Source: an uncultured Candidatus Saccharibacteria bacterium
GTDB lineage: Bacteria > Patescibacteriota > Minisyncoccia > 1-14-0-10-42-19
Direction: 5' to 3'
NCBI GenBank assembly: GCA_964362625.1
Contig: CAYIFA010000001.1
Location: 2,994-66,993 of the forward strand
Length of the DNA: 64,000 nt
Numbering within the stretch: position 1 is the stretch's first letter; every line of letters starts with the position of its first letter. The notes under the pieces were generated by a model that ran no database searches, was not told the origin of the DNA, and was given only the letters and a program-made list of their open reading frames with translations. The position numbers were made by a program, and so were the translations under genes. Positions 1-64,000 of the stretch are shown here, piece by piece.

Positions 1-930
1 ACCTTCGATCTTGCCCATCTCCCGTTCCAAACGTGAACGTTTGTCGCGTAATATAACCAATTCTTTCCTTGCGTTTTCCAACTCATCAAGAGACAGCTTA
101 TTCTTTTTTGATGATTCTTTATTTAAAGCCGCCTTCAGTTCCGACTGCTTCCGTTCAACTGCCCGCAGTTTTTCCTGCGGGTTTATTTTACGCTCTTTGG
201 TTGTCATTTCCTCATTCCTCAAATAGGCCGATTCTTTCTCGAAATAGGCGCAAAATTTTTCTTCCAACTCCCGCCGTATTGAAGTGGCGCGCTCAAATTT
301 TTCAACCTGATTTTTCAAAAATTTCACATGCGGCTGAATTTCTTTGCGCAAGCCCTCGGCTTGCTTTATATTTTCCTCTGATTTCTCCAACTTACGCTCT
401 GCCTCTTCATATTTTAAATGATACACTTTCAAGCCGAGCGCCTCTTCAATCATTTCTTTTCGTTCCGCTGAAGATACGTACAAGATGCGATCAGATTCGC
501 CCTGGCTGATTATGTTATGCTGTGAAGGCCCGATGCCAACTCCGGCCAAAAGTTCCGCCGTATCTTTCAAACGAGTAGGAGAGCCATTCAGCAAATATTC
601 GTTTTCCCCGTCGCGAAAAACCCTGCGGCCGATCGCCGCTTCGTCAAATTCCACATCGAAATGCTTCCTGGAATTATCAAAGACCAACACCACCTGCGCC
701 TTGGACATACGCGGCTCGGTAGCCGAGCCGGCGAATATTAAATCTTCGCCTTTTTTACTGCGCAGAGTTTTCATGGATTGCTCGCCTAACACCCAGCGCA
801 TTGCCTCGGCGCAATTAGATTTACCTGACCCGTTCGGACCAACAATCGCCGTCACCCTTGACGGAAACTGCAGGGCGGTCGGCCTGGCAAAGGATTTAAA
901 ACCAGAAATTTCCAAACGTTTTAAATACAT
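1..930 (-). CDS. smc: Chromosome segregation protein SMC, N-terminal fragment; the gene continues beyond the window edge
   Basis: Reverse-strand translation from the ATG at 930 gives MYLKRLEISGFKSFARPTALQFPSRVTAIVGPNGSGKSNCAEAMRWVLGEQS. This has the SMC N-terminal signature and a Walker A motif, followed by a long Lys/Glu-rich coiled coil with no stop before position 1. The ORF is absent from the supplied track because it has no in-window stop. The plus-strand ORFs 11..226, 69..509 and 485..940 are antisense to it. Confidence 0.8.
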   Translation of the reverse strand, partial: MYLKRLEISGFKSFARPTALQFPSRVTAIVGPNGSGKSNCAEAMRWVLGEQSMKTLRSKKGEDLIFAGSATEPRMSKAQVVLVFDNSRKHFDVEFDEAAIGRRVFRDGENEYLLNGSPTRLKDTAELLAGVGIGPSQHNIISQGESDRILYVSSAERKEMIEEALGLKVYHLKYEEAERKLEKSEENIKQAEGLRKEIQPHVKFLKNQVEKFERATSIRRELEEKFCAYFEKESAYLRNEEMTTKERKINPQEKLRAVERKQSELKAALNKESSKKNKLSLDELENARKELVILRDKRSRLEREMGKIEG

Positions 931-972
931 AATTCCTTAAATCCGAAATTCGAATATCGAAATACGAAACCG

Positions 973-1665
973 TTAGCCCCAACCTTTAATTTCGAGAGCG
1001 GCTCTAGCGGCATTTTCCTGTGCTGCCTGTTTAGACGGCCCATCACCCTCGGCGATTTTATCCTCCCCCAAAAACACACCCACCACAAACTGTTTATCGT
1101 GATCCGGACCCCATTCTTTCATGACTTCGTAATGCGGAGTGGTCGCATTGATTTCTTGGGCGCGCTCCTGAAAGAGGGACTTGGGATCGCGATAAAGTTT
1201 ACCGGAGATGATATCCGGCAATTCCGGCAGAATAAATTTAACCAGAAATTCTTTTGACGCCTTAAGCCCTTGGTCAAGGTAAATCGCGCCAACTACTGCC
1301 TCAAAAGCATTGGCCAGAATATATTGCCGGGCGCGGCCCTTATCCTTGGCCTCACCTCGGCTTAGCAATAAAAAATCCCCAAAACCAATCTTGTGGGCAA
1401 CTTCGGAAAGCATGTTGGCATTAACCAAGGCCGCCCGGAAGCTGGTTAGATCACCTTCCGGTTTATCCGGAAATTTTTTAAATAATTCTTCTGTGACTAC
1501 CAACTCTATCACGGCATCGCCGAGAAATTCCAAGCGTTCGTTATGCGCTACATCCCAAGAAGGATTTTCATTAAGATAGGAACGGTGAGTTAAGGCCTCT
1601 TTCAATAAGTCTTTATTTTTGAATTCAATATTGATCTTTTTCTCAAAACCAGAGAAGTCTGTCAT
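973..1665 (-). CDS. rnc: Ribonuclease III
   Basis: It has the ERLEFLGDAV catalytic signature and a C-terminal dsRNA-binding domain. Length is 230 aa. It lies immediately upstream of smc, the common rnc-smc arrangement. Confidence 0.9.
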   Translation of the reverse strand: MTDFSGFEKKINIEFKNKDLLKEALTHRSYLNENPSWDVAHNERLEFLGDAVIELVVTEELFKKFPDKPEGDLTSFRAALVNANMLSEVAHKIGFGDFLLLSRGEAKDKGRARQYILANAFEAVVGAIYLDQGLKASKEFLVKFILPELPDIISGKLYRDPKSLFQERAQEINATTPHYEVMKEWGPDHDKQFVVGVFLGEDKIAEGDGPSKQAAQENAARAALEIKGWG

Positions 1666-1671
1666 TTTTTT

Positions 1672-1740
1672 CGCGAATCACGAATCAAGAATTACGAATC
1701 ATGGACGCCATAATTCATAATTCATGATTCATTATTCAAT
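1672..1740. repeat. Short tandem and degenerate heptamer repeats (CGAATCA x3, then AATTCAT variants) in the rnc upstream/nusB downstream intergenic region
   Basis: The sequence reads cgcgaatcacgaatcaagaattacgaatca...aattcataattcatgattcattattcaa. Confidence 0.5.
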
Positions 1741-1742
1741 GT

Positions 1743-2633
1743 TTATTTTTGTAAAGTATTAATTGCCTTTTCTAATATCGGCCTGATATCCGGATAAATT
1801 TTTAATTCCGCAAGCTCGCGCGCGCTAAACCATCCGATATCATCCAATCCGCCGGAAGTGCCCAACTTCAATTTGCTTTCCGGAGTTTCGACCAGAAAAT
1901 AGGTAACTTTTCGGCGCACTGGACCGATTTTTGGATCAGAAGCAATATATTCATTTACGCCGATTTCACCCTCGAACTCTAACTGATTTAACCCGAGCTC
2001 TTCATTTAACTCGCGCTGGGTACCGGTGCGCACATCTTCGTTCTTCTCCAGATGGCCCTTAGACAGGGTCCAATAACCAAACACATCATGCACCATAGCG
2101 AATAGCAATCCGTCGCCCTCCACTCGATAAACCACTCCGCCGCCCAACTGTTCTTGTGGAAGCAGAGAAACGTCCTTAATATCTTTTTTCCGACCTACTT
2201 CATCTTTACCGGGTTCTCCAAGTTCGCGATAAACCGTCCCCAAAACGCCATTTACAAATCTACCGGACGAATCTCCGCCGAACGACTTAGCCAATTCAAT
2301 TGCCTCATTGATCGCGACTTTGGGCGGCACTTCGGACCGGTCACCGAATAATAATTCATAGAGTCCGACTCGCAAGACATTACGATCCACTCGCGCAATC
2401 TGGTTAATTGGCCATTCCGGCGCGGCTTTTTCCAAAACATCATCAATTTTCTTTCTCTTTTTCAGCGCGCCCTCAACAAGCTTGCGAACAAAATCATCGC
2501 CTTCCATACCTGGAGCGAATTCCTCCATGTCACGTTTGATAATTTCCGGGACCTTTTTATCGTCACAGCCGTTAAAGTCCCATTCGAAAAGGACTTGCAT
2601 CGCTATAGACCGGGCTAAGTGGCGGTTGGCCAT
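1743..2633 (-). CDS. nusB: NusB antitermination factor fused to a C-terminal NUDIX hydrolase domain
   Basis: The N-terminal 150 aa are collinear with NusB (KVAINEAIELAKSFG...FVNGVL). The C-terminal 140 aa carry a Nudix box (GHLEKNEDVRTGTQRELNEELGL). Confidence 0.8.
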   Translation of the reverse strand: MANRHLARSIAMQVLFEWDFNGCDDKKVPEIIKRDMEEFAPGMEGDDFVRKLVEGALKKRKKIDDVLEKAAPEWPINQIARVDRNVLRVGLYELLFGDRSEVPPKVAINEAIELAKSFGGDSSGRFVNGVLGTVYRELGEPGKDEVGRKKDIKDVSLLPQEQLGGGVVYRVEGDGLLFAMVHDVFGYWTLSKGHLEKNEDVRTGTQRELNEELGLNQLEFEGEIGVNEYIASDPKIGPVRRKVTYFLVETPESKLKLGTSGGLDDIGWFSARELAELKIYPDIRPILEKAINTLQK

Positions 2634-2704
2634 TTTGTAAAATAAAAGTACTAATTTCTTTAATTATCCTATAGATTAATTAGAATAATTTGGCTCTTAA
2701 AACT

Positions 2705-2986
2705 TTATTGCTTCGATAACTCAGCGGCGTCCATCCCTTTTTCAGCTTCTCCGGTTTCTTTTTGCGCCGTCAGTTCCTTTTCCTTTTTCTTCTTCTCCTT
2801 TTTTGTTAATTTCGCGAGAACATCAATAACCTCACGGCCCCTATACGAGCCGCAATTTTCACACACACGGTGTGGTATTTTAACCTGCCCGCATTTTTCG
2901 CATTTTGCATATGCTTTGGGATTTAAAGCATGATGCGATCTCCTCCGCCCGGTATGTGATCTAGTATGACGCATACGAATTGACAT
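2705..2986 (-). CDS. rpmF: 50S ribosomal protein bL32 with a Lys/Glu-rich C-terminal extension
   Basis: The N-terminus matches bL32 ([16 protein letters not shown]) and has the zinc-ribbon pair CEKCG...[12 protein letters not shown]. An extra tail of about 35 aa, [11 protein letters not shown]-rich, follows. Confidence 0.85.
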
Positions 2987-3017
2987 ATATATAAAATAAC
3001 AAATAACCGCGGCGATG

Positions 3018-3602
3018 TCAAAGGAATTTCCGGCAATACGATAAGCGGTGAATTTCAGAAACGCCGTACTGTTTTATCGCGGAAGAATGCGCTTTAGTGC
3101 CATAACCCTTGTGAATTTCAAAGCCATAATCAGGGTATTTTTGCGCAAGTTGCGCCATTTTGCGGTCGCGGACAACTTTGGCGATTATAGATGCCGCAGC
3201 AATAATTGGGATTTTTTCATCGCCTTTAATTATAGTTTGCTGGTTTTGATAAAAGTCCGGCGCGCTCAAACTGCCATCTAATTGTATTAAATATTTAGTA
3301 TCAAATATTGAGTACTTTTTACCCAAATCTCTTAAACAATTTTTTACTGCGCGACTCACTGCCTTCGAAATGCCAATTCTGTCTATGATCTTATGGCTAA
3401 CCGAAGAACGACTGATTAAAAATTGCCGGTCAAGACTCAACCTTTTAAACCACACTTCCCGCCGTTTTTGGGAAAGTTTTTTAGAATCTTTAATATTTTT
3501 TAATTTAAGAAAACTTTTTGCGGCAACCGCGGCAACCGTAACCGGCCCGGCCAAAGGTCCGCGGCCAGCTTCGTCAATACCAATAATGAATCTCCTTGCC
3601 AT
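3018..3602 (-). CDS. rnhB: Ribonuclease HII
   Basis: The [15 protein letters not shown]-terminal active-site motif is present. Length is 194 aa. Confidence 0.9.
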
Positions 3603-3623
3603 CTAAAAATTATAGCAAAATGA

Positions 3624-3650
3624 TGCGAGCCAGCTGAATGTCAGCTGGCT
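3624..3650 (-). terminator. Rho-independent terminator candidate
   Basis: A 10-bp perfect stem (gagccagctg / cagctggctc) with an aatgt loop, followed on the minus strand by a U-rich tract. Confidence 0.5.
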
Positions 3651-3659
3651 CTTAATACC

Positions 3660-3890
3660 TTATGAGGATGATCCTCTCCCCCTATAATAACTCTTCAGAT
3701 CACAGAAATACGCCGCGAGCTCTCCGAGAACCTCATCTCGGATCCTTGGCAATGCCGCCTCATTGATCGAAGCGCCACTCCTATTCCGAATTTCCGAACC
3801 GCTTATCCAGCGATCAAAAACTCGGTTGACTACTTCCTCTACTCCCGCTTCAATAGATGCACCGCCGCCACTGCTATCTATTACTCCCAT
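3660..3890 (-). CDS. Hypothetical small protein
   Basis: The ORF 3660..4025 overlaps the upstream dehydrogenase gene. Trimming to the internal Met (MGVIDSSGGG...) removes the overlap. No recognisable motif was found. Confidence 0.3.
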   Translation of the reverse strand: MGVIDSSGGGASIEAGVEEVVNRVFDRWISGSEIRNRSGASINEAALPRIRDEVLGELAAYFCDLKSYYRGRGSSS

Positions 3891-3960
3891 ATACTGCCCC
3901 CCTTTTAAAATCGATAATATTATAATACACCTTTTTATAAAAGTTGTCAACCGAGCTTGG

Positions 3961-4854
3961 TCAAGAAAATTTACGGAAATTCTGCTTTTTATTTTTAAGC
4001 CATTCCTGATCATGCATGCTGACATCTTCGGGAGTAAGCCCCTGTGTAGCTAAAATTGCTTCGTTGAATTTGCGATCGCGGTGGAATAAGGCGGCGGCTT
4101 CCGCAAGCCCGCAATTTTCGAGATGAGAAATTAAAGCGTCGGTGTCTTTTACGAAACAAAATCCGCCGTATCCGCGGTAACCACCGTGGTGTACATCAAG
4201 ATGCGAGTGTCCAATCCGTGAGTCAGCGCCAACTGCTTTACGAATATTCTCGAAATCGGCTTGATGGTACTTTGCTAAATCATAAACGGCATTAGCAAAG
4301 GTAATTTTTCTTGCCAAAAAGACATTCGCGGCATATTTTACGATTTCAGCTTCGGTCGCGCTCAAATTTAATGCGTTAGACGGCGACGCGAGCGGCGCTT
4401 TCGGCAAAAGCGATAAAACAATCGCGGCTGCCTCGCGACTGCCCAAAGTCCATCCAACCAATTGCCGCTCGGGCTTGATAAAATCCTGCCAAGCGGACTT
4501 TTCGGTGAGAAACTCCGGATTAAAAAATAGTTTGTGCTTTGGGTTAGCTTTTTGTAAACTTTCGGTAGTTCCGGGAGGTACAGTTGATTTTATAACCACA
4601 ATCTTAGAACCGCCTATTCCGGCTACTGCTTCCTCAACTATTGAAGTATCGGCAGAACCGTCTGCCCAACGCGGGCTTGGCACGCAAATGAAAATTACAT
4701 CGGCGCGATTAATATCGTCGGAAAATCGTTTGGCCGGATCTTTATCGTACAAAAACAAATTGCGCCCATGTTCATATGCCTTATCCTCGAACCATTTCTT
4801 AAGCGGCCCACCAACCATTCCGACCCCCACTATGCCGACTTTATATTTCATCAT
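3961..4854 (-). CDS. UDP-glucose/GDP-mannose dehydrogenase family protein, short form lacking the usual C-terminal nucleotide-sugar-binding domain
   Basis: An N-terminal Rossmann motif (KVGIVGVGMVGGPL) and the catalytic-Cys motif GGFCFVKD (compare GGSCFPKD in UGDH) are present. The start is trimmed to MMKYK. The protein is only about 297 aa. Confidence 0.65.
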   Translation of the reverse strand: MMKYKVGIVGVGMVGGPLKKWFEDKAYEHGRNLFLYDKDPAKRFSDDINRADVIFICVPSPRWADGSADTSIVEEAVAGIGGSKIVVIKSTVPPGTTESLQKANPKHKLFFNPEFLTEKSAWQDFIKPERQLVGWTLGSREAAAIVLSLLPKAPLASPSNALNLSATEAEIVKYAANVFLARKITFANAVYDLAKYHQADFENIRKAVGADSRIGHSHLDVHHGGYRGYGGFCFVKDTDALISHLENCGLAEAAALFHRDRKFNEAILATQGLTPEDVSMHDQEWLKNKKQNFRKFS

Positions 4855-4879
4855 ATTGAATATAATATTCCAAAATAAA

Positions 4880-4910
4880 TGCAAAAAAAAGAGGCTGGAT
4901 TAACCAGCCC
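4880..4910 (-). terminator. Rho-independent terminator downstream of NeuB paralog 1
   Basis: A ggctgg / ccagcc stem preceded on the plus strand by an A8 run, which gives a U-run on the minus strand. Confidence 0.6.
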
Positions 4911-4917
4911 CAATACT

Positions 4918-5928
4918 CTATTCAATATCTGTCCATCGGATAATGCTGTCTTCGGTTATGTTATGTTTGGCCCTCTGCCCAATAACTTTATAAAGAAACT
5001 TAGCCGGGATGCCGTCATATAGCGGCCGCTTGGTTGATATGTCTTCGACGCCAATAATTTTTCCGGCAGGGACATCCTTAACAGTCACTACGGCATGACG
5101 CGCCCATTCGATAATAGGTCGTTCCTCGGAGAAAATTATCTTTACATTACCGCGAGCTTTCTCAATTTTTCGTACGCCATCTACAAGCATTTTGAATTCG
5201 TGCCGCTCCAATGAAACTTTGTGATCGCTGGTTCCTACGGTATTTCTATTCAAGGTGTAATGCTTCTCGATCAACGAAACACCATACGGCACTGCCGCAA
5301 TCGCAGAGAATATTTCCGGAGTATGATCAGACAACCCCACCGCCACTCCATAACGTTCTCTCATTTTAGGAATGACCCCCAAGTTAAGCCGCTCATAAGG
5401 CGTCGGATAAATCGATATGCAATGAACCAACATAAACGGGGTGCCATATGACCCGACAAGCTCAACTGTCTCGGTTATCTCCTGATATCCGCTCATGCCG
5501 GTGGAAATAATCATTGGCTTGCCTTTTCTGGCAATGTGCTCGATGAACGGTAAATCGGTCATTTCGCCCGAGCCGATTTTGAACGCATCAACACCGATTT
5601 CTTCCAATTGGTCAGCGGCCTTACGCGAAAACGGCGTACACAAAAAGTAAAGTCCTTTTGTTTCAGCATAGCTCTTAAGGTCGGCCAATTGACCGATTGA
5701 TAACGAACGCTTCCCCTGCATGAAGAATTTAGGATGAGAACGAATCATCTCCTCTCTCGGGATATGCAGTTGGAACTTCACTGCGTCAACGCCGGTACTT
5801 TCGATTTCGTCAATCATCCGCTTGGCAACTTCAAAACTGCCTTCATGAGTATTGGCAACTTCGGCTACAATAAACACCGGCTCGAAATCACCAACGAGTT
5901 TCCTGCCGAGCCTGATTCGCTTTAACAC
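4918..5928 (-). CDS. NeuB-family nonulosonic acid synthase (N-acetylneuraminate/KDN/pseudaminate synthase-like), paralog 1
   Basis: It has a PEP-condensing TIM barrel (FIVAEVANTHEGS, KFQ) and a C-terminal SAF domain. Length is 336 aa. Confidence 0.85.
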   Translation of the reverse strand: MLKRIRLGRKLVGDFEPVFIVAEVANTHEGSFEVAKRMIDEIESTGVDAVKFQLHIPREEMIRSHPKFFMQGKRSLSIGQLADLKSYAETKGLYFLCTPFSRKAADQLEEIGVDAFKIGSGEMTDLPFIEHIARKGKPMIISTGMSGYQEITETVELVGSYGTPFMLVHCISIYPTPYERLNLGVIPKMRERYGVAVGLSDHTPEIFSAIAAVPYGVSLIEKHYTLNRNTVGTSDHKVSLERHEFKMLVDGVRKIEKARGNVKIIFSEERPIIEWARHAVVTVKDVPAGKIIGVEDISTKRPLYDGIPAKFLYKVIGQRAKHNITEDSIIRWTDIE

Positions 5929-5931
5929 TGT

Positions 5932-6810
5932 TTAATCCTCCTTGATGAGTAGTTTGTCCTTGGCATAATACCCGACACCAATCATCCCGGCCTTATTGCC
6001 GTAGCGAGCTTTTCTGACTTTGATCGGTTTACCGCTAAGACCCCTAACTTTTTTTTCAAGTTCTCGTTTGTAAAATGGAAAAAGCAATTCGGTAATGCCG
6101 CCACCCATAACAACCGTACTAATATCGAGCAAATTCACTGCGTTCTGAACGGCTAAAACAAAATAGGGGAATTCGTCGGCTTGCGCCTGCCACAGCCGCT
6201 GGAGCTTCTCTGTTTTAAGTTCGGGGATACTCAGACTTAAATTAAGCGCGATCGCCCGGCCCGAACATAGATCTTCGATGCTGTAGTAATATCTTTCGCG
6301 AGAATCATAAATTTTTCCGATGCCGAATTCCCCGGCAAAACCAAGTTCTCCCTCTACAAGTTGCCCGTCAAGAACTACTCCTCCTCCTATTCCAGTTCCA
6401 ATGGCTAAGAACAAAAAGTTCTTAGGCGCATTCCGGCTTGAAGATAACTCGCAATAGGCCGCCGCGGAAACGTCATTAAGCGCGATTACCTGCCATTGCG
6501 TGAGCGACCCGATTTTTTGGAAATCAAGTCTCTTTATAAATTGAAACGGTCTCCAAGCCACCACCTTATAATCTCTAGTGATGCCCCCAGTGCAGGCAAA
6601 AGCCAGAGCGCTTATGGCATTGTCGTAAGAATGGATCGTCTCCACCAAGAAATTTTCAAATTTCTTTTTATCAGTAAAAGGAGTAGTAGAGGCCGCGTCC
6701 AGATATTTAAACCGATAATCATCCGGACTAAAAAGCCCCGACTTTACCGAGGTCCCGCCAATGTCAAAACAGAGAATTGGTCGGTCATCAACCAGCACGC
6801 CAACCTCCAA
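5932..6810 (-). CDS. ROK/glucokinase-like ASKHA sugar kinase, candidate ManNAc or hexose 6-kinase
   Basis: A phosphate-1 motif (CFDIGGTSVKSG) and a ROK-like motif (LAIGTGIGGGVVLDGQLVEGELGFAGEFG) are present. No obvious CxCGxxGC zinc motif was found. Confidence 0.65.
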   Translation of the reverse strand: MEVGVLVDDRPILCFDIGGTSVKSGLFSPDDYRFKYLDAASTTPFTDKKKFENFLVETIHSYDNAISALAFACTGGITRDYKVVAWRPFQFIKRLDFQKIGSLTQWQVIALNDVSAAAYCELSSSRNAPKNFLFLAIGTGIGGGVVLDGQLVEGELGFAGEFGIGKIYDSRERYYYSIEDLCSGRAIALNLSLSIPELKTEKLQRLWQAQADEFPYFVLAVQNAVNLLDISTVVMGGGITELLFPFYKRELEKKVRGLSGKPIKVRKARYGNKAGMIGVGYYAKDKLLIKED

Positions 6811-6856
6811 TCAAACCGCATCAAGGCTCAATTTCTGCAAATAGTATAACTTATAT

Positions 6857-7570
6857 CTAGATGTTTTTCAACGCGCGCTCGGCTAAAGACCAATCTTCCG
6901 GTTCATCAACATCAACGGCATATTTTGCATCTATTATATATGGCGCCACATGCTCACCGAAAAAATTAGGTTCGGTTTCATCAAATATAAAATGAGTTTT
7001 TAACAAATAAATGGAAGTATTATTCCAATATGCTTTTGGCACAGCTTGACGCGGAACGATTCTATTTCTTACCGGATTGCCGTTGAAAAGCTGGAGCCCG
7101 CCTTTTTCATTGACTACCATCGCGCGGTGCGGACTAAAATGAACCGGCATTTCCGAAATTCCCAGGACCGAATCAGCGCCGCTATTTAAAAATAATTCTA
7201 CTGCCTCCTTGATGTGAAAATCCTGACGCAATGGCGAAGTCGGTTGCAGAATCATTACCGCATCCGGCCCATAGTTTTCATTCTCTGCGAGCCACTTGAG
7301 CGCATGTTGAACCACCGGCATGGTTGGCGTATCGTCTTTGGCCAGTTCGGCCGGCCGCATAAACGGGACTTCACAGCCATTTTGCTTAGCAACTTTCGCA
7401 ATAGCCTCATCGTCAGTAGTTAAAATAATCCGGTCAAGTGAAGCGGATTTTTTCGCGGCCTCAATGGTATAAACAACAAGGGGCTTTCCGGAGAGTAATT
7501 TTATGTTTTTACCCGGGATACCTTTTGATCCACCGCGCGCAGTGATAATGCCCAAAATTTTAGGATTCAT
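6857..7570 (-). CDS. Acylneuraminate cytidylyltransferase (CMP-NulO synthetase) family, paralog 1
   Basis: It has the ITARGGSKGIPGKN N-terminal motif and the PTSPLR motif, both typical of CMP-NeuAc and CMP-KDO synthetases. Confidence 0.85.
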   Translation of the reverse strand: MNPKILGIITARGGSKGIPGKNIKLLSGKPLVVYTIEAAKKSASLDRIILTTDDEAIAKVAKQNGCEVPFMRPAELAKDDTPTMPVVQHALKWLAENENYGPDAVMILQPTSPLRQDFHIKEAVELFLNSGADSVLGISEMPVHFSPHRAMVVNEKGGLQLFNGNPVRNRIVPRQAVPKAYWNNTSIYLLKTHFIFDETEPNFFGEHVAPYIIDAKYAVDVDEPEDWSLAERALKNI

Positions 7571-8729
7571 GAAACACTTTTTGTGTATAAAGTGGAATTT
7601 TACTTAAAATTCTTACAATATTTTCGCTTGTATTTGGTTTAAAATAGCCTTTAAAGCCGGGATATTTGCCATGCCGAAGCTGATATTTGATGGCGTCCGC
7701 AATTTTGGCTGAACCGTAATCTCCATCCACGTCGATCACGCTTGGAGCGCGCAAACGTCCGGCCTGGCGGCTACCGATATTTACCGTCGGCACACCCAAA
7801 AATGACGCTTCTTTTATTCCGGATGAAGAATTGCCAACAACAATCGCAGCCTTTCTCAAAAGCGCCACAAAGTCATCCGGCAATAAATCAATCATAAATC
7901 TTATATTCACTCCGGTGTCTCCGGATTTTTGGTCGTGAATTTCGCGTAACCTACGGGACATATCGGCAGTCCCGGCATCAATATTTGGCCAAAACCATAC
8001 CGCTGACAATTTAGCTCTAACTAATGCGTCGTATATCGCTTCAACTCCCCGCACATGATCGGCTTCGCTGGTTACCGGGTGAAACATCACCAGCGCAAAA
8101 GGTTTTTCGATGTCAACATTACCGCCCACTCCGCGTAAATTAGCGTATTCGGAAGTAATTTTTTTATTGGAATTTTTTATAAATTCTAAATCCGGCGAAC
8201 CGACATTAAAAACCATTTTAGGATTTTCGCCCATTTGAATCACATGTCTACGAGCCGCGTCATTGGTTACAAAATGAATATGCGAAAGTTTGGTTATCGC
8301 ATGCCTGACGCTTTCGTCAATGCTTCCCGTAACATCGCCCCCTTCAATGTGCGCGATAGTTTTATTAAGGTATGCGGCAGACATGGCCAGCGCCAGTTGT
8401 TCAAATCTGTCACCATGAATCAAAACTATATCCGGATTTAACTTTTCAAAAATATTTGAGGTTTCCAGGGCGATCAAAGCGGCAGTTTTTGCCATAGCTG
8501 CATGGTTGCCGCCTTCAATAACATTTAATAAACGCTCTTTAATATTGAAATTGGCGGCCTCAACATCGGCAAGAGCCTTCTCGCCGTAGCGCTCCAGCAT
8601 TATCGAGCCGCCTAAAATAACCTGCGGTTCAATTCTTGGATTTTTATGCAGTCGGGTCAACAACAATTTTATCCGCGCGTAATATGAGCGGCTCAATATC
8701 GGAATGCAAATTTTTCTCTTTTCGGCCAT
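7560..8729 (-). CDS. neuC: UDP-N-acetylglucosamine 2-epimerase, NeuC-like (hydrolysing type)
   Basis: A 389-aa GT-B epimerase fold with an HIEGG motif and wecB/neuC family architecture. It is in an operon with the CMP-NulO synthetase and NeuB genes. Confidence 0.75.
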   Translation of the reverse strand: MAEKRKICIPILSRSYYARIKLLLTRLHKNPRIEPQVILGGSIMLERYGEKALADVEAANFNIKERLLNVIEGGNHAAMAKTAALIALETSNIFEKLNPDIVLIHGDRFEQLALAMSAAYLNKTIAHIEGGDVTGSIDESVRHAITKLSHIHFVTNDAARRHVIQMGENPKMVFNVGSPDLEFIKNSNKKITSEYANLRGVGGNVDIEKPFALVMFHPVTSEADHVRGVEAIYDALVRAKLSAVWFWPNIDAGTADMSRRLREIHDQKSGDTGVNIRFMIDLLPDDFVALLRKAAIVVGNSSSGIKEASFLGVPTVNIGSRQAGRLRAPSVIDVDGDYGSAKIADAIKYQLRHGKYPGFKGYFKPNTSENIVRILSKIPLYTQKVFHES

Positions 8730-8811
8730 AACTTGACAATATGATTATATTTCAGCGAAATCTTCGTTATTTTCGTTATAATTAACTTACAATAAAAAAA
8801 CGTGAACCGCA

Positions 8812-8846
8812 ATAAAGAAAAGGCGGCTTGTCTGCTCAAGCCGCCT
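8812..8846 (-). terminator. Rho-independent terminator
   Basis: A 9-bp stem (aggcggctt / aagccgcct) with an 8-nt loop. It is flanked on the plus strand by aaagaaaa, giving a U-tract on the minus strand. Confidence 0.65.
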
Positions 8847-8853
8847 CTAGTGT

Positions 8854-8893
8854 TAAACCTAGGAGGTTTAACTATTAGACCTCCGAGGTTTAA
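8854..8893. repeat. REP-like imperfect palindromic element, family 1, copy A
   Basis: ttaaacctaggaggtttaa-ctat-tagacctccgaggtttaa. It shares the 5' 8 nt and the 3' 18 nt with the copy at 16387..16427. It lies immediately 3' of a minus-strand gene stop and before a canonical terminator. Confidence 0.7.
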
Positions 8894-8900
8894 TATGTAT

Positions 8901-10085
8901 TTACTTTTTCGCGAACTCTCGCAGGGTGCTGACAATCGCGCGGAGCGCGACGCCTTTTTCTGTTGGTTTTGGATAAAGCTGTTCTTGCTTTACCCTAAGT
9001 TCGCGGCACAAGACATTTCTCTGTTCTAGCAAATCAATAACGCTGTTAGCGATATATTGCGGTTCACCGCCAACATAGGAGGTAACTCCTTCTTCGACCA
9101 ATTCCCACTTGCCGCCAGAAACGCCCTTGAGTCGGACGCTTGTGGTAACATTTAAAAGGCTGATGACCGGCTTACGCTGGCAGACGGCCTCGATTTCAGT
9201 AGTAGAGGCAGGACCTATCAGTAAATCGCAGCCGGGAATCAAATCGGAAATTGAAACCTCTTTTGCTGATATTACTCTCGCCGGAATAGCATTCCATTTC
9301 ATCAATTCTTGATAGGACTTAACTCTGGACATTTCTTCAAAAGCAGTAAAAGTTTTTTCAACTTCTTTTTCATCCAAAGCGCGATTATCAGCATCCCTAT
9401 GCTTCGCGGCGTAATCTTTAATAAAGTTCCGCATACCATCATCCATCTCGACACGATCCCCTGGATGTCGGCTGAAAACCAATTGCCACTTACGTCGCCC
9501 AGTGACCATCCAATCCAAGTTGAAGGCCTCTAAAACACTGCTCCACATCGGCATGGTGATCGCTGATGGCTTATGCCCGACAACCAAAACAAACGTCTCA
9601 TCCAGCCGAATCCCGAGCTTGGCTCGCGACTCTTCGTATGACAGTTTCGGGAAATAAAACTCATCCCACAGCGGATTGCCGGAAGAAATAACTTTTGCTT
9701 TTAGAAAAACTTTCCGCGCCTCTCTGGCTTCCTTTTCACTCAAAACAAAAACAAAACTGGCATCAGCGCGAACACTCTCAAACCAATTACGGTTATGCGC
9801 GCAACCAAAGGTGTCGGCATAAAGTCCGTAAGGAATCCTAGCTTCGCGGGCAGCCATACACGACACAATTTCTTCTCTGGCAGTGTTGGCATTAGCCGAC
9901 ATACCTACCAGTAAAACATCTGCTGACCTTACAGCGGCAACAATCTTATCGTCAAGTACTTCAAGAGCTTTTCCTCTACCCAAAACCGGTATTACGCCGA
10001 ACTTTCCGGTTTCCAACAGCGAATCCCTGACCCTTTCGAACGCCTGCGACGGCGCGATGTCCCTAGCCACCAGCACTGCTCTCAT
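8901..10085 (-). CDS. GT-B fold glycosyltransferase-like protein (TagF/PseG-like), function unknown
   Basis: A Rossmann-like N-terminal half and a C-terminal GT-B motif (GPASTTEIEAVCQRKPVISL) are present, together with VLVVGHKPS and SRHPGD motifs reminiscent of the TagF family. It sits at the head of the neuC operon. Confidence 0.4.
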   Translation of the reverse strand: MRAVLVARDIAPSQAFERVRDSLLETGKFGVIPVLGRGKALEVLDDKIVAAVRSADVLLVGMSANANTAREEIVSCMAAREARIPYGLYADTFGCAHNRNWFESVRADASFVFVLSEKEAREARKVFLKAKVISSGNPLWDEFYFPKLSYEESRAKLGIRLDETFVLVVGHKPSAITMPMWSSVLEAFNLDWMVTGRRKWQLVFSRHPGDRVEMDDGMRNFIKDYAAKHRDADNRALDEKEVEKTFTAFEEMSRVKSYQELMKWNAIPARVISAKEVSISDLIPGCDLLIGPASTTEIEAVCQRKPVISLLNVTTSVRLKGVSGGKWELVEEGVTSYVGGEPQYIANSVIDLLEQRNVLCRELRVKQEQLYPKPTEKGVALRAIVSTLREFAKK

Positions 10086-10131
10086 CAGCTAACTCTCCTT
10101 TTTGATTTTCAACTCCGCTAGTATTATACCC

Positions 10132-10187
10132 AAAACAAAAGCCCCGTCAAGATTTGGCGGGGCGCTTACACTTCGGAAGTGTAAAGT
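10132..10187 (-). terminator. Tandem hairpins 3' of the Gfo/Idh/MocA gene (stop-proximal palindrome plus rho-independent terminator)
   Basis: A 9-bp palindrome (cttacacttcggaagtgtaag) overlaps the stop codon. A gccccg...cggggc hairpin follows, with an aaaacaaaa run on the plus strand (U-run on minus). Confidence 0.55.
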
Positions 10188-11311
10188 TATCCATAGTAAG
10201 CTTTATTAAGGATTCTCATTACTTCTAAACCGGAGCGGTAAGACAAAGGCGACTCGCAAGGATTAGTTGCTTTAAGCAGTGAATCGTAATGCTGGACTTC
10301 GTAATAAAAATCATCTGGACGGGTTTTAGGGAAAATCTCAACAACCTTCCGATTTTCTGTTTCGTACTTAACAACATCACCAGCCGGGTCGCCATTACAA
10401 TGCCATTCGAGCCAACCTTTTGTCCCTTGAACCCGCGCCCACTTGCGCGGCGGTTTGGTAACGACGTCCTGAGTTACATGCCCCACTCTTCCTTTGTTCA
10501 TCTGCATTATAAAATGGGCAATCCGGTCATATTCCACACGCTGCGATCCGGCTAAATCACTTACTACATTCAATTTACGTACCAAGTCGCAAAGTCCATA
10601 GCTTTCACCCGGCCACCACCATGCCCATGAGGCCAATTTCAGAAACAAATGCAAAGCGTGAGAATGCTCGTTGCCCGCTCCTCCGCCGCGGCGCCAATAG
10701 CCCAGATAGCTATCCTGCAGCCCAGATAGCCACGGATGCGCTTTAAAAGCCCCTTCCCAGTGCTCACGAAATTCAACGTCAATGGTTAAGATCTCACCAA
10801 ACTCTCCGCCATCACCCTTTCTCTCTTCAATCCGATTTTCATTAAGAAGATCGGCAACACGACGAATGCTGTTCGAAACCGCGTGATTGTAACCAACTGT
10901 TACAATCGTATCCGGATACTTTTTCATTTCGGCTTCAAATTCGGCAACACCTGTGAGGTTCGGAGTGCAGAGTGGTTTTTCTAGGTGCAGGAGTCTTGGG
11001 TTTTTCTTGATTTCTTCAATCGCCAGCTTCATCCGCACATCCGGAGGAGTAGTGATCATGATGATATCGAATCTATCAGGAATCGCATCTCCAGTCCTGT
11101 AGTCCTCAAATTGCGATGCGCCGCCAACCCCATCTGACAAAAATAGCCCTATCGTAAGATCAACTATTTGATAGCGGTCACTATAAATCCGGCGAAAACG
11201 ATCCAAAGCGCGTACACTCGTATCTACCACGGAAACCCGCCAGCCCATCCTGCAACACGCTTGCGCCAAATGGATCCCGGCCGAACCAGCCCCGATGATT
11301 TTTACGTTCAC
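10187..11311 (-). CDS. Gfo/Idh/MocA family NAD(P)-dependent sugar oxidoreductase
   Basis: It has a Rossmann motif (MNVKIIGAGSAGIH) and the family EKP motif (LHLEKPLC). Confidence 0.75.
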   Translation of the reverse strand: MNVKIIGAGSAGIHLAQACCRMGWRVSVVDTSVRALDRFRRIYSDRYQIVDLTIGLFLSDGVGGASQFEDYRTGDAIPDRFDIIMITTPPDVRMKLAIEEIKKNPRLLHLEKPLCTPNLTGVAEFEAEMKKYPDTIVTVGYNHAVSNSIRRVADLLNENRIEERKGDGGEFGEILTIDVEFREHWEGAFKAHPWLSGLQDSYLGYWRRGGGAGNEHSHALHLFLKLASWAWWWPGESYGLCDLVRKLNVVSDLAGSQRVEYDRIAHFIMQMNKGRVGHVTQDVVTKPPRKWARVQGTKGWLEWHCNGDPAGDVVKYETENRKVVEIFPKTRPDDFYYEVQHYDSLLKATNPCESPLSYRSGLEVMRILNKAYYG

Positions 11312-11964
11312 TCGTCCGATTCCTTTCTAGTTATGATTTCGGGAACATCACGAACCGAATCAATCGTAACAAATTTTTCGTTTTTCGTCCAGTTAGTAAA
11401 ACCGCTCAATATTCCGATGAAAAAACAGCCATAAGCTTCGGCGGCTACGCGATCCGGTTCGCCATCTCCAACAAAGACGGTCTGATTGCCACCAACTTGT
11501 TCAAGAGCAAAAATCTTTTCAAGTGCGCTTTCCTTGGTCTCCGGTCGCCCAAAAATTTCGGCAAAAAACTTCCCTATCCCGAGATTGTCAACGCTTTCAC
11601 CCAACGCCTCAATGGGGGTGGAGGAATTTAAATAAAGTTTGTACTTTTTTGACAATTCCTCGAGCGCCTCCCAAACTCCGCCAATCAACCCTTTCCGTAA
11701 AATACCGGTTTGCGTAATTTGGTTATATTTTTCGGCGTGTGCCCGAATAAGCGTTATCCGCTCAGCATCTCGGCGCCCCAATGCCCTAAAGATCTCATCT
11801 AAAATTACATATCTGGTTCGGACCGCGACTTTCGGAAATAGTTCAAGCGCTACCTGCTTTTCATTCTCCGGCAAATCGCCAAAGACGTCGGACCAAGCCT
11901 CGTCTTTTATACGATTGGAATCAACCAGCACGCCGTCAAAATCAAATACTATGACCTTGAACAT
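11308..11964 (-). CDS. HAD-superfamily phosphatase, candidate NulO-9-phosphate phosphatase
   Basis: HAD motif I (VFDFDGVLVDS) and motif IV (GDGEPD) are present. It overlaps the upstream gene by 4 nt and lies between NeuB-family genes. Confidence 0.8.
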   Translation of the reverse strand: MFKVIVFDFDGVLVDSNRIKDEAWSDVFGDLPENEKQVALELFPKVAVRTRYVILDEIFRALGRRDAERITLIRAHAEKYNQITQTGILRKGLIGGVWEALEELSKKYKLYLNSSTPIEALGESVDNLGIGKFFAEIFGRPETKESALEKIFALEQVGGNQTVFVGDGEPDRVAAEAYGCFFIGILSGFTNWTKNEKFVTIDSVRDVPEIITRKESDE

Positions 11965-12023
11965 AAAACCCTCCGGTAAGCTGATGTTCTTTATCTAGCG
12001 AGATAATAATATTTCCCGAAACT

Positions 12024-13568
12024 TTAGTCAAACTGATGCCGGCCCCAGTTTAATAAATAGGTTTTCCTGAAATCCCGCGGGAGCTTTGAAATTGCTTTAT
12101 CGGCATAGTAAGAATCATCGGGATGATTGGTAGTAGAAATTTCTTCAAAAATAACCCCGGTGTCACTGCCGAAAGCATGCACTATGCCGCGCGGCACCCA
12201 CAATGAATCACCCGGTTCCAAAACTTTTTGCCGGTCGTCGATATCAACTTTCATAACCCCGCTTAAAACATGAAAAGTTTCATCTTTTTTCATGTGGTAG
12301 TGCGCCGGGTTATATTGACCGGCTAATTGCACAACAATTTTTTTGGCGTATTCGCGATTAAAACAAGTGATTAAAGTACAGCCGGCTTTATGAAAATTCT
12401 CTACTCCATAATGATGCGAGAGTTCCACTTGAAAATCATGGCCCAATGGAACTTTGGCCGTATTAAGCATGCCCTTTATCGAATGGATGGCGTGATAAAT
12501 TATTTCTTTTTTCTCCGGAACATCCGATCGAGTTATGCCCGCGATGGCCTCTTTCGGCAGATAATCCTTATCAGCCAACATCCCATCCCTCCACCGGCCG
12601 CTTACCAACTGGCCGCCTTGCAAAGGCATGGCAAAAAATACATCCGAGCGGTCAATGATTGTTCCGGCCTCAATCCGGCGTTTGGCGTAAACCCCACGCA
12701 TTAGGGACCTGAGGTCGCTTGCTTCTTCTTCAGAAATGCTTCGCTCACCAGCTTCATGCCCGCATGCCTTAACTGCTTCTTTATACGAGGCGACCCAAGC
12801 GTCCACTTGTTCGGGAGACGCTGAATAAGCGTTCAATTTTATGCCGTCAGCCGGGACTCCAACATGCTTTTCAAAAATCCGCGCGCCTTTAGCGTAAGCA
12901 AGACCGACGAGCGACGTATTTGATGGCTCTTCATGCGTTGAAAAGCCAATAGTCAATCCGGGATAACGGCTGCGTAAAATTCCAATCTGATTTAAATGCG
13001 CTTTATCGTTGGTCATCGGATAAATTGAAACACAGTGCATAAGCGCGAAGTGCACCGCGCGTTTTTGGAAAAAGCTAACGATTTTATCAATATCTTTGAC
13101 CGTAAGTCCGCCGGTTGAAATAATTACCGGCCTGCCGGTATCAGCAACCCGCTCCAACAACGGAAAATCTAGGGCTGAACAGCTGCCGATCTTTATTATC
13201 TCAATACCCAGGCGCATGATGCGGTCAACCGACAGTTCGTCAAACGGCGTGCACATCGAAATCAAGCCGAGTTTTTTTGTTTCGGCGACCAATTCGGCGA
13301 ATTGCTCCTCGCTCATCCGCGTAGATAAAAATCTCGGGATATGCTTAATATCTTTGGACTCGCGGAAATCCGGATGAATAAAAGTATCCAGATCTCGAAA
13401 CTGCAGTTTCACTGCCGCGCGAATATTGTGCCTAGAAGCAATATCGGCCATGGCATTAATAATGCGCTGGCCATGCTCTACCGAACCTTGGTGATTATTG
13501 GCCATTTCGAAGACAAATAGATTTTTGAAATCAAATTGTGGCATGGAAATATTGTAAGATAAGGGCAT
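12024..13568 (-). CDS. NeuB-family synthase, paralog 2, with SAF domain and an extra C-terminal cupin domain
   Basis: A NeuB-like TIM barrel (FVFEMANNHQGS) and a SAF region are present. The C-terminal 150 aa carry cupin motifs (NPAHYHMKKDETFHVLSG ... GDSLWVPRGIVHAF). Total length is 514 aa. Confidence 0.8.
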   Translation of the reverse strand: MPLSYNISMPQFDFKNLFVFEMANNHQGSVEHGQRIINAMADIASRHNIRAAVKLQFRDLDTFIHPDFRESKDIKHIPRFLSTRMSEEQFAELVAETKKLGLISMCTPFDELSVDRIMRLGIEIIKIGSCSALDFPLLERVADTGRPVIISTGGLTVKDIDKIVSFFQKRAVHFALMHCVSIYPMTNDKAHLNQIGILRSRYPGLTIGFSTHEEPSNTSLVGLAYAKGARIFEKHVGVPADGIKLNAYSASPEQVDAWVASYKEAVKACGHEAGERSISEEEASDLRSLMRGVYAKRRIEAGTIIDRSDVFFAMPLQGGQLVSGRWRDGMLADKDYLPKEAIAGITRSDVPEKKEIIYHAIHSIKGMLNTAKVPLGHDFQVELSHHYGVENFHKAGCTLITCFNREYAKKIVVQLAGQYNPAHYHMKKDETFHVLSGVMKVDIDDRQKVLEPGDSLWVPRGIVHAFGSDTGVIFEEISTTNHPDDSYYADKAISKLPRDFRKTYLLNWGRHQFD

Positions 13569-14302
13569 TAACTATGCAATCGCTTTTTCATTAGAATTTC
13601 CGCAACTTCAAAATCAAGAGTACTGTCAATGTTTATCGAATCCTCCGGATTCATAAAAAAATAGGCAACTTTTTCGCCGGAAGTAGATTTTAAATCGCGA
13701 ATTGTATTGAGCCGCATAACATCCATTGCTCCGGTATGGACATAAACTTTCGGGAGCATTTGGCGCGGGAGGTTATACGGCTCATCCATTTTGGTGATGG
13801 TTTTCGGTAAAAACGGCTCCATGATTGCCGAGCTCCCGATTGTTTGCCACATTTTATAAGGATGCTTGGGTGATTCGGTTATCGGCCGACAGGAATCGGC
13901 ATCAGGATTATTCAAAAGCTTTTGAATGCCCTGATCAATATGCGCCGCAGTCCTAAGCGGTGAGGTCGGCGGCAGGCGTAAAACAATATCTGGCTCGTAA
14001 TCTTCTTTCTTCTTTAAAAAATCAAGCGCGTGGTTTAAAAATTCTACGTCGGTCGCGAGATCGCCGGAGATTTCCGCAGGGCGCAAAAACGGGACTTCTC
14101 CTCCATATTTTTCGGCAACCTTTGCGATTTCTTCGCTATCGGTTGAAATAATAAGTCGCGTCAAAAGATTTGATTGCTTTGCAATTTCAATAGTCCAAGC
14201 AATCAATGGCTTACCGGCTAAATTTCGTATATTTTTCCCGGGCACGCCCTTGGATCCGCCGCGCGCGGGAATAATTCCTAAAATCTCCATTTTTTTCATC
14301 AA
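13568..14302 (-). CDS. Acylneuraminate cytidylyltransferase (CMP-NulO synthetase) family, paralog 2
   Basis: IPARGGSKGVPGKN and PPTSPLR motifs are present. It overlaps NeuB paralog 2 by 1 nt, which suggests translational coupling. Confidence 0.85.
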   Translation of the reverse strand: MMKKMEILGIIPARGGSKGVPGKNIRNLAGKPLIAWTIEIAKQSNLLTRLIISTDSEEIAKVAEKYGGEVPFLRPAEISGDLATDVEFLNHALDFLKKKEDYEPDIVLRLPPTSPLRTAAHIDQGIQKLLNNPDADSCRPITESPKHPYKMWQTIGSSAIMEPFLPKTITKMDEPYNLPRQMLPKVYVHTGAMDVMRLNTIRDLKSTSGEKVAYFFMNPEDSINIDSTLDFEVAEILMKKRLHS

Positions 14303-14363
14303 TTGAATATAAACATACTTTCATTAAAAGACAAGCCCCGGCGCTAACCGGGACTTTTGAAAA

Positions 14364-16310
14364 TTATTTATAGATGTCCGTTATCCTGTCGGCAATAGAC
14401 AGATAATCTAGCTTGTGATACTTGAGAACCTCGTCATTCAATCCGCAAGCCGGAATTTCCTCTAGGCCATAATTGACTACAATCGGCCCGCCAAGTCTAC
14501 CAAAAATTCCCGAAATATATTCGCCCTGACCGCCCTTAATATAATGGTTATCTAATGTAAAAACAATTTCGGCATGATCAAACGTATCGTTGATCCAATC
14601 AGCATCAATGCGATTTAGCCAAGGAATGTTGAATACTGATAAGCTGTAATCAGTAAGTTCCTGAACACGCTTCGCGGCCTTTACTGCTTCAGTAAGCATT
14701 AACGGACCGTAGGCAATGATGTAAGCAAAGGAGGAGCCATTGTCACCTTTATACACGCATACGCCTTGTCCAGGCCTTAGCTGATAGTCGGGAGGGAGCC
14801 CGTAAGGCAAGTCCAAAGGAACATTAACAAATCGGATATAAGTGCTGTCCGGATTATTTTCAACCGCCCAACGAATTGCCATTCGGGCTTCGGCTTCAGA
14901 GGACGGTTCAATTGCCGTAAGCCCGGGCATTGCCGACATACAGGCAATGTCGCGCACTGACTGATGCGAATGTCCGGGACCGCCCGGAATCAAACCGGCC
15001 AGTGTTCCGATATAAATAATCTTGGATTTTTCAGTAGCATTATTGTAAATCTGCTCATTGGCGCGCGGGGTAAGGAAGCAAGCAAACGAATGAACAATCG
15101 GTAGCATGCCTTGTCTGGCAATACCGCCGGCCATGCTAACCATATCCTGTTCGGCAATCCCGCATTCAACAAATCTTTCCGGATGGCTTTTTTTGAATTC
15201 GGCAATCCCACAATCTTTCACCAGATCGGCGTCCAAAACTACAATGTCTTTTCGGTCTTCGGCAATCTTCAAAAGTTCGTCGCCATAAGCCGAAACAAGA
15301 TTCTGGGCTTTAGGAGATGCGGAAACGCGCTTTGGCATATCGCATGTCTCAAATTCCAAAACTATATCGCCTTTGGTCGATGCCCAGATACCTATTTCGA
15401 GTTCTGCAAGCGCGGCGTAATAATCATTATCCGACGGCGCTCCAGCATGATACTTGTAATATTCTTCATCGGCCTTCGGCTCCATAAAAGAGACGCCTTT
15501 ACCTTTGATGGTGTGAGCGATAATTGCTGTTGGGCGTCCGGAAAAAAATTTTGATTCGCGGACTTCTTTCAGAATCGCCGCTAACGACCAGAAGTCGTGC
15601 CCGTCAACTTCAAAGGTATTCCAGCCAAATGCATTGAATTTTTTGGCGATATGGCCAATGTCGCTGACATTTTTAACAAAGGTATCGGATTGCATTTTGT
15701 TGCAATCAACTATGACCGTGATCTCGGTATACCGGTCATTAGCGGTTTTCCCTAGTGATTCCCAAATCTGGCCCTCTTGCAATTCGCCGTCTCCGGTCAA
15801 AACGTAAATCCTTCCTCGCGTCCCTTGCATTCTTCGCGCGTAAGCCATGCCCCGCGCTTTTGAAACGCCCATACCAAGTGATCCGGTATTGGTTGCGATG
15901 AACGGAGTGCCGACATCCGGATGACCGGGCAGGCCGCCGATGCGACGAAGTTTGTGAACAAACTCATACGGAATATGTTCTCTTCCGATTAAAACTGAAT
16001 ATAAACCGGGAACATCGTGGCCTTTTGAAGAAAAGAATACATCAGAATGTGGCGGATCAATTTTCAAGTCATGATCAAATTCTTGATTCGGCGAATTCAT
16101 CTCCCTTTCCCACAACCAAGTTACTATATCCATCGCGCTGAAACTCGTCCCGATATGACCGGAACCGGCTTCCTTGATCATAGAAAGGGTATTTAAGCGA
16201 TATATATCGGCCAGCACTCTCATTCGTGCAAACGCATCGCCCGTAACCCATGAGCGAACCTTCCTGATTTGCTCAAGCGGCACAAAATAGAGTTTTCCTT
16301 TTTCAAACAT
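14364..16310 (-). CDS. tkt: Transketolase (full-length, TPP-dependent)
   Basis: A GSGHIGTSFSAMD TPP motif, a GDGELQEGQIWE motif, a pyrimidine-binding domain and a C-terminal domain are present. Length is 648 aa. Confidence 0.85.
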   Translation of the reverse strand: MFEKGKLYFVPLEQIRKVRSWVTGDAFARMRVLADIYRLNTLSMIKEAGSGHIGTSFSAMDIVTWLWEREMNSPNQEFDHDLKIDPPHSDVFFSSKGHDVPGLYSVLIGREHIPYEFVHKLRRIGGLPGHPDVGTPFIATNTGSLGMGVSKARGMAYARRMQGTRGRIYVLTGDGELQEGQIWESLGKTANDRYTEITVIVDCNKMQSDTFVKNVSDIGHIAKKFNAFGWNTFEVDGHDFWSLAAILKEVRESKFFSGRPTAIIAHTIKGKGVSFMEPKADEEYYKYHAGAPSDNDYYAALAELEIGIWASTKGDIVLEFETCDMPKRVSASPKAQNLVSAYGDELLKIAEDRKDIVVLDADLVKDCGIAEFKKSHPERFVECGIAEQDMVSMAGGIARQGMLPIVHSFACFLTPRANEQIYNNATEKSKIIYIGTLAGLIPGGPGHSHQSVRDIACMSAMPGLTAIEPSSEAEARMAIRWAVENNPDSTYIRFVNVPLDLPYGLPPDYQLRPGQGVCVYKGDNGSSFAYIIAYGPLMLTEAVKAAKRVQELTDYSLSVFNIPWLNRIDADWINDTFDHAEIVFTLDNHYIKGGQGEYISGIFGRLGGPIVVNYGLEEIPACGLNDEVLKYHKLDYLSIADRITDIYK

Positions 16311-16341
16311 CTATGCCTCCTTGAAAGTTTCTTTACCCAAG

Positions 16342-16368
16342 AAAAAAGATAGCACTTATCGTGCTATC
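16342..16368 (-). terminator. Rho-independent terminator downstream of the SDR gene
   Basis: A perfect 8-bp stem (gatagcac-ttatc-gtgctatc) preceded on the plus strand by an A6 run. Confidence 0.7.
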
Positions 16369-16386
16369 TTGTCAATTCTTCCGGCA

Positions 16387-16427
16387 TTAAACCTCCCGGG
16401 TCTAATAGTTAGACCTCCGAGGTTTAA
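16387..16427. repeat. REP-like imperfect palindromic element, family 1, copy B
   Basis: ttaaacctcccgggtcta-atagt-tagacctccgaggtttaa. The arms are complementary at 15 of 18 positions plus a GU pair. It starts 4 nt after the stop of the minus-strand SDR gene. Confidence 0.7.
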
Positions 16428-16430
16428 CTT

Positions 16431-17345
16431 TTAGAGAGCGGTCCAGCCGCCGTCGACAACTAGGGTCGAGCCAGTCATGTAGCGGCTCGCTTCTGAAACC
16501 AAAAACAGGATTGCGCCGTTGTAATCATCCGAGTTAGCCATCCGCTTCAGCGGAGTCCGCTGCACGTATTCGGCGATAAAACGCGGATCTTGATTTTCTT
16601 TTACACCACCTGGCGCCAAAGTGTTTACCCGGATATTCAACCTATGGTAGCCGCAATAACCGGCAAGCCATCTGGTGAAATTCAGCACTCCGGATTTGGC
16701 AACGCTATACCCAACCGGTTTGTTGTAATCAATATCGCCATCAGCTCGGCGAAAATCATAAATTGACTGATCCGGACTAACTAATCCGTAAGTAGAAGAA
16801 ATATTTACGATTTTGGCCCACTTGTCTTTGGCAATTTTCCCTGACTCGCGAGCAGACCGAAAATTCCTGATAAACTCCTGGCTCACCAAAAACATTCCGG
16901 TCAGATGAGAATCCAGAACTGCGTGCCAAGTTTCTTCGGAATAATTTTCAAACAGGCCATTATCCGATGCCGGCGCGTCAGGACGAGAATCCATGCCGGC
17001 ATTATTGATAAGAATTGTAGGAGTACCGCGTTCCGCTTCCTCCATCCATTTAAAAAAACCTTGAATTTCTTTTCTATTGGTAATGTCGCACGTCCAAGCT
17101 TGTCCCGCCATCCAATGACCGAGCCCGCACATTTCGCGAGCCAACTTCGCTACGTCATCGGCAAAATGATCCTTAAGGTCTAAAGCGACTACATTTGCCC
17201 CGGCTTTCATGAGCGTCATAACATACTGACTCCCCAATAAGCCCATCCCGCCAGTTACAATCGCAACTTCGCCGTCCAAGTTAAACAATTTGTCAAAAAA
17301 CGCATGCTGTATATCATTCCGGCTCTCGGGCCATTCATTGCGCAT
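16431..17345 (-). CDS. SDR-family oxidoreductase (classical short-chain dehydrogenase)
   Basis: It has the motif VAIVTGGMGLLG, the motif NNAG, and the catalytic motif YSVAK (YxxxK). Confidence 0.8.
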   Translation of the reverse strand: MRNEWPESRNDIQHAFFDKLFNLDGEVAIVTGGMGLLGSQYVMTLMKAGANVVALDLKDHFADDVAKLAREMCGLGHWMAGQAWTCDITNRKEIQGFFKWMEEAERGTPTILINNAGMDSRPDAPASDNGLFENYSEETWHAVLDSHLTGMFLVSQEFIRNFRSARESGKIAKDKWAKIVNISSTYGLVSPDQSIYDFRRADGDIDYNKPVGYSVAKSGVLNFTRWLAGYCGYHRLNIRVNTLAPGGVKENQDPRFIAEYVQRTPLKRMANSDDYNGAILFLVSEASRYMTGSTLVVDGGWTAL

Positions 17346-17550
17346 GCAAAATCCTCATTTTCGATACTATGTGATTCTAAAGTAATTGTAGAGGGTGCTA
17401 ATAAAAAATCAACCCCGTCACTAGAAAATGGCATATTGATGCGCGTTTCTATTGAGGGGCCCACTGAGGATTCTGGATTAATTAATCGTTACAATGACCC
17501 GTGTTAAGAAGAGCGCATCAAAGAAACGCCATGCCATTTTCAGTGCGGGG

Positions 17551-18633
17551 TCAAGACCAAACAATATCTTCGTGCTTTATAACACCATCTTCGGCAATGT
17601 CGGCCTTGGCGGTTTTCCCTACTATCTCGCCAAGCATTCGTGGCTTTAAGCCATAACCCGGGCTTTTGCAGGTGAGCATTTCGGCGGTTATTTTGGCGCC
17701 GGCCGGAATCCGGGTTTTCGCGACAATGCTTTTGGAGTGTTTGTCGCGCGTCGGTTTTTCAACGTCAAAAAGAAACTTGCCGTATTGGCCCATGGCCTTT
17801 TCAATCCGGCGGGTAGACACCACCATGTGCTTGAATTCCACTGGATCAACGCTAACCGTAGCATGATCCGGACCCGGCAGATTTTTATCGAGGGTAATAT
17901 GGCGTTCAACGGTTTTCGCGCCAAGGGTAATTGCGGCAAGTGTCGGCAAAAATCCTTTTTCGTGACCAGAATATCCAATTGGCAGTGGATTATATCGTTC
18001 TCTTAAAAAGGGGATGGTGGCTAAATTCAAATATTCATCCAAGGTCGGGTAAACCGAAACGCAATGTTTTATGATCAGCTGGTTATTATGCTTTAGAATC
18101 GTCTCGACTCCTTCATCTAGCTCCTCCAAAGAATGCATGCCGGTTGATAAAATCATTGGCTTGCCTTTTTTGGCCACATGTTCCAGGAGCGGTAAATTTG
18201 AAACGTCGAATGAAGCAATTTTATAAACATCCATCCCGACTTCTTCCAAGAAATCTGCGCTTTTTTTATCAAATGGAGTCGCGAAAAATATTGTGCCGAG
18301 CTTTTGCGCGTGTTCTTTGAGTTTCAAAAAATTATCCATATCCAACTCCAGGGCCTTCCGATACTCGCCATAGGTTTTGCCGAAAATCTGGTCCTTAGTT
18401 TGTTCTTTATTTTGAAGTTCTTTAGCAAAGACTTCGTCAATAAAACGCTTTTGAAATTTCACCGCATCAGCACCGGCTTTTACCGCCTCTTCAATGGTGC
18501 GTTTCGCCAAGAAATAGTCGCCATTGTGGTTATTCCCGATTTCAGCAATAAAAAATACCGGCTCGCCTTCGCCGACAAAGCGACCTCCAATCTTCACTTT
18601 CCGCGGCAAATCCTTAAATTTGTCTCGCAACAT
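17551..18633 (-). CDS. NeuB-family synthase, paralog 3
   Basis: FFIAEIGNNHNGD and KFQK motifs plus a C-terminal SAF domain are present. Length is 360 aa. Confidence 0.85.
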   Translation of the reverse strand: MLRDKFKDLPRKVKIGGRFVGEGEPVFFIAEIGNNHNGDYFLAKRTIEEAVKAGADAVKFQKRFIDEVFAKELQNKEQTKDQIFGKTYGEYRKALELDMDNFLKLKEHAQKLGTIFFATPFDKKSADFLEEVGMDVYKIASFDVSNLPLLEHVAKKGKPMILSTGMHSLEELDEGVETILKHNNQLIIKHCVSVYPTLDEYLNLATIPFLRERYNPLPIGYSGHEKGFLPTLAAITLGAKTVERHITLDKNLPGPDHATVSVDPVEFKHMVVSTRRIEKAMGQYGKFLFDVEKPTRDKHSKSIVAKTRIPAGAKITAEMLTCKSPGYGLKPRMLGEIVGKTAKADIAEDGVIKHEDIVWS

Positions 18634-18723
18634 GATTATTCTATATTAAAACAAATAAAAAATGCGGCAACTGCCTTAACTAGAACGCAATAATATCGCC
18701 TATAAGTAAAGCCTCTGGCGCAT

Positions 18724-21567
18724 TCATCGCGCGAGCCATTGGCCGGTATATGATTTTTTGTTTTTGGCAATTTCAGACGGTATCCCGCAAGCTACAACTT
18801 CGCCGCCTTTACTGCCCCCCTCCGGGCCGAGATCAATCAGCCAATCGGCATTGCGCAAAATATCCAAGTTATGCTCAATAACTAAAACAGTGTTACCTTT
18901 ATCAACCAGTGCCGCAAGCACGGTCAAAAGTTTTTGGATGTCATCAAAATGCAAACCGGTGGTGGGCTCATCTAATATATACATTGTTTTACCGGTGGAT
19001 TTTTTGGCCAGCTCCGTCGCCAATTTCACCCGTTGGGCCTCGCCTCCGGAGAGTGTCGTTGCTGATTGCCCGAGTTTCATATAGCCAAGACCGACTTGCA
19101 CAAGGGTCTCTATTTTAATTTTGATTTGCGGAATTTTTTTGAAAAATTCAAGCGACTCCTCGATAGTCATCTCCAAAACTTCGGCGATGTTTTTCCCGTC
19201 GTAATGTATAGACAGGGCCTCGCGATTATAACGGAGTCCAGCACACTCCTCGCACGGCACGTAAATATCCGGCAAAAAATACATTTCTATTTTTTTGACG
19301 CCTTGTCCTTCGCAGGCCTCGCACCGGCCGCCCTTTACGTTAAAACTGAAGCGGCCGGCCTTATAGCCACGGGCTCGCGCGTCATGCGTTTTTGAAAACA
19401 AATCTCGGATCACCGCGAACGCTCCGGTATAGGTTGCCGGATTGGACCTAGGAGTGCGTCCGATCGGCGACTGATCCACCACCACTACTTTATCCAAATT
19501 ATGAACGCCTTCTATTGTTTTGTGCTTGCCCGGCGTTTCTCGCGAGCCGTAAAAATGCTGCATCAATGCCTTGGCTAAAATATCGTTTACCAAAGTTGAC
19601 TTGCCCGATCCGGAGACTCCGGAAACGCAAACCAGCATGCCAAGCGGAATTTCCGCGTCTATATTTTTTAAATTATGTTCGCTCGCCCCGCGTATCTTCA
19701 ACTTGGCTATTTTACTTTTTTCGATTTGCCTGTTTGCAACTTTAACCTCCCTCTTTCCTGAGATATATTCCCCGGTCAAAGTATCCGCCTTCTTCAATTG
19801 CTCGTAAGTGCCCTCAAACACCACGCGGCCGCCATGCCTACCGGCTCCCGGCCCAAGATCCACTATCCAGTCCGCTTCCTCCATTGTTTCTCTATCGTGT
19901 TCAACCACAATGACACTGTTGCCCAGATCCCGAAGCTTCTTTAAGGTGGTAATCAGCCGCGAATGATCCCGCGAATGCAAACCAATGGAAGGTTCGTCCA
20001 AAACATACATTACGCCTGCCAAGCCGGAGCCGATTTGCGTTGCAAGTCGTACCCGCTGGGCCTCCCCTCCGGCAAGCGTAGTTGATTCGCGGTCAAGCGA
20101 GATATAATCCAGCCCGACATCAGTCAAAAATTCCAGACGCCGCGATATTTCTTTAAGCAAAGGTTCGGCGATTTTCGAATTTTCTTTTTCTTTTCTAACT
20201 TCGACGGCGACAGTTTTAATAAATCCGATCGCGCCATCAGAAGATAACCGTGAAACTTCAGCAATGTTTTTCCCGCCCACCGTAACGGCCAGCGCCTCTC
20301 TTTTAAGACGGAGCCCGAGACAATCTGGGCACTCCCGAACATTCATGTAACGTTCTATTTCGGCCCGAGTCCATTCGGAGTCGGTCTCGCGCCACCTGCG
20401 CTCCAGGTTGCCAATCACGCCCTCAAAGCCATCAGGATTATTCGCCCGCTCGCCACGCAAAATCAATTCAAGCATTTTAGGAGAAAGATTTTTTACCGGT
20501 TCATAGAGAGAGAATTTATGGCGTTTGGCCAAATCTTCCATAATCCACCAATACCATGATTGGCGGCCGACCCGATGCGAAGCTCTGGACCATGGCTGGA
20601 TCGCGCCTTCGGCAATGGTAAGATTTTTATTCGGGATGACAAGATCCGGATCAACTTCCAGCTGGTTGCCAAGCCCGGTACAACGCGCGCAGGCCCCGTA
20701 TGGACTGTTAAAAGAAAAAAGCCGCGGTTCTATTGGCGGCAACGAAACATGGCAATTGGGACAAGCGAAATTCTCCGAAAATAATGTTTCCTTTAAAACC
20801 TTCTCCTGATTTTTGAGATCAACTCCGATAACTTGTGCGATACCTCCGGCCAGGGTCAAAGCGGTTTCAAGTGAATCATGAAGCCGCGAGCGCTCAGTGG
20901 ATTTATCGATAATCAGTCTATCCACCACTACTTCAATGGAATGCTTTTTTTTCGGGTCAAGCGGCAAATCAACTGCTTCTTCTATACGCATTACTCCTCC
21001 GTTCATGCGAACTCGCAAATAACCCTGCTTCTGAATACTTTCAAGGATTTTTTTGTGCTCCCCTTTCCGAGATCTGACAACAGGCGCGGCGATCAAGGCA
21101 ATAGTGTCTTTAAAATTTTTGATAACCTGCCAAATCATCTGGTCAATGGTTTGCTTTTTAACGGCACGCCCGCATTCCGGACAGTGCGGCTCACCTACAC
21201 GCGCATAAAGTATCCGGAGATAATCATGTATCTCGGTGATTGTTCCGACAGTAGAGCGAGGATTTTTCGCGATGGAGCGCTGGCTGATGGCAATTGCCGG
21301 AGATAAACCGGATATTTCATCGGCATCCGGTTTGTCCTTAACGCCTAAAAATTGCCGGGCGTAACTGGAAAGCGACTCCACGAATCTGCGTTCGGCTTCA
21401 GCGTAGAGCGTGTCAAAGGCGAGAGATGATTTACCGGATCCGGAAAGCCCAGTTATAACCACCAGCGAGTTACGCGGGATGTCAAGCGATATGTTTTTCA
21501 GATTATGCACCCGCGCTCCTTTGACGCGAATGTAATCATTGGATTCTTTTTTGGAAATACCGGCCAT
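18724..21567 (-). CDS. uvrA: Excinuclease ABC subunit A
   Basis: A 947-aa protein with duplicated ABC ATPase modules, zinc-finger Cys pairs and a UvrA-type N-terminus ([19 protein letters not shown]). Confidence 0.95.
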
Positions 21568-21653
21568 CTTTTTTTAATATTTCAGTATACTCATCAGTCA
21601 AGGGCTAGTCAATGGCGCGCCCCACTATGCGTTATGTACTGCCGGCTCTCCGA

Positions 21654-23021
21654 TTAATTCATATTCTCCAGTATGAATCTTCCGATTCTTTCCCCGGATT
21701 TGCCGTCCAAATAAGCGCACTGCCGGCTTACAAGGATTTGCCGCTTTTCGCGATCAAGAGACGGATTATTAAGATAAACATTAACCCATTTCACTAACTC
21801 ATCTTCATTCGCTACCAGCCGAATCCCGCCGGTAACCAAAGCCTGCGCGTAATGGCGTTTTACATAGTGACGGCGCGGGCTCGGCTTTCCCGGCGTATCT
21901 TCACCCACATCAAAATTGATATTAATAACCGGCTTATCAAATACCGCCGCATCAATACTAATGGAAGAAGCATAACATACCATAACCGACATGTAATAAA
22001 GAGAGTCTGAAAGATGTCTAAGCTCCTCTCCGGTCATATCCCAGTCATTGCCTTTATTTTTTGAAAAGCGCTCGCCGGGGAATTCATAAACCACTCCCGG
22101 AAGTCTACGGAATTTGCTGGCTTCGACTTCGTCATTTGGCGGACAACGCACCAAAATAGAAACCTTTTCAGCGAATCTCTTTTGTTCATTCAGGCGGCTT
22201 AGCAATTCGATAATTTCCCAATCGGCATTAGAATAGGCCAGCCCAAACGGAGCATAAAGAAGAATTTTACGGCTGGGGTCCAATCCGAGTTCAGCAAAGA
22301 ATTTTTCGCGGCTGGCGTACGGCGCGTTAAAATGAAAATCATACTGCGGCAAACCGGAAACAAAAATATCCTCATCCAAAACCAAGTCAAATTTTTCAAG
22401 ATCATTTTTAATGATATTATTAAAGACCACGCACTTATCGGGCAAGAGCCGCAAGATGCAGCGACTGGTCGTCCGATCCCACGAATTAATTAATCCTATA
22501 CTCTTTATCATGCGCCGTTTTGCCTCTCTCAACATATGAACTTCAGTATCATCGAAAAGATTAGCTAGAAATACCAAATCAGGGCGATATTCATCAAAAT
22601 AGCGCGCGAAAATATTATTTTTAACCAGCAGATAATCAAGGTAGCGAAACATCCTGACAGCGAATGGGCGGGCGAGAATTGCGTTTACAATATCTCCTAA
22701 TTTATAAAAAAGATAATTCCGGCGCTTTTCATAAAGCAACCGCCGCCAAAGATCGGTTGATTCGGTACGTAATAGTGTAAATTTTAAGCGCATAAACCAC
22801 TTGTCAGATCCGCTTATCTCCGGAAAATTGACCGTTTCACAAATTACTCTAGAGGTGGCAAACTCTTTTCTATAGTTATCCGCCCGGTTTCGATCTTTAG
22901 TAAACAGGACTACCCGCACATCTGGGTCGCCGAGAATTGTTTTTAAAACATCTGTACGCAAAAGATTCTTAGCTTCCACCCCTTCAAAAATTGTAATAAA
23001 AATTGTTTTCATAAGAGTCAA
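21654..23021 (-). CDS. TagF-like (CDP-glycerol glycerophosphotransferase family) GT-B protein
   Basis: A KILLYAPFG motif (compare the TagF LYAPTWR motif) and a GT-B C-terminal motif are present. Length is 455 aa. Confidence 0.5.
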   Translation of the reverse strand: MTLMKTIFITIFEGVEAKNLLRTDVLKTILGDPDVRVVLFTKDRNRADNYRKEFATSRVICETVNFPEISGSDKWFMRLKFTLLRTESTDLWRRLLYEKRRNYLFYKLGDIVNAILARPFAVRMFRYLDYLLVKNNIFARYFDEYRPDLVFLANLFDDTEVHMLREAKRRMIKSIGLINSWDRTTSRCILRLLPDKCVVFNNIIKNDLEKFDLVLDEDIFVSGLPQYDFHFNAPYASREKFFAELGLDPSRKILLYAPFGLAYSNADWEIIELLSRLNEQKRFAEKVSILVRCPPNDEVEASKFRRLPGVVYEFPGERFSKNKGNDWDMTGEELRHLSDSLYYMSVMVCYASSISIDAAVFDKPVININFDVGEDTPGKPSPRRHYVKRHYAQALVTGGIRLVANEDELVKWVNVYLNNPSLDREKRQILVSRQCAYLDGKSGERIGRFILENMN

Positions 23022-23095
23022 TTGAACGAAAGTTCGATATTTTTCCTTGACAACATTTGTATATTTGCTATTATGATAATATCCATATGAAAAAG

Positions 23096-23140
23096 CACGG
23101 CGTATGCGGCGCGTCCCTACGCAGTGCTTTTTCTTTTTGC
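23096..23140. terminator. Bidirectional rho-independent terminator candidate
   Basis: aaaaAGCACGGCGTA...TACGCAGTGCTttttcttttt, a hairpin flanked by an A-run on the 5' side and a T-run on the 3' side. Confidence 0.55.
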
Positions 23141-23229
23141 CAGCTTATTGGTGCCCTTATAAACATTTTGGCTGTCGATAAAAGCAAAATTATTTTCTTC
23201 TTTTTTCATAATGTTCATAATCAAAATTT

Positions 23230-24174
23230 TTATGCGCGATCCATTATTAACCAGTCAACGGTTTTAGCCAGGCCCTTATCTAAATCATATTTGGGCCGCC
23301 AGTTAAATTTTGAAAATGTCTTGGCCATATCTGCCTGCCATTTATCGCTATCGTAGTGAACCGGCGGGAAGGCGCCCCAATTTATTTTACTTTTTGAACC
23401 GGTGATTTCGAGAATTTTATCCGCCAAATCTCCGAACGAAGTTTTTGTGCCGCTGCCCGCGTTAAAAATTTCGCCCTTGAGGTTACCGGCTTTACCGGCA
23501 GCCTCAAGATATAACTCTATTATGTCATCAACGTAAATAAAATCCCTTACTATTGATGGTTCGGTAAGATTAATTTCTTGATCGTGAATGGCCCGGTAAA
23601 TCATATTATAAATCAACCGTCCTTTCTGAATGGCGGGGCCATATGGGGTGAATATGCGAAACGTAAGAATCGGCTTATTTTTTGTTCGCGCTATGGCTTG
23701 GCCATATAATGTCTCTGCAAGCTTAGTTATGCTGTATAGCTCTGCCGGTTCGCAAACATCCGATTCTTTAATGGGCCGATCTTTAAGGCCGCATTCTGAA
23801 AACGAACCCGTATTTATAAAATATTCATAATCTACACTATCTAGGGCATCAATAAGATTGGCGCTACCTATTATATTAGTCCGGATTACTTCTTCATTCG
23901 GGGCCCGGACTCCGCTCATAATAGTGGAGGTTGCCAGATGAAAAATCCCTTGCGGGTTTATTTTTTTTACGGTTTTTCTTAGAAATTCCGCGTCCGCCAG
24001 ATCGCCGAAATAAACTTTGAGCCGAGGCAATAAATTATTAATGCGCCATGGATCTGACTTCTCTCGCAGTATTACGTGAACTTCATTCCCGCCCTCTATC
24101 AATTTCTGGGTTAAATGTGAGCCGATAAAGCCGCCTGCCCCGGTTATCAATATTTTTTGAGTTTTGTTTATCAT
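23230..24174 (-). CDS. NAD-dependent epimerase/dehydratase (extended SDR)
   Basis: It has the ITGAGGFIGSHL Rossmann motif and a YSITK catalytic YxxxK. Confidence 0.8.
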   Translation of the reverse strand: MINKTQKILITGAGGFIGSHLTQKLIEGGNEVHVILREKSDPWRINNLLPRLKVYFGDLADAEFLRKTVKKINPQGIFHLATSTIMSGVRAPNEEVIRTNIIGSANLIDALDSVDYEYFINTGSFSECGLKDRPIKESDVCEPAELYSITKLAETLYGQAIARTKNKPILTFRIFTPYGPAIQKGRLIYNMIYRAIHDQEINLTEPSIVRDFIYVDDIIELYLEAAGKAGNLKGEIFNAGSGTKTSFGDLADKILEITGSKSKINWGAFPPVHYDSDKWQADMAKTFSKFNWRPKYDLDKGLAKTVDWLIMDRA

Positions 24175-25110
24175 TTAACTAACCGGAAAGAGTTTGCCGA
24201 TAACCGCAAGTTCGTCTTTTATATTGCGCCGCTCCTTATTCCGGTTGGCATTAAGATGAACCGCAAATGGCCTCCCCCGCCACACATATTCTTCCCATCC
24301 AAAAGAAGCCGCGTCGGGATACCCGAGTTCGGCGAAAGACGTTTCGGAATAATAACCGGGTTTTTTCGGCGCATAGCTAAATCGGTCAGGCAATATTTTT
24401 TCCAAAAAAGAAATCGGGTGTTTTGGCTTAAAAACGGGTTTGGCCAAGTCAAACCGGGCGCTTTGCGAAAAATGCTTTGATATTCTATAACCCGTATCCC
24501 GGGAAATTCTTATCTTGGCGCGTTCTCCCAAAATGGTATTCTGGGCGAACTGCCGAACGCGCTTGTTAACTCTCTGTAAAAAAGATCTGCCGCCAAATGT
24601 ATCATTATAACCAGGCCTAAAATCCAACTCCCGGTAGTCAACACGATGCAAATCAATAAAAAAACAGTTTATGGAAGAAAAGTAGCGATATTTTATTAAA
24701 CGGGCGGGATGATATGGTGTGCCAAAAAAATGCAATTTTTCTTCAAGCATATGTTCGATAACATCAGCAATCCATGCGGGACGCACCAGAAAAAAATCGC
24801 TGTCCAAAATAAGGGCGAAGCGCGTTTTTATATGTTCAAGTGTTTTATGAATTCCGGCGGCATGATGATAACTCCCCCTCATCCAGGAAGATAACCCCTC
24901 GGCTTTCGCTTCCCCAGGAACAATAATAAAACCGCTATCCCGATCGTTGGCCGGCACTTTCCCGAGCGAATTATCAGCGACTACCCAGGCAAAATCCGCT
25001 CCGGGATTCATTTTCTTGGTGAGCAATAAATTAAATTCGAGCAATTCCTTGGTCGCAGTAGTGTGGTATACAGATGAAATCGTCAGATCATGAGAAGAGT
25101 TGCCGCTCAT
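24175..25110 (-). CDS. Hypothetical protein, possible DXD-motif glycosyltransferase
   Basis: A LILDSDFF DXD-like motif is present. No other recognisable signature was found. Confidence 0.3.
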   Translation of the reverse strand: MSGNSSHDLTISSVYHTTATKELLEFNLLLTKKMNPGADFAWVVADNSLGKVPANDRDSGFIIVPGEAKAEGLSSWMRGSYHHAAGIHKTLEHIKTRFALILDSDFFLVRPAWIADVIEHMLEEKLHFFGTPYHPARLIKYRYFSSINCFFIDLHRVDYRELDFRPGYNDTFGGRSFLQRVNKRVRQFAQNTILGERAKIRISRDTGYRISKHFSQSARFDLAKPVFKPKHPISFLEKILPDRFSYAPKKPGYYSETSFAELGYPDAASFGWEEYVWRGRPFAVHLNANRNKERRNIKDELAVIGKLFPVS

Positions 25111-26089
25111 CGTTATAAGATGCTGCTATTTTTTTAATCGCATCATTAAAAGTATATTGCGGCGCCCAATTTAGTTTCTCCCGAATTTTAGATGAATCTA
25201 AAGCGTAACGCATATCTTGCCCGGAACGATCTTGTATGAATTCAACGGTGTTATCGTTAAATGGTTTATCGTGAAGCGCCAGCACGGTACGCGCTACGTG
25301 GCTTACCGAATATTCTTCCGGAGAAGAAATATGATAAGTTTCGCCTGTTTCGCCTCTCAGCATTACATCATAAATCGCGCGGCAATTATCGCGCACGTAT
25401 ATCCAATTTCTTACCTGTTCGCCGGATCCATGAATTCTTATTTTTGCTCCTTTATTTATCTGCGTTAAGCAAAAAGATACCAGCTTCTCGGGGTGCTGAC
25501 GTTCACCGTAATTATTGGTGGTACGGGTAATTATATACGGCAGCCCGTAAGTCCTTCCGAATGACTTTACCAGCATTTCTGCGGCTGATTTGGTTGCCGA
25601 ATAAGGATTTGAAGGATTATGCCGGTCGTCTTCTTTAAAATGCCCCTCCTTGATGTCACCGAATACTTCATCGGTGCTTATATAAATAAAATTTGGCGTT
25701 TTGAACTTCCAATCATGCAGCAAATTATGCGTCCTCCCCTTGATCAATAAATTAAGAAGATTGTGAGTTCCGAGAATGTTGCTTTTTATAAAGACACCGC
25801 TCGCATTGATAGAATTATCAACGTGGGATTCGGCGGCAAAGTGGACTATGTAATCCGAATACGGAAGCTCGGTTAAATCATTGATATCTTTTTTTATAAA
25901 GCGGTATTGAGTAGGAAACTGCTTGGAGAAATACTCGCCCAATTTGATATTTGAAGCGTAAGTAATTTTATCTATATTTATGACATTGAATCCTTCGCCC
26001 AGCATAAGCCGGGCAAAATGACCGCCAATGAAGCCCAGGCCGCCGGTTATTAAAACGGTTTTATTTTTTCTGATACCTTGTTCCGGCAT
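25088..26089 (-). CDS. dTDP-glucose 4,6-dehydratase family (RmlB-like NDP-sugar 4,6-dehydratase)
   Basis: It has the Rossmann motif ITGGLGFIG, the motif STDEVFG, and a catalytic YxxxK (YSATKSAAE). Confidence 0.8.
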   Translation of the reverse strand: MPEQGIRKNKTVLITGGLGFIGGHFARLMLGEGFNVINIDKITYASNIKLGEYFSKQFPTQYRFIKKDINDLTELPYSDYIVHFAAESHVDNSINASGVFIKSNILGTHNLLNLLIKGRTHNLLHDWKFKTPNFIYISTDEVFGDIKEGHFKEDDRHNPSNPYSATKSAAEMLVKSFGRTYGLPYIITRTTNNYGERQHPEKLVSFCLTQINKGAKIRIHGSGEQVRNWIYVRDNCRAIYDVMLRGETGETYHISSPEEYSVSHVARTVLALHDKPFNDNTVEFIQDRSGQDMRYALDSSKIREKLNWAPQYTFNDAIKKIAASYNDERQLFS

Positions 26090-26095
26090 AAAAAA

Positions 26096-26533
26096 TTAAA
26101 ACTTTGATTTATAATCGCTAAAATCCGGCGCCTCTGTCTCGTTGTCGCCCTCTTTCCATGGATAATCGCATATATTTACCATTACTGCATCGTCCTTAAA
26201 GGGATTCCGTATAAGATAGCCAACGCCGGCCGGAATATCAAATAGAACCGGATGACTGTCGGCATTAACCTCTGTTTCCTTAAAAACTTCTGCTTCGCGA
26301 TACGCAAGGATAATCCTCCCTTCCACAAGATTCAAAAGAGTCCTTCTCTTTCGGTGCAAATAAGGTCCTTTCTCTTCTCCGGCCCGGCAAGTGGCATAAT
26401 AAACATAACGCGGCGTCATTGCCGGAAGCGAGTCATAATCTTTCCACAGCGGCATCAGCATTCCGTTGGTCCGGCCGCTAGTTTTGCTGACGGTTTTTAT
26501 TCTAACAATAGGATAAGAACTTACTCCGGCCAT
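26096..26533 (-). CDS. Small cupin protein, possible NDP-sugar 3,4-ketoisomerase/epimerase (FdtA/WxcM-like)
   Basis: A 145-aa cupin-sized protein lying between a 4,6-dehydratase and a transferase. Family assignment is tentative. Confidence 0.35.
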   Translation of the reverse strand: MAGVSSYPIVRIKTVSKTSGRTNGMLMPLWKDYDSLPAMTPRYVYYATCRAGEEKGPYLHRKRRTLLNLVEGRIILAYREAEVFKETEVNADSHPVLFDIPAGVGYLIRNPFKDDAVMVNICDYPWKEGDNETEAPDFSDYKSKF

Positions 26534-26572
26534 CTTTAAATGCTACGGAATCCGGACTAAAAAATCAAGTTT

Positions 26573-27979
26573 TTAAAGGATATTCAGCTGTTTTACGGCG
26601 CCGACTGCGATTAGCTCTATTTCTTCGGCGGCGCGCATGCCGGCAGACACATTTAAACCGAGGGGGCGAATATAATTCTTCACAAACGCGCGCCTCTGCT
26701 CCATTTTATCGTCCTTCCCTTCCAAGAGATTCTCGACTAACTCGCGGAAATGTTCCGGTGATTTAGCAACTAGAAGACAACCTTCTTTAAGAAATTGCTG
26801 AAAATGAACAGCTTCGAGCTGGGTTTCGCGATACTTATCAGTCATTATGGCCACCCCCGGCTTATCTAATATCAACGCGTCAATCATTCCGCTGGTGTTT
26901 ATACCGACCGTGCCGATAGAATAATATAGTGAATCGTAAAAAAACTGGCGAGCATCCGCTGTTGCCGGCAACATTCCTTTTTTAGGAACAATAATTACCC
27001 CGTCGCTTTCAATATTTTCATAAATCTGATAATTAGAAGGGTGAGGCCGTACTGCGATTTGTATCGCCCTAACCAGCTGGTCAGTGGAGTTATCAAGAGC
27101 TTTACGTAAATCCTTAATAAGCCATACTTCATTTTCGGCGATGTTTTTCGATGAACCAAGATAAAGAATATATGGCCAATCGGATTTCAGATTGTTTTCT
27201 CGACAAAATTCTTCACGCGAAATAGATGGCTTTAATTCCCTAAACCATGCGTCGAATAGCGGAGAACCGATAAGACGAATTTTTTCTCTCGGTATACTGT
27301 GATGTTTCATTGCTTCTTCTTGTTGTGCGGCATTCCAGACCAGCACGATGTCCGGAACTACCGGGATAATCCCGCGAACAGTCAAATTATCCCAACTCAT
27401 TACGCTGACAATGCTTGGAATCCCGAGGGCTTTGGCGGCTTTTAGGTATTCGGTATCCGCTGAAGAATGGCGCATGTTGGCCGGAGAAACTACTACGGCG
27501 TTCGGTTTAAGTGTTGTTAGCTTGGTCTTAATTTGCGAATCGGCCGGACCAATATTTTCTACCAGTCCCAACATAAACCCGGCTACCCTATTTTTAATGA
27601 TCCGGTTGGCGAACGAATTTTTTTTAAGCAAAAACGGTCTCGCCCGCCTTGGCAAAAAATTTATCCAGTCACGGCGATAGAAATCAGATTGCCCCCCGAC
27701 AATTAAATAACGGCGATAATTCCTGATTTCTCTTAATGGCGATAAAATATGCCGCGAAAATCCGCGGCTGGACTCAACCAATTCATAATCGAATCTAGCA
27801 TTATTTTCCTTCATCTCCGCCAAAACTTCTGCCGCGCCAAACCTGTCTCTTTTGCTCCACTTTTTATCAAAAAAAACTTTGACCTCGTGTCCGCGTCCGC
27901 ATAATTCCTCGACAATGCTCCGGTAATAAGAGATTAAATTAATGCTCCGAAAAACAAACAATATGCGCATACTAATCAA
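26573..27979 (-). CDS. TagF/CapsuleSynth-like GT-B glycosyl- or glycerophosphotransferase
   Basis: An ILYLGSSKN and AVRPHP motif pair (as in the TagF family) and a GT-B C-terminal motif are present. Length is 468 aa. Confidence 0.45.
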   Translation of the reverse strand: MISMRILFVFRSINLISYYRSIVEELCGRGHEVKVFFDKKWSKRDRFGAAEVLAEMKENNARFDYELVESSRGFSRHILSPLREIRNYRRYLIVGGQSDFYRRDWINFLPRRARPFLLKKNSFANRIIKNRVAGFMLGLVENIGPADSQIKTKLTTLKPNAVVVSPANMRHSSADTEYLKAAKALGIPSIVSVMSWDNLTVRGIIPVVPDIVLVWNAAQQEEAMKHHSIPREKIRLIGSPLFDAWFRELKPSISREEFCRENNLKSDWPYILYLGSSKNIAENEVWLIKDLRKALDNSTDQLVRAIQIAVRPHPSNYQIYENIESDGVIIVPKKGMLPATADARQFFYDSLYYSIGTVGINTSGMIDALILDKPGVAIMTDKYRETQLEAVHFQQFLKEGCLLVAKSPEHFRELVENLLEGKDDKMEQRRAFVKNYIRPLGLNVSAGMRAAEEIELIAVGAVKQLNIL

Positions 27980-29831
27980 AATATTTTCTTAGCCACAGTT
28001 CTAAATGAATCCACTGCCAAATGTGAAAAGAATTGGTATGGCTGATGATCGGAGCTTCGGTATATGCTTTGTATTCCGCGAGTATTTTTTTCTGGTCAAA
28101 ATAATGGCGATTAGCGAATGACTTTGAAGAAAGAATGGAGGTAATCCATGGCCTAAGTTCGCGCTTAAACCATTGACGCTGGGGACTGGGCACCGCGCGC
28201 TTAGGCGCATTCAAAACATACTCAGGCATTATTTTTTTAAGCGCTTGACGCATAAAATATCGCTGTTGGCCGCTATGAATTTTATGCCGACCGGCAAGCG
28301 ATATCCCTAGTTCCATCAAACGATAATCAACAAAAGGCACGCGCTGTTCTATGCCGTAAGCCATGGCCGCGCGATCAGCACTGTGAAGAATGCGCGGTAA
28401 TTTAGTATATAAAATATCGCGATATTGCATATTTTGCAAGGCCGATTCAAATGGTTTTTCGAAATCCGGGCGCTCGTGGTGAGACTGTTTAATAAAATTA
28501 CGGGATAGAACTTCGGCATTGGCAAAACTGCTGGCATCTGCCGATGTGCCGCCGAGAAAATAAGAAGATAAGGAGTTTATAAAAAATCTTAATACAGCGT
28601 GTTCATCAGAAATTGAACGCAGCATTCCGTAAGCATTCAATTCATCATACATCCGATCCAGCCCATCATTTTGCAAAACATCTAGAAAATAAGCGCCCAT
28701 ATAATACTCGTAGCCGGCGCCAACTTCATCTCCACCTTGTCCGCCCAAAATTACCGGAATTTTGTTTTCGCGGCAAACTTTGGCAAGCATGTGCAGGCCG
28801 AATGTCGGCAGCCCGGGGAACGGCTCATCTTGATGCCATAAAACTTCTTCGGCAAGGTCAGACATATCGCTAGGCGAAACTGTTATATACTCCCATTTCC
28901 ACCCCAATCCTTTCGCCAGCGCCTTCATAAAAGGAATTTCTTTGTCCTTATGGTCGCTGTAAACGTGCGAAAACAGCCGGAAATTTTTCTGGCCGCCAAC
29001 TATATGGTGCACCATCGCGGTTACTGCCGAAGAATCAAAACCGCCGGAAAGCTGAACGCCGATCGGAACATCGCTGCGTAATTGGATGCACACCGCGTCT
29101 TTAAAAACGTGGAAAAAATCTCCTGCGGCTTTTCCGCCGCTCCAGTTTGATAAATCAAGCACACGATCTTTTAGATCCCAGTATCGTTCAATCTTTAGTT
29201 TTCCGTTTTTATAAAGCAAAAAGCACCCGGCCGGAAGCTGATGAATATTTTCAAAAAAAGTTTCGTTGGTGTGATGATAATAGCCGTAAGCCAAATAGTC
29301 ATAAATAATTTTATCGTTCGGCTTGGTTTTAATGCCGGCGACGAGTAGTGCCTTTATTTCTGAAGCAAAATAAAATACGCCGTTTTGAATCGCATAATAA
29401 AATGGTTTGACCCCCAGGTGGTCTCGCGCCGCGTATAATTCTTTTTTGTGTTCGTCCCAAAGCGCGAATGCAAAAATGCCATTTAGATGTTCCGGCGTTC
29501 GCTTCCCCCATTTTTTATAACCTTTAAGCAAAACCTCGGTATCCGAAGAGCTCTGCCAGGGACCGGACAACTCTTTTTTTAGCTCAAGATAATTATAAAT
29601 TTCACCATTGAAAGTAATCCAAATTTTTCCTGAAGTATCGGGCATTGGCTGATGGCCAGACGCGCTCAAATCCAAAATACTCAAACGCCGATGCCCGAGC
29701 GCCGCGTTATCCTTTATATAAACTCCCTCATCATCCGACCCGCGATGCCGGATGGCCTTGACCATCCGCGCAAGTAATTTTGACGGTGGTTTTTGATTTT
29801 TTTTACAAACAAACCCGGCAATGCCGCACAT
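27972..29831 (-). CDS. Asparagine synthetase B-family glutamine amidotransferase (WbpS-like sugar amidotransferase candidate)
   Basis: An N-terminal MCGIAGF Ntn nucleophile and a PP-loop SGGFDSS motif are present. Length is 619 aa. Confidence 0.85.
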   Translation of the reverse strand: MCGIAGFVCKKNQKPPSKLLARMVKAIRHRGSDDEGVYIKDNAALGHRRLSILDLSASGHQPMPDTSGKIWITFNGEIYNYLELKKELSGPWQSSSDTEVLLKGYKKWGKRTPEHLNGIFAFALWDEHKKELYAARDHLGVKPFYYAIQNGVFYFASEIKALLVAGIKTKPNDKIIYDYLAYGYYHHTNETFFENIHQLPAGCFLLYKNGKLKIERYWDLKDRVLDLSNWSGGKAAGDFFHVFKDAVCIQLRSDVPIGVQLSGGFDSSAVTAMVHHIVGGQKNFRLFSHVYSDHKDKEIPFMKALAKGLGWKWEYITVSPSDMSDLAEEVLWHQDEPFPGLPTFGLHMLAKVCRENKIPVILGGQGGDEVGAGYEYYMGAYFLDVLQNDGLDRMYDELNAYGMLRSISDEHAVLRFFINSLSSYFLGGTSADASSFANAEVLSRNFIKQSHHERPDFEKPFESALQNMQYRDILYTKLPRILHSADRAAMAYGIEQRVPFVDYRLMELGISLAGRHKIHSGQQRYFMRQALKKIMPEYVLNAPKRAVPSPQRQWFKRELRPWITSILSSKSFANRHYFDQKKILAEYKAYTEAPIISHTNSFHIWQWIHLELWLRKYFD

Positions 29832-29925
29832 ATGATTATGATATTTTAAGCTTTATTATGAAATAACGCAAAGATAAGATCCAAGTCAGGTATTTATTTT
29901 TAGTAAAACATGGTATATTTTCTTC

Positions 29926-30912
29926 ATGGAAAAACTCCTACGCATTCCCCGGGCTAACTATGCGAATCATCCGGCTTATGGCGAGCTCTTTGGCAAACCC
30001 TCATTATTTTTACGAGCTAGGGCTCTTAAGCGTTTTCTGCCTCAATTTTTCCGCCAAATCAAAAGAGCAATCGCTGAAAACCGCCGACCGGTAGATTCTC
30101 TCGAACTGACTGCAGAAGATAACCGCCGCTTTCCATTGCTGGCTACGCTAGTTCGGGATGGAATTGCCGCGCTTAACTTAAGCGATCAGGAGATTACGCG
30201 CATCCGTCAAAACGCCGAACCGCATATTCAAGATTTACAAAAACACAAATATTCAATTCCGGTCGGTAAACGGCAATTTAAAGATAAAGTCCGCGCCATA
30301 CCCAAAAAAGAATTTCCGGAATTCTTCACTATGATCAGTGAAATATTGGGCGGACATCAAGTTATAGAAACATTATCTCGTTATCGGGGCTTCGCTCTGG
30401 CCTTCAATAACATCTTTGTTCATATCAGCGACCCCGACGATGTTGATTGGCGCAACAAATTTAGCGACATCAATCTCCCTGACCCGAAAAGCGTTTATAT
30501 GCACTTTGATTCCAAAATCCAACGCACGAAATGCCTGCTTTATCTTACGACCGTTACTGCCGACAATGGCCCGTTTTGCCATATTCGGGGGAGTAACCGC
30601 ATTAAAACCGGATTTCTGGAGTATGTGACCAGAAAAGCCAATGATAAAAGCGGTCTGGATGGCTGGGAACCCCAAACGCGGCGCCTATTTTCCGCTCTGC
30701 CGAAATTTTTTCAGCACAAATCAGAGTTCGGCAATGACCTCTCGGACTCTGATCCGGAAACCCAAAAGATGCTCGCCTTAGAAAGGCAATTCACTACCAC
30801 TGACGGGAACCTGCTTCTTTTTGACACCGATAGTCTACATCGCGGTGGGATGATAAAAGAAGGACAGCGTATTATGCTGCAAATTGATTTTGTCCGCGCT
30901 TCCAGCGCGTAA
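29926..30912 (+). CDS. PhyH-family Fe(II)/2-oxoglutarate dioxygenase-like protein
   Basis: An HxD motif (MHFDSK), a TADNGPFCHIRGSN motif (compare the PhyH GSH motif) and a distal SLHRGG motif are present. It is one of only a few plus-strand genes. Confidence 0.55.
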   Translation: MEKLLRIPRANYANHPAYGELFGKPSLFLRARALKRFLPQFFRQIKRAIAENRRPVDSLELTAEDNRRFPLLATLVRDGIAALNLSDQEITRIRQNAEPHIQDLQKHKYSIPVGKRQFKDKVRAIPKKEFPEFFTMISEILGGHQVIETLSRYRGFALAFNNIFVHISDPDDVDWRNKFSDINLPDPKSVYMHFDSKIQRTKCLLYLTTVTADNGPFCHIRGSNRIKTGFLEYVTRKANDKSGLDGWEPQTRRLFSALPKFFQHKSEFGNDLSDSDPETQKMLALERQFTTTDGNLLLFDTDSLHRGGMIKEGQRIMLQIDFVRASSA

Positions 30913-30922
30913 CTGGCACGCC

Positions 30923-31933
30923 ATGAACATATTCATCGACGAGCAACTTGAACATTACTTTGCCCGCTACCCGCTTACCTTAATAGACGTCGGCGCAAGC
31001 GGCGGACTCCAAGAAAATTGGCGCGAGGCCGAACGATTTCTTAAAGTAATCGGCTTTGAGCCCGACTCCCGCTCCAAAGCCATGGGGCCAAAAACTTCCG
31101 GAAACATCAACTTGGAATGCGGGCTCCACAATAAAAAAACAGCTGTTGATTTTTATCTGACTCGTTCAAAAACAAAATCATCATTCTTTAAGCCGAATTT
31201 TGATTTTCTTTCCAAGTTTCCTAAATCCGATTTCTATGAAATAGTGGGCAAGCGAAGAATAGAATGCGACACGCTTGATAATCAATTGCGCGGGCATAGT
31301 ATCCAGGATGTTGATTTCATAAAAATAGATACGCAGGGCAGCGAATTATTTATTTTGGAAGGCGCAGAAAACCTGCTCGCTGGCCCGATTTTCGGGATAG
31401 AAGTTGAAGTGGAATTTGCATCAATGTACGAAAACCAGCCGCTTTTTGCCGAAGTCGATTTGTTTTTAAAAAAGCACGGATTCCAACTTTTTGATCTCGC
31501 GCCTTGTTACTGGAAGCGCAAAGGCGGGCGGGCGTTAGGCGGTCCGCAAGGACAATTGATTTATGCCGACGCGCTATATTTTAAAAATGACGCGGCCTTC
31601 AATAGTTTCATCGGCCATCTTACGCCGGATGAACTAAAGAGATCTAAAGTTTTACGCGCGCTTTCCGTATGCTTGCTTTATGGCTATTTTGATTACGCTG
31701 TGGAACTTTTTGAAGCGAATAAAAAAATATTCGGCAAAACTGAATCCGAATTAATTGAATCGCGGATTAAAAATGCCGGTCAAAAATACGGCAAAAACTT
31801 GAAATTCCGCGGCCAGGAAGCGCTCGCGCGCGCGCTCTACAAATTATGGAAAATCTTCACGCCCAAAGATTATGGTTGGAGACGTTTCAGATATAAACCG
31901 GGCAATCGCGCGAGCGACTTCATTTCGCAGTGA
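30923..31933 (+). CDS. FkbM-family methyltransferase
   Basis: LIDVGASGG and IDTQGSELFIL motifs (compare FkbM ikiDvEGaE) are present. The start is trimmed to MNIF to avoid overlapping the upstream gene. Confidence 0.7.
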   Translation: MNIFIDEQLEHYFARYPLTLIDVGASGGLQENWREAERFLKVIGFEPDSRSKAMGPKTSGNINLECGLHNKKTAVDFYLTRSKTKSSFFKPNFDFLSKFPKSDFYEIVGKRRIECDTLDNQLRGHSIQDVDFIKIDTQGSELFILEGAENLLAGPIFGIEVEVEFASMYENQPLFAEVDLFLKKHGFQLFDLAPCYWKRKGGRALGGPQGQLIYADALYFKNDAAFNSFIGHLTPDELKRSKVLRALSVCLLYGYFDYAVELFEANKKIFGKTESELIESRIKNAGQKYGKNLKFRGQEALARALYKLWKIFTPKDYGWRRFRYKPGNRASDFISQ

Positions 31934-31944
31934 TTCGAAAAAAT

Positions 31945-32838
31945 TTAACTAAATCCGCCGTCCCAAATATATTCTATCTTTTTTCTTTTCCTGGCCGAGG
32001 AAGCAAAAATTCTTATTTTCAAAAATTTATGAATGCGTTTATAGACGCGCCGGAATGAACCTTCTCTTAAAAAAACTCTCAGACGATAACGCAGATAAAA
32101 AATCCTCGAACAGTATTCGCGAGCGATTCGCAACCTGGCCAATTGATGTTGCCTTCTTCTGGTATTAATAATGCTATGCGGGTAAATCGCGTGCTCAAAT
32201 AAGTAGATTCGGCAAAATCGCACTCGGCCGCCTTGATAGATAACTCTCGCGACAAAATCACCGTCCGCGGCCACTGAATTGCATAGTCCGAACTTGGCAA
32301 AGGTTTTTTGGCGGTAAACAAATCCCATGCCGCAGGCGTTATATCTAAACACGTCTTCCGGGCTCGACCCGTAATTAGTGCCGGGCGGCAGCCAATATGG
32401 GAGTTTTTTGGTGCCATATTTGCGCATTCCGCCGCACACCAACAAATCAATTTCCGAATACCGGTTCAAAACCTCAATTGCTTTTTCAATGCCTTCACGG
32501 TAAACAATGTCGTCATCAGACATAAGATAAATGTATCTCCCCCGGGCCAGCATAATTCCTTTATTGGACGCCTCATATGCGTTGCCATCCGGCTCAGATA
32601 CAAAAACGTTAACCAGATTTCCGAAGCTCTTAACTATTTCCAAAGTATTATCATTTGAGCCGCCGTCAATAAGCAATAGTTCGTCATCCGGACCAATAAG
32701 CTCTTTTGCGCGCTCAAGCGCGCTTTCCAGAAATCCTGCCCGGTTTTTTGTAGCCAAGACATACGAAACCCGCTTGGAATGCGCGGCATCGAAACTATAA
32801 GCACTATTTTTATCAGTATTAATCATTTTCCGGGCCAA
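31945..32838 (-). CDS. Glycosyltransferase family 2 (GT-A fold)
   Basis: It has the motifs VSYVLATKNRAGFLESAL and IDGGSNDNT, and a DDD motif. Confidence 0.8.
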   Translation of the reverse strand: MARKMINTDKNSAYSFDAAHSKRVSYVLATKNRAGFLESALERAKELIGPDDELLLIDGGSNDNTLEIVKSFGNLVNVFVSEPDGNAYEASNKGIMLARGRYIYLMSDDDIVYREGIEKAIEVLNRYSEIDLLVCGGMRKYGTKKLPYWLPPGTNYGSSPEDVFRYNACGMGFVYRQKTFAKFGLCNSVAADGDFVARVIYQGGRVRFCRIYLFEHAIYPHSIINTRRRQHQLARLRIAREYCSRIFYLRYRLRVFLREGSFRRVYKRIHKFLKIRIFASSARKRKKIEYIWDGGFS

Positions 32839-33587
32839 GTTCCGATAAATCCTTGCGAAGCGGTTAAAATGCCTTCGTTTTTATACGAGCGCACTTCGTC
32901 CCTCCGAGTCTTGCTGAATTTCCGATAAATTCCCCACTTTTTTGCCCCCCAGCCGCGAGTCCACAACCGCATCATAAGCGGGTGGTCAAATTTCCTGCCG
33001 TAAGTTTGCCACAAGCTTGAATTCTTTTTGACAATCTCGTTCAAAAATACATTGTCGGCGTAAATAACGAATCCGCCCTTTTCAATAATTCGCAGGGTCA
33101 TATCGGTCTCTCCGTGGCTCGAAACAAAACGGTTGTCCAGTCCTCCCAAATTCCGCCATACGCTTTTCTTATATATACCGCAAAGATATGGCATCAGCGG
33201 AGAGCCTTGGTCATCACGGATGAAACGATTTTCTCTTTCCCTATCCCTATGCTTTTTATAAATTAACGAACCAATAGCTAAATCGCTTTTCGCGCCCAAC
33301 ATCGCCGCGTATAATTTATCAAGCGCATGTTCGCTATAAACAATATCATCAACTGTTGGCATTATATATTCGCCTTTAACAAGGCGGCTGGCCGCCTCTA
33401 GACATTGCTGCGGCTTGACATCGCTATACACATACTTAAAATTTTCGGGAAGACTAAAGGTCGGTTTTTCCGGTCCGACAAAAATTAGCTCAAATGGAAC
33501 TTCGTTTGACTTCAGCATTTCATAATAAGCCAGCCACAACTTAGTTCTTTTCGCCGGACCAATTAAACTTATGATCGGGTCCGGCAT
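32823..33587 (-). CDS. Hypothetical protein, possible GT-A-like glycosyltransferase
   Basis: An FVGPEKP and TVDDIVY DxD-like pattern is present. The assignment is weak. Confidence 0.3.
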   Translation of the reverse strand: MPDPIISLIGPAKRTKLWLAYYEMLKSNEVPFELIFVGPEKPTFSLPENFKYVYSDVKPQQCLEAASRLVKGEYIMPTVDDIVYSEHALDKLYAAMLGAKSDLAIGSLIYKKHRDRERENRFIRDDQGSPLMPYLCGIYKKSVWRNLGGLDNRFVSSHGETDMTLRIIEKGGFVIYADNVFLNEIVKKNSSLWQTYGRKFDHPLMMRLWTRGWGAKKWGIYRKFSKTRRDEVRSYKNEGILTASQGFIGTWPGK

Positions 33588-33654
33588 ACAAGATATCCAG
33601 TATATTTATAAATCATAGTACTTATTTTTATACCACGTAAAACCAAGAATTCCA

Positions 33655-33700
33655 ACATTAAAAAAGACAGAGCAAGCTTGCTCTGTCTTTGTGCCCTTTG
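33655..33700. terminator. Bidirectional rho-independent terminator
   Basis: A perfect palindrome (gacagagcaagcttgctctgtc) flanked by aaaaaa on the 5' side and tttgtgccctttgcttt on the 3' side. Confidence 0.65.
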
Positions 33701-33706
33701 CTTTAA

Positions 33707-34681
33707 TTAAACATTTTTACGCCGATGATACCAAGCTATGGTTCGTTTTAGACCTTCCTTTAGTGTTGTTTCGGCTCTAAAGCCAATCAATCGTTCTGCT
33801 TTCGCGGTATCAATCAGACGTTTCGGGATCATTGTCGGTTTTGATTCGTAAAAAATCAGCCGAGGCCCGTAACCTTCGATTTCAAAAGCCAAACGCAATA
33901 CATCTTTGACCGTAACCGGAACGCCAGTCGCGATATTGATCGGCTCGAAAGTCCCCAATTTCTCCATAGCCAGAAGCATGCCGCGAACAAAATCACTGAT
34001 ATAAAGCAAATCCTTAATATCGTTACCGTCGCCCCAAACTTCAATTGGATTGTGGCGTTCAATTACTTTGCGGATATTGGCCGCCACCATATGCGAAGTT
34101 GCCCACTCAAAATCATCATATTCGCCATAGAGATTAGCCGGACGCACTACTACCACCGGCATGGGATTTTTGATTTTCCCTGCGTACATCTCGCACATTA
34201 CTTCGCTAAACTGCTTCATCCAGCCGGCAAAAAAGTATTTTGAAAACAAATTGCCATACTCCATTTCATCTTCTTTGACCGGATGATCGGCTACAGGATA
34301 GACGGCACTGGAAGAAATGAACAGAAACTTCTTGACCGCGGCCTGATGGGCCGCTTCCAGCATCAAAGAATTCATGATTACGTTTGGCGTAACGTGCACA
34401 AGCGGCGTCTTTTCCATAACTGCCGCGCCAGAAGTGTTGGCCGCGCACATAAAGACATAATCCATGCTCCGGACAATGCGTCTTGCATGATTGCCATTGG
34501 TAAGGTCGGCGAATATGTAATCAACCCCCTCATTTGTGTACTGCGGAAGTTTTTTGTGGTAAGTCGCCCGCACTTCCGCCCCCAATTCAACCAATCTAAT
34601 AATCAGATTTGTTCCGACAAACCCGGCACCACCAGTAACCAAAACCTTTTTACCGCGGAAAAAATCGCCCATCTTATTCAT
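33707..34681 (-). CDS. GDP-L-fucose synthase-like NAD-dependent epimerase/reductase (Fcl/WcaG family)
   Basis: The Rossmann motif VTGGAGFVG and an Fcl-type VRPANLYGEYDDF motif are present. Confidence 0.75.
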   Translation of the reverse strand: MNKMGDFFRGKKVLVTGGAGFVGTNLIIRLVELGAEVRATYHKKLPQYTNEGVDYIFADLTNGNHARRIVRSMDYVFMCAANTSGAAVMEKTPLVHVTPNVIMNSLMLEAAHQAAVKKFLFISSSAVYPVADHPVKEDEMEYGNLFSKYFFAGWMKQFSEVMCEMYAGKIKNPMPVVVVRPANLYGEYDDFEWATSHMVAANIRKVIERHNPIEVWGDGNDIKDLLYISDFVRGMLLAMEKLGTFEPINIATGVPVTVKDVLRLAFEIEGYGPRLIFYESKPTMIPKRLIDTAKAERLIGFRAETTLKEGLKRTIAWYHRRKNV

Positions 34682-35210
34682 CTACTGACCCCCTTTCGTC
34701 TCTCATCGACACTATCGGGTTTTTGACCGGCCACCACACGTTAAAGCGCGAATCGTTATATCTGACGGTAAACTGTCTGGCCATTCCCTGATACACGCAG
34801 GATTGCTTGTAGTGGAAAATTGCATCTTCGCTCATCACCACATAAGCATGGCCGTGTTTAGGTGGAATCAAAACTTGCATTTTGTTCTCGGCGCTCGGAA
34901 CAAAGCTCTGCCACTGACCAAACTGGTCTGAATCCGAATCGTAATTCAACACCACTATATAAAACTTGCCCTTAAGGCAAGTCACCAGTTTCCAGGTTCG
35001 GTCATCGCCATGAAAACCACGCAAAACGTATTTGGATGATTTGGCAACGTTGTCTTCCAGAAATTCAAGCTCAAAACCAGTTTCTTGTCTGATAACATCG
35101 GTATAAACCTTCTTGTTATACAACTCCTCATATGTGCCGCGATGATCCTCAAAAGCGAAGTGTTTAAAGACCAAAACGTTTTTTAGTTTTGTCCTTTCAA
35201 CCGAAACCAT
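34674..35210 (-). CDS. dTDP-4-dehydrorhamnose 3,5-epimerase family (RmlC-like cupin)
   Basis: FEDHRG and RGFHGD motifs (compare RmlC DeRGfF and RGLHfQ) are present. The 39-aa hydrophobic N-terminal extension of the ORF is judged spurious, so the start is trimmed to MVSVER. Confidence 0.7.
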   Translation of the reverse strand: MVSVERTKLKNVLVFKHFAFEDHRGTYEELYNKKVYTDVIRQETGFELEFLEDNVAKSSKYVLRGFHGDDRTWKLVTCLKGKFYIVVLNYDSDSDQFGQWQSFVPSAENKMQVLIPPKHGHAYVVMSEDAIFHYKQSCVYQGMARQFTVRYNDSRFNVWWPVKNPIVSMRDERGSVDE

Positions 35211-35350
35211 ACAGTCCTCCTGCCTTTGAGTGGTTTTTATGTCAAGGACCTTCAGACTTAAGGAAAATGATAGCAAAACCAAAAAAAAAGTCCAGAACGC
35301 AAGCACCATCACAGGTTCCCGTATCAATGTATTGACGTTCCGGGAACGTC

Positions 35351-35382
35351 AAAATGCCATAAATCTTGGCAAAAAAAACCCG
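35351..35382 (-). terminator. Rho-independent terminator
   Basis: A run of 8 A precedes a 9-bp stem (ccgcttcgc-acat-agcgaagcgg). Confidence 0.7.
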
Positions 35383-35408
35383 CTTCGCACATAGCGAAGC
35401 GGTTCGGT

Positions 35409-36377
35409 TCATTTGTAAGGATTAAATCTCGTTTCTTTTTTATTCCGGTTATCTTTATACCATTCGACGGTCATCCGTATGCCATCATTTAATGAAACGC
35501 GCGGGAAAAACCCATAAGAACTTATCCGTCTGGTATCAAGTATGCGCTTACGATCTCCTGACGGCTTAGAAGTATCTGAGGCCACCGCCGGTTTGGCTTT
35601 TGCATATTCAATAATCAAGTTAAGCAATTCCAGAATTTTAACACCGTGCCCGCTACCAATGTTTACCGGTTCGTATATTTCGCTTTCAGCCGCAAAAAGC
35701 ATTCCTCTGGCCACGTCTTCGGAATAAATAAAGTCGCGCTCTTGCATGCCGTCGCCGCTCAAAATTACAGCGTTCTCTCCGTCGCAAATTCTGCGTATGA
35801 GCGACGGAATAACCATCGCGCCCGCTGACCAAAAATCATCATAAGGGCCGTAGGTATTCGCCGGACGCACAATCGAGGTCTTGAAGCCGTATTCAATACG
35901 ATAAGCTTCGGCCTGCATTTCACCAGTCAATTTTGCCCATCCGGGGAACAAATCATTTGACGACGGCAACGCCTTACGGGCGTTATCTTCGTAAAAAACT
36001 TCAGCTGACGGATATACCCCGATAGAACTCGCGAGAAGATATCCTTTAACGCCGGCCTCGCGCGCGGCGCGCAAAAGATTTACGTCCAGAAGAATATTGG
36101 AATCTAGGAGCGTTGCGGGCCGGGTCTTGGCCATCACCGGCGAACCCTTAACGCAAAGCAGATTAAAAACATAATCCATGGTGCTACAAGCCCACAAGCA
36201 ATTCCGATAATCAAGCAAATCAAGGTTATGAAAAATGCATCCAGGATGCGCGCGCGACTTATGGTCTAAGGAAACCGCAAAAACCTGCGCCTCTTTAGCA
36301 ATAAGCATTTCGACCAGCGGAATTCCAATAAGCCCGGTCCCGCCAGCGACTAAAACTCTTTTCCCGCTAAAGTCCAT
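35409..36377 (-). CDS. NAD-dependent epimerase/dehydratase (Fcl-like), paralog
   Basis: VLVAGGTGLIG and VRPANTYGPYDDF motifs are present. It is a paralog of the gene at 47534..48520. Confidence 0.75.
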   Translation of the reverse strand: MDFSGKRVLVAGGTGLIGIPLVEMLIAKEAQVFAVSLDHKSRAHPGCIFHNLDLLDYRNCLWACSTMDYVFNLLCVKGSPVMAKTRPATLLDSNILLDVNLLRAAREAGVKGYLLASSIGVYPSAEVFYEDNARKALPSSNDLFPGWAKLTGEMQAEAYRIEYGFKTSIVRPANTYGPYDDFWSAGAMVIPSLIRRICDGENAVILSGDGMQERDFIYSEDVARGMLFAAESEIYEPVNIGSGHGVKILELLNLIIEYAKAKPAVASDTSKPSGDRKRILDTRRISSYGFFPRVSLNDGIRMTVEWYKDNRNKKETRFNPYK

Positions 36378-38440
36378 TAGAAATGCCCTCCTATCTCCGA
36401 ACCCATCGGTTGATTGCCGTAAAGATAGGCGCCGCGCTTATTGCCATACCAAACTACATAACGAAACCAATCTTCCCAACTCCACCATTTTTGCGAAGCG
36501 CGATCAATGCTGTAACGAAAACTGCCTTTCTCGAGCTCAACCTCTCGCATTGCGCGCTTACCCTGATAGAATTCGCGGAGATTGTAAGAACTCTCAAACA
36601 CCAAATCTTTATCGCAAAAAGGCAGTTTAACAAGAGCGCGATTGAAACCGATGGCTTCCTTAAGCAGCTGCGGGTCAACCACCAGCGGTCGTGAAGCAAA
36701 AAAACGAAAGAGCGCATTCTTGGCTTCAACATAGAACTGATCAAGTTTGCCTTCCCGGCAAAGTTTAATGAAGATAAACTCATCCGGCGGCCAATAGATA
36801 TTCAGCCATTCCTTAGACGGACATTGCTCAATCCCGCCCTGCTGGATGCTTTTGGCTTTGTCGGTAAAAAATGACCCGATTTCAGAGAGTATCGGAAACT
36901 CGGTTAAATCACCTTCGGTAAATACTTCTATTAAATCGCGGTAGCTCGCTAGGGTCGTTTCGGCGAGGATGATTAATGGAATCTGAAATATCTTGTCAAA
37001 ATGCAAGAGTGATGTTGTCCAACAAAATACCCGGGTGCGTACCCAATCTTCTCTGGACATCGATTTTGTTTCAATGACAATATCTTCCGTCTCTGGTATT
37101 CCGCCCGGATCTTCATCAATTACGCCGTGATAAATTACTGATTCTACTTCCACGGTTTTCAAACCGTATTTCTCAATGTATTCCGGTTCAGCCATTGGAG
37201 CATTAGGCATCATGGATAGATTGCCGAACTGAATACGATTATGCTGGCCTTCCTTGATAGTGAGGGCGATGCCGTCAGCAAACGAATCATATGTCTCTTT
37301 GGATAATGCAATGATCATGTCGCTATATGTTTCTATATTGGCCTCAACAAATCGTCGGTTAAGATTTATGAAGTCAATGGAAGAAATATTTTCACGGTCG
37401 ATGGCCTTAAGGACTTCGGGGCTCCGCGATTGAAACGCGAGAGTCACGCCCTTATTCAATCCAGCGTCAGCCAAAATTTTTTGCGCTTGAAAAATCCGTT
37501 CTTCGGCGTTTTTGGCGTTTTGCACCGAAAGCGCGTGCGGATAGCCATACTTGGCTTTCACTTCCGCCGCTTTGCGCGCGATGTCTACATCTCTGGGGAA
37601 AATGCCGAAGTTAGCGTCACAGCAAAAAATGAATTCAATTTTGCGTTCGGCAAACCATTCCAACTCCTTATAGAGCGTATCCAATTCAAACCGCATTACT
37701 TTGCTCTTGGTGTTTGAACCCCAATCGCAAAAAGTGCAGGAGAAAGGACAGCCGCGGTTAGTCTCCCACATAGCGAGCCACTTCTCGTTTTCGTTTTCCC
37801 GCATCAAAGCATCGAGTGCCCCATTTAGATAAGGCGACGGCATGCTAGTCAAGGACCGCATACGCCCCATCCATTCGGTCTGCCGGTATACTCCACTTTC
37901 AGCGATAAAACTTGTTGAAGGAATTAGATCCCAGTGGCCTCGCCCGAAAAAAGCTTTTTCCAGAATATGCACAAAAACCTGCTCTCCCTCATTGTGACAG
38001 CAAATATCAACAAACGGGTTTTCACGGAGGAACTTTTCGGAGCGGTCAGGAACTTCCGGTCCTCCGAAAACAGTAATAATATCGGGTTTTTTTCTTTTAA
38101 GCCGGCGCGCGATTTCCCGCGAAAGGTTTTTATTCCAGCAATATAAACTGAAGCCGACCAGATCAGAATCTTCCAGCTTCTCCACCGCTTCATCTACCGG
38201 CATACGCTTGTAAATCGGCGGCGCGAAAGTGTAACATTCGGGCCGCGCGAGATTGTGTTCGGCATAAACCTGCAAATCCGCCACCGAAAGCGGCAGATAA
38301 CTTTCTCCGGAAAAGCTGTTGTTGATTTGCACCAAACCGATATTCATCGCGCGGCTTGGCGCAAAAATCAAATTTTCGGTTTTTTCTGATCCCTTAAACT
38401 GGCTCTGCGGGCTGATGACCGGTAAAACTTGACTGACCAT
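36377..38440 (-). CDS. Cobalamin (B12)-binding radical SAM enzyme (class B radical SAM, candidate C-methyltransferase), paralog 1
   Basis: An N-terminal B12-binding-like domain, a CPFSCTFCDW CxxxCxxC radical SAM cluster motif and a long C-terminal extension are present. The alternative start MNIGLV is at 38347. Confidence 0.8.
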   Translation of the reverse strand: MVSQVLPVISPQSQFKGSEKTENLIFAPSRAMNIGLVQINNSFSGESYLPLSVADLQVYAEHNLARPECYTFAPPIYKRMPVDEAVEKLEDSDLVGFSLYCWNKNLSREIARRLKRKKPDIITVFGGPEVPDRSEKFLRENPFVDICCHNEGEQVFVHILEKAFFGRGHWDLIPSTSFIAESGVYRQTEWMGRMRSLTSMPSPYLNGALDALMRENENEKWLAMWETNRGCPFSCTFCDWGSNTKSKVMRFELDTLYKELEWFAERKIEFIFCCDANFGIFPRDVDIARKAAEVKAKYGYPHALSVQNAKNAEERIFQAQKILADAGLNKGVTLAFQSRSPEVLKAIDRENISSIDFINLNRRFVEANIETYSDMIIALSKETYDSFADGIALTIKEGQHNRIQFGNLSMMPNAPMAEPEYIEKYGLKTVEVESVIYHGVIDEDPGGIPETEDIVIETKSMSREDWVRTRVFCWTTSLLHFDKIFQIPLIILAETTLASYRDLIEVFTEGDLTEFPILSEIGSFFTDKAKSIQQGGIEQCPSKEWLNIYWPPDEFIFIKLCREGKLDQFYVEAKNALFRFFASRPLVVDPQLLKEAIGFNRALVKLPFCDKDLVFESSYNLREFYQGKRAMREVELEKGSFRYSIDRASQKWWSWEDWFRYVVWYGNKRGAYLYGNQPMGSEIGGHF

Positions 38441-38569
38441 TATTTAGTCTCCTTAATTTGTGGCGACTTTCGAATAGTTTTTATCAGCGAACTTGTTTCT
38501 ATGTCAATCCTTACATTTTTTTAGCTGCTTAGTCAAATGCCGCTAAATCGGTAACGCGTATCGGGGCCA

Positions 38570-38599
38570 AATAAAAAGCCGGCGTAGAATACGCCGGAC
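38570..38599 (-). terminator. Rho-independent terminator
   Basis: aaataaaaag precedes an 8-bp stem (ccggcgta-gaa-tacgccgg). Confidence 0.65.
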
Positions 38600-38611
38600 C
38601 TGAGCCAACCT

Positions 38612-39562
38612 TCACCGATTGACTTTTTTGGGCCTCCAAACAACATAGGAGTGCGCGTCGTGATATAATCCTCCGCATTCAACCTTATGCGCCTTAATTA
38701 TTTCAATCTTACCTTCGGCTTCAAGAGCGTAAAGGCGCGTTAGATATCCGCGCAAATAACTTCTGCGTAGATTATGCTTTAGCGCCAAATAATCGCTTAG
38801 ATTGTTGGGACGGCAAAACTCCAGAAAAGCATCCACATGCACAAAAATAGCCGGGGACTTCTGCAGACTAAATTGCAGAAATTTCTCAAACCTCTCCCCC
38901 AACTGCTCAAGTGACCATATGGCTAAAAATGCGCTATTGGGTCCGACGGCTAAATCATCATCCGGGACAAACATATCAAACAGCTGGCCGGTAATTTTGT
39001 AACCGCGCTTTTCGGCAAGCAGACGGATTATTTCAAGAGGAGGGCTAACCCATTCTAAACCATGGAGCTTTTTATCGGGATACATCCGCGCCAACTCAAC
39101 TAAATTATAAGCTGGCCCGCAGCCAAATTCAAAAATGTGTTCTGCGCCGGATAAATATTCTTTAAAGAGCCAAGCGCGTAAAACAGTAAATAAGTTAAGC
39201 TCAAAATTAGGATCTTGCGGCATGACATAATCGCCGAACAAACGCACTGGCTGATTCGGTCTTATGTATTTTGGGATCAACTCATGAACATCAAAACCGC
39301 CGGCCGTAAAACTATCGAGGTTTTCTTGCCAGCCTTTTTCCCAACGGCCCACAGCGTTTGGACCGGACAAACCCAAATCCGAAGAATCAATTTTGTCAAG
39401 AATTTGGATAATGATTTTGTCGCGCTCGCCTGCTGTCAAATTACGATACGAAAAGTCAAACCGAAAATCCGCGAGGTGTTCCGCAGCTTCGGCGATCGAT
39501 ATGCCAAGCAACCGAGAGAAACCAGCTGGTTCTAGCTGAAGCGGAAAACCGAAATCCATCAT
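38612..39562 (-). CDS. Class I SAM-dependent methyltransferase
   Basis: A motif I (IFEFGCGPAYNL) is present. The start is trimmed to MMDFG. Confidence 0.7.
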   Translation of the reverse strand: MMDFGFPLQLEPAGFSRLLGISIAEAAEHLADFRFDFSYRNLTAGERDKIIIQILDKIDSSDLGLSGPNAVGRWEKGWQENLDSFTAGGFDVHELIPKYIRPNQPVRLFGDYVMPQDPNFELNLFTVLRAWLFKEYLSGAEHIFEFGCGPAYNLVELARMYPDKKLHGLEWVSPPLEIIRLLAEKRGYKITGQLFDMFVPDDDLAVGPNSAFLAIWSLEQLGERFEKFLQFSLQKSPAIFVHVDAFLEFCRPNNLSDYLALKHNLRRSYLRGYLTRLYALEAEGKIEIIKAHKVECGGLYHDAHSYVVWRPKKVNR

Positions 39563-39663
39563 TAGCCTCCCACGGAATGTCAATATGCTTATGCTATTTA
39601 TAATGGTACGTAAAAATCTAATCCTGTCAACAAAAACCTCCGGCCGAAACCGGAGGCAAGAGA

Positions 39664-40713
39664 TCAAAATGGACCTTTAAAGCGGTGCTCGTAATTATAA
39701 AACTGCTCTCCGGACAAATCAGCTGCTTCTAGGCCAAGTTTCTTCTCAATTACGCGAATGATGTTAATGGCGGTTGGGTAGAAAGCGTCTTCGAGCGGCC
39801 GGGTAGTCGGACAAGGCGTATGCGCAAACCCGATTCGGCTAACCGGCGACTTCAAATGACCAAAGCATTTTTCAGAAACAACAGCCGCAACTTCCGCGCC
39901 AAATCCAAAAGGGACCCAGTCATAATCGGCAACAACACAATGGCCGGTTTTCATAACCGATGTCGTGATAGTTTCTTCATCTAGCGGAGCGATTGTCCGC
40001 GGGTCAACTATTTCAACGCTGACATTGCGCTTGGCTAACACCCGTGCGGCTTCACGCGCTTCCACATTCATCCACGATGTAGCGACAACTGTAACGTCGG
40101 AGCCTTCGCAGAGAATCTTAGCTTGGCTTAACGATTCAACATATGGTTCCTCCGGTACTTCGCCTTCCTGCCAATAAAGCCAACGATGCTCAAAAAACAA
40201 AACCGGATTATCGTCGCGGATGGCAGAAATCAATAATCCTTTGGCGTCATATGAGGTGGTCGGCATTACTACTTTCAATCCGGGTATATGCGCAAAAACA
40301 GAGTGCATCGTCTTGGAGTGCTGGAAGCCCTGCCCCCAACCGCGACCGATCATCGACCGGATGACTATTGGAACTTTTAATCTTCCGCCGGATCCATACC
40401 GAAGGCTCGAAACCATATTGGCGAGCTGATTCATGGCCAGCAGAAGAAAATCCGCTCGGATGTGGACATTAATCGGACGAAAACCATTTATGGCAGCGCC
40501 CAAACCAAAACCAAGCAAACTATCTTCGGCGAGCGGGGTAGAGAAACACCGGTTTACGCCGAAACGTTCACTCAATCCCAAAGTGCTTCCGTAAGTACCC
40601 TTATGATCATCAACATCTATGCCGTAAACGAAGATTTTCGGATCTCGTTCCATTTCCTGGATATGCGCTTCACGGATCGCCTCACAAAATGTTATGACAC
40701 GCTGGTTAGTCAC
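39664..40713 (-). CDS. TPP-dependent 2-oxoacid dehydrogenase E1 beta subunit-like (transketolase C-terminal/pyrimidine-binding)
   Basis: A 349-aa protein of E1-beta/transketolase-C architecture. It overlaps the alpha-like gene by 8 nt. Confidence 0.8.
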   Translation of the reverse strand: MTNQRVITFCEAIREAHIQEMERDPKIFVYGIDVDDHKGTYGSTLGLSERFGVNRCFSTPLAEDSLLGFGLGAAINGFRPINVHIRADFLLLAMNQLANMVSSLRYGSGGRLKVPIVIRSMIGRGWGQGFQHSKTMHSVFAHIPGLKVVMPTTSYDAKGLLISAIRDDNPVLFFEHRWLYWQEGEVPEEPYVESLSQAKILCEGSDVTVVATSWMNVEAREAARVLAKRNVSVEIVDPRTIAPLDEETITTSVMKTGHCVVADYDWVPFGFGAEVAAVVSEKCFGHLKSPVSRIGFAHTPCPTTRPLEDAFYPTAINIIRVIEKKLGLEAADLSGEQFYNYEHRFKGPF

Positions 40714-41677
40714 AAAGCACCCCTTTTCTTAATTCAGAGGCATCCGGATAGTTGGCAGATTTGGCAGCTTCTATGCTGTTCCGGATTTGTTCATCAATCT
40801 CTTCTTTAAGATCCAGCAATTCTCCTTCTGTAATTCCATACGCGAGCAATTTAACAAACTGTAAATAAAGCGGATCTCGTTCTAACCACTTTCCAAATTC
40901 ATGTCTGGTCCGGTATCCGGCCCGAAAATCTTCGCCTATGCCAACATGTTCAAGATAACGATAGTAACGTAAATGCATAAAGTAGGGCCTTTCGGTTTGA
41001 CGCATAAAGCGCAATGCACCCAGAGCCGCCAAATAAATCGTTTCGGCATCAGTTGTTTCGGAAGAAAAAATTCCGCATTGAAAACGAGACACGATATCGG
41101 TAATTGAATTGTAACCGTGGCGTTTTGCCGCCGGGATATGAACGGCTAATCCGTTATCCTCGCATACAAACAAAACCGGCAATTTCATGAGAGTAGCGAT
41201 ATTTAACGATTCCCAGAAATTTCCCTCGTCAATCGCGCCATCGCCGAAAAATACCGCGGAAACATTGCCATTGCCCTCCTGTTTTTTGGCAAAAGCCGCA
41301 CCAACCGCCACTGGAATTGTGCTCGCCACTACTGCCGAAACTACCATTAAGCCATGATTTGGCGCCGAAAGATGCATAGAGCCAGCTTTACCTTGGGCCA
41401 TACCGGTAACTTTCCCGTACATTTCGGCAAAAAACTTGTCGGTTTCCATGGTTTTAGCCAGATATAAAGCATGACTGCGATAAGTTCCGAACACCTGATC
41501 GCCGGGCCTTAACGCCTGGCACACACCGGCTGAAATCGCTTCCGATCCCATCGACATATGCATTGGCGTTTTCATTTCATCCTCGGGATAATGCTTAATG
41601 ATTGCCTCCTCGGCTTTACGAATAAGATAAATTCTTCGATAAAGCTCAAGACTAGTCTTCCGGTCAACTAACATCAT
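40706..41677 (-). CDS. TPP-dependent 2-oxoacid dehydrogenase E1 alpha subunit-like
   Basis: A GDGAIDEGNFWESLN TPP-binding motif is present. Length is 323 aa. Confidence 0.8.
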   Translation of the reverse strand: MMLVDRKTSLELYRRIYLIRKAEEAIIKHYPEDEMKTPMHMSMGSEAISAGVCQALRPGDQVFGTYRSHALYLAKTMETDKFFAEMYGKVTGMAQGKAGSMHLSAPNHGLMVVSAVVASTIPVAVGAAFAKKQEGNGNVSAVFFGDGAIDEGNFWESLNIATLMKLPVLFVCEDNGLAVHIPAAKRHGYNSITDIVSRFQCGIFSSETTDAETIYLAALGALRFMRQTERPYFMHLRYYRYLEHVGIGEDFRAGYRTRHEFGKWLERDPLYLQFVKLLAYGITEGELLDLKEEIDEQIRNSIEAAKSANYPDASELRKGVLCD

Positions 41678-41866
41678 CCGGCTCCTTTCGTGTCCGTCTA
41701 TTCCAAATTATTTCAAAGGCCGCTTATTCTGTTATTGATACTATCAACGCCGAGATTAATGTCAATATTTAATGGTTCGAACCTGCATGCAATTATAAAT
41801 TCAAACAGCAATAAAACCCCCTAAGCAGGCGGTCCTTATTGCACGGAACCAAAATGCCTAAAAAAA

Positions 41867-42262
41867 CTATGGCCCCCAATAAATACTTGAATTTCGTAAT
41901 GACCCGTCACTATTTACCTTCATTTTTATGACTACCGGTGAAGTATCGTCTTTGTCTCCCGGCCTTATTTCTTTTCTCTCAGTAAACCATCTACCGTAAT
42001 TTGCAGAACGATTCGGTTTATATCTCCCTCGAATTTCATACAGCGTAGAACCGTCTTCGTGTTCAAACTCTCTATAGCCTTCTAATATAAAAGTTGAAGC
42101 TTTTGCTTTATCGGAAGCAAGTTCTTTAATTACCGGGTCTTTTATTGAATGTGGCAGGCCATCAATACTCGCCTCCCACTTCCATTCTACGTTTGAAATA
42201 CTTTCAGGTTTTCTAACATCACCACCAGCTTCATCGTCATTATAAAAACCTTCTTTACTCAT
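41867..42262 (-). CDS. Hypothetical protein
   Basis: A 131-aa ORF inside an AT-rich insert. No recognisable motif was found. Confidence 0.3.
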   Translation of the reverse strand: MSKEGFYNDDEAGGDVRKPESISNVEWKWEASIDGLPHSIKDPVIKELASDKAKASTFILEGYREFEHEDGSTLYEIRGRYKPNRSANYGRWFTERKEIRPGDKDDTSPVVIKMKVNSDGSLRNSSIYWGP

Positions 42263-42495
42263 GTTGGGCTATATATAACCAATAAAAATTATTTTATGTC
42301 ATTTTGAACTCGTTATCAACTCCGAATTGTGGATAATGTTAAAGCCGCCATCCAATGACAAAATGAACATGCCGATGTTATCGCACCACTCTCTATGCAA
42401 TATCCGATATTGCACAACATTGATAGAGCCACTGCGGTTTGTTTTCGCACAAAAAGCGGCCTGTGTTAAGCCGCTTTCGTTTTAATAGACGGAGT

Positions 42496-42594
42496 TTATC
42501 CGGCATAATACTCGCGCCAGTATTCGAGAAGGTCCGAAAGGGTTTGCTCAAACGGAATTGTCGGCTGCCAGCCGGTTTGATTGAAAAACTTCAT
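42496..42594 (-). pseudogene. 3' remnant of a GDP-mannose 4,6-dehydratase gene (duplicate of the 3' end of gmd at 43823..44803)
   Basis: About 135 nt (42466..42597) are roughly 95% identical to 43792..43923. The reverse strand encodes MKFFNQTGWQPTIPFEQTLSDLLEYWREYYAG followed by a stop, the same as the Gmd C-terminus. It is followed by part of the same terminator hairpin. Confidence 0.6.
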
Positions 42595-42613
42595 GGTACT
42601 TCGCTTCAACTCA

Positions 42614-43150
42614 TTAATACAAATGCTCCTGAACGAATGGAATAAGAGCTGACACAACCGCATGGCGATAAAGTTCTGTACGATCTATAACGCCCTTTGT
42701 TAGCAAGCCGATTGCACCCATATTTTGTTTTGAATTATTTTGCCTAAATACTATATCACTTGCGTCTCCGACTTCCTTACCATCTTCTAACACAAGTTTA
42801 CGGAAAATTGGTGGGGCAAGAAAAGTACATGTTTTCCCTTTGCCGACTTTTCCTTCTTTAGATTCAACGACAATCCACGCAAATTCGTGAAGCTCATTAT
42901 TCACATCTTCAACTCCACCCTCAAGACCGACATAAAAATCTGCTCCGGGAGAAATTCTTCTTGCGTCAGCCACTCGATTGATTGCTCCTTTAAGCGTTTC
43001 CCTATCAGAAAGCGGCTGGTCTGAAATGCCAGATGAAGCTTTCACGCTACCGAATTCAAATCGGGTTTCTGGAAAAACAGAACTAAATGCGCGTCTGACG
43101 GTTTCAATCTTAACAGGATTTATTGAAGCTATAATGACAATCTTATCCAT
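42614..43150 (-). CDS. yjjX: Inosine/xanthosine triphosphatase (non-canonical purine NTP phosphatase, YjjX family)
   Basis: It is collinear with YjjX (NPVKIETVRRAF, VANARR, ADFYVGLEGG, GAIGLLTKGVIDRTELYRHAVVSALIPF). Confidence 0.8.
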   Translation of the reverse strand: MDKIVIIASINPVKIETVRRAFSSVFPETRFEFGSVKASSGISDQPLSDRETLKGAINRVADARRISPGADFYVGLEGGVEDVNNELHEFAWIVVESKEGKVGKGKTCTFLAPPIFRKLVLEDGKEVGDASDIVFRQNNSKQNMGAIGLLTKGVIDRTELYRHAVVSALIPFVQEHLY

Positions 43151-43415
43151 AAAGTTCTACTCCTGCTGAATTAATACTATTCATTAGGATACTTTATAAA
43201 AATATCCGAGCTAAATAAAATTTAAGTTCAATTGTTCTTACTCCAGTATAATAGAACACTGGGCTTTATCTAGTGTTTTATCATTGCTTTGGATTGCGGA
43301 CGACACTAGAACCATTATCCAGCAACAAAATGAATATATCTACATAACTAACCTGAGAGAGCGTTCCAACGCATAAACCTATCTCAACCGGCCGTTCACT
43401 ATTCCTCCAGCTGTA

Positions 43416-43444
43416 TTGCATCTATGTGGCATTTTTGCTAAAAT
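43416..43444 (+). promoter_or_regulatory. Putative sigma70-type promoter (TTGCAT, 17-nt spacer, TAAAAT)
   Basis: The hexamers and spacing lie about 35 nt upstream of the small ORF start and are followed by a strong RBS. Confidence 0.4.
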
Positions 43445-43477
43445 ATGGTGAATTGCCAAAAACAAAGGAGGGTTGCG

Positions 43478-43675
43478 ATGTCCAAAAAATCTTTCCTAGA
43501 TTGTCCTCATAAAAATGTTCAGGAATTTAGTGAATGCTGTCTCGATTGCGGTTATAATATTTACACCACTAAAGAACAATACCTCAAAGACTTGAGACAG
43601 GAAGCTATCCGTAAAGGGATTGATAAAGATACGCAACAAATCCGTGATTTGGAGAAAAAATTAGGCATAGAATAA
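43478..43675 (+). CDS. Small hypothetical protein with a Cys-rich zinc-ribbon-like motif
   Basis: Upstream signals are a GGAGG RBS 7 nt before the ATG and a sigma70-like promoter TTGCAT-17-TAAAAT. The protein carries a CPHKN...CCLDCG motif. Confidence 0.4.
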   Translation: MSKKSFLDCPHKNVQEFSECCLDCGYNIYTTKEQYLKDLRQEAIRKGIDKDTQQIRDLEKKLGIE

Positions 43676-43775
43676 TTCTTTTTACAAACATAATCGGCTT
43701 GACTTCGTTCAAGCTGATTTCTTTTTTCATACCATTAAATGAAGGCGGATTTGCCTCAGTTTGTATTAACATAGA

Positions 43776-43812
43776 AAAAACGGCTTATTTGGTTAAGCCG
43801 CTTTCATTTTAA
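43776..43812 (-). terminator. Rho-independent terminator downstream of gmd
   Basis: aaaaaa precedes a stem (cggctta-tttggt-taagccg) followed by ctttcatttt. Its 3' half is included in the duplicated segment at 42466..42484. Confidence 0.6.
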
Positions 43813-43822
43813 AATACAAGTT

Positions 43823-44803
43823 TTATCCGGCATAATACTCGCGCCAGTATTCGAGAAGGTCCGAAAGGGTTTGCTCAAACGGAATTGTCGGCTGCCAGCC
43901 GGTTTGATTAAAAAACTTCTCGGAGGATGGAATCTGCATTGAAACATCTGATGGACGTAATCTTTTTGGATCGACTTCGACCCGAATATCATTTCTTAAA
44001 GACAACGCCAAAAGCTTACCCAACATATCGCCGACAGTCATCGTAACATTGCCGCCGATGTTATAAACTTCGCCGGCTTCGCATTTTTCGGTCAAGACCC
44101 AGTAAGCCCGGACTGCATCGCGGACATCCATGAAAGTTCTGACGCTTCTAAGGTTGCCGACTTTCACAATGGGCTCTTCTTGCAAACCGGCTTCAATCGC
44201 CGCTATCTGCTTGGCAAAGGATGATTCCACAAAAACCTCGCCGCGGCGCGGACCGGTATGAGTAAACATCCTGGAGCGTATAGTTTTAATCTCCCAGCTG
44301 GTCCAATACTGAAAAGCCAGCATGTCTTCGGCCACCTTGCTTACGGCGTAAGGAGAGGCCGGACGAAACGGGTTTTCTTCGGTAATGGGGATTTCGTCTT
44401 CGCGCACCTGACCGTACACTTCCGAGCTGCTGCAAACATGAACAATCGGATCATAATCCGAAGACTGTTTAACGCCCTTGATTACCTCAAGCAAATTACA
44501 GGTTCCGATGACGTTTACGTCGAGAGTTGCCGTGGGATAGATAAAGCTAGCATCAACGTAAGATTGAGCGGCCAAATGAAATATTTTTTTAGGCCGCCAA
44601 GTATCGAGCACCCTTTTTAGTGAACCGGGGTCCGTTAGGTCGCCGTATTCTAATGTCAAAGAATTAAGAATATGCCGGATGTTATTTTTAGGAGAACGCC
44701 AGCGCACAAGCCCAATAATTTTAACTTCCGGATTATGCGCTACAATATAATCCGCCAGATGACTGCCGACGAATCCGGTAATGCCGGTAATTAGCACATT
44801 CAC
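43823..44803 (-). CDS. gmd: GDP-mannose 4,6-dehydratase
   Basis: It has the Rossmann motif ITGITGFVGSHL, a catalytic YxxxK (YAVSKVAED), and the Gmd-type motif RMFTHTGPRRGEVFV. Confidence 0.85.
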   Translation of the reverse strand: MNVLITGITGFVGSHLADYIVAHNPEVKIIGLVRWRSPKNNIRHILNSLTLEYGDLTDPGSLKRVLDTWRPKKIFHLAAQSYVDASFIYPTATLDVNVIGTCNLLEVIKGVKQSSDYDPIVHVCSSSEVYGQVREDEIPITEENPFRPASPYAVSKVAEDMLAFQYWTSWEIKTIRSRMFTHTGPRRGEVFVESSFAKQIAAIEAGLQEEPIVKVGNLRSVRTFMDVRDAVRAYWVLTEKCEAGEVYNIGGNVTMTVGDMLGKLLALSLRNDIRVEVDPKRLRPSDVSMQIPSSEKFFNQTGWQPTIPFEQTLSDLLEYWREYYAG

Positions 44804-44885
44804 GGCCCTTCTCCTCTAATGAAAACTGGGAGTCCCTTACTCTGCGGTCATGTTATCACCTGTGAAATATTTTCGCAAGATCTTT

Positions 44886-45878
44886 TCAAGTCTCTTGAGT
44901 TTTATATATTATCTGGCTGCCGCTTTTATCGAAATCAAAATCAACGCGCTGAAATTTCGCGAGGGAAGAAGAAATTTTAGGATGAAGTTCCGGATTGGCA
45001 TACACCAATAAAAATCCTCCGCCGCCAGCACCCAACAGCTTTCCGCCAGTAGCGCCGGCTTTTTTGGCTCTGTCGTATAAACTATCTATCAAGGGGTTAG
45101 AAATTTTTGAGGCAAGAGTGCGTTTAATTCGCCAGCTTTCATCAAGCAGGCGACCGAATTCATCAAAAAAATTATTACCGCTCTTTATAATTTTTTCAGC
45201 TTCGTCGGCAATCGCGAGCATAGCTGTAAGCTCTTTCTCTTTTTTCGGCGTATTAGCGATCTGCTCTTTAGCGATCTCGGAAGCAGTCCGCGGCATGCCA
45301 ATATAAAATAACATCAGGTGACGATTAAGCGCATCGGAGACCGAGTCAGCGATATTTACCGGACTGACGCTAAGGCCATCAGATTTAAATTCAATCACGT
45401 TAAACCCGCCGAAAGCCGCGGCAGTCTGATCTTGCGACCCGACATTCTCTTGAATAATATTTTGCTCAATATGAATCGCGTCATTCGCCAATTTAATTTT
45501 ATCAGTCGGTTGTCCGGTCAAAGCGCATAAAGAATTAAGAAAACCGACCGTAAAAGCGCTTGATGAGCCGAGCCCGCTCCTTGCCGGCCAGTCAGCATTA
45601 TGCTGCATCTCAATACGCTCATTGCCCAAATTCAAATATCGTAAACATTCTCGTACAGACGGATGACGTATTTTAGATAGGTCATTACGCTTTTCTTGAA
45701 AGGTATAACGAATACGATAACGGTAAACAAAAAGCGGAGACAAAAAACGCGTAGTGATATAGCAATACTTGTTAATGGTAGTGCTTATTACCTTGCCGCG
45801 ATTTTGGTTAAACCACACCGGATAATCGGTGCCGCCGCCAAAAAACGATATACGAAACGGAGTTCTAGATATGACCAT
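44886..45878 (-). CDS. GHMP-family sugar kinase (HddA/fucokinase-like)
   Basis: An RISFFGGGTDYP N-terminus and a PARSGLGSSSA GHMP ATP-binding motif are present. Confidence 0.75.
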   Translation of the reverse strand: MVISRTPFRISFFGGGTDYPVWFNQNRGKVISTTINKYCYITTRFLSPLFVYRYRIRYTFQEKRNDLSKIRHPSVRECLRYLNLGNERIEMQHNADWPARSGLGSSSAFTVGFLNSLCALTGQPTDKIKLANDAIHIEQNIIQENVGSQDQTAAAFGGFNVIEFKSDGLSVSPVNIADSVSDALNRHLMLFYIGMPRTASEIAKEQIANTPKKEKELTAMLAIADEAEKIIKSGNNFFDEFGRLLDESWRIKRTLASKISNPLIDSLYDRAKKAGATGGKLLGAGGGGFLLVYANPELHPKISSSLAKFQRVDFDFDKSGSQIIYKTQET

Positions 45879-45927
45879 GTTGACTATTAAAGTATAAAAT
45901 TTACCATAAGTTTATGCAAAATTAAAG

Positions 45928-45993
45928 ACCTGCCTGCCGCCTGCCTATCCTGTCTACCGGCAGGCAAGCGGCAGACAGGGCAGGCGCAGGCGG
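45928..45993. promoter_or_regulatory. GC-rich nested imperfect palindrome built from CCTGCC/GGCAGG units in the divergent intergenic region
   Basis: The paired arms include CCTGTCT/AGACAGG and GCCTGCC/GGCAGGC. The element lies upstream of a TATAAT-like box and the GGAGG RBS of the HemN-family gene. Confidence 0.4.
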
Positions 45994-46077
45994 TTGATAA
46001 ACCGGCGCGGATATAATATGATTTGTTAAGTCAACATTGGTTCTCTGAGAACAAAATAGCGACCGGGGAGGGACAAA

Positions 46078-47472
46078 ATGGGTTCAAACGTGGCAAATGA
46101 TCCTCGTTTACTTATCGAACGTTATACGCAACTAAAAACCAAGTACAACCGCGACGCCAAGTGGTACACCGAATACCCGCACAAGCATTTTTGGTCTGAA
46201 AGTTTCGGTGAAGAGGACCTTAAAGACGCTTTGCGCAATTTCTTCCTGACCAGAAACGATCCGACTCTACTTTATTTCCATATGCCTTTCTGCAACAAAC
46301 AGTGTTATTTTTGCACTTGTCATACCGAAATTTCACAGGATTACGAAGATATCTTGAAGTACATGAAATCGGCATACATGGAAATAGAGCTATACCGCAA
46401 ATTCTTCGAGACACACGATGTTAAGCCCAACATCCGCGAGGTGCATTTTGGCGGCGGTACGCCTTCAAATCTTAAAGAAAAAGATTTCGGTGAATTGAAA
46501 AACGCTCTTAGCGCCTTCACCGACTTCGGCCAAGTTGAGGAATTCGCGATGGAGATAGACCCGCGCTACGTTAAACCGGACAAACTGCATTTCTTTGCCG
46601 ACTGCGGCCTTAATCGAGTGTCATTCGGCATTCAAGATTTTAATGACAAAGTGATGATGGCGGTTAACCGCCGACAACCGGCTAAAATTATTGAAAATCT
46701 GTTGACGCCGGATGTCCGCGCGAGATTTCAGAGTATCAATTTCGACATTCTCTGCGGACTTCCCTTTCAAACCCGCGAATCATTCAAGGCAACCATCGAA
46801 AAAGTCATTGAACTGACGCCCGACCGCATCGCACTTTATTTTACATCCAAACCCAATGTTAAATTCTCTCCGCACTGGCTTAAGATGCCGCAAGGTGTCA
46901 TACCGAATGAAATCGACAAGAAAATAATGTTCGTGGACGCCTTAGAAATGCTGCGAGATGCCGGCTACATCCGCACCGGCTACGACATGTTTGCCAAGGC
47001 CACCGATAAAGTGGCGAAGGCTCTGGATACCGGCCAGACCACCTGGAATTCATTCGGTTCAACTCCTGGCCGGTGCCTCGATTATCTCGCCCTTGGCGTG
47101 CATAGCTATGGCCGCCTGGGACCAGAGATCTACTACCAAAACGTCTATGAACTCCAGCATTATGAGGGTTTGCTTACTGCCGGAATGTTTCCGGTGTTTC
47201 GCGGGCACAAACTGGGTAAAGACGACCAAATCCGCCGTGACGTTATTGTCACGCTAAGGGTATACTTCGACATTCATTTCGGGACAATGGAAAATCGTTA
47301 TCAGATAAACTTTCGCGATTACTTCCAAAAAGAACTTGCGATTTTGCAAGAATACGCCGACGACGAGCTGATCGAAATCAAGCCGGATGGCATCGTGATT
47401 ACCGAACTCGGCAAACAGTTTGCCAATCTCATCTGTGCAGTTTTTGACAAATACGCCAAAGATCGTAAATAA
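46078..47472 (+). CDS. hemN: HemN-family radical SAM protein (oxygen-independent coproporphyrinogen III dehydrogenase-like)
   Basis: A CNKQCYFCTC CxxxCxxC motif, an HFGGGTPS motif, RVSFGIQDFNDKV and a C-terminal IRRDVI region are all collinear with E. coli HemN. Length is 464 aa. Confidence 0.8.
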   Translation: MGSNVANDPRLLIERYTQLKTKYNRDAKWYTEYPHKHFWSESFGEEDLKDALRNFFLTRNDPTLLYFHMPFCNKQCYFCTCHTEISQDYEDILKYMKSAYMEIELYRKFFETHDVKPNIREVHFGGGTPSNLKEKDFGELKNALSAFTDFGQVEEFAMEIDPRYVKPDKLHFFADCGLNRVSFGIQDFNDKVMMAVNRRQPAKIIENLLTPDVRARFQSINFDILCGLPFQTRESFKATIEKVIELTPDRIALYFTSKPNVKFSPHWLKMPQGVIPNEIDKKIMFVDALEMLRDAGYIRTGYDMFAKATDKVAKALDTGQTTWNSFGSTPGRCLDYLALGVHSYGRLGPEIYYQNVYELQHYEGLLTAGMFPVFRGHKLGKDDQIRRDVIVTLRVYFDIHFGTMENRYQINFRDYFQKELAILQEYADDELIEIKPDGIVITELGKQFANLICAVFDKYAKDRK

Positions 47473-47480
47473 TCTGACAA

Positions 47481-47516
47481 ATAAATAACCGTTCCGGTAT
47501 TACCGGAACGGTTTTT
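47481..47516. terminator. Bidirectional terminator between convergent genes; repeat family 2, copy 1
   Basis: A perfect 11-bp stem (aaccgttccgg-tatt-accggaacggt) followed by ttttt, with an ataaataa run on the 5' side. Confidence 0.7.
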
Positions 47517-47533
47517 CTAATCTCATTAGCAGT

Positions 47534-48520
47534 TTAGCCATCACGAAAGGCATCATAACGATGGCCAAGCTTGTCGCGGTTCCCTTTATACCACAAAACC
47601 GTATCGCCTATTCCAAACTCCAAAGAAATTGTCGGATGAAATCCATAACTTTTGGCGCGGGTCGTATCAAGAACTCTTCGACGGTCACCTCGTTCGCCTG
47701 CAGATTTCTCAGCATTCCATTTTATCTCCGGCTTAACTTCCAAATTATCAACTATTAGCCGAACCAACTCGCGAATTGTGGCGCCCTTACCGCTGCCGAG
47801 GTTAATCGGCTGATATATTTCGTTTTCGGCTGTAAAAAGCATGCCGCGCGCCACGTCTAAAGCATTTATGAAATCGCGCTCGGAGGTTCCATCGCCACGA
47901 ACTTGCAGAGGGTTTTCTCCATCTACCGCCCGTCTAATTAAAGACGGAACCACCATCGCGCTCTCCGCGTCAAATGCATCATAGCGCCCATAAGCATTAG
48001 CCGGACGGACTATAGAAACTTTCCAGCCATATTCAATGGCAAAAGCTTCTGCCTGCAGTTCGCCCATGCGCTTGGCCCAGCCGGCAAATTTATCATTCTC
48101 CGATGGATTCGCTTTCCACAAATCATCTTCAACCAAAAGTGGTGCCGGATGATATGCGCCGTAAGTGCTCGTGTATAAATACCCTTTTACCTTGCGTCTT
48201 CGCGCCGCTTCCATCAAATTGGTATTGAATTGCAGATGAGTAGTAAACATGGTCGCCGGCTTAGTTTTAGCCATAACCGGCGAACCCTTTACCCCCAGCA
48301 GATTAAAAACATAATCAACGCCGCCGCATGCCATCATACAATTATCAAAATGGCGTAAATCAGCGCAGATAAAATGCACACGCTTATTTGCTGTCTGCGG
48401 TCTATCCAGCGAAGCAACTTGGACAAAAGCGCCGCGCGTAAGCAGCATATCGACTAGCGGTCTGCCGATCATACCGGTGCCGCCGGCAACCAGAACTACT
48501 TTACCGTCGAAGTTATACAT
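47534..48520 (-). CDS. NAD-dependent epimerase/dehydratase (Fcl-like), paralog
   Basis: VLVAGGTGMIG and VRPANAYGRYDAF motifs are present. The start is trimmed to MYNFDGK to remove a 58-aa spurious extension. Confidence 0.75.
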   Translation of the reverse strand: MYNFDGKVVLVAGGTGMIGRPLVDMLLTRGAFVQVASLDRPQTANKRVHFICADLRHFDNCMMACGGVDYVFNLLGVKGSPVMAKTKPATMFTTHLQFNTNLMEAARRRKVKGYLYTSTYGAYHPAPLLVEDDLWKANPSENDKFAGWAKRMGELQAEAFAIEYGWKVSIVRPANAYGRYDAFDAESAMVVPSLIRRAVDGENPLQVRGDGTSERDFINALDVARGMLFTAENEIYQPINLGSGKGATIRELVRLIVDNLEVKPEIKWNAEKSAGERGDRRRVLDTTRAKSYGFHPTISLEFGIGDTVLWYKGNRDKLGHRYDAFRDG

Positions 48521-48542
48521 GCCCACCTCCTCTTGGTTTTTA

Positions 48543-49268
48543 TCAGTAGATGAGCGGCCGAAGTTCAATGGCTTCGCGCTTAGCATTTTTGCCAGACCAA
48601 AATGCGACTCCCTTATTGATATATGAAACCGAGAAAAGCGGACGCGAACGAGTCGGCGATAAATTCGGATGCGAACCATGCACCAAATCACCATGCAATA
48701 CGAGCATACTGCCTTTCTTGAAAATCAAATCAATCCTGGGGTATTTCCCATACCGCATGGAATCGCGTATCACCTTGCCGGGATTTGCTCCGGGCGCTTC
48801 ATGGAAGCTGATAGTTGGCCGGGCATCCAGTAGTCCTTCTTTATGAGAACCGGCGTAAACATACAAACTGCCATTTTCGCGATTAGCATCCTCCAAAAAA
48901 ATGTTGATGGTGATATACGCGCCATGTTCAGCTTTAGGATAGGCGTTATCTTGATGCGGATTCCAAGCTTGCATCGCGTATTTGCTTCCGGCTTTTTTAA
49001 AGAGCACTTGGCTCATCAGAGCGACAACCTCGCGTCCCTGCAATTCCTCAAGGATAGTAACCACCCACCACTTACGCATAATACTCCGTACTGACTCCGA
49101 CTCACGGTCTAAATTCATAATCGCCGAAAAATCCGCATCCGCATGATTTTCGATCTCAGCTTTAATCGCATCGCACTCTTCCGGCTGATAGATATTATCA
49201 ACGATCAAATAACCAAAACGGTGATAAAAAGCAGTATCTACTTCATATAAGACTTTTAGCTTTTCCAC
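48543..49268 (-). CDS. Phytanoyl-CoA dioxygenase (PhyH)-family Fe(II)/2-oxoglutarate oxygenase
   Basis: An HxD motif (NPHQDNAY), a YAGSHKEG (GSH) motif and a distal His (LHGDLVHGS) are present. Confidence 0.7.
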   Translation of the reverse strand: MEKLKVLYEVDTAFYHRFGYLIVDNIYQPEECDAIKAEIENHADADFSAIMNLDRESESVRSIMRKWWVVTILEELQGREVVALMSQVLFKKAGSKYAMQAWNPHQDNAYPKAEHGAYITINIFLEDANRENGSLYVYAGSHKEGLLDARPTISFHEAPGANPGKVIRDSMRYGKYPRIDLIFKKGSMLVLHGDLVHGSHPNLSPTRSRPLFSVSYINKGVAFWSGKNAKREAIELRPLIY

Positions 49269-49340
49269 ATTAACCCCTCTTTCGTATATATGCTTTTACA
49301 ATTCTTCACGAATACTACTCCGAACAAAAATGTTAGTCAA

Positions 49341-49385
49341 GTTAAAAAAACCGTTCCGGAAGCACCGGAACGGTTATCTAATCTC
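49341..49385 (-). terminator. Rho-independent terminator; repeat family 2, copy 2
   Basis: aaaaaaa precedes the same 11-bp stem (accgttccgg-aagc-accggaacggt). It shares the 3' flank tctaatctc with copy 1. Confidence 0.65.
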
Positions 49386-49395
49386 GCTTGCGTGT

Positions 49396-51207
49396 CTAAT
49401 CTTTCAATTGTCGAAGAATGTCATAAACCCCAAGAACTTCATAACGCGAACGCCAGTAAGCGGACTCGCAAAGGATTTCTTCCGTGGCCTGCATTAGTCG
49501 CAACGGCGCTTCATTATCGCCAAGCTTCTTCAAACACAGACCGTAAAAAGTGTGCCCTAGTGGGTTTTCCGGGGCAACGCGCCGACAAATATCCTCAAGC
49601 ATTTTTGCGATTTTGGCGAGTTTGACAGGATCAGCAATACCGATTATTTTTTCATAATTAATCTTGTAATCCACTAAAAACCAATAATCGCCTATATCCT
49701 TAGCATCGGGGACAGAGTCGGGATCGGCCACCTTAAACAAATCAACAAAATCCCTAGACCGAGTCTTTTCGCTGGATTCGCGCAGATATTGCCGGCCATG
49801 CGGCCCAATTAAGAAGGCGACATCTTTAGTTTGCAGACTCTCCTCAATCAACCCCTGCTCTACCATCGCGTAATATATTTCAGTTGACGGCAGAGGGTTT
49901 AGGGCTTGAAGCGGATACCAATCATAACAAAGCTCAAGAGCAAAATTTACCGTATCGGAAATCATGCGCACCGTTTCATTCGGAAATCCCAGAATCAGAA
50001 ATCCTTTTACAAATATATGCGGATATTCGTCAATGAATGTTTTAGATTTTCTGAAAGTCGCGAGTGTCCCTGGTTTATGCATGGCCCGGAGCATCTTCTC
50101 ATTGCCGGATTCGATTCCGAGATTAAAGCCGATGCATCCTGATTCAGACATCGCTTGCATAATTGCCGGCGTAATTGCCGCCGAAATCAAGCCGTTGGAA
50201 GCATCCCAGGTTATGTCCATTTTTCTTTCGGTTATTTCATTGAACAAGGCCATCGCTCTTTTACCGTCAAAGAGCAGGTCGTCATCAAGCCAGGTAATGT
50301 GCCTGATCCCATATTTTTCGCTCAACTCCTGAATTTCATCGACAACGCTCTTAACGCTTCTCTCGCGTACTCCTGGTCCATTGAAAGAAGCAACTGAACA
50401 AAAACTGCAATGCGCCCGGCAACCGCGGTTGGAAAGAACGCAAGCGGCCCTACGCCCTTGCCGCATATAAACATAAGACCCAATTTGTCCTCGCGCGTCA
50501 TAAAGCTCCACCGGTAAATCATGATATAAAGGTGCTGCGTCAATTTCGGCCGGACCCGGAGTAGCCCGCTCCTCAATAGCAACGTAATCGCCGCCAATCA
50601 TAGTTCCGATTTGCGCCAAAACTTCTTCGCCCAGATATCCATTTACAAAATCCAGAGTATCCGGAAAGCTTTTATCGCATTCGTATACGCCGATAAAATC
50701 AAGGTGCGGACAATCTTCCATGGCCAACTTTCTGGCGTTAGATAAATGAACTCCGCCGCCAAAAACCGTCAATTCCGGGTCATGCTCTTTGATGGCCGCG
50801 GAAACCAGCTTAATCGCGCTATGCGACATGGTAAACATTCCGGAGAGTCCGACCAAGTGCGGCTGAAATGAGCCGAGACGTTCAATTAACTTCTCCTTCC
50901 AGACACCGAAATAAAAGCTTTCGCGCGCGATATGCGCGTAGTCAAGAACCTCAAGATTAAGATCCAAGATGTCGGTCTGGTAGCCGCGGTTTGTGAGATC
51001 GCGGCAAAGCACTCCCACCCCATAAGGCTGATAGGCCCAGTAGCGATTGCGTATAGCGCGGTCTACAATAAAAGCATGTTCTTCAATGTGCGGAAGCTGA
51101 ATCATAAGAATGCGCGTGCATGGCGTCTTAACCACCGCTTTCAGCTTACGCGCGATTTTCAGCCGTGCATCTTCGCCCTGAGTACTTACCGGCAACTTCC
51201 AGGTCAT
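49396..51207 (-). CDS. Cobalamin (B12)-binding radical SAM enzyme, paralog 2
   Basis: An N-terminal B12-binding-like domain and an SNRGCRAHCSFCSV CxxxCxxC motif are present. Length is 603 aa. Confidence 0.8.
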   Translation of the reverse strand: MTWKLPVSTQGEDARLKIARKLKAVVKTPCTRILMIQLPHIEEHAFIVDRAIRNRYWAYQPYGVGVLCRDLTNRGYQTDILDLNLEVLDYAHIARESFYFGVWKEKLIERLGSFQPHLVGLSGMFTMSHSAIKLVSAAIKEHDPELTVFGGGVHLSNARKLAMEDCPHLDFIGVYECDKSFPDTLDFVNGYLGEEVLAQIGTMIGGDYVAIEERATPGPAEIDAAPLYHDLPVELYDARGQIGSYVYMRQGRRAACVLSNRGCRAHCSFCSVASFNGPGVRERSVKSVVDEIQELSEKYGIRHITWLDDDLLFDGKRAMALFNEITERKMDITWDASNGLISAAITPAIMQAMSESGCIGFNLGIESGNEKMLRAMHKPGTLATFRKSKTFIDEYPHIFVKGFLILGFPNETVRMISDTVNFALELCYDWYPLQALNPLPSTEIYYAMVEQGLIEESLQTKDVAFLIGPHGRQYLRESSEKTRSRDFVDLFKVADPDSVPDAKDIGDYWFLVDYKINYEKIIGIADPVKLAKIAKMLEDICRRVAPENPLGHTFYGLCLKKLGDNEAPLRLMQATEEILCESAYWRSRYEVLGVYDILRQLKD

Positions 51208-51323
51208 GGCTATCCTCCGTCATATAAAATTGTCAGGCTTTACTCTAGCGATAATATAAAACACTGCTAAAGCCGTGTCAATAAAAATACTCGGCGTTTT
51301 GCAGCCAAGTATTTTAAAAATTT

Positions 51324-51890
51324 TTAGTATTGAAGCGATATGCCAAGATGCGGCAAGGCAAGCATAGTCAAAACAATTGTCTTCGAATCAATAATCTTTC
51401 CCTCCCAAATCATTTCAATCCATTGCCGTAAATCAAAGGTTTCAGCTTCAATATACTCAATATCATCGAGCTGTAATTTTCCTACTTTTACGCAGTCGGT
51501 CGCGAGATAACAGCCGTATTGCAGCCGCAGCCCATCCGGCTCCCACCACATGGCCGGGCAAAGCTGTACGATTCGTCCGGGCGCGTAACCCGTCTCTTCT
51601 TTTAATTCCGACTCAACTATCTCGACATCGGTTTGGTTTCCTTTTGGATTGCCGCCAGGCAACTCAATAAGCACGTCTTTGGCCGCGTGCCGGAATTGGC
51701 GGGTGGCAATTACTTTTTTGTCCATAGTTACCGGAAAAACAATGACCGGATGAATGCCGATACCAGCACGAATCAATGCATAAGTATAAGTTTCACCGGT
51801 TTTCGGATTAAAAAAATCTTCAGTGATAAACTCTTTGCGATACAAGCTAAGCAAAACCTTCGGCTCGCCAACTCTTACCGGAGTTTCCAT
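51324..51890 (-). CDS. NUDIX hydrolase (nucleotide-sugar/ADP-ribose pyrophosphatase-like)
   Basis: A Nudix box (GGNPKGNQTDVEIVESELKEETGY) is present. Confidence 0.75.
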   Translation of the reverse strand: METPVRVGEPKVLLSLYRKEFITEDFFNPKTGETYTYALIRAGIGIHPVIVFPVTMDKKVIATRQFRHAAKDVLIELPGGNPKGNQTDVEIVESELKEETGYAPGRIVQLCPAMWWEPDGLRLQYGCYLATDCVKVGKLQLDDIEYIEAETFDLRQWIEMIWEGKIIDSKTIVLTMLALPHLGISLQY

Positions 51891-51949
51891 CGCCTACTCC
51901 TCTTGAAAAAATTTACAAATCTAAGTCATTACTATCAGGACGTACGATA

Positions 51950-51978
51950 TATGTCAACCAAGCTCAGCTTGGTTAACC
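51950..51978. repeat. Palindromic repeat, family 3, copy 1 (tgtcaaccaagctcagcttggttaacc)
   Basis: It overlaps the stop codon of the DJ-1/PfpI gene. It shares 22 of 24 nt with the copy at 58191..58216. Confidence 0.55.
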
Positions 51979-52479
51979 AAAAAACCTCAATGTATCACGC
52001 ATCCAATCTCCCAAATATTTATAATGCGGGCTGGTTATGATTTTACCGTCAACTACCGACGGAACGTCAACGTAAGTCGCGCCAGCGTTTTCGATGTCGT
52101 CCTTAATGCTGTAATAGCCGGAGATTTTTTTGCCTTTAACGATACGCGCTGAAATTAAAAGCTGCGCGGCATGGCAAATACTGGCGATCGGCTTATCCGC
52201 GTCATGAAAATCTTTTATGAATTTTATCGCCTCCTGGTCCTGTCTCAAATACTCCATACACTTTGCCCCACCAGGCAAAACCAGCAAATCATAGTCCTCC
52301 CCCCTAAGACCTGCTATATCCTTAGTTGGCACTACTTTTGTGCCGAGAATCCCTTGCACTTCAACATTGCCGCGGACTGCCACATCAACCTTAAACCCCG
52401 CCTCTTGCAGACGGTAATATGGATAAATAAATTCGTGATCCTGAACAAATTTTCCGGTTAAAATTAATGCCCTATTCAT
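51973..52479 (-). CDS. DJ-1/PfpI-family protein
   Basis: A nucleophile-elbow SICHAAQLL motif is present. Length is 168 aa. Confidence 0.75.
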   Translation of the reverse strand: MNRALILTGKFVQDHEFIYPYYRLQEAGFKVDVAVRGNVEVQGILGTKVVPTKDIAGLRGEDYDLLVLPGGAKCMEYLRQDQEAIKFIKDFHDADKPIASICHAAQLLISARIVKGKKISGYYSIKDDIENAGATYVDVPSVVDGKIITSPHYKYLGDWMRDTLRFFG

Positions 52480-53235
52480 CTAAATTGTCTTAATCAATAA
52501 AAATTCGCTTTCGCCAACGCACTTAAGATGGCCTTGCTTTTTAAAATCGCTCCAACTAAAGGCGTCGCCTACTTCCACTATACATTGTCCATTTGAATCA
52601 AAAAAGTTCCCCTTCAGGGCGCAAGCAATATCCGCATCTAAAAACGGCAAAGCGCTTTTAAGAAAATAGTCGTTTTGATAACGAACCACCGAAATATGCG
52701 AATCGCCAAAACGTTTACCGTGATGGTATCGCTCATTATGTTTATGAAAATGCGGCATTTCTGGATCTAGTCGCTCATGAAATTCCGATCCCTCATAACC
52801 CTGGCCGCTTCTTCCGTAATGATCGTGAAGACGGACCAGGTCCTTCTTGTTAGTCGGAGTTTCCGTTTCCAGAATAATTACACCATCGGACAAAGCTTCG
52901 GTTGCGTGGAAAACTCCCTTATCTATCAAAAAACCCTGACCTTTTGACAAAATCGCCTCGGTCTGTAATGTTGGGCACTTCACGTTTCCGGAAAGAACCA
53001 CCAGGGCGGTTTTTTTATTGGGGTGAGCGTGCATCGAAGTTCTCGCCCCTTTGTTAATTTGCAAAATCCATACGGCAGTATAATCGTTCTTAAATACCAA
53101 ATACTCCTCGCCCCACGGCTTTTTTATCACCACCCGGGCATAATCAAAAAAATCATCAACTAAGTCAGATGGATTTAGGGAGGCAGTAATTATATGTTTT
53201 CTATCTTCATCAGAAACAGCGAGTCGCTTAATCAT
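52480..53235 (-). CDS. Cupin-domain protein (mannose-6-phosphate isomerase-like type II cupin)
   Basis: A KKPWGEE ... SMHAHP cupin motif is present. A second cupin-like half may follow. Confidence 0.5.
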   Translation of the reverse strand: MIKRLAVSDEDRKHIITASLNPSDLVDDFFDYARVVIKKPWGEEYLVFKNDYTAVWILQINKGARTSMHAHPNKKTALVVLSGNVKCPTLQTEAILSKGQGFLIDKGVFHATEALSDGVIILETETPTNKKDLVRLHDHYGRSGQGYEGSEFHERLDPEMPHFHKHNERYHHGKRFGDSHISVVRYQNDYFLKSALPFLDADIACALKGNFFDSNGQCIVEVGDAFSWSDFKKQGHLKCVGESEFLLIKTI

Positions 53236-53246
53236 GCTTATTACTA

Positions 53247-53876
53247 TTGCATAATTTTACGGAAAATACAATGATGGTGATGATGCCAAGATCGCGAACA
53301 AGCAAAAATAAATATATGGTACTGCTTTGCGGCCTGCCCGGCACCGGCAAAACTATCCGCGCTCAAGAATTAAAGGATGGATTGAAAAATTTTGCAGTCA
53401 TTGACCAAAATACAATTCGCAGAAAACTGGGGATTAGGCGCATGCCGAAAACCCAAGAAGAAACCCTGCGCGCAGTCGATAGAACTGCGGCGCGATTCTT
53501 AAATAAGAACGCGAGTGTGATTATAGACAGCGTTAACCGTCACACTTTCCGCCGCCAGCAATTATACGGCGTTGCTTCGGCGTGCGACGCGCGCGTAATT
53601 ACCCTTGAAATAATTTGCCCGGAAAAAACCGCAAAATTCAGAATGCGCAAAAGGGGGAAATCAGACGGCTTGTTGTCCGATCCAAATAACACGAAGGTTT
53701 ATGACAAGATTAAAAAACTTTGGGAAGACGTAAAAATAGATTTTAGGTATCCGGGCGAAGACCATGTTTCTTACGCCCAATTTAATAGCGGCAAGCAAAA
53801 ATTTATTCCAGTAATTGTCCGACCGGAAGATAAAAAAATGTTAAGAACAATAGCAGAAATTCTGGAAGCCAAGTGA
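53247..53876 (+). CDS. P-loop kinase (AAA_33/zeta-toxin-like small-molecule kinase)
   Basis: A Walker A motif (LLCGLPGTGKT) is present. The start may be an internal Met near 53316. Confidence 0.45.
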   Translation: MHNFTENTMMVMMPRSRTSKNKYMVLLCGLPGTGKTIRAQELKDGLKNFAVIDQNTIRRKLGIRRMPKTQEETLRAVDRTAARFLNKNASVIIDSVNRHTFRRQQLYGVASACDARVITLEIICPEKTAKFRMRKRGKSDGLLSDPNNTKVYDKIKKLWEDVKIDFRYPGEDHVSYAQFNSGKQKFIPVIVRPEDKKMLRTIAEILEAK

Positions 53877-53910
53877 AAAGGCGTCCCAAACATGGAACGC
53901 CTACCTCGCT

Positions 53911-55800
53911 TTAGATTCTCAACATTTCTTTAACTTTTTTACAAATTTTTTCTTCTGTTGGCGGAAGGTTATCAAGATGCGGGGCAAAACCGGCGGCCCG
54001 CTCTTCAAGGCACAAAACTTCAATGTCGCTCGATCCGCTTTCGCGCATCAAATCATAAGCGACACACTTTGCGACACCGTTTTCAAAATCACCGTCAAGC
54101 ACCAACCCTCGATCGTGCGACCTAAACAAAGCATCTAACATGTCTTCTGTAGCCTCAAACGGTTTAAGCCATAAAAGGTGGACCAAATTACATTTAATCC
54201 CATCTCTCCCAAGGGTCTTCACGGCTTCGATAGCATTAAGCCGCGTAGAAGAAATCGCAAAAATAGTAACTTCGGCATGCTCATGAATAATATCGTCCAT
54301 TTCATAGTCAATCGGAAAACTGCGGCGATGTTCGCTCGAATACACCGGAACATCATGACTCATGAACCGATCCCAAACCTCGCGATATTCTCCGGGTGTC
54401 ATTGGAGCGGCAACGGCTACGCCCGGCATCCTAGTGTAAATGCCGTGATGACTGCCGGATGCTACCGGACCAATTGCGCCGTCCATCGCGATTGAACGAA
54501 TAAACACCGGGCATGAAACCCCCCACATATCTTTTGACTTGGCCGCGTAGTTCAAAATGAACGGGGCGTTAAACCACTGGAATCCCTGATAGCGGACAAT
54601 ATAAATAGGTCGGCGTCCGGCTATTTCTCTGCCATCAACAAATTTCGGCAAACTATGACCAACCGCGATTCCTCCGCCGGCCACATCAGCCATGGAAAGT
54701 TCAGTCAAGCCATCTTTTTCGGTAAGCCCTGGGACGGTTCCGCCGACCCAACCAACCGCGGTCAAACACTGCCCAAGCGCGACACCGCCGTTTTTAAGAT
54801 GCTCGCGCGTAATACTGCGTATTGTCTCGGCTACGGTTAGACTATAGTGACTTGACGTTTGCACTTGCTTGATTTTATGGGTTTGACGGTAATTAATGGC
54901 ATCAGGCGCTACATTCTCTAATTCATCTTTCCACAATTGCATAGCCAAAGTTTCCGCTTCACCTTCAAGCTCTTTCGCTGACCCGGCCAAACCGAGACGA
55001 TGCATTTCTTCCTTAACCAATTCAAACCTATCCCACTCCGGCGGACCATCGTTACCTGTGCCGTTATGCCACAGATGACGAACAACATGGATATTCATGA
55101 ACGCCGGCAGACCTTCAGCAATTAAGCAGTTAGCCATATACATAATTAGCCAAGGGTCATCTGTTATATCAACCGCATACATTTTAAATGCTTGCGCGAT
55201 ATCCTTCACCAGCCAGTTCCGGCGAACTTCAACTTTAGTAAGAATTGAAAGCCCGTTGTCCATACAAACGAACAAAACCGGCGCCTTTTTATGGCTGGCG
55301 TATCCGAGAGAAGCCAACGCATAATCTTCTTCAGCTGAAGCATCGCCCATCACCGCGAGTGTCCTATCGTTATGCCCGAGCGCATATCCGACCGCTATCG
55401 GAATTTGAGTGCCCATCAAGCCGTCGTGGCCGAACATTTTTATTTGCGGGGAATGAATCGAGGCCGAACCACCCATGCCGCGAGCGCATCCGGTTTCTTT
55501 ATGCAACAGTTCATCGCGCAACGCTGCCGGATCGCCGCCATAAGCCAAATATAAATCATGCGAGCGGTGCTGGCCGAAGATTGCCGGATTTTTGAAGACA
55601 GCCGCCAACCCGGCCGCAACCGCTTCTTGTCCGACTGAAAGGTAAACCGGCATTTTTATCAATCCGGCATCATAAGCTTCTTTTACCCTCAACTCAAAAT
55701 AACGGATCCGGCACATCCGCCCGAACATTTCTAAAGAAGTTTCTTTGGAAAACTGTCGGGAGACATTAGAAATCATCCCAAAATCCTTTGATCTGGCCAT
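53911..55800 (-). CDS. Fused TPP-dependent E1 alpha-beta-like protein (single-polypeptide 2-oxoacid dehydrogenase/transketolase-like)
   Basis: A 629-aa protein with an N-terminal E1-alpha-like TPP region (GDASAEEDYALASLGYA) followed by a beta/transketolase-C-like half. Confidence 0.65.
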   Translation of the reverse strand: MARSKDFGMISNVSRQFSKETSLEMFGRMCRIRYFELRVKEAYDAGLIKMPVYLSVGQEAVAAGLAAVFKNPAIFGQHRSHDLYLAYGGDPAALRDELLHKETGCARGMGGSASIHSPQIKMFGHDGLMGTQIPIAVGYALGHNDRTLAVMGDASAEEDYALASLGYASHKKAPVLFVCMDNGLSILTKVEVRRNWLVKDIAQAFKMYAVDITDDPWLIMYMANCLIAEGLPAFMNIHVVRHLWHNGTGNDGPPEWDRFELVKEEMHRLGLAGSAKELEGEAETLAMQLWKDELENVAPDAINYRQTHKIKQVQTSSHYSLTVAETIRSITREHLKNGGVALGQCLTAVGWVGGTVPGLTEKDGLTELSMADVAGGGIAVGHSLPKFVDGREIAGRRPIYIVRYQGFQWFNAPFILNYAAKSKDMWGVSCPVFIRSIAMDGAIGPVASGSHHGIYTRMPGVAVAAPMTPGEYREVWDRFMSHDVPVYSSEHRRSFPIDYEMDDIIHEHAEVTIFAISSTRLNAIEAVKTLGRDGIKCNLVHLLWLKPFEATEDMLDALFRSHDRGLVLDGDFENGVAKCVAYDLMRESGSSDIEVLCLEERAAGFAPHLDNLPPTEEKICKKVKEMLRI

Positions 55801-55894
55801 TTCCGAGTTTCCTCCGTGATCGAAGTGCGTGTCAATTAACTCTACCGAGAACTATAGCAAAAGCAGCACGGCAGTCAATGCGGTTAATATTATG

Positions 55895-56668
55895 TTAAAT
55901 TGTTTTGGAAACACCGGTTACTTCTTTGACGATTTTTTCCATGCTGGCGAGCAATGACTCGACGCTCGGATCAATTACTAAATCAGGATCTTTAGGCGGC
56001 TCATAAGGTTTATCCGGAGCAACCTCTCCGCCCTTTACATAAATCCAAAAGGGGTTTACGATATCGTCAATTTTCCTTCGTGAATCTTCAAATGCCGCGA
56101 TAACCGATACTACGACGTTATGCCCCTGATTGGCGAGAACCTTAGCCAGCCGGGCGACGCGAAGATAATTTTCTTCGCGATGCTCTTTGCTGTATCCGAG
56201 ATCCACAGAAATCGAAGTCCGCATTTCATCACCGTCTAATACCACTGCGTTCAATCGCTCTTTCAATAAATAAGCAAGCGAGGTTTTGCCCGAACCGGTA
56301 TTACCGGTAAGCCAGACTACGCCTTTTTTGACGCCCCTGACCTTTGTCGCCGAAATTTCTTCGGTTTGTTTATCCAAACGCACTTTCCTTATACCCCAGC
56401 CGACATCCCGCCCATAGCACACTTCGGCAATATCCGGAATCGTAATTATTTCTACGTTAGGATTATCGCCATAAATACGTTTTATGCGTCCTATTCGCTC
56501 ATCCAAGCGATAAGGATTTTTCTCGCTAAATGCCGTTTCTTTGACTGCGATAACCACGCGTTTCCCTTCGTTAAGAACCGAATCAATCAATTTCTTATGT
56601 CCGTCATGAAACGGCTGGTATCTGCCGATAAAAAGCGATGGTCCGGTTGGATTCGTTTTATTGGGCAT
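55895..56668 (-). CDS. Bifunctional protein with an N-terminal NMNAT-like nucleotidyltransferase domain fused to an adenylylsulfate (APS) kinase domain
   Basis: The N-terminus has FIGRYQPFHDGH (an archaeal-NMNAT-like HxGH motif). The C-terminus has VVWLTGNTGSGKTSLAY (P-loop) and VLDGDEMRTSISVDLGYSKEHREENYLR, which matches the APS-kinase DGDNVRHGLNKDLGFSxxDRxENIRR signature. Confidence 0.75.
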   Translation of the reverse strand: MPNKTNPTGPSLFIGRYQPFHDGHKKLIDSVLNEGKRVVIAVKETAFSEKNPYRLDERIGRIKRIYGDNPNVEIITIPDIAEVCYGRDVGWGIRKVRLDKQTEEISATKVRGVKKGVVWLTGNTGSGKTSLAYLLKERLNAVVLDGDEMRTSISVDLGYSKEHREENYLRVARLAKVLANQGHNVVVSVIAAFEDSRRKIDDIVNPFWIYVKGGEVAPDKPYEPPKDPDLVIDPSVESLLASMEKIVKEVTGVSKTI

Positions 56669-56672
56669 ATAT

Positions 56673-57626
56673 TTATTCGAGTGCGCAGTCTTTTAAACTT
56701 AAATTAAAATCGTTCATTCTCTTTTCTACTCTTTCCAGGTCCGTCTGATTAAAAACAGCTTTCCATTTCCCCACTGCGCCGCCGCGGATTTGGGTGTCGC
56801 CGGGCCTGGCACGATCATTGGCTAAGCTCGTTCCTAAATTATGTTCCGCGGCTTTCAAATTGCTTTGGCTGGATAATTCTAGGGCTTGCCGGACTAAATC
56901 ACGCTCGCGGTCAGATCTAGACGCAAACCCGAAATGCCGAAGCATAACTGTAAAAATTTTTTCCGGCTCACGAAGCAAATCCTCATATCTGATCATCAGA
57001 ATGTTGCCGGGAAACATTTCGCGCATCGCCTTAAAGGTAAAAAACTGCTTTATGAAAGCGTCGAGCCCCGCGGAATAAACATAATCTTTTTCGCTCTCAA
57101 AAGGCAGCTTACTGCCGGCGGCATCTTTTTTATACATAATTTGGGGGTTTTTATAATTTTCCAGACTTTTCATAAAAGACATTGCCGAATCCAACGGGTT
57201 GCGATAAATATAAACTATTTTTGAATTTCGGTTATAGCAAGGGTCAAAAACTTTTTTACGCCTGCCCTTTTGCATAATCAAATCGCCATTATCATGCACA
57301 TGCCCCTCGCCGTAAAATTCCAATTTTTCCCAAGCCGTTCGTAAATCACCATTATAATGCTCTTTAAAGCCCGGGCAAGTGGCATGCGCAATAATAAGTT
57401 TATCAAGACCCAAAGTATTCTTTATTTCCTTGCCAAATTCCCGATTTTCGGCGTAAAATTCGCGGACAAGTTCGGTGGAATCAAAAACATCTCCTTTCAA
57501 AAGTTTATGGAGAGCAAAGAAAAAACACCGGCAATACCACGTCCCCGATCTGGTAAGGGTGGCCACTACGCCGACTTTCGGCGGTTTCATCTTAAAAATT
57601 ATCTCCGAATATAAACGCTCAATCAT
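56673..57626 (-). CDS. PAPS-dependent sulfotransferase
   Basis: A 5'-PSB loop (PKVGVVATLTRSGTWY), a 3'-PB motif (IYRNPLD) and a RGGAVGKWK motif (compare RKGxxGDWK) are present. Confidence 0.8.
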   Translation of the reverse strand: MIERLYSEIIFKMKPPKVGVVATLTRSGTWYCRCFFFALHKLLKGDVFDSTELVREFYAENREFGKEIKNTLGLDKLIIAHATCPGFKEHYNGDLRTAWEKLEFYGEGHVHDNGDLIMQKGRRKKVFDPCYNRNSKIVYIYRNPLDSAMSFMKSLENYKNPQIMYKKDAAGSKLPFESEKDYVYSAGLDAFIKQFFTFKAMREMFPGNILMIRYEDLLREPEKIFTVMLRHFGFASRSDRERDLVRQALELSSQSNLKAAEHNLGTSLANDRARPGDTQIRGGAVGKWKAVFNQTDLERVEKRMNDFNLSLKDCALE

Positions 57627-58162
57627 TTATATTGACGGGGCATAAAAACAACGCCGTGCGTTTCAAGAACCTTTATGCCGAGTTTTTCACCCTTGGCCCA
57701 AGTGAGTTTCATCAACTTATCAAATTTTTCGGCGTCATGATTTACGTCAGAATATAAATCCTCTTTATCAAACATAATTGCGCCGACTCCAGTCGCGGAC
57801 ACGATATTTTCCAAATTCAAAATTCCGCGCTCGGTCTCGATTTTTGGAACAATTTCAATATGATTCGGGAGCATCTTTTTTATTTCATTAATGCTTTCCG
57901 GTTCTTCCACATTTGAAACCGCGAAATATTTGACGTGCGGAAATTGATGGGCGACGGCAATCGTCTCCTCCAAACTAATCTTGGGCTTAGGCGGCTTAGT
58001 CCGGCCCTGCGGATAATCAAGGTAAATATCATGCTTGACTTTATTTAACACTCCGCGGAGCTCATCTAAAGAATCTAACCACGCGACATTAACCCGCGCC
58101 ACCATATGCTTGGGAAACTCTACATCCATTTTATCAAGCAAGTAATGAGATATGATTAACAT
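57623..58162 (-). CDS. Hypothetical protein with a pyruvate-kinase-barrel/HpcH-HpaI aldolase-like motif
   Basis: The stretch VPKIETERGILNLENI...GAIMFDKEDL resembles the PK/HpcH signature (IENQEG...DGIMVARGDLG). The assignment is weak. Confidence 0.3.
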   Translation of the reverse strand: MLIISHYLLDKMDVEFPKHMVARVNVAWLDSLDELRGVLNKVKHDIYLDYPQGRTKPPKPKISLEETIAVAHQFPHVKYFAVSNVEEPESINEIKKMLPNHIEIVPKIETERGILNLENIVSATGVGAIMFDKEDLYSDVNHDAEKFDKLMKLTWAKGEKLGIKVLETHGVVFMPRQYK

Positions 58163-58190
58163 CTAAATACTATAGACACTGCGCATTCCG

Positions 58191-58250
58191 GTGTCAACCA
58201 GGCTCAGCTTGGCCAATAATTAAATCCCGAGATATTATCTCGGGATTTTT
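58191..58250. repeat. Palindromic repeat, family 3, copy 2 (gtcaaccaggctcagcttggccaa), followed by an 11-bp perfect hairpin
   Basis: Copy 2 lies next to the hairpin atcccgagata-tt-atctcgggat plus a ttttt tract. Confidence 0.55.
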
Positions 58251-58255
58251 ATTCG

Positions 58256-58600
58256 TTAAAAGTCCTGACCTGCGTAAAACAACTCGGCCAGCACATGCTG
58301 ACAAACCTTCTGCGGGTCAAGAACAAAAAACTGCCAGTAGCCGGGGTTGTCCTCATCCGGCTTTACAAATAGATGACACCACCAATTTTCATTCAGCCAT
58401 TTATTCAACTCGTTCTCGTCTACCGGATAATAATTGGCGTAAAGATGTGCGCCATTGGTGTACGGAAAATAAGTTGGATCGTCTCTTACCTCGAGTTCGA
58501 CATCATCCGATGCTTCGCTCTCAAGTTTTTGTTTCAGGCCGGAAATAACTGGGTCAAGTTCTCTATCGCGATACGCCGTACGCCGGTCAATCACTTTCAT
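58256..58600 (-). CDS. Hypothetical protein
   Basis: The start is trimmed to MKVIDRR. No recognisable motif was found. Confidence 0.3.
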   Translation of the reverse strand: MKVIDRRTAYRDRELDPVISGLKQKLESEASDDVELEVRDDPTYFPYTNGAHLYANYYPVDENELNKWLNENWWCHLFVKPDEDNPGYWQFFVLDPQKVCQHVLAELFYAGQDF

Positions 58601-59582
58601 GCTGACCCCCCCAGGTATACTTATACCATTTAATGGTCTGCCCAATCCCTTCTTCTAGGCTAACAAACGGTATCCACCCTAAACGATCATGGGCTTTACC
58701 GAAATTCATCATCAGAAATATCCCTCCGATTGATGGCTTATTATAATCAAATCGCACTCGGCCAAGCTTTTTTCCGGATAACCGTATCACCATCTTAGTC
58801 AGCTCTAATGTTGAATACACGATCCCGCTCCCTAAATTGAATACCTCATAAGCCAGACCGTTATCAAAGGTCAGTTCAATGAATCGCATAAGATCGCCAA
58901 TATATAAAAAGTCGCGCCGCCCTTGGCCATCTCCCCAAACTTCTATATCTCCGCTCGGCGGAGCATCCATAACCTTCTTGATGGTGGCCCCTAAAACATG
59001 TGAACGATCCAGATCGAATTTATCGTATGGCCCATAAACATTGGAGTGCCTGATAACGGTAAATCGCGTATGCCCAAGCTTAGAATAGAATTCACAGAGT
59101 TTTTCCCCGTAAATCTTCACCCAAGCGCCGGCAAAATATTTAGGATGAATGCGGTTGTAATCAACATCATCCTCGGTGACCGGCCGACCCAAATCCATTG
59201 GATAAAGCACTGAACAGCTAAGAAAAATAAAGTGCTTGACGCCGTTTTTGTGGGCGGCTTCAAGTATATTGGTATTTAGAATTGTGTTATCAAGCAAAAA
59301 TCCCGGATCATTAACAATATACTTTGCGCCAGCAGACACGGCCGCGGCATGAATCACGATATCCACATCTTCAGTAATTTTTCTAACTTGCTCTTTGTCC
59401 ATCAGGTCGCAAGTCCTTACGCTCCACAAATAGGGATTGAGAGTAAGACGACTTCCGTTATAGTCCAAAGGATGACGGCTTACACCAATAACCTCTAAGT
59501 CTTCTCTTTGCCGTAATTTGTCAAATAGGTTCTTGCCGATAAAACCGCTGACTCCTGTTATGAGCACTCTTCTAGTCTTCAT
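58587..59582 (-). CDS. NAD-dependent epimerase/dehydratase (Fcl-like)
   Basis: ITGVSGFIG and HSNVYGPYDKF motifs are present. Confidence 0.75.
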   Translation of the reverse strand: MKTRRVLITGVSGFIGKNLFDKLRQREDLEVIGVSRHPLDYNGSRLTLNPYLWSVRTCDLMDKEQVRKITEDVDIVIHAAAVSAGAKYIVNDPGFLLDNTILNTNILEAAHKNGVKHFIFLSCSVLYPMDLGRPVTEDDVDYNRIHPKYFAGAWVKIYGEKLCEFYSKLGHTRFTVIRHSNVYGPYDKFDLDRSHVLGATIKKVMDAPPSGDIEVWGDGQGRRDFLYIGDLMRFIELTFDNGLAYEVFNLGSGIVYSTLELTKMVIRLSGKKLGRVRFDYNKPSIGGIFLMMNFGKAHDRLGWIPFVSLEEGIGQTIKWYKYTWGGQHESD

Positions 59583-60388
59583 GCCGCTGACCTCACAGTC
59601 CCGCCGTCAACATTAATGACGGTTCCAGTGATGTGTTTGGCTTTATCCGAGGCGAGAAACGCCACGAGATTCGCGACGTCCTCCGGCTCACCCATACGCT
59701 GAAGCGGCGACTTCCTAAAAGTGGATGCTTTGATTTTTTCAGCGGCCTCTTCTATGGAAATATTGTCGCGATTCGCGCGATCCTTAACATTCTCTTCCCA
59801 AAGTCCTCCTTCTAAAGTATTGGGCCTTATGGCGTTTACCAAGATATTGTATCTGGCAAATTCATTGGCCATAGATTTTGTCAAATTTTCCACCGCGGCT
59901 TTGGATACGGCGTAATGCGGATTAAATTCCCCGGGCTGTTTCGCCGGAACCGCAGAAAGGTTAACGATGCGGCCGCTTACGGATTTCTTTAGCCATGGCA
60001 ATGCCTCGCGCGTAAATCTGACCACGCTCATCAAATTGAAAATCCAGTTGTCCAACCAATCGTCATCCGCAAGATCTTCAAACTTTCCGAAACTCAATGG
60101 TCCGCCGAGGTTGTTTACCAAAACGTCTATCTTGTTTAATTGTCGCCACAGCAACGATCGAAACATACCCTTAATTTCATGCGCCTTCATGGCATCCAAA
60201 CAAAAATAATGGCAATAATTTACCGACACCGATCGGACTTCATGATAAGCTAAGTGGGTTCGTGCTTCATCGCGACCACAAATGACAGTTACCGCGCCTT
60301 CCCGCGCCAATTCCATTGCAATCGCCTTGCCGATGCCGCGGCTCGAACCGGTTACCAGCGCCACTTTCCCCGAGAGCGCTAGATCCAT
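59579..60388 (-). CDS. SDR-family oxidoreductase (3-oxoacyl-ACP reductase-like)
   Basis: It has KVALVTGSSRGIGKAIA, NNLG and YAVSKAAV (YxxxK). The start is trimmed to MDLALSGK. Confidence 0.8.
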   Translation of the reverse strand: MDLALSGKVALVTGSSRGIGKAIAMELAREGAVTVICGRDEARTHLAYHEVRSVSVNYCHYFCLDAMKAHEIKGMFRSLLWRQLNKIDVLVNNLGGPLSFGKFEDLADDDWLDNWIFNLMSVVRFTREALPWLKKSVSGRIVNLSAVPAKQPGEFNPHYAVSKAAVENLTKSMANEFARYNILVNAIRPNTLEGGLWEENVKDRANRDNISIEEAAEKIKASTFRKSPLQRMGEPEDVANLVAFLASDKAKHITGTVINVDGGTVRSAA

Positions 60389-60413
60389 TTTTATCTCCTT
60401 TCTGTCTTGGGTT

Positions 60414-60971
60414 TTACGGCAAATCCACAAATCCGCGCCAATGCGCAAGCAGTACACACCCCAAAGCGGTCAACTGCTGAAACTCGCCGGAAACGACCTT
60501 GTTTTGGAATTCGCTAGATGATACAACAAAAACCTCCACGCCTCTTTCCGGTTTTCGGCTGGGATCTTTTTCGGCATCTTTGGCACAAACAATGTGCACG
60601 CGGCTATTAATGCGATCGGCTCCAAAGCGCGCGCTTCCGACATACTCCAAATTATTACAGCAATACCCAGTTTCTTCCAGAAGTTCTCTACGGGCGGCCT
60701 CTATCGGATTTTCTCCATCATCAACCGATCCGGCCGGCAGTTCCAGCATCCAGCTGTTGCAGGCCGGGCGAAAGTGTTTTATCAAAATAAATTCATTATT
60801 CCTAGTGGTTGCCACCACCACAACGCTATCCGGCATATTCATCCGGTAAATCGGCTGGCCTTTGAGCGCCGGCAAGTCAAATTCTTCGCTTTCAATGCTA
60901 AACCACGGCGTCCGGAAAACCGTTTTCTTTTCGGGCATTTCCAATCTCCTATTTATAGGGTTTTCAAGCAA
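60414..60971 (-). CDS. NUDIX hydrolase
   Basis: A canonical Nudix box (LPAGSVDDGENPIEAARRELLEETGY) is present. Confidence 0.85.
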   Translation of the reverse strand: MLENPINRRLEMPEKKTVFRTPWFSIESEEFDLPALKGQPIYRMNMPDSVVVVATTRNNEFILIKHFRPACNSWMLELPAGSVDDGENPIEAARRELLEETGYCCNNLEYVGSARFGADRINSRVHIVCAKDAEKDPSRKPERGVEVFVVSSSEFQNKVVSGEFQQLTALGCVLLAHWRGFVDLP

Positions 60972-61030
60972 CTAATTTATCTCCACGAGTATAACACCAA
61001 AATAAAAAAAGTCCAGCGTCTAATGCAAAA

Positions 61031-61963
61031 TTAGTGGTTTGAAAAATAACTTTCGCTTATGACTTGATACCCCTTAATCAATTCCTTGATGCCCTCCGCA
61101 AGGGAAACCTGGGGCTTAAATCCGGTTTTCTCTATTTTCTCGTTTGAAACAATGTAATTTCTTTTATCTTTGTCTTCGCCAATTGGCGTATCCGCAAAAT
61201 ACAAGTAAGGAATATGCTTCTTTATTTCTTCGCAAAGTTCGCGCTTGTTTAAATTGGCATCTGACAACCCGAGATTGAATGCTTGATTTTTCATTCGCTC
61301 AAAATTATCGATTGCGTACAAAAATGCCCGGCCGACATCGCGTATGTGAATAAAGTTTCTCTTGAACTCCGGTTCAAAAAGCATAATACCGGCATCATGC
61401 ACAGCGCGATAGACAAAATTATTAACTAGGAGGTCAAGACGCATACGAGGGCTCGTTCCGAAAACCGTTGCCAGGCGGAAAACTACGGCATTTCCGGCAG
61501 ACATTACCAACCGTTCCGCCTCAACCTTCAATCTCCCATATAACGAAATCGGCTTAAGCGGGCTTTCTTCGGTGCAAAAAACTCCTACTTGGCCTATACC
61601 ATAGCCACTATTGGTATTGGGGAAAATGATTTTTTGTTCCGGACGGCGCAACTCTAATATTAGTTTAACGGCCTCAAGATTTATAGTCTTGGCCTCTATC
61701 GGAAACCGATCGCAGATTGGAGCGCCGACTAACGCGGCTAGCGGAATTATTATGTCGGCGTCTTTAATATATTTTGCCATCAAATCCCGATCCCTGGCAT
61801 CTCCGCGTATAATTTGCAATTTAAAATCGTAACAACAATCCAAGAGCGTGGTTTGTTTAAAAAGAAAATTGTCGATAACAGCGACCTCGTGCCCAGCCGA
61901 CAAAAGCATCGGCGTCAATACCGACCCTATATATCCCGCTCCGCCAGTTACTAATATCTTCAT
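61031..61963 (-). CDS. NAD-dependent epimerase/dehydratase (UDP-glucose 4-epimerase-like)
   Basis: A VTGGAGYIGSVL Rossmann motif is present. Length is 310 aa. Confidence 0.8.
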   Translation of the reverse strand: MKILVTGGAGYIGSVLTPMLLSAGHEVAVIDNFLFKQTTLLDCCYDFKLQIIRGDARDRDLMAKYIKDADIIIPLAALVGAPICDRFPIEAKTINLEAVKLILELRRPEQKIIFPNTNSGYGIGQVGVFCTEESPLKPISLYGRLKVEAERLVMSAGNAVVFRLATVFGTSPRMRLDLLVNNFVYRAVHDAGIMLFEPEFKRNFIHIRDVGRAFLYAIDNFERMKNQAFNLGLSDANLNKRELCEEIKKHIPYLYFADTPIGEDKDKRNYIVSNEKIEKTGFKPQVSLAEGIKELIKGYQVISESYFSNH

Positions 61964-62005
61964 AGTTCGATTTTGCTCACTATGACCCTGAGTATAATCG
62001 AAGGG

Positions 62006-63169
62006 TCATAATAATTTTACGCTATTAACTACGCCGCAAATAAATAAAACGTCTTTCTCGCTCATTGATTCATTGTTTGGCAGAAAAAACCCGGTGGAGT
62101 GCACGCGGTCCGAAACCGGATGATGAAACTTTCCATATCGCTCATACCAAAACGGATGTAGCCCCAAATTGCCTGCCGAGAAAAGCCGAGTTTCAATGCC
62201 GCTTTTCACCAATGCCCTTACGATATTTTTACGATGTTCTGGATTTTTTGCAAGAGCGCCGAAAGAAATGCTTACTGGACGTGCCTCATTCGGCCATTGC
62301 TGAAAATCAACGGTTTTTAGATTTTTAGCGTATAGCAAATGGTTTTGATGGCGGATTTTCATAACGCGGTCGGCTTTTTTCATCATTCGAAGTCCGAGAA
62401 AAGCGTTAACATCGGTTGACCGCAAATTAAAGCCAGGAACAAAAAAAGTGAAAGGCTGGTGAAATTCATCTACTTTATGCTTGCGCATATAAGCAGAACG
62501 AACTCCTGGCGGCAAGTCCTTGCCCCAACCATGACTGCGAAGCATTAATAGCAGATGATATAAATCTTTGTTGCTGGTATTAACCATCCCGCCCTCAATC
62601 GTTGATAATTGATGGCCGAAATAAAAAGAAAAAGTGGACATGTCAGAAAACGCGCCGATTTTTTTGCCGCCGTATTCGGCGCCTAGCGCCGCGCAAGCAT
62701 CTTCAATAAGCATAAACCCATATTTTTTCTGGAGAGCTTTCATCACACGCATATGCGTCGGCACCCCAAGTACCTGCACTAACACGACGACCCCCGGTTT
62801 ATGTTTTTTTAATAAGCCCTCCAATTCCGTTAAATCCAAACCAAGACTATCCTTGTCCGCGCCGCACATTACCGGCTCGAACCCAAACTGGATAAATGGA
62901 GCAATGGTCGTTACCCAGCCGACCGAAGGCACGATTACTTTTTTATTTTTCAATTTGCCGGAAAGCAATGCCGCATACGCCGCGAGCAGATTGGCCGATG
63001 AGCCGGAATTACAAAAAACCGCGTATTTAGACCCAATCCAATCCGCCCACTTTTTTTCAAATTCTAATGTGAGCCCACCTTTGGTCAGCTGATTGTTGCC
63101 ATCGAGCCACTGTTTGAGCGCTAGAATGTCGGATCTATCTATTATATTTTTCGCTAGCTTGTACTTCAT
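62006..63169 (-). CDS. DegT/DnrJ/EryC1 family PMP-dependent NDP-4-keto-6-deoxyhexose 3-dehydratase (ColD/RfbH-E1-like)
   Basis: An RfbH-like N-terminus (LTKGGLTLEFEKKWADWIGSKYAVFCNSGSSANL) is present. In FSFYFGHQLSTIEGG, His replaces the usual PLP-binding Lys, as in ColD and the E1 dehydrase. Confidence 0.75.
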   Translation of the reverse strand: MKYKLAKNIIDRSDILALKQWLDGNNQLTKGGLTLEFEKKWADWIGSKYAVFCNSGSSANLLAAYAALLSGKLKNKKVIVPSVGWVTTIAPFIQFGFEPVMCGADKDSLGLDLTELEGLLKKHKPGVVVLVQVLGVPTHMRVMKALQKKYGFMLIEDACAALGAEYGGKKIGAFSDMSTFSFYFGHQLSTIEGGMVNTSNKDLYHLLLMLRSHGWGKDLPPGVRSAYMRKHKVDEFHQPFTFFVPGFNLRSTDVNAFLGLRMMKKADRVMKIRHQNHLLYAKNLKTVDFQQWPNEARPVSISFGALAKNPEHRKNIVRALVKSGIETRLFSAGNLGLHPFWYERYGKFHHPVSDRVHSTGFFLPNNESMSEKDVLFICGVVNSVKLL

Positions 63170-63684
63170 GCCAATTTTTTTATTTTTTCAACAAGTTTAG
63201 TTGTCGAGACTCCTTCGAATTGGGCGGGGCAAGTTCGTTTCAGGACTTCCAGTTTTATGCCATACTTATCTGCCAACTCACGGCGCGCCGTAATTCCGAG
63301 GACATCGTCATTAATAGCGTAAACATCCGGCTTTAAATCGGCAAATGCCGTTTTAATTGCTCCGAACGGAATATCATCCGTCTCGTGGGCAACCAAGCAG
63401 TAATCAACCGGCTTTAAAGATGAAACCATTTTTAGCCGCATATGCTCATTAAAGAAAGGCCGCGAGGGACCCTTTATCTGACGTATGCTCGCATCGTCCC
63501 CAACCTGAACAACCAGGACATCTCCTAATTTTCTTGCATCCTCAAAAAAAAGAACATGTCCGGGGTGAGTCAAATCAAACACTCCGGAAACAAAAACAAT
63601 TTTTTTGTCTTTATGCTCCTGCCTGATTTCTCTAAGGTCATTATGTTGAACAATCGACATGTTATTTTTTTTCATTGGCGACAT
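63166..63684 (-). CDS. Cytidylyl/adenylyltransferase-family sugar-phosphate nucleotidyltransferase (RfaE domain II/TagD-like)
   Basis: It has IVFVSGVFDLTHPGH (HxGH), ARKLGDVLVVQV and DASIRQIKGPSRP, collinear with the HldE adenylyltransferase domain. Confidence 0.75.
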   Translation of the reverse strand: MSPMKKNNMSIVQHNDLREIRQEHKDKKIVFVSGVFDLTHPGHVLFFEDARKLGDVLVVQVGDDASIRQIKGPSRPFFNEHMRLKMVSSLKPVDYCLVAHETDDIPFGAIKTAFADLKPDVYAINDDVLGITARRELADKYGIKLEVLKRTCPAQFEGVSTTKLVEKIKKLA

Positions 63685-64000
63685 AAGCGCGGCAATAATC
63701 CAATAAGAATTTTACGCTTTCTTCAAAACTATATCGCGGCTGCCAGCCGGTGGCCTCGGTGAATTTAGAGTTGTCCGGAATTTGCAAAGTGACATCAGAG
63801 GGCCGCAATAATGCCGGATCAACCCTTGAAGGTATTTCGGCCTTAGCATGTTTCTTCAGCAAATCCAAAAACTCGCCTACTTTAATAGATCTAGTCCCGC
63901 CTATGTTATACACTTCGCCGAACTCGCATTTTTCAGCAGCTGCCCAGTATGAGGCCATGGCATCCCGCACATCAAGCGGAGTGCGCACAGAATCCAGGTT
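63662..64000 (-). CDS. GDP-mannose 4,6-dehydratase paralog, 3' part only; the gene starts beyond the window
   Basis: The C-terminal half of Gmd is present (DVRDAMASYWAAAEKCEFGEVYNIGG ... ATGWQPRYSFEESVKFLLDYCRAYV). Confidence 0.7.
   Translation of the reverse strand, partial: NLDSVRTPLDVRDAMASYWAAAEKCEFGEVYNIGGTRSIKVGEFLDLLKKHAKAEIPSRVDPALLRPSDVTLQIPDNSKFTEATGWQPRYSFEESVKFLLDYCRAYVANEKK

Follow-up and report, generated by a model that had tools for sequence, protein, structure and literature searches.

Gene content of the locus

The window, that is, the whole stretch of 64,000 nucleotides analysed here, comes from a groundwater bacterium of the Patescibacteria, and the two genes under study lie within a very large surface-sugar gene cluster (Table 1). 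Of the 55 genes in its gene table, 51 are encoded on the minus strand and four on the plus strand. Two of these four, here called gene 1 and gene 2, are the only neighbouring plus-strand genes, since hemN and a kinase gene (53247-53876) each stand isolated, in agreement with the initial annotation, which had singled out a unique adjacent plus-strand pair within a minus-strand array of about 60 kb. The open reading frames of gene 1 and of the 241-aa gene further along the window were confirmed as listed, and that of gene 2 extends to a TTG at 30884 (30884-31933, 349 aa). The ATG at 30923, 10 nt past the stop codon of gene 1, is more likely to be the start of gene 2, because the resulting 336-aa protein matches both the length of its homologs and the metagenome gene call. 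No RNA features were detected in the window by Rfam or a tRNA scan.

Table 1. Coordinates of the gene pair and of the neighbouring features discussed in the text
Feature	Coordinates	Strand	Length and evidence
311-aa protein, no family match	24175-25110	-	Co-occurs with the pair
GT-B-fold transferase	26573-27979	-	468 aa; without a Pfam family
AsnB-type amidotransferase, glutamine-dependent	27972-29831	-	PF00733 and GATase domains; TIGR01536, 423.9 bits
Divergent intergenic spacer, between the AsnB-like gene and the oxygenase gene	29832-29925		94 bp, 23% GC
Fe(II)/2-oxoglutarate oxygenase (gene 1), predicted, divergent PhyH fold, unannotated family	29926-30912	+	328 aa
FkbM-family SAM-dependent methyltransferase (gene 2)	30923-31933	+	336 aa; PF05050, 74.3 bits; TIGR01444, 45.4 bits
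Family-2 (GT-A) glycosyltransferase (GT2)	31945-32838	-	PF00535, 67 bits
HemN-type radical SAM gene	46078-47472	+	TIGR00538, 355.7 bits (cut-off 324.95)
Canonical PhyH-family Fe(II)/2OG oxygenase	48543-49268	-	241 aa; PF05721, 90.5 bits
B12-binding radical SAM enzyme	49396-51207	-	PF02310 and PF04055

Gene 1 represents an undescribed oxygenase family

Judging from its sequence, gene 1 belongs to the Fe(II)/2-oxoglutarate (2OG) oxygenases, in a branch of the PhyH-fold superfamily that lacks annotation, and its predicted facial triad is intact. The predicted iron ligands H193 and D195 (an HxD motif) and the distal H305 are invariant among 27 family members, down to 30% identity, and so is R315, the predicted 2OG-binding residue, which fits the expectation of a basic residue about 10 residues beyond the distal His for contact with the C5 carboxylate of 2OG and matches the equivalent region of ColD in a profile alignment. 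The HxD...H triad read from the sequence by the initial annotation is thereby borne out, together with the arginine that it had proposed to look for. Fe/2OG halogenases such as SyrB2, CurA, and WelO5 have Ala or Gly in place of the carboxylate ligand (HxA/G), and a halogenase function for gene 1 was dropped because its motif is HxD.

The relationship to the Pfam PhyH family (PF05721) is distant, as gene 1 scores 18.1 bits (E = 0.0033), under the gathering threshold of 22 bits. Of its 27 relatives, 22 match the profile at E < 0.1 (best, 5.7e-07), and a few family members, such as P0091 (27.8 bits) and P0097 (27.7 bits), exceed the threshold. In an AF2 model of gene 1 (pLDDT 94.4), the predicted fold is a double-stranded beta-helix, with PhyH-subfamily structures as the nearest. 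The N-terminal region of about 190 aa lies outside the Pfam match, is mostly helical in the model, and contains the invariant residues H15 and Y18. The family comprises at least 318 clusters at E ≤ 1e-30, is without an NCBIfam model, and falls mostly under the Pfam threshold. A search of genome contigs with gene 1 as a single protein gave no match, and a narrower gene 1 alignment used as the query recovered only three loci.

A canonical PhyH oxygenase beside a radical SAM gene

As had been described, the second oxygenase gene (48543-49268) clearly encodes a PhyH enzyme and has a B12-radical SAM gene as its neighbour. Its PF05721 match runs from profile position 1 to 211 (of 213), H105-Q-D107 and H197 correspond to the metal ligands of PHYHD1 in the alignment, arginines occur at positions 207 and 209, and sequence searches of the PDB retrieve PHYHD1 (7e-11) and GriE (3.6e-9). 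All NCBIfam equivalog scores are far under their cut-offs. The B12-radical SAM gene lies immediately upstream, an adjacency kept in the related locus L011, and orthologs of the 241-aa protein in L011 and L006 are 78-80% identical. The possibility that gene 1 and this gene are close paralogs was ruled out (hhalign probability 0.16%). In L006 and L011, hemN is flanked directly by the 241-aa gene on one side and by the GT2-oxygenase-FkbM trio on the other, and in the window about 13 kb (32823-45878) separate hemN from GT2.

Gene 2 is an FkbM-family methyltransferase

The FkbM signature attributed to gene 2 is confirmed by two curated models, both of which it matches above cut-off (22.7 bits for PF05050, Methyltransf_21, and 37.7 bits for TIGR01444). 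The TIGR01444 match spans residues 19-154 of the 336-aa form and includes the Gly-rich SAM motif DVGASGG at residues 22-28 (L-I-D-V-G-A-S-G-G, residues 20-28). About 130 aa follow the Pfam domain at the C-terminus, and the homologs, of 331-336 aa, align over their full length. For this subfamily, no solved structure was found by sequence search and no characterised member was identified. FkbM-family genes have been reported in LPS O-antigen cassettes, for example that of Xanthomonas BXO1 (bioRxiv 10.1101/2022.03.02.482478).

Recurrent pairing of the two genes in glycan loci

The oxygenase gene adjoins an FkbM gene in some 10 independent lineages, with either gene first (the lineage of the window, L001, and L037; L005; L006; L007/L008, with the order swapped; L011; L013; L027; L033; and L035), and FkbM-linked oxygenases are spread over several deep branches in the tree of the family. 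An overlap of 4 nt between the two genes occurs in L005, L006, and L011, and the two are naturally fused in P0050, a 622-aa protein encoded on a single 3.5-kb metagenome contig, in which an oxygenase (residues 7-333, 37% identical to the window protein) precedes an FkbM domain (residues 394-548). Because of this recurrent adjacency, the 4-nt overlaps, and the natural fusion, a functional coupling is strongly supported, and the two enzymes are predicted to work together. The pairing is not universal: FkbM is missing from an outgroup and from a fairly large clade of oxygenases from soil (Vicinamibacterales and related), and at the FkbM-less oxygenase loci L002, L003, and L009 the neighbours are not glycan genes. 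The FkbM subfamily gave more than 1682 matches in the same word-indexed search that gave 35 for the oxygenase family, and two of three FkbM homologs sampled blind had no adjacent oxygenase. The FkbM subfamily is thus far larger than the oxygenase family, and this type of methyltransferase therefore need not, in general, depend on a hydroxyl made by an oxygenase.

All pair-carrying loci with enough flanking sequence are loci of sugar or glycan biosynthesis, often with a GT2 and a GT-B transferase, and the glycan-type neighbours include GT2, GT-B, GT61, and TagF-like transferases, Wzm/Wzt, NeuB, DegT, and SDR epimerases. A lipid or phytanoyl setting, which the initial annotation had named as evidence that would count against its reading, was found in none of the loci examined. 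The recurring module consists of GT2, the oxygenase, and FkbM, often accompanied by the 468-aa GT-B protein, the 311-aa protein, and the AsnB-type amidotransferase. The 468-aa GT-B-fold transferase, which recurs beside the pair, is a candidate TagF-like or nonulosonic-acid transferase; its sequence search against solved structures gave only chance-level matches (E ≥ 0.25), and the matches of its family profile (a designed knot protein, HP0242) are uninformative, being confined to a helical segment. The 311-aa protein had no match in Pfam, NCBIfam, or the PDB, and has homologs in L005, L006, and L035. In the literature on polysaccharides, nonulosonic acids, and capsules, no characterised example of an FkbM/PhyH pairing was found.

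Inversion in place and the divergent spacer

The two-gene segment has been inverted in place in this lineage and is not a mobile island. Gene by gene, L006 has the same order as the window (GT2-oxygenase-FkbM-AsnB-468aa-145aa-epimerase-311aa-epimerase), the pair alone being flipped in the window. In L006, L011, and L035, GT2 lies immediately upstream of the oxygenase gene and reads in the same direction; in the window it converges with the pair across a gap of 11 bp. Likewise, the AsnB-type gene, 82% identical to its L006 ortholog, is directly downstream of FkbM in L006 and divergent from the oxygenase gene in the window; its product likely acts on a sugar carboxylate.

The island or mobile cassette raised initially is therefore not sustained, as the related loci are co-directional and no inverted repeats, recombinase, or composition anomaly accompany the pair. 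An element that moves, or that inverts phase-variably so that its orientation turns the pair, or the operon that flanks it, on and off, would account for the sole adjacent two-gene segment on the opposite strand in an array biased 51 to 4, and for the fact that GT2, oxygenase, and FkbM are 47-69% identical to their L006 and L011 counterparts while the flanking genes are less diverged (65-85%). Nevertheless, such an element is extremely improbable, given that three independent assemblies (the window, L001, and L037, the last an 89%-identical relative) agree in the orientation of the pair and that the window ORFs covered by the domain scans revealed neither a recombinase nor a transposase. At the boundaries of the pair, a search for flanking inverted repeats gave only weak matches (70-81% complementarity), mostly in coding sequence, the best candidates being 24 nt long with 71-75% complementarity and in coding sequence; an invertible switch was dropped for this reason. 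A foreign origin is ruled out by unremarkable composition, since the pair deviates from the other genes by less than 1 SD in GC and GC3 and its codon usage is ordinary. The coding-strand GC skew is shifted toward that of the new strand relative to co-directional orthologs, a partial amelioration.

After the inversion, the 94-bp spacer must carry one or more promoters, either created or retained. It aligns along its length with L037, and a three-way alignment that includes L001 has a mean column identity of 87%. On the plus strand, TGGTATATT at 29911-29919 resembles an extended -10 element and ends 6 nt ahead of the gene 1 ATG, with no Shine-Dalgarno sequence between the two; if this candidate promoter is used, the mRNA would therefore be leaderless. 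On the minus strand, the promoter scan gave a match, TTCATA-16-CATAAT, at 29862-29835. With regard to the divergent promoter claimed earlier, the extended -10 motif is present and is kept in L037 as TGCTATATT, with a difference only at the degenerate position, but neither motif counts nor the promoter scan rise above chance: the TGNTATATT count is that of chance, with two copies in the window where 2.7 are expected, and the consensus promoter scan found 8 where 5.2 are expected. Similar boxes lie 3-8 nt ahead of the ATG of other first-in-operon genes. A terminator scan was also at chance (7 found, 4.5 expected) and gave none in the gap where FkbM and GT2 converge.

Proposed role and alternative explanations

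In its present orientation, the pair points away from asnB, leading out of the AT-rich spacer, and converges on GT2. The oxygenase, using O2 and 2OG, would hydroxylate an unactivated C-H bond of a sugar residue or of one of its N-acyl or alkyl substituents, and the FkbM enzyme would then transfer a methyl group to a hydroxyl of that residue, very possibly the one just introduced. We give slightly better than an even chance to this reading, a functionally coupled tailoring pair of a cell-surface glycan pathway in which hydroxylation is followed by O-methylation of the same residue. The initial annotation had likewise proposed that a sugar is hydroxylated and then O-methylated; joint action is strongly supported by adjacency, overlaps, and the fusion, and the genomic context is one of glycans, but the substrate, the order of steps, hydroxylation as the outcome, and the use of the promoter are deduced. 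A fermentative lifestyle is usually assumed for Patescibacteria, with which a dependence on O2 fits awkwardly.

Several alternatives retain parts of this scheme. The sugar may be the same and the oxygenase reaction something other than hydroxylation, with the methyltransferase modifying a pre-existing hydroxyl and the two steps being linked only by the pathway; KanJ-like oxidative deamination of an amino sugar to a ketone, SnoN-like epimerisation, and desaturation are examples of such reactions. This is unlikely, since a PDB profile search gave no link to KanJ or SnoN at E ≤ 10, and the fusion and the 4-nt overlaps suggest a coupling tighter than a shared pathway. The KanJ-like chemistry suggested earlier finds no specific support, gene 1 being no nearer to KanJ, in sequence or structure, than to other PhyH-type enzymes. 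The order of the steps may instead be reversed, so that FkbM O-methylates first and the oxygenase, by oxidising that methyl group or an adjacent C-H, closes a methylenedioxy bridge or an orthoester-type linkage, as the AviO/EvdO/HygX oxygenases of orthosomycin antibiotics do; this would imply an unusual cross-linked sugar in a surface glycan. It is quite improbable, given that the HygX match is just a local motif of 46 residues, that the structural list shows no preference for orthoester synthases over hydroxylases, and that the E1 pair lies within the 13-kb block missing beside the pair in L006 and L011. To our knowledge, neither orthoesters nor methylenedioxy bridges occur in bacterial surface glycans.

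It has also been considered that the target of the pair is a protein, for example one of a pilus or of the cell surface that would be hydroxylated and methylated, or else a lipid or small molecule, its position in glycan loci being incidental. This is very improbable, as the FkbM-linked loci with enough flank all lie among glycosyltransferases and sugar-nucleotide enzymes and none shows a lipid or phytanoyl context. A more far-reaching reading is that the pair cooperates with the neighbouring GT-B protein, a candidate nonulosonic-acid transferase, and with NeuB-type synthases to cap the surface glycan of an ultra-small Patescibacteria cell with a nonulosonic acid that is both hydroxylated and O-methylated. 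We regard it as highly speculative and probably incorrect. Such a cap could carry, for example, an N-glycolyl- or methoxyacetyl-type acyl group, or be a 9-hydroxy or 9-O-methyl derivative of a 9-deoxy sugar. If this is true, bacteria would have an O2/2OG-dependent way to a modification for which animals use CMAH, a Rieske enzyme unrelated to the oxygenase here, and the oxygenases would form a new enzyme family marked by conservation of an N-terminal region outside the PhyH match.

Significance

Overall, the pair appears to be a modestly interesting tailoring module rather than a mobile island, and the practical result is mainly a gain in annotation, correcting the labels of island, mobile cassette, and KanJ-like enzyme. 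If the role proposed above is true, it would define an unannotated branch of PhyH-type oxygenases with a likely partner (FkbM) and a likely arena (surface glycans), with the natural fusion P0050 being directly expressible for biochemistry. It would also mean that at least 60 kb of a Patescibacteria genome is given to an elaborate glycan pathway including O2-dependent steps, with a bearing on how tiny, probably host-attached cells build their surfaces and on whether they live with oxygen.

Comparison with characterised systems

The 241-aa gene resembles PHYHD1/GriE/EctD-like hydroxylases in its full-length PF05721 match, its PHYHD1 and GriE matches, and its intact triad, but is paired with a B12-radical SAM gene in a glycan locus and not placed in CoA-ester or amino-acid metabolism. 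Gene 2 agrees with the FkbM family (PF05050/TIGR01444) in passing both curated cut-offs and in its Gly-rich SAM motif, and departs from it in belonging to a subfamily of about 331-336 aa with a C-terminal extension of about 130 aa.

The sugar-tailoring PhyH enzymes SnoK/SnoN (nogalamycin), AviO1/EvdO1/EvdO2/HygX (orthosomycins, hygromycin B), and KanJ (kanamycin) share just 12-21% identity with gene 1, and no single neighbour stands out among them. Gene 1 further differs from these enzymes in its sub-threshold Pfam PhyH score and its N-terminal region of about 190 aa with invariant H15/Y18, and in its location in a Patescibacterium surface-glycan locus, whereas theirs is in actinomycete antibiotic clusters.

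For the pair as a whole, the available comparison is EvdMO1 (PDB 6ec3), which is described as a fused methyltransferase-oxygenase of everninomicin biosynthesis acting on a sugar (Starbird et al. 2018, as cited in PMC10338323). The domain order differs, as the oxygenase precedes the methyltransferase in P0050 and the oxygenase-like region of 6ec3 is C-terminal (chain residues 308-453 matched); moreover, the methyltransferase here is of the FkbM type (PF05050), and beyond the fold no relationship between the sequences is detectable. Despite these differences, EvdMO1 unites a SAM methyltransferase and a PhyH-type 2OG oxygenase in one polypeptide, which parallels both P0050 and the adjacent or overlapping gene pairs.

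Gene organization and the surrounding glycan locus

The three open reading frames named in the initial annotation, encoding the oxygenase (gene 1), the FkbM methyltransferase (gene 2) and a second PhyH enzyme, are all present in the window (see table). The true start of gene 2 is more likely the ATG at 30923, because the resulting 336-aa product matches both the length of its homologs and a metagenome gene call; this ATG lies 10 nt past the gene 1 stop codon. The gene table of the window holds 51 genes on the minus strand and four on the plus strand, and since the remaining two plus-strand genes (hemN and a small kinase) are both solitary, the pair indeed comprises the only adjacent plus-strand genes. 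It is divergent from an asnB-like gene across a 94-bp spacer of 23% GC and convergent with a GT2 gene across a gap of only 11 bp.

Positions of the features discussed, in the window unless another locus (L-number, related contig) is named
Feature	Position	Strand	Details
Gene	3018-3602		upstream TATAAT-like box
NeuB-type synthase	4918-5928		
NeuB-type synthase	12024-13568		fused to cupin
Cytidylyltransferase/transketolase-like/SDR module	13568-17345		
Same module, other loci	L004 840-8945; L007 1-4700/L008		35-54% identical
NeuB-type synthase	17551-18633		upstream TATAAT-like box
uvrA	18724-21567	-	upstream TATAAT-like box
asnB-like gene	27972-29831	-	upstream TATAAT-like box
Oxygenase (gene 1)	29926-30912	+	328 aa; upstream TATAAT-like box
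N-terminal motif of gene 1	29926-29985	+	residues 1-20
FkbM (gene 2), mechanical call	30884-31933	+	349 aa from TTG
GT2	31945-32838	-	
Extra interval	32823-45878		~13 kb
DUF84 ITP/XTP-ase	42614-43150	-	
Gene relocated in L011	43823-44803		75% identical
Gene	44886-45878		upstream TATAAT-like box
hemN	46078-47472	+	
hemN, other loci	L006 683-2080; L011 3582-4979		83-85% identical
Epimerase-domain ORF, mechanical call	47534-48694	-	386 aa
Second PhyH	48543-49268	-	241 aa
Small kinase	53247-53876	+	
APS-kinase fusion and sulfotransferase	55895-57626	-	257 aa; 317 aa
FkbM-free soil/rhizosphere clade	L009 8001-8990; L002 2550-3479; L014-L022		42-44% identical to gene 1
PhyH-like paralogs	L010 2-1033; L025 2961-3818 and 7552-8601; L026; L035 12093-13001		

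Everything between roughly 3.9 kb and the right-hand edge of the window (at least 60 kb) forms a single very large glycan locus. It encodes three NeuB-type synthases, two CMP-type cytidylyltransferases and a NeuC-like epimerase, about ten SDR epimerases/dehydratases with an RmlC-like enzyme, two B12-radical SAM enzymes, ThDP enzymes (a transketolase, an E1 alpha/beta pair and one further member), AsnB, GT2, a TagF-like transferase, a DegT aminotransferase, and a sulfotransferase adjoining an APS-kinase fusion, with uvrA, a DUF84 NTPase gene and hemN interspersed. Patescibacteria genomes are typically about 1 Mb, and the locus would occupy a very large share of such a genome in this Patescibacteria (CPR) MAG. 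A 12-kb contig identical to a window segment comes from the 0.1 µm fraction of a Hainich groundwater metagenome, and the RNase III encoded in the window is the protein recorded as NCBI MEK7090854.1, under the name "[Patescibacteria group bacterium]".

Several features of the array deserve mention in their own right. Both uvrA and the DUF84 gene are housekeeping genes inside it; within the window, GC drops to its minimum (0.39) at 42-44 kb, and GC3 is 0.29 in the NTPase gene. The cytidylyltransferase-like/APS-kinase fusion beside a sulfotransferase suggests that the glycan is sulfated. A module of a CMP-type cytidylyltransferase, a 648-aa transketolase-like enzyme and an SDR, which also accompanies the oxygenase family in L004 (a Chloroflexota MAG) and L007/L008, hints at an unusual CMP-activated sugar made via ThDP-dependent C2 transfer.

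The oxygenase family and the second PhyH enzyme

Pfam PhyH matches gene 1 weakly (18.1 bits; cut-off 22 bits), and no NCBIfam model matches it. A word-indexed search returned 35 unnamed relatives, and an exhaustive profile search gave full-length matches to 318 clusters (50% identity) at E<=1e-30; on these sequence grounds the family is real and unannotated. The predicted ligands H193, D195 and H305 and the predicted 2OG-binding R315 are invariant among 27 aligned members down to 30% identity, bearing out the proposed facial triad and arginine, as are H15, Y18 and G79 in an N-terminal region beyond the Pfam match. The N-terminal motif IPRxDYxxHPAYG, outside the canonical PhyH core, is conserved family-wide and modeled with high confidence; it may serve as a lid, a substrate contact or an interface. 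Fold and predicted catalytic residues are established, and the reaction type is not transferable from structures because the list of structural neighbors is flat and mixed in chemistry (hydroxylases, epimerases, cyclases, a deaminating enzyme and halogenases). Halogenase function is excluded by the HxD motif, and the suggested analogy with KanJ fails, as KanJ is not specially close in this list.

The FkbM-free clade from soil and rhizosphere includes a Vicinamibacterales MAG; in L009, the oxygenase has a 1281-aa Ser/Thr kinase on one side and a STAS protein on the other. Two further members, P0091 and P0105, have TPR repeats at the N-terminus. It is probable that the family serves more than one function. 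In several related loci, two or three PhyH-like paralogs occur side by side or within a few kb of one another.

The 241-aa protein is a canonical PhyH enzyme (90.5 bits) with matches to PHYHD1 (7e-11) and GriE (3.6e-9) and the triad H105, D107 and H197; its gene lies, as initially described, next to a B12-radical SAM gene, directly downstream of it, an adjacency kept in L011. No relationship to the gene 1 family was detectable beyond the superfamily level. An ORF overlapping the end of the 241-aa PhyH gene by 152 nt has its epimerase domain from residue 67 and likely starts at an internal Met (MYNFDGK...) at about 48520, leaving a 22-nt gap. The opposite-strand hemN within the glycan locus scores 355.7 against the TIGR00538 equivalog model (cut-off 324.95) and lies between the second PhyH and GT2 in L006 and L011 as well. 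Because a genuine coproporphyrinogen oxidase would be unexpected in a Patescibacterium, this gene may encode a HemN-like class C radical SAM methyltransferase for sugar tailoring.

Recurrent pairing with FkbM methyltransferases

Gene 2 is identified as an FkbM methyltransferase, as first assigned, by matches to PF05050 (74.3 bits) and TIGR01444 (45.4 bits; cut-off 37.7) and by a DVGASGG motif; its subfamily (~331-336 aa) is abundant (>1682 matches). An hmmsearch over all fetched loci found FkbM directly beside the oxygenase in the window/L001/L037 lineage, L005, L006, L011, L007/L008 (gene order reversed, beside Wzm/Wzt), L013 (two FkbM genes), L027, L033 and L035, the last reached blind from an FkbM homolog; two of three FkbM homologs sampled blind had no adjacent oxygenase. 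Overlaps of 4 nt between oxygenase and FkbM genes occur in L005, L006 and L011, and P0050 is a natural 622-aa fusion in which residues 7-333 form the oxygenase, sharing 37% identity with the protein of the window, and residues 394-548 an FkbM domain. FkbM-linked oxygenases occupy several deep branches of a neighbor-joining tree. Oxygenases without FkbM belong to the soil clade (Vicinamibacterales and related; L002, L009, L014-L022), an outgroup (L003, L029-L032) and a few other loci, and where neighbors were examined (L002, L003, L009) they were not glycan genes. The adjacency, overlaps and fusion strongly support the earlier proposal that the enzymes cooperate, and judged by gene arrangement, the pair is a conserved functional unit.

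Inversion of the pair and its expression

The pair had been described as a strand-inverted island and possible mobile cassette. In L006, GT2, oxygenase, FkbM, AsnB, the 468-aa transferase, a 145-aa protein, an epimerase, a 311-aa protein and an epimerase are all co-directional, preceded by the second PhyH gene and opposite-strand hemN; gene order in the window is identical (47-83% identity), the flipped oxygenase-FkbM segment being the sole difference. L011 likewise has co-directional GT2-oxygenase-FkbM, preceded by DJ-1, B12-radical SAM, the second PhyH and hemN. No inverted repeats were found at the pair boundaries and no recombinase or transposase among scanned window ORFs; GC (0.464/0.442 vs. 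0.451±0.022 for all genes) and GC3 (0.465/0.472 vs. 0.459±0.039) are ordinary, and the orientation is the same in the independent assemblies L001 and L037, the latter an 89% identical relative from a different project. The "island" is an in-place inversion.

Between GT2 and hemN, the window carries an extra interval, missing at that position in L006 and L011, with two epimerases, an RmlC-like enzyme, a GDP-mannose-dehydratase-like enzyme, a GHMP kinase, unknown proteins of 254 and 351 aa, a 687-aa B12-radical SAM enzyme, E1 beta/alpha and the DUF84 NTPase; one of its genes has its L011 homolog just after FkbM instead. Such comparisons indicate that the glycan locus has been reshuffled between close lineages. 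GT2, oxygenase and FkbM are 47-69% identical to their L006/L011 counterparts vs. 65-85% for flanking genes, the pattern that would be expected of the specificity-determining part of a glycan locus. Coding-strand GC skew (pair -0.096/+0.016 vs. array +0.110±0.064; co-directional orthologs +0.067/+0.122 in L006 and -0.047/+0.104 in L011) weakly suggests that the flip is not recent.

The extended -10 element reported upstream of gene 1, TGGTATATT, is present at 29911-29919, but its frequency is no higher than chance, and a consensus promoter scan gave nothing significant. It ends 6 nt ahead of the ATG, with no Shine-Dalgarno sequence following, and its L037 version, TGCTATATT, differs only at the degenerate position; a leaderless transcript of gene 1 is plausible, though unproven. 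GGAGG-type sites are present at internal genes of the array, and several first-in-operon genes carry a TATAAT-like box that stops 3-8 nt short of the ATG, without a Shine-Dalgarno sequence, which suggests that leaderless transcripts may be frequent in this organism. Because a scan found no terminator between FkbM and the convergent GT2, the inversion probably splits a former operon and creates antisense read-through.

Proposed function and alternatives

The best-supported reading, which we consider somewhat probable, is that the two enzymes form a coupled tailoring pair for a single surface-glycan residue, which the oxygenase would hydroxylate and FkbM would O-methylate. A nonulosonic acid is a reasonable but unproven candidate substrate, since NeuB homologs co-occur with the pair in L013 and L027, and with the oxygenase on the P0007 contig, where no FkbM gene was identified. 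The 468-aa protein weakly matches the NCBIfam "BFO_1060 family glycosyltransferase"; the homologs listed for two Tannerella forsythia transferases, Tanf_01245 and TFUB4_00887, include BFO_1060, and genetic evidence shows that these two transferases are required to attach derivatives of Pse or Leg to the O-glycan (PMC5420450).

It is unlikely, though worth weighing, that the oxygenase performs non-hydroxylating chemistry and the methyltransferase acts independently on the same sugar. More doubtful still is methylation followed by oxidative cyclization as in orthosomycins, toward which HygX, AviO, EvdO and EvdMO1 point as some of the nearest structures to gene 1, together with an E1 alpha/beta pair in the window like that proposed for eurekanate branching (PMC10338323). 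A non-glycan substrate for the pair seems very improbable, and a mobile or invertible element hardly credible. The initial observation is borne out, and its interpretation in part: the enzyme classes and their cooperation stand, whereas the island, the mobile cassette and the KanJ analogy do not.

Sugar tailoring by an oxygenase plus a methyltransferase is known from antibiotics, and both enzymes fall in known superfamilies; the new elements are a family of oxygenases that is unannotated and has a conserved N-terminal region of its own, its occurrence in the genome of a Patescibacterium, and the way its members repeatedly pair, and occasionally fuse, with FkbM in loci for surface glycans.

Follow-up and report, generated by a model that had tools for sequence, protein, structure and literature searches.

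A conserved cassette with three radical SAM genes in a groundwater Patescibacteria glycan island, probably devoted to the tailoring of a nucleotide-activated sugar

A Patescibacteria (CPR) contig obtained from Hainich groundwater contains three radical SAM genes, which probably belong together in a single conserved cassette that has spread horizontally and modifies a nucleotide-activated sugar destined for a cell-surface glycan. The observations behind this reading are the domains present, the homology and fold of the proteins, their altered motifs and the conservation of synteny, while the substrates, the order of the steps and the product are those that we infer, the best reading being radical C-alkylation and further tailoring of a sugar derived from an NDP-heptose or an NDP-hexose. 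Among the large ORFs of the window (the whole 64-kb stretch of DNA that was analysed), exactly three had the CxxxCxxC motif of radical SAM enzymes, with the same boundaries as in the initial annotation, and all of them lay inside a glycan island of ~60 kb. Surface-glycan genes crowded the window, including three NeuB, CMP-transferases, GT2, glycerophosphotransferase-like genes and a sulfotransferase. UvrA, an unrelated housekeeping gene, was also present inside the island. Cassette genes were found from ~33.7 kb up to position 64 kb, where the window ends, a wider range than that first annotated (36377-51207). The SDR epimerases, SAM methyltransferase and PhyH reported as flanking genes were recovered (Table 1), although one methyltransferase ORF was weak; this ORF (38612-39667) had no homologue in the other compared cassettes and was lineage-specific.

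Table 1. Features of the radical SAM cassette and its surroundings in the window.
Feature	Position	Strand	Evidence
FkbM methyltransferase	30884-31933		
SDR	33707-34681	-	Pfam Epimerase
RmlC-like 3,5-epimerase	34674-35327	-	Pfam dTDP_sugar_isom
SDRa, GDP-fucose-synthase-like epimerase/reductase	35409-36377	-	Pfam Epimerase; best NCBIfam GDP-L-fucose synthase 136 bits, below cut-off
rSAM_A, 687 aa	36377-38440	-	Pfam B12-binding 43.3 bits (cut-off 32.1), Radical_SAM 42.1 bits
Weak class-I SAM methyltransferase-like ORF	38612-39667	-	Methyltransf_25 E = 0.006, below threshold; motif FEFGCGPA
ThDP E1 beta	39664-40713	-	Pfam Transket_pyr/Transketolase_C
ThDP E1 alpha	40706-41677	-	Pfam E1_dh
NDP-sugar 4,6-dehydratase	43823-44803	-	Pfam GDP_Man_Dehyd 262 bits; best NCBIfam gmd 167 bits, below cut-off
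GHMP sugar kinase, HddA-like	44886-45878	-	GHMP_kinases_N and GHMP_kinases_C; heptose 7-phosphate kinase HddA 145 bits, below cut-off
HemN-like radical SAM paralogue, 464 aa	46078-47472	+	Radical_SAM 66.9 bits, HemN_C
Hairpin like a bidirectional terminator	47487-47513	.	12-bp stem, 7 GC pairs, T-runs on both strands; consensus scan only
SDRb, Fcl-like epimerase/reductase	47534-48520	-	Pfam Epimerase; NCBIfam GDP-L-fucose synthase 107 bits, below cut-off
PhyH-family Fe(II)/2-oxoglutarate dioxygenase	48543-49268	-	Pfam PhyH 90.5 bits
rSAM_B, 603 aa	49396-51207	-	Pfam B12-binding 42.4 bits, Radical_SAM 67.6 bits
NUDIX	51324-51890	-	Pfam
DJ-1/PfpI	51973-52479	-	Pfam
Cupin	52480-53235	-	Pfam
AAA_33/KTI12-like P-loop kinase	53247-53876	+	Pfam
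Fused E1 alpha-beta ThDP enzyme	53911-55800	-	Pfam E1_dh, Transket_pyr, Transketolase_C
Fcl-like SDR	58587-59582	-	Pfam/NCBIfam
adh_short	59579-60457	-	Pfam/NCBIfam
NUDIX (second)	60414-60971	-	Pfam/NCBIfam
SDR	61031-61963	-	Pfam/NCBIfam
DegT aminotransferase	62006-63169	-	Pfam/NCBIfam
RfaE-domain-II-like sugar-1-phosphate nucleotidyltransferase	63166-63684	-	Pfam/NCBIfam

By homology, rSAM_A is predicted to be a cobalamin-dependent radical SAM C-methyltransferase of the TokK/ThnK/CysS type, which may act repeatedly. It matched TokK (PDB 7kdx) with E = 3.4e-97 and CysS with E = 2e-54, and its identity to TokK (38% over 431 aa) exceeded that between CysS and TokK (29%). Moreover, its AF2 model resembled TokK (TM 0.80/0.83, rmsd 2.7-3.0 A over ~645 columns) and CysS (TM 0.69-0.76), having in common with them a Rossmann cobalamin domain, a radical SAM barrel and a large C-terminal domain. 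The cluster motif CPFSCTFC was found at residue 231, and the longer motif RGCPxSCxFCDWGS is common to rSAM_A and TokK-type enzymes. The claim that two of the ORFs have CxxxCxxC clusters and B12-binding-like domains agreed with these data, as both cluster motifs were located and both B12 domains were above the Pfam thresholds. In particular, rSAM_A keeps the equivalents of the two subgroup-specific tryptophans of TokK, W76 beneath the cobalamin and W215 in the active site, whereas Arg280, which binds the substrate carboxylate in TokK, is replaced by Ser. TokK and ThnK (carbapenem C6 alkylation) and CysS (cystobactamid alkoxy extension) are sequential methylases, repeated methyl transfer being, to our knowledge, a trait of all characterised members of the subgroup. 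Their genes lie among beta-lactam or NRPS genes, while rSAM_A lies among nucleotide-sugar enzymes, with a nucleotide as the likely substrate handle instead of pantetheine. GenK and Fom3, the analogues initially proposed, gave way to these closer relatives, being absent from the NCBIfam and PDB sequence matches of both rSAM_A and rSAM_B. They are, together with GenD1, class B precedents for the methylation of a sugar carbon or a CMP-linked substrate, but serve antibiotic pathways (gentamicin for GenK/GenD1, fosfomycin for Fom3) and not surface-glycan loci.

The stop codon of rSAM_A overlaps the start codon of the Fcl-like SDRa (TAATG at 36377), and the same overlap was found in loci L002 and L003; as judged from this arrangement, SDRa is translationally coupled to rSAM_A. 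In L002, L004 and L005 the pair was conserved, with identities of 53-57%. Furthermore, a search for rSAM_A homologues returned 6913 matches at E <= 0.001, the best 120 of which were all at least 52% identical, so that the very rare status first given to radical-tailored sugars in surface-glycan loci fits what has been published but not what occurs in nature.

Regarding rSAM_B (cluster motif CRAHCSFC at residue 263), its sequence indicates a class-B (B12-binding) architecture without any close characterised relative. Its best NCBIfam matches, Sden_1168 (139 bits) and PhpK (101 bits), were both far below the cut-offs, and its AF2 model (pLDDT 89) retrieved TsrM, OxsB, MgmA, AprD4, TokK and CysS by Foldseek at 12-18% identity and TM ~0.5-0.6. 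Thus, it is approximately equidistant from methylases (TsrM, MgmA, PhpK-like) and non-methylases (OxsB, AprD4), and the class-B methylation claimed for both B12 enzymes is backed by TokK-type homology for rSAM_A, whereas for rSAM_B the similarity is even. Orthologues of rSAM_B were found in L002 and L005 at 41-43% identity.

The HemN-like protein (cluster motif CNKQCYFC at residue 72) passed the NCBIfam TIGR00538 hemN equivalog cut-off (355.7 vs. 324.95) and matched a HemN profile over its full length (419 bits). Its full collinearity with genuine HemN, as first described, was reproduced against E. coli HemN 1OLT (residues 19-462, E = 1.6e-68). With this enzyme (HemN/CgdH, oxygen-independent coproporphyrinogen III dehydrogenase) it has in common the N-terminal YxxYP region and the C-terminal domain, and equivalents of CxxxCxxCxC, GGGTP, E145, Q172, R184 and D209 are all present, the cluster and SAM1 residues being kept. 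In contrast, RNFQGY (308-313), I329 and A243, which were invariant in 76 housekeeping HemN, are replaced by WNSFGS, Y and T, respectively. A B12 radical SAM neighbour within 10 kb was found in none of 98 canonical HemN loci and in 15 of 20 non-canonical ones (118 loci, all outside the window), and the corresponding P-value (4e-15, Fisher), as well as the split of the HemN-like clade from 77 housekeeping HemN in a neighbour-joining tree (bootstrap 100/100), overstates independence because the loci share kinship and the housekeeping set is mostly from Proteobacteria. All ten WN-type genes had such a neighbour, their context consisting of B12 radical SAM and sugar genes, different from that of housekeeping HemN. 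Tree, motif and context therefore separate this homologue from housekeeping HemN, in line with the non-heme role first suggested for it. Its proposed link to class C enzymes was upheld in part, as it does match NocN (9p2u, E = 2e-24), but only over residues 51-290 of the profile, corresponding to the radical SAM core, and it is nearer to true HemN, of which it retains both the N- and C-terminal regions. The NCBIfam model for ChuW/HutW has a cut-off of 400, and the protein reached 115 bits.

The same cassette was found in CPR, Elusimicrobia, Nitrospira-like bacteria, Alphaproteobacteria, Cyanobacteria and Bdellovibrionota, with GHMP kinase, 4,6-dehydratase, SDRs, ThDP E1, PhyH, NUDIX, DJ-1, cupin and DegT as recurring families. 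Carriers included Ca. Sungiibacteriota (complete genome CP066690.1), Kovacikia minuta, Elusimicrobia and Magnetospira thiophila, as well as Bdellovibrionota, Yanofskybacteria, Desulfuromonadales and the metagenome loci L089-L092 and L103. Kovacikia minuta CCNUW1, Magnetospira thiophila and Magnetospirillum sp. UT-4 are carriers in culture. In all loci examined, which came from more than seven phyla, the orthologues of the three radical SAM proteins were surrounded by sugar or glycan genes, which supports the sugar-tailoring role put forward at the outset. Identities to cassette genes elsewhere were 46-55% for the GHMP kinase (L002-L006), 53-61% for the 4,6-dehydratase (L004, L006), 44-49% for PhyH (L002, L005), 41-65% for NUDIX, DJ-1/PfpI and cupin (L002, L005; also present in L090, L092 and L103), 51-52% for the P-loop kinase (Yanofskybacteria L008, and L103) and 41-63% for the upstream genes at 58587-63684 (L002, L004, L005). 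The separate E1 beta and alpha genes (39664-41677) were 45-50% identical to the fused E1 of the cyanobacterial L004, while the fused E1, of a type seen in CPR and Elusimicrobia cassettes, was 57-67% identical to the E1 beta of L002 and L005. SDRb is a paralogue of SDRa, its gene call in L001 having 328 aa. The cassette adjoined GT9 heptosyltransferase-family genes in a wastewater contig and was present in two more long contigs, in one of them downstream of NusG-like and CpsB genes (the head of a capsule locus); a PMT_2/GT-C gene, a GT41 gene and NeuB were neighbours in other loci. The recurrence of this cassette in many phyla is without prior characterisation, as no published description was found in the literature searched.

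It is quite possible, although on balance we doubt it, that only rSAM_A makes a C-methyl sugar and that rSAM_B, perhaps along with the HemN-like enzyme, is non-methylating and performs other radical chemistry on the sugar, for example the dehydration known from AprD4 or the ring contraction or rearrangement known from OxsB, or else an epimerisation, a C-C cyclisation or an oxidative decarboxylation. The even structural similarity of rSAM_B, its low NCBIfam scores and the proximity of the HemN-like protein to a decarboxylase rather than to the methyltransferase NocN would fit this, while most characterised class-B enzymes are methylases, the B12 domain of rSAM_B is above the Pfam threshold and its top NCBIfam matches are P-methyltransferases. 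It is improbable that the cassette makes a diffusible secondary metabolite, either glycosylated or derived from a sugar, of the kind represented by aminoglycosides, orthosomycins or nucleosides. The characterised relatives TokK, ThnK, CysS, KedN5, AviB1/B2, GenK and Fom3 do all come from antibiotic pathways, and no Wzx, Wzy, ABC exporter or membrane protein was recognised in the window, as judged by a crude scan limited to nine poorly annotated ORFs. However, the density of surface-glycan genes in the window, the GT9, PMT_2/GT-C, NusG-like and CpsB, GT41 and NeuB genes adjoining cassettes elsewhere and the occurrence of the cassette in ~1 Mb genomes argue for a surface glycan, and PKS, NRPS, aglycone, resistance or regulator genes were not seen.

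It is very hard to credit that the HemN homologue is a true coproporphyrinogen III dehydrogenase or handles heme, its place in the island being fortuitous and the sugar pathway including only the B12 enzymes. Its equivalog score and end-to-end collinearity with 1OLT, N-terminal region included, point that way, and UvrA shows that unrelated housekeeping genes occur in the island. Moreover, in the window its gene runs in the opposite direction, has a promoter-like site of its own and is separated from the convergent SDRb gene by a terminator-like hairpin, which also counts against the cassette reading. On the other hand, at least 10 loci have WN-motif orthologues at 39-51% identity within this cassette, close to and co-directional with the B12 radical SAM and SDR genes wherever gene maps were read, and directly adjoining the B12 radical SAM gene in L005. 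The missing radical SAM neighbour in canonical loci and the replacement of RNFQGY and I329 argue likewise against a heme enzyme, as does the existence of a fusion of the HemN-like protein to PhyH (P0141). Hosts of the HemN-like proteins include CPR and DPANN lineages, and a DPANN homologue is flanked by glycosyltransferases. Heme synthesis is generally missing in CPR and DPANN hosts, and from what is usual in CPR genomes, the genome of the window would be expected to lack the heme pathway and to have cobalamin uptake.

Under the preferred cassette reading, the sugar would be activated by the GHMP kinase and the RfaE-II-like nucleotidyltransferase, and the 4,6-dehydratase would yield an NDP-4-keto-6-deoxy intermediate. 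Several genes resemble the Campylobacter jejuni capsule heptose pathway (GDP-D-glycero-alpha-D-manno-heptose), in which GmhA/HddA/GmhB/HddC are followed by dehydratases, epimerases and reductases; the HddA-like kinase, GMD-like 4,6-dehydratase, Fcl-like reductases and RmlC-like epimerase are common to both, all with NCBIfam matches below the equivalog cut-offs, and therefore heptose is a best guess only. The SIS isomerase of that route is absent from the window, while the cyanobacterial cassette adds SIS (GmhA-like) and NTP-transferase/HAD genes. We know of no heptose pathway with radical SAM, ThDP-E1, PhyH, DJ-1 or NUDIX components. The E1-type enzymes would attach a short acyl group as a branch, in the manner of AviB1/AviB2, the E1 beta/alpha pair being a candidate for such a two-carbon attachment by analogy with this E1 alpha/beta precedent, which installs a C-4 acetyl branch (PMC4753412). 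In avilamycin eurekanate, AviB1/AviB2 form the C-4 acetyl or hydroxyethyl branch from pyruvate, the C-4 branched octoses of paulomycin and aldgamycin being related. As in those systems, an E1 pair or fusion always lies beside a 4,6-dehydratase and SDRs in the cassette. Two E1 systems of different kinds are present in the window. In Gram-negative bacteria, yersiniose is made with YerE, a flavoprotein unrelated to E1.

DegT, PhyH and several Fcl-like SDRs would account for amination, hydroxylation, epimerisation and reduction. PhyH needs O2 and radical SAM enzymes are O2-sensitive, which counts against this pathway. In rSAM_A, a first SAM would methylate cob(I)alamin and a second would be cleaved at the [4Fe-4S] cluster, giving a 5'-deoxyadenosyl radical that removes a hydrogen atom from an sp3 carbon, either of the sugar or of its branch; the substrate radical would accept the methyl group from methylcobalamin, in a cycle that may repeat, before SDRa reduces a keto group. 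rSAM_B would be the second cobalamin-type radical enzyme of the pathway. Finally, the HemN-like protein would be a neofunctionalised HemN paralogue that still makes the 5'-deoxyadenosyl radical, with its pocket remodelled around the second SAM/substrate site, and it may act on a sugar intermediate in either of two ways, by oxidatively decarboxylating or desaturating a carboxyalkyl side chain in the manner of HemN, or by transferring a methyl or methylene group as class C enzymes do. Class C NocN/NosN, TbtI, Jaw5, C10P and ChuW/HutW are likewise HemN-family cores recruited to non-heme secondary chemistry, and the WNx[LFM]G clade is predicted to be non-heme as well, its heme label in databases being probably wrong.

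The three radical SAM ORFs proposed in the initial annotation were confirmed where it had placed them, and the neighbours it had described were also present, namely Fcl-like SDRs, a PhyH dioxygenase, an FkbM methyltransferase and a weak class-I methyltransferase-like ORF. Two of the three encode B12-binding radical SAM proteins (rSAM_A and rSAM_B) and the third a HemN-type paralogue (HemN-like), and each carried one CxxxCxxC motif, which was found in none of the other large ORFs of the window. The sequence matched a contig of the Hainich groundwater 0.1-um metagenome, and identical protein fragments had been deposited as 'Patescibacteria group bacterium'. Genes for RNase III, NusB and RNase HII occupied the left end of the window, with a NUDIX hydrolase domain fused to NusB, and nearly all the DNA from ~4 kb to 64 kb was devoted to glycan biosynthesis. 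In particular, this island comprised three NeuB paralogues, CMP- and other nucleotidyltransferases, about 12 SDR epimerases, dehydratases and reductases, GT2 and glycerophosphotransferase-like genes, an aminotransferase, a sulfotransferase and three ThDP enzymes. Neither a heme gene nor a tRNA was found in the 64-kb window, and Rfam families, including the cobalamin riboswitch, gave no match in it.

Coordinates of the features discussed, in the window or in the comparison locus named
Sequence	Position	Strand	Length (aa)	Feature
Window	1743-2633			NusB fused to a NUDIX hydrolase domain
Window	4918-5928			NeuB paralogue
Window	12024-13568			NeuB paralogue, cupin fusion
Window	17551-18633			NeuB paralogue
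Window	18724-21567			UvrA, full length
Window	29926-30912	+		ORF without a Pfam family
Window	35409-36377	-		SDRa, Fcl-like SDR
Window	36377-38440	-	687	rSAM_A
Window	41700-43800			Low-GC patch
Window	46078-47472	+	464	HemN-like
Window	47534-48520	-		SDRb, second Fcl-like SDR
Window	49396-51207	-	603	rSAM_B
Window	55895-57626			Cytidylyltransferase-like domain and APS kinase fusion, with adjoining sulfotransferase
Window	57623-58162		179	ORF fragment
L002 (CPR)	15056-16423			rSAM_C
L005 (Elusimicrobia)	15661-16998			rSAM_C
L006	7608-8930			rSAM_C
L010 (Desulfuromonadales MAG)	4070-13482			HemN-like subtype RHFMGY and adjoining B12 radical SAM genes

Beside the NeuB genes (4918-18633), which encode nonulosonic-acid synthases, lay two CMP-transferase-like genes, a UDP-GlcNAc 2-epimerase, a ROK kinase, a HAD phosphatase and a transketolase-like gene, a set that points to several kinds of nonulosonic acid, or of related acids, within a single small genome. 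Amid the glycan genes lay a full-length UvrA gene, transcribed in the same direction as those around it. Moreover, the fusion of a cytidylyltransferase-like domain with an APS kinase lay immediately upstream of the sulfotransferase, and may form a compact module for sulfate activation and glycan sulfation. The ORF without a Pfam family that adjoined the FkbM methyltransferase was PhyH-like in its C-terminal half at a sub-threshold level (E = 0.003), and low-stringency Pfam searches with seven family-less ORFs and the ORF fragment listed in the table returned sub-threshold hints only. Furthermore, none of the genes in positions 4000-64000 of the window could be recognised as a flippase, polymerase or ABC exporter, and nine ORFs with weak or no family hits contained no membrane-spanning segment when scanned crudely for hydropathy (mean of at least 1.6 over 19 residues); for a glycan locus of 60 kb, this absence of recognised exporter and membrane genes is unusual.

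The nearest kin of rSAM_A turned out to be TokK and CysS, and not GenK or Fom3, which the initial annotation had named as examples of class B methylation. A PDB sequence search with rSAM_A returned TokK with E = 3.4e-97 and CysS with E = 2e-54, and its identity to TokK was 38% over 431 aligned residues, above that between CysS and TokK (29%), which form one node of a published similarity network (10.1101/2021.07.10.451909). The cluster motif CPFSCTFC at residue 231 aligned with C206, C210 and C213 of TokK, the longer cluster motif RGCPFSCTFCDWGS matched that of TokK, and Pfam Radical_SAM was detected above threshold, while the N-terminal Rossmann cobalamin-binding domain scored 43.3 bits with PF02310 (cut-off 32.1) and superposed on TokK in an AlphaFold2 model. 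Two tryptophans, W76 below the cobalt and the active-site W215, are common to TokK, ThnK and CysS and absent from the other characterised class-B methylases (10.1101/2021.07.10.451909), and both were kept in rSAM_A when aligned with TokK (SLYCWN vs. SCYVWN and FCDWGS vs. FCDWGS) and were invariant in 25 members of its family (W102 and W240). The model (pLDDT 85, pTM 0.86) was superposed on TokK by Foldseek over ~645 columns (TMq 0.80, TMt 0.83, rmsd 2.7-3.0 Å), which means that all three domains match, including the large C-terminal substrate-binding domain. In contrast, Arg280 of TokK, a contact of its carbapenam-type substrate, was replaced by Ser in rSAM_A, so that a different substrate is expected and the protein is TokK-like, though not a TokK orthologue. 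The NCBIfam model for the KedN5 family methylcobalamin-dependent C-methyltransferase matched with 234.3 bits (cut-off 700) over positions 61-412 of 624, and rSAM_A is, judged by these scores, related to that family yet outside it. Its own family gave 6913 matches at E ≤ 0.001 across many phyla, the best 120 of which were all at least 52% identical. In addition, its stop codon overlapped the start of SDRa (TAATG), an Fcl-like SDR, and this pairing was kept in other phyla. We conclude that rSAM_A probably works like TokK and CysS, that it is predicted to methylate an sp3 carbon by methylcobalamin-dependent radical chemistry, perhaps in successive rounds, and that its predicted substrate is a nucleotide-sugar intermediate on which the coupled reductase would act next.

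For rSAM_B, Pfam scores were 42.4 bits for B12-binding (cut-off 32.1) and 67.6 bits for Radical_SAM, and its AlphaFold2 model (pLDDT 89) presented a B12-binding Rossmann domain, a CxxxCxxC barrel and a C-terminal helical domain. This model matched TsrM, OxsB, MgmA, AprD4 (an enzyme that does not use cobalamin), TokK and CysS about equally, with TM ~0.5-0.6 and 12-18% identity, and its best structural matches all shared the class-B two-domain layout. Searches of the PDB by sequence and as a profile yielded only generic class-B and MiaB/RimO-type matches. The best NCBIfam matches were P-methyltransferases (Sden_1168, 139 bits vs. 575; PhpK, 101 vs. 600), and the idea of a phosphonate or phosphinate glycan that these matches raised was dropped because the window has no PEP mutase, the ORF fragment that resembles PK and HpcH barrels being only 179 aa long. 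TIGR04295, whose name 'B12_rSAM_oligo' presumably hints at an oligosaccharide link, matched with 35 bits (cut-off 400). The rSAM_B family comprised more than 1200 matches and appeared in CPR, Elusimicrobia and Nitrospira. From its sequence and model, rSAM_B is predicted to be an enzyme of class-B architecture; the methylation that had been named for class B enzymes is predicted here for the TokK/CysS-like rSAM_A, and no reaction is assigned to rSAM_B.

When the window proteins were compared by BLAST with the loci retrieved, a recurring, putative sugar-tailoring gene set (the cassette) emerged, consisting of a GHMP kinase (HddA-like), a GMD-like 4,6-dehydratase, rSAM_A with SDRa, a second Fcl-like SDR and rSAM_B. 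Some of the loci also included the HemN-like gene. PhyH, NUDIX, DJ-1/PfpI, cupin, E1 alpha/beta, DegT and AAA_33 kinase genes were also recurrent, as was often a fourth radical SAM type (rSAM_C, ~445-455 aa, with a sub-threshold B12 domain), which was absent from the window. This rSAM_C and the HemN-like gene appeared together in six related loci (the near-duplicates L002 and L003, L005, L006, L089 and L091). In the window, the cassette extended from ~33.7 kb to at least 64 kb, past the span initially proposed. A patch of low GC content (0.39 vs. ~0.45), with an orphan 131-aa ORF, a DUF84 NTPase and ~670 bp of non-coding DNA, split it between E1 alpha and the 4,6-dehydratase. The cassettes found elsewhere were flanked by GT9 heptosyltransferase-family genes, GT-C/PMT_2, GT41, NeuB, a NusG-like and CpsB locus head and SIS/NTP-transferase heptose-activation genes, which point to surface glycoconjugates. 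E1 alpha/beta pairs provide a precedent for a C-4 acetyl branch on sugars (PMC4753412). The NCBIfam scores in the window were 145 bits for HddA (cut-off 600) and 97.5 bits for RfaE domain II (cut-off 181.5), and no SIS isomerase was found there, while SIS_2 and NTP_transferase genes were present in L002 and in the cyanobacterial locus L004; any identity given to the cassette sugar would thus be drawn from sub-threshold family matches. An Elusimicrobia radical SAM cluster beside nitrogenase paralogues (10.1101/765248) was considered and set aside as a different system, the window being without a NifH-like gene. As for the claim that radical-tailored sugars are very rare in such loci, the cassette was common in nature, and the claim stands only in the sense that no description of it was found in the literature searched, most subscription journals being outside the scope of that search.

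The HemN-like protein aligned with E. coli HemN end to end, in agreement with the full collinearity previously described, and the profile of its clade scored 419 bits against 1OLT. It carried Radical_SAM and HemN_C and kept the equivalents of all the cluster and SAM1 residues (Y56, H58, C62, C66, C69, C71, GGGTP, E145, Q172, R184 and D209), while the cut-off of TIGR00538 was exceeded by a margin of only 31 bits (355.7 vs. 324.95). The HemN segment R308-N-F310-Q311-G-Y313 was replaced by WNSFGS, I329 by Tyr and A243 by Thr, opposite to the housekeeping HemN, where RNFQGY and Ile329 were found in 76/76 sequences (R and N in 75/76) and A243 was invariant or nearly so. Residues F310, Q311 and I329 of HemN are said to contact the second SAM, as Layer and colleagues reportedly found in 2003 and 2005. 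In HemN, this second SAM relays the radical (PMC10114771). When a tree was built by neighbour joining, every bootstrap replicate (100 of 100) separated the 77 housekeeping HemN included, mostly proteobacterial, from all cassette-type sequences. Likewise, in a 50%-clustered library, about 30 top-scoring representatives were non-canonical, and canonical RNFQG started below ~262 bits. Regarding other families, the class C methylase NocN matched only the core of the HemN-like protein (residues 51-290, E = 2e-24), and ChuW/HutW scored 115 bits against a cut-off of 400; we know of no agreed sequence signature for class C radical SAM methyltransferases. A 2.4-kb contig encoded a single 742-aa chain (P0141) with a cassette-type HemN-like domain and a PhyH dioxygenase domain, which joins an O2-sensitive and an O2-dependent catalyst in one chain.

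The genomic context of HemN genes was compared in 118 loci with at least 6 kb of flank each, taken from genome and metagenome scans. An rSAM_A or rSAM_B homologue lay within 10 kb of 15 of the 20 non-canonical genes, including all ten of the WN type (that of the window), and of none of the 98 canonical (RNFQG) ones. The difference between canonical and all non-canonical genes had a p-value of 4e-15 in Fisher's exact test, calculated over loci that are not phylogenetically independent and housekeeping HemN that are mostly proteobacterial. By clade and by context, i.e. the tree split and these locus counts, the HemN-like protein is not orthologous with housekeeping HemN. In Sungiibacteriota, Elusimicrobia and Magnetospira, its gene was co-directional with and embedded among radical SAM, SDR and GHMP-kinase genes, and a DPANN homologue had glycosyltransferases and acyl-modifying enzymes on its flanks; in the window, the gene pointed the other way, and it had a promoter-like site of its own and, behind it, a strong hairpin. 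We conclude that HemN-like is probably a neofunctionalised HemN paralogue belonging to the sugar cassette. Another HemN-like subtype (RHFMGY) was found in L010 and L095, with three or four adjoining B12 radical SAM genes in a row and no cassette sugar genes detected around it, and these two loci may represent a distinct radical-SAM-rich pathway.

Overall, the initial reading of these enzymes as radical SAM sugar tailoring gained support from the recurrence of the orthologues' cassette with surface-glycan flanks and from the separation of HemN-like from housekeeping HemN. To our knowledge, such tailoring has so far been known from antibiotic pathways (GenK, GenD1, AprD4, OxsB and DesII). We rate the finding as probable radical SAM sugar tailoring moved into surface-glycan loci, together with a presumably repurposed paralogue of true HemN and a systematic annotation error. 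A more elaborate proposal, which we consider rather improbable, is that the cassette represents a widespread route towards a hyper-modified, higher-carbon sugar, combining a ThDP branch, repeated radical methylation and decarboxylation by a repurposed HemN. An E1-type ThDP enzyme would attach a branch, acyl or carboxyalkyl, to an NDP-4-keto sugar, and the TokK-like enzyme would then lengthen carbon substituents by repeated radical methylation to ethyl or isopropyl, groups that we know of in no glycan. Finally, the repurposed full-length HemN would apply its ancestral chemistry (H-abstraction beta to a carboxylate, then oxidative decarboxylation to a vinyl group) to a sugar-borne side chain and not to porphyrinogen. 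If this were so, a true HemN-type decarboxylase would for the first time have a substrate other than a tetrapyrrole, and no surface sugar before this one would have been built by radical SAM enzymes.

In NCBI records (P0126, P0130, P0140, P0154, P0204 and P0229), cassette-type HemN paralogues bore the name 'oxygen-independent coproporphyrinogen III oxidase', and such labels can yield false heme-biosynthesis signals in metabolic reconstructions of organisms without the pathway. The cultured carriers of the cassette, Kovacikia minuta CCNUW1, Magnetospira thiophila and Magnetospirillum sp. UT-4, are tractable systems. If the assignment of the cassette to surface glycans is right, this chemistry would be widely used for the cell-surface glycans of uncultivated lineages (CPR, DPANN, Elusimicrobia, Nitrospira-like and Omnitrophota organisms), with up to four radical SAM enzymes per cassette. 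The resulting C-alkylated or otherwise radical-modified surface sugars would be new to glycan chemistry, and CPR episymbionts would have to scavenge cobalamin for the decoration of their surface.

Follow-up and report, generated by a model that had tools for sequence, protein, structure and literature searches.

The window analysed here is a 64-kb stretch of DNA from a groundwater Patescibacteria genome, in which 2.1 kb of low-GC sequence lies between the gene for an E1-alpha component and a sugar dehydratase gene for which we use the label gmd (Table 1). The GC content of this insert (41678-43822) is 0.386 versus 0.45 for the window, a reference value that includes core genes. The 42-44 kb bin has the lowest GC of all 32 window bins, and the coding density of the insert is 53%. 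This agrees with the sequence-only reading, which had described an AT-rich, sparsely coding stretch at this position. The gmd product reached 167 bits on TIGR01472, below the equivalog cutoff of 415, with similar scores on the dTDP-glucose dehydratase and LegB models. Therefore, predicted NDP-sugar 4,6-dehydratase of the GDP_Man_Dehyd Pfam family is a safer name than Gmd proper.

The assignment of one insert gene to the YjjX-family ITPases was confirmed by a full-length match to PF01931 (3.3e-52; 177 bits vs a cutoff of 25; profile positions 1-162 of 162) and a score above cutoff on TIGR00258 (122.9 vs 117.1 bits), with NF003459 slightly under its cutoff (168.3 vs 175 bits). By family profile, yjjX encodes a predicted inosine/xanthosine triphosphatase (YjjX / NTPase_I-T). 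Given the wide spread of the family in Patescibacteria (636 matches), yjjX itself is not exotic. The small Cys-rich ORF had been taken for an orphan; its 65-aa product has 31 homologues, in which a C-P-H...C-x-x-C motif is invariant (C9, P10, H11, C21, C24). It was also credited with a strong promoter and RBS of its own. The RBS AAAGGAGGG is clear, but the promoter combines an extended -10 element (TGcTAAAAT) with a weak -35 element (TTGCAT) at 17-nt spacing, and a simple promoter scan made no call there. The 31 nt of this promoter are identical in a sister-lineage contig (L085). The module ends in a terminator of -13.6 kcal/mol (z=-5.6).

The third gene, orf131, had no match in Pfam, PHROG or NCBIfam. 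Searching 1.84 billion representatives returned three matches: the protein itself, a giant protein with fn3 (fibronectin type III) repeats, and one convincing homologue, the C-terminus of P0274 (38% over residues 11-128, E=1.3e-10). The gene described as a 131-aa orphan is thus a near-orphan. It is preceded by a promoter-like site (42319-42291) and by no obvious Shine-Dalgarno sequence. At the left edge of the insert, the promoter scan called a TG-extended site at 41765-41738 (TTGACA-16-TAGTAT, 10/12 match).

Table 1. Features between and including the E1-alpha and gmd genes (positions in the window).
Feature	Positions	Strand	Evidence or composition
E1-alpha (TPP-dependent dehydrogenase E1 component)	40706..41677	-	PF00676 8.4e-47
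Intergenic, upstream of E1-alpha, left edge of insert	41678..41866	-	promoter scan; no homologue in fetched loci
orf131	41867..42262	-	near-orphan gene, outside the repeat-bracketed segment
Repeat copy A, putative displaced gmd 3' stump	42451..42592	-	repeat comparison, hairpin folding
yjjX module	42593..43288	-	palindrome-bearing upstream element 43251-43282, promoter/RBS, CDS 42614-43150, 21 nt 3' flank
Linker, 107 nt, between yjjX module and small-ORF module	43289..43395	.	no match in window or fetched loci; no Rfam match
Small-ORF module	43396..43737	+	promoter about 43412-43440, RBS AAAGGAGGG, CDS 43478-43675, terminator 43692-43719
Linker, 37 nt, small-ORF module to gmd terminator	43738..43774	.	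between end of L085 homology (43737) and start of gapped repeat (43775)
Repeat copy B, in-place gmd 3' end	43775..43919	-	repeat comparison; sister gmd flank L081
gmd-like NDP-sugar 4,6-dehydratase	43823..44803	-	PF16363 1.2e-77

Six relatives carry the E1 gene or genes immediately downstream of gmd or one ORF further on, indicating that the 2.1-kb low-GC stretch is lineage-specific. The two genes are directly adjacent in L007 and L014, separated by one ORF in L005, by a NUDIX gene preceding a fused E1 in L084, and by a 146-nt gap before a fused E1 in a co-occurring Patescibacterium (L093). Neither yjjX, orf131 nor the small ORF is present at any of the six. The comparison with related genomes thus supports the proposed insertion into a conserved glycan-gene junction. 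The gmd of a sister lineage (L081, 94% aa) has its own terminator, and the gene after it is a different one of 99 aa. Note that the gmd-E1 unit is also found in MAGs whose labels name other phyla (Verrucomicrobiota, Pirellulales).

A duplicated gmd 3' end is indeed present just downstream of yjjX. Without gaps, the direct repeat covers 128 nt at 94% identity (42465-42592 vs 43792-43919); with gaps (blastn), it covers 145 columns at 90% (42451-42592 vs 43775-43919), including a perfectly identical core of 87 nt. The copies lie 1.3 kb apart in direct orientation (spacing 1327 nt). Two details of the earlier description required correction: homology stops at 42592/43919, 4-5 nt short of the right edge drawn at 42597/43923, and the gapped repeat takes in the whole gmd terminator, both halves, with a 3-nt loop indel, rather than half of it. 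The terminator stem AAAGCGGCTTAAC has exact matches in the 64 kb at the two repeat copies only. Therefore, the match reflects neither chance nor a common terminator family.

Copy A begins 21 nt past the yjjX stop codon, in the yjjX 3'UTR, and consists of the last 30 gmd codons plus stop (42496-42592), followed after 18 nt of spacer by a complete intrinsic terminator (about 42451-42480). Its hairpin (-15.5 kcal/mol), followed by a T-run, is the sole terminator downstream of yjjX. Copy B, with the same 30 codons plus stop (43823-43919), a spacer and a terminator (43776-43805), completes gmd in frame, with copy A beyond the cargo. The 3' flank of the sister-lineage gmd (L081) is homologous through the copy B terminator as far as 43781. 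Between the copies, the coding parts differ at one of 97 nt (synonymous TTC/TTT at 42583), the non-coding parts at 7 of 31 nt plus the loop indel (Fisher p=1.8e-4), and divergence sets in two bases past the stop codon. This concentration of mismatches in the non-coding part is not what a simple recent duplication predicts.

A mis-join at a short repeat during assembly could in principle have produced an apparent duplication: the data are a short-read metagenome, the identical 87-nt core could confuse a de Bruijn graph, and a Logan contig breaks within the repeat at both ends. However, contigs from three independent replicate assemblies (L001, L002 and L003), including two strain variants, span both copies in the same order at 99.8-100% identity. 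Moreover, the copies have distinct flanks and distinct spacer and terminator sequences, and both terminators fold properly. An artefact is thus very improbable.

The closest relatives of the inserted modules lie in unrelated contexts. The yjjX module matches L074-L079 at 80.4% nucleotide identity over 698 nt (yjjX 90% aa). L074 derives from another aquifer Patescibacterium and shares no flanking synteny with the window, and the L074-L079 loci (11-17 kb) showed no other similarity to the 64 kb. The small-ORF module matches L085 at 89.2% over 344 nt; there the flanking genes are unrelated and homology stops at 43737. The yjjX and small-ORF modules differ in origin. The repeat brackets these two alone (42593-43774), with orf131 outside, and a single small cassette, as first envisaged, does not describe the insert. 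It is best explained as a lineage-specific mosaic of self-contained single-gene modules, namely orf131, yjjX and a small zinc-knuckle-like protein. No transposase, integrase or recombinase domain was detected among 47 Pfam-scanned window ORFs, which include all those within 15 kb on either side; 10 ORFs of 150 aa or more, at 24-26 kb and 57-64 kb, lay outside the scan. The segment showed no similarity to phages or plasmids.

One edge of the inserted DNA coincides to the nucleotide with an edge of the repeat. At this junction (J1, 42592|42593), the outermost position with homology to L074 is 42593 and that of the gmd repeat 42592, such that donor-type ...GTACCAT abuts gmd GAAGTTTTTC. The native continuations differ on both sides: L074 runs on as TTGGGAAAC, and the true gmd sequence is preceded by CCTCCGA. 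This indicates a blunt, non-homologous join, with microhomology of at most 0-1 nt. The idea that the insert boundaries are those of the repeat therefore holds for one boundary but not for the insert as a whole, with orf131 lying beyond it. Since the homology edge of the yjjX module and the repeat edge coincide, recombination scar is a fair description.

Homologous exchange has also affected gmd. A tract of 282 nt (44424-44705) has zero mismatches to the sister gene, which is ~12% diverged over the remaining aligned gmd (L081-L083). In addition, the Hainich strains segregate for a 42-nt tract with 8 SNPs, 7 of which agree with the sister allele. Short-tract homologous recombination is active in gmd and in the neighbouring kinase gene. 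The 282-nt tract makes gmd a mosaic and shows homologous exchange within the gene, without marking the specific crossover of the insertion event.

We propose, with a probability of about 50%, that the resident gmd tail was displaced by incoming DNA, which had a homologous anchor on one side and an illegitimate joint at 42592|42593. Homology on the gmd side would have kept the incoming DNA in register. This DNA would have brought copy B, a gmd 3' end and its terminator, together with the small ORF and yjjX as cargo. Its far end would have been joined illegitimately, with no usable microhomology, 30 codons before the resident gmd stop. The resident tail and terminator (copy A) would have been stranded downstream, where they may now serve as the yjjX 3'UTR, terminating yjjX and insulating orf131. 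Natural transformation of the host organism is an assumption of this scheme. We infer the order of events and their direction, i.e. which copy is resident, because there is no before-state genome and the contigs of the nearest gmd relative (94% aa; 1.3-1.8 kb long) end about 480 nt beyond gmd. The homologous anchor on the gmd side, and the arrival of yjjX and the small ORF jointly or stepwise, are likewise inferred.

The locus shows marks of homology-facilitated illegitimate recombination (HFIR), with an illegitimate joint at one end and inserted DNA of foreign origin that is absent from the site in relatives. The non-coding parts of copies A and B differ as diverged alleles would. However, alleles from two lineages would predict about 6-8 coding mismatches where one was seen (Poisson p about 0.004), and an extra step of heteroduplex repair or gene conversion must therefore be invoked. 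No donor with contiguous gmd, small ORF and yjjX was found; in the closest relatives they lie in three separate places, which requires two or more steps, or else a donor that was already mosaic.

A possible but doubtful alternative is an intragenomic origin, in which the modules were added singly past the gmd terminator and a local template switch or slipped duplication copied the gmd tail and terminator beyond yjjX. Later gene conversion would have held the coding part identical, with the non-coding part drifting. Such a history fits copies lying merely 1.3 kb apart in direct orientation, their almost identical coding parts, the evident frequency of short conversion tracts at the locus and breakpoints that adjoin hairpins. 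Nevertheless, a fresh duplicate would be expected to diverge uniformly, contrary to the coding/non-coding difference observed. Nor does a conversion tract with arbitrary ends predict a switch from identity to divergence at the stop codon, and no function is evident for copy A that would put constraint on its coding part alone. Direct repeats of a target gene's 3' end around cargo are the classical sign of elements that integrate at gene 3' ends. Accordingly, a small circle carrying a gmd 3' fragment (attP or a homology patch), the small ORF and yjjX might have integrated by a Campbell-type or site-specific route. The repeats would then be attL/attR-like and the segment an integrase-less remnant, able to loop out again through them. 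The cargo is flanked by such repeats and gmd is restored; furthermore, the gene-proximal part of the repeat is identical and the distal part diverged, like core and arms. The Logan contig L004, at 1357 nt, equals the 1327-nt repeat spacing plus 30 and therefore closes on itself in the assembly graph, although a chromosomal direct repeat looks alike. Against a circle, neither the 1.2-kb segment nor the 47 scanned ORFs encode an integrase or recombinase, and a contig look-up by the exact gmd protein gave insert-bearing contigs only, with no empty site. Two modules that occur separately elsewhere make up the mosaic cargo, which lacks phage or plasmid similarity, and an autonomous replicon would need more than 1.3 kb. 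A circle would account for propagation, not for how it gained a gmd fragment, and we consider this route unlikely.

The sequence-only reading had also raised a target-site origin of the repeat. Target-site duplications are short (about 2-14 bp), exact and directly flank an element with defined ends. For a yjjX-carrying transposon with staggered cleavage speaks the arrangement in L074, where yjjX lies between two copies of a palindromic element and adjoins a Y1 (IS200/RAYT-like) transposase with an HUH-like motif. IS200/IS605-type elements are not known to make target-site duplications. The repeat of 128-145 nt, imperfect at 90-94%, is far longer than known ones, and the match to the L074 unit is confined to one end of the segment. 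With no transposase among the 47 scanned window ORFs and no terminal inverted repeats at 42593/43774, a target-site duplication is hardly credible. A transposon unit was likewise rejected, the bracketed ORFs being yjjX and the 65-aa protein only and no inverted repeat pairing the segment ends. An integron cassette ends in an attC site, lacks a promoter and shares its orientation with the other cassettes, and IntI and attI lie nearby. The modules here have their own promoters and terminators and divergent orientation, and no integrase was found; by inspection, the palindrome at 43251-43282 shares just AAC/GTT triplets with the attC R''/R' consensus.

HFIR is known from transformable Acinetobacter, Pseudomonas stutzeri and Streptococcus pneumoniae. 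It has also been described in E. coli conjugation (PMC3240628). The proposed displacement at gmd shares with HFIR one homologous anchor (presumed here), one illegitimate joint, cargo without homology to the recipient site and short-tract homologous exchange in the same gene. It differs in that part of the anchor is duplicated, deletion being more usual in HFIR; here, moreover, the process, anchor crossover included, is reconstructed from the end product, and competence is assumed. The mechanism, and the stranded 3' ends that it leaves downstream of new cargo, have been reported at other loci (PMC5361080, PMC3240628). C-terminal displacement occurs in rhs, CDI and T6SS effector-immunity loci (Kirchberger et al. 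2017, PMC5361080; Jackson et al. 2009, as cited in PMC5361080). By analogy, the gmd event is probably best explained as equivalent in outcome to the displacement in rhs and T6SS effector loci, in which a new 3' end and the cargo behind it enter with a conserved upstream gene part as anchor and the old 3' end is kept downstream as an orphan stump. Unlike in those loci, gmd encodes a sugar dehydratase with an invariant tail and not a polymorphic toxin, and old and new tails encode the same peptide, giving no new protein variant. In place of immunity genes, the cargo has small genes that are housekeeping-type or unknown, and there is one stump, not an array.

Cis-mobilisable elements (CIMEs) are integrase-less derivatives of integrative elements at gene 3' ends. 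The gmd locus resembles both in the direct repeats of a gene 3' end that bracket inserted DNA and in the intact target gene, but it has neither an integrase nor recognisable att core or arm-type sites, its mosaic cargo measures just 1.2 kb, and neither an excised nor an empty form was seen. As in REP/RAYT systems, the yjjX module starts with a palindromic element (GATAAAACAC..GTGTT(C/T)TAT) of a family repeated in L074. There, four copies occur in 16.6 kb and yjjX lies between two of them, whereas in the 64-kb window the element occurs once, in degenerate form, and the Y1 transposase has no homologue. We found no link between this element and the gmd repeat. Note that the element also resembles a plain bidirectional terminator.

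The scar is real but fairly ordinary, and it represents no new kind of element or mechanism. It provides a nucleotide-resolved case of foreign single-gene modules entering an operon in a candidate-phyla-radiation (CPR) bacterium, a group of uncultured organisms whose gene-flow mechanisms are known almost solely by inference. Taken together, the mosaic modules, the scar and the short identical gmd tracts indicate frequent recombination with diverged DNA in the glycan locus, as expected if DNA uptake is a major way in which these genomes change. It is improbable that the 1.3 kb bracketed by the repeat form a mini-cassette that lacks an integrase but is still active and that, more generally, ultra-small Patescibacteria swap self-contained single-gene modules, each with promoter, gene and terminator, between genomes through gene-tail/terminator homology patches or REP-like palindromes. 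If true, such swapping would be a form of cassette shuffling apart from integrons and transposons and could explain many small, context-free Patescibacteria genes. For annotation, the stranded gmd tail gives rise to a spurious 55-aa ORF and provides yjjX with a borrowed terminator.

GC content per 2-kb bin is 0.41-0.48 throughout the window, with 42-44 kb (0.39) as the sole exception. This interval lies between gmd, the label used for an NDP-sugar 4,6-dehydratase gene, and the genes of a TPP-dependent dehydrogenase E1 component. The AT-rich, low-coding-density stretch noticed there in the sequence-only reading was confirmed (GC 0.386 and 53% coding over the insert). In a Pirellulales metagenome-assembled genome (MAG; L007) and in L014, gmd is followed after ~40-80 nt by E1-alpha and E1-beta. 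A Verrucomicrobiota MAG (L005) has one ORF between gmd and E1, L084 has the order gmd, NUDIX gene, fused E1, and a second Patescibacterium present in the window's own Hainich sample (L093) has a 146-nt gap between gmd and a fused E1. All of these gmd-E1 loci lack yjjX, orf131 and the small ORF (65 aa). Thus, since gmd and E1 are joined in relatives without the insert genes, the 2.1 kb represents an insertion into a conserved junction. The converse, a native yjjX with glycan genes inserted around it, was considered because yjjX is typical of Patescibacteria. It was rejected, as sharing between the window and L074, a contig with a close yjjX relative, is limited to a 696-nt module and gmd-E1 adjacency is kept even in the co-occurring Patescibacterium.

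The gmd product passes at the Pfam level only and scores below the Gmd equivalog cutoff, so that its substrate and nucleotide sugar are uncertain. Dehydratase and E1 alpha/beta (split or fused) form a conserved unit (L005, L007, L014, L084, L093), which a NUDIX gene and a methyltransferase often accompany; the MAGs that have it are labelled Verrucomicrobiota, Pirellulales and Patescibacteria. Its product is probably a sugar that is branched or C-acylated. The MAG that contains the window belongs to the Patescibacteria (candidate phyla radiation, CPR) and was recovered from the 0.1-µm fraction of Hainich groundwater at well H51. One very large locus for sugar modification and glycans takes up most of the 64 kb, containing NeuB-family synthases, several NDP-sugar epimerases/dehydratases, TPP-dependent E1/transketolase-like enzymes, two CMP-transferases, two B12-radical-SAM enzymes, a HemN-like radical SAM protein, and PhyH, APS-kinase and sulfotransferase genes. 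Core genes (RNase III, NusB, RNase HII, UvrA) are scattered through it. Such a locus (window 1-64000) is unusually large for a small-genome CPR bacterium.

Within the insert, the 178-aa protein proposed as a YjjX-family ITPase is indeed predicted by family profile to be a full-length YjjX/NTPase_I-T member. The 131-aa protein, called an orphan, is nearly that, yet has one convincing homologue among 1.84 billion representatives. The match covers the C-terminal 113 residues of the 362-aa P0274, whose N-terminal region is long and charged; a stand-alone version of this C-terminal domain may be what orf131 encodes. The small Cys-rich ORF, listed with the orphan genes, belongs instead to a conserved family with 31 detected members. 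The family has an invariant, zinc-knuckle-like C-P-H...C-x-x-C and a C-terminal helix ending in LGI. Its genomic contexts vary (L086, L090 and L092 among the members): the L092 member is on an IMG/VR viral contig, and the L090 member is on a contig that is phage-like by gene content, with NAMPT and NAD kinase as neighbours. PHROGs gave no match for orf131, the small ORF or yjjX, and blastn of the 2.1-kb insert found none in phage and plasmid collections.

The proposed duplication of the gmd 3' end is real. Ungapped, the direct repeat spans 128 nt at 94% identity (42465-42592 versus 43792-43919) and includes a core of 87 nt without mismatches. When a 3-nt loop indel is allowed, it extends to 145 columns at 90% and includes the whole gmd terminator, not half of it as first described. 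Copy A starts 21 nt beyond the yjjX stop codon, and copy B is the true gmd end. The two hairpins are predicted to be stable (-15.5 and -14.5 kcal/mol). A genome-wide terminator family as the source of their likeness was rejected, as the stem sequence is present in the two copies only and absent from the rest of the window. An assembly artefact is very improbable: contigs of three replicate assemblies (L001, L002, L003) span both copies in the same order at 99.8-100% identity to the window, L001 and L002 being slightly different strains. The exact YjjX and gmd proteins are present on Hainich contigs of three replicate assemblies. Note that a Logan contig (L004, window 42553-43909) measures 1357 nt, the repeat spacing of 1327 plus 30, and its ends share the same 30-mer, producing a loop in the assembly graph. 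This circularity is uninformative as a sign of an excised circle, as a chromosomal direct repeat yields the same loop.

Features of the insert, its surroundings and the L074 contig (window positions unless L074 is named)
Feature	Position	Strand	Remarks
NeuB-family synthases (n=3)	4918-5928, 12024-13568, 17551-18633		glycan locus
uvrA	18724-21567		embedded in mid glycan locus
Dehydratase-E1 unit	39664-44803		
Insert	41678-43822		
orf131	41867-42262		131 aa
Copy A (with loop indel)	42451-42592		
55-aa ORF	42496-42663	minus	
yjjX module shared with L074-L079	42593-43288		
Palindrome	43251-43282		start of yjjX module; family GATAAAACAC...GTGTTTTAT, flanks conserved
Small-ORF module	43396-43737		promoter, CDS, terminator
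Small ORF	43478-43675		65 aa; invariant SFLDCPHxNVQ...CLDCG motif
Copy B (with loop indel)	43775-43919	minus	last 30 gmd codons, stop, 18-nt spacer, hairpin and T-run
gmd	43823-44803	minus	
Identity tract with L081	44424-44705		
GHMP-kinase gene	44886-45878	minus	8-SNP tract at its 3' end
8-SNP tract	44923-44964		
L074 palindrome copies	L074: 7246-7277, 9860-9931, 10579-10650, 15017-15093		

The closest yjjX (90% aa; another relative, P0003, has 84%) is found on contigs from several other metagenome samples (L074-L079). Their nucleotide similarity to the window is confined to the yjjX module (80%, 698 nt), and the remainder of these loci (11-17 kb) has no match anywhere in the 64-kb window. 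Similarity to L074 ends at 42593, the base adjoining the repeat edge at 42592. On the yjjX strand, this junction (J1) reads ...GAAGCGAAGTACCAT/GAAGTTTTTCAATCAAACC in the window, ...GTACCAT/TTGGGAAACGC in L074 and ...CCATCCTCCGA/GAAGTTTTTTAATCAAACC in the true gmd. The join at J1 is precise and uses no microhomology; the only candidates, an offset CCAT and a nearby GAAGT, play no part in it. J1 itself creates an in-frame ATG (CC-ATG-AAG), which was rejected as a micro-protein start (no RBS, no family match). The 55-aa ORF, which begins inside yjjX in another frame and continues into the stranded tail of gmd, was likewise rejected as a new micro-protein; it has neither RBS nor family match, is a mechanical ORF and is likely prone to mis-annotation as a gene.

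The small-ORF module is 89% identical to L085, where it lies between unrelated genes; L085 is from the same sample as a 94%-identical sister gmd. In the sister lineage the same kinase gene precedes gmd, and after gmd come its own terminator and then another gene, of 99 aa, that has a promoter to itself. Given this other 3' neighbour, what lies after gmd varies in both lineages. No match was obtained for the linkers (43289-43395 and 43738-43774) or the orf131 region. Among informative relatives, the nearest reach 88-89% nt identity (gmd, small ORF) and 80% nt identity (yjjX), on short contigs; the 94% gmd relatives from the protein search occur only on 1.3-1.8-kb contigs, and gmd scans of genome and metagenome contigs found nothing closer than 71% aa, the source contig excepted. 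The suggested scar from insertion of a small cassette stands as a recombination scar but not as a single cassette, the insert being a mosaic of modules with separate relatives.

Mismatches between the two repeat copies are unevenly distributed. The 97 coding bases contain a single, synonymous difference (42583, TTC versus TTT), compared with 7 differences in the 31 ungapped non-coding bases, plus the loop indel (Fisher p=1.8e-4), and divergence starts two bases past the stop codon. Each tail differs from the sister lineage at 11-12 positions per 97 nt. A fresh local duplication predicts even identity along the repeat, and alleles from two diverged lineages predict ~6-8 coding differences. Neither model fits alone, and homogenisation of the coding part must therefore be added; candidate sources are repair of heteroduplex DNA at the anchor and gene conversion at a later time.

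Homologous exchange in short tracts is seen directly in this locus. Window and sister gmd share 88.6% identity over the aligned region (~12% diverged; most 90-nt windows 82-89%). A 282-nt run within gmd has zero mismatches to the sister-lineage contig L081 and one to L082 and L083, a pattern that indicates a recent inter-lineage homologous recombination tract. In addition, nearly all differences between the window and the strain contigs L001 and L002 fall within 42 nt, where there are 8 SNPs; at 7 of these, both contigs carry the L081 allele. Judged by these alleles, the Hainich population segregates for a short imported tract.

We consider a displacement-type insertion the best-supported account, at a probability of about 0.5. 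Incoming DNA would have carried a gmd 3' end with terminator B together with the cargo, using the gmd side as homology anchor. Its distal end would have been joined illegitimately within the resident gmd tail, leaving that tail and terminator A stranded beside orf131 and E1-alpha. Two described processes have this outline: homology-facilitated illegitimate recombination (PMC3240628) and C-terminal displacement, a model put forward for rhs and T6SS effector loci (PMC5361080); the scar behaves like their products. Our confidence is limited because no contig shows the "before" state or the arrangement in the donor, and because the cargo requires at least two assembly steps or a mosaic donor. A local duplication plus conversion is disfavoured by the mismatch pattern and is unlikely. 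Integration of a small circle, whether Campbell-type or site-specific, fits the repeat signature, but the scanned ORFs contain no recombinase and an empty site was not seen, making this route quite unlikely. A tRNA-type att site is excluded, as no tRNA or tmRNA was found in the window; Rfam gave no match in 41-45 kb at E<=1, nor window-wide at the gathering threshold. A transposon target-site duplication is scarcely credible, and tests for the defining features of transposon, integron and integrase-bearing island families placed the insert in none of them. Overall, the event adds one more case of a known kind to a little-studied phylum, tidy rather than surprising to a specialist. Terminator A is the sole terminator between yjjX and orf131, and the yjjX mRNA would pass through the gmd stump and stop there.

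The palindrome family at the start of the yjjX module has 4 copies in 16.6 kb of L074 and one in the window, as expected for DNA imported from an element-rich genome. In L074, palindromes bracket yjjX on both sides at a spacing of 719 nt, beside a Y1/RAYT-like transposase (224 aa, with 21-nt inverted repeats). An attC-like reading was rejected, as the consensus was not matched. The intergenic repeat family follows the pattern TCGGGAGCAACGATAAAACAC-hairpin-GTGTTTTATyTTAC...GGAC..CGAACCTA in its host L074, an aquifer Patescibacterium, and may represent a REP/RAYT-type system in CPR bacteria.
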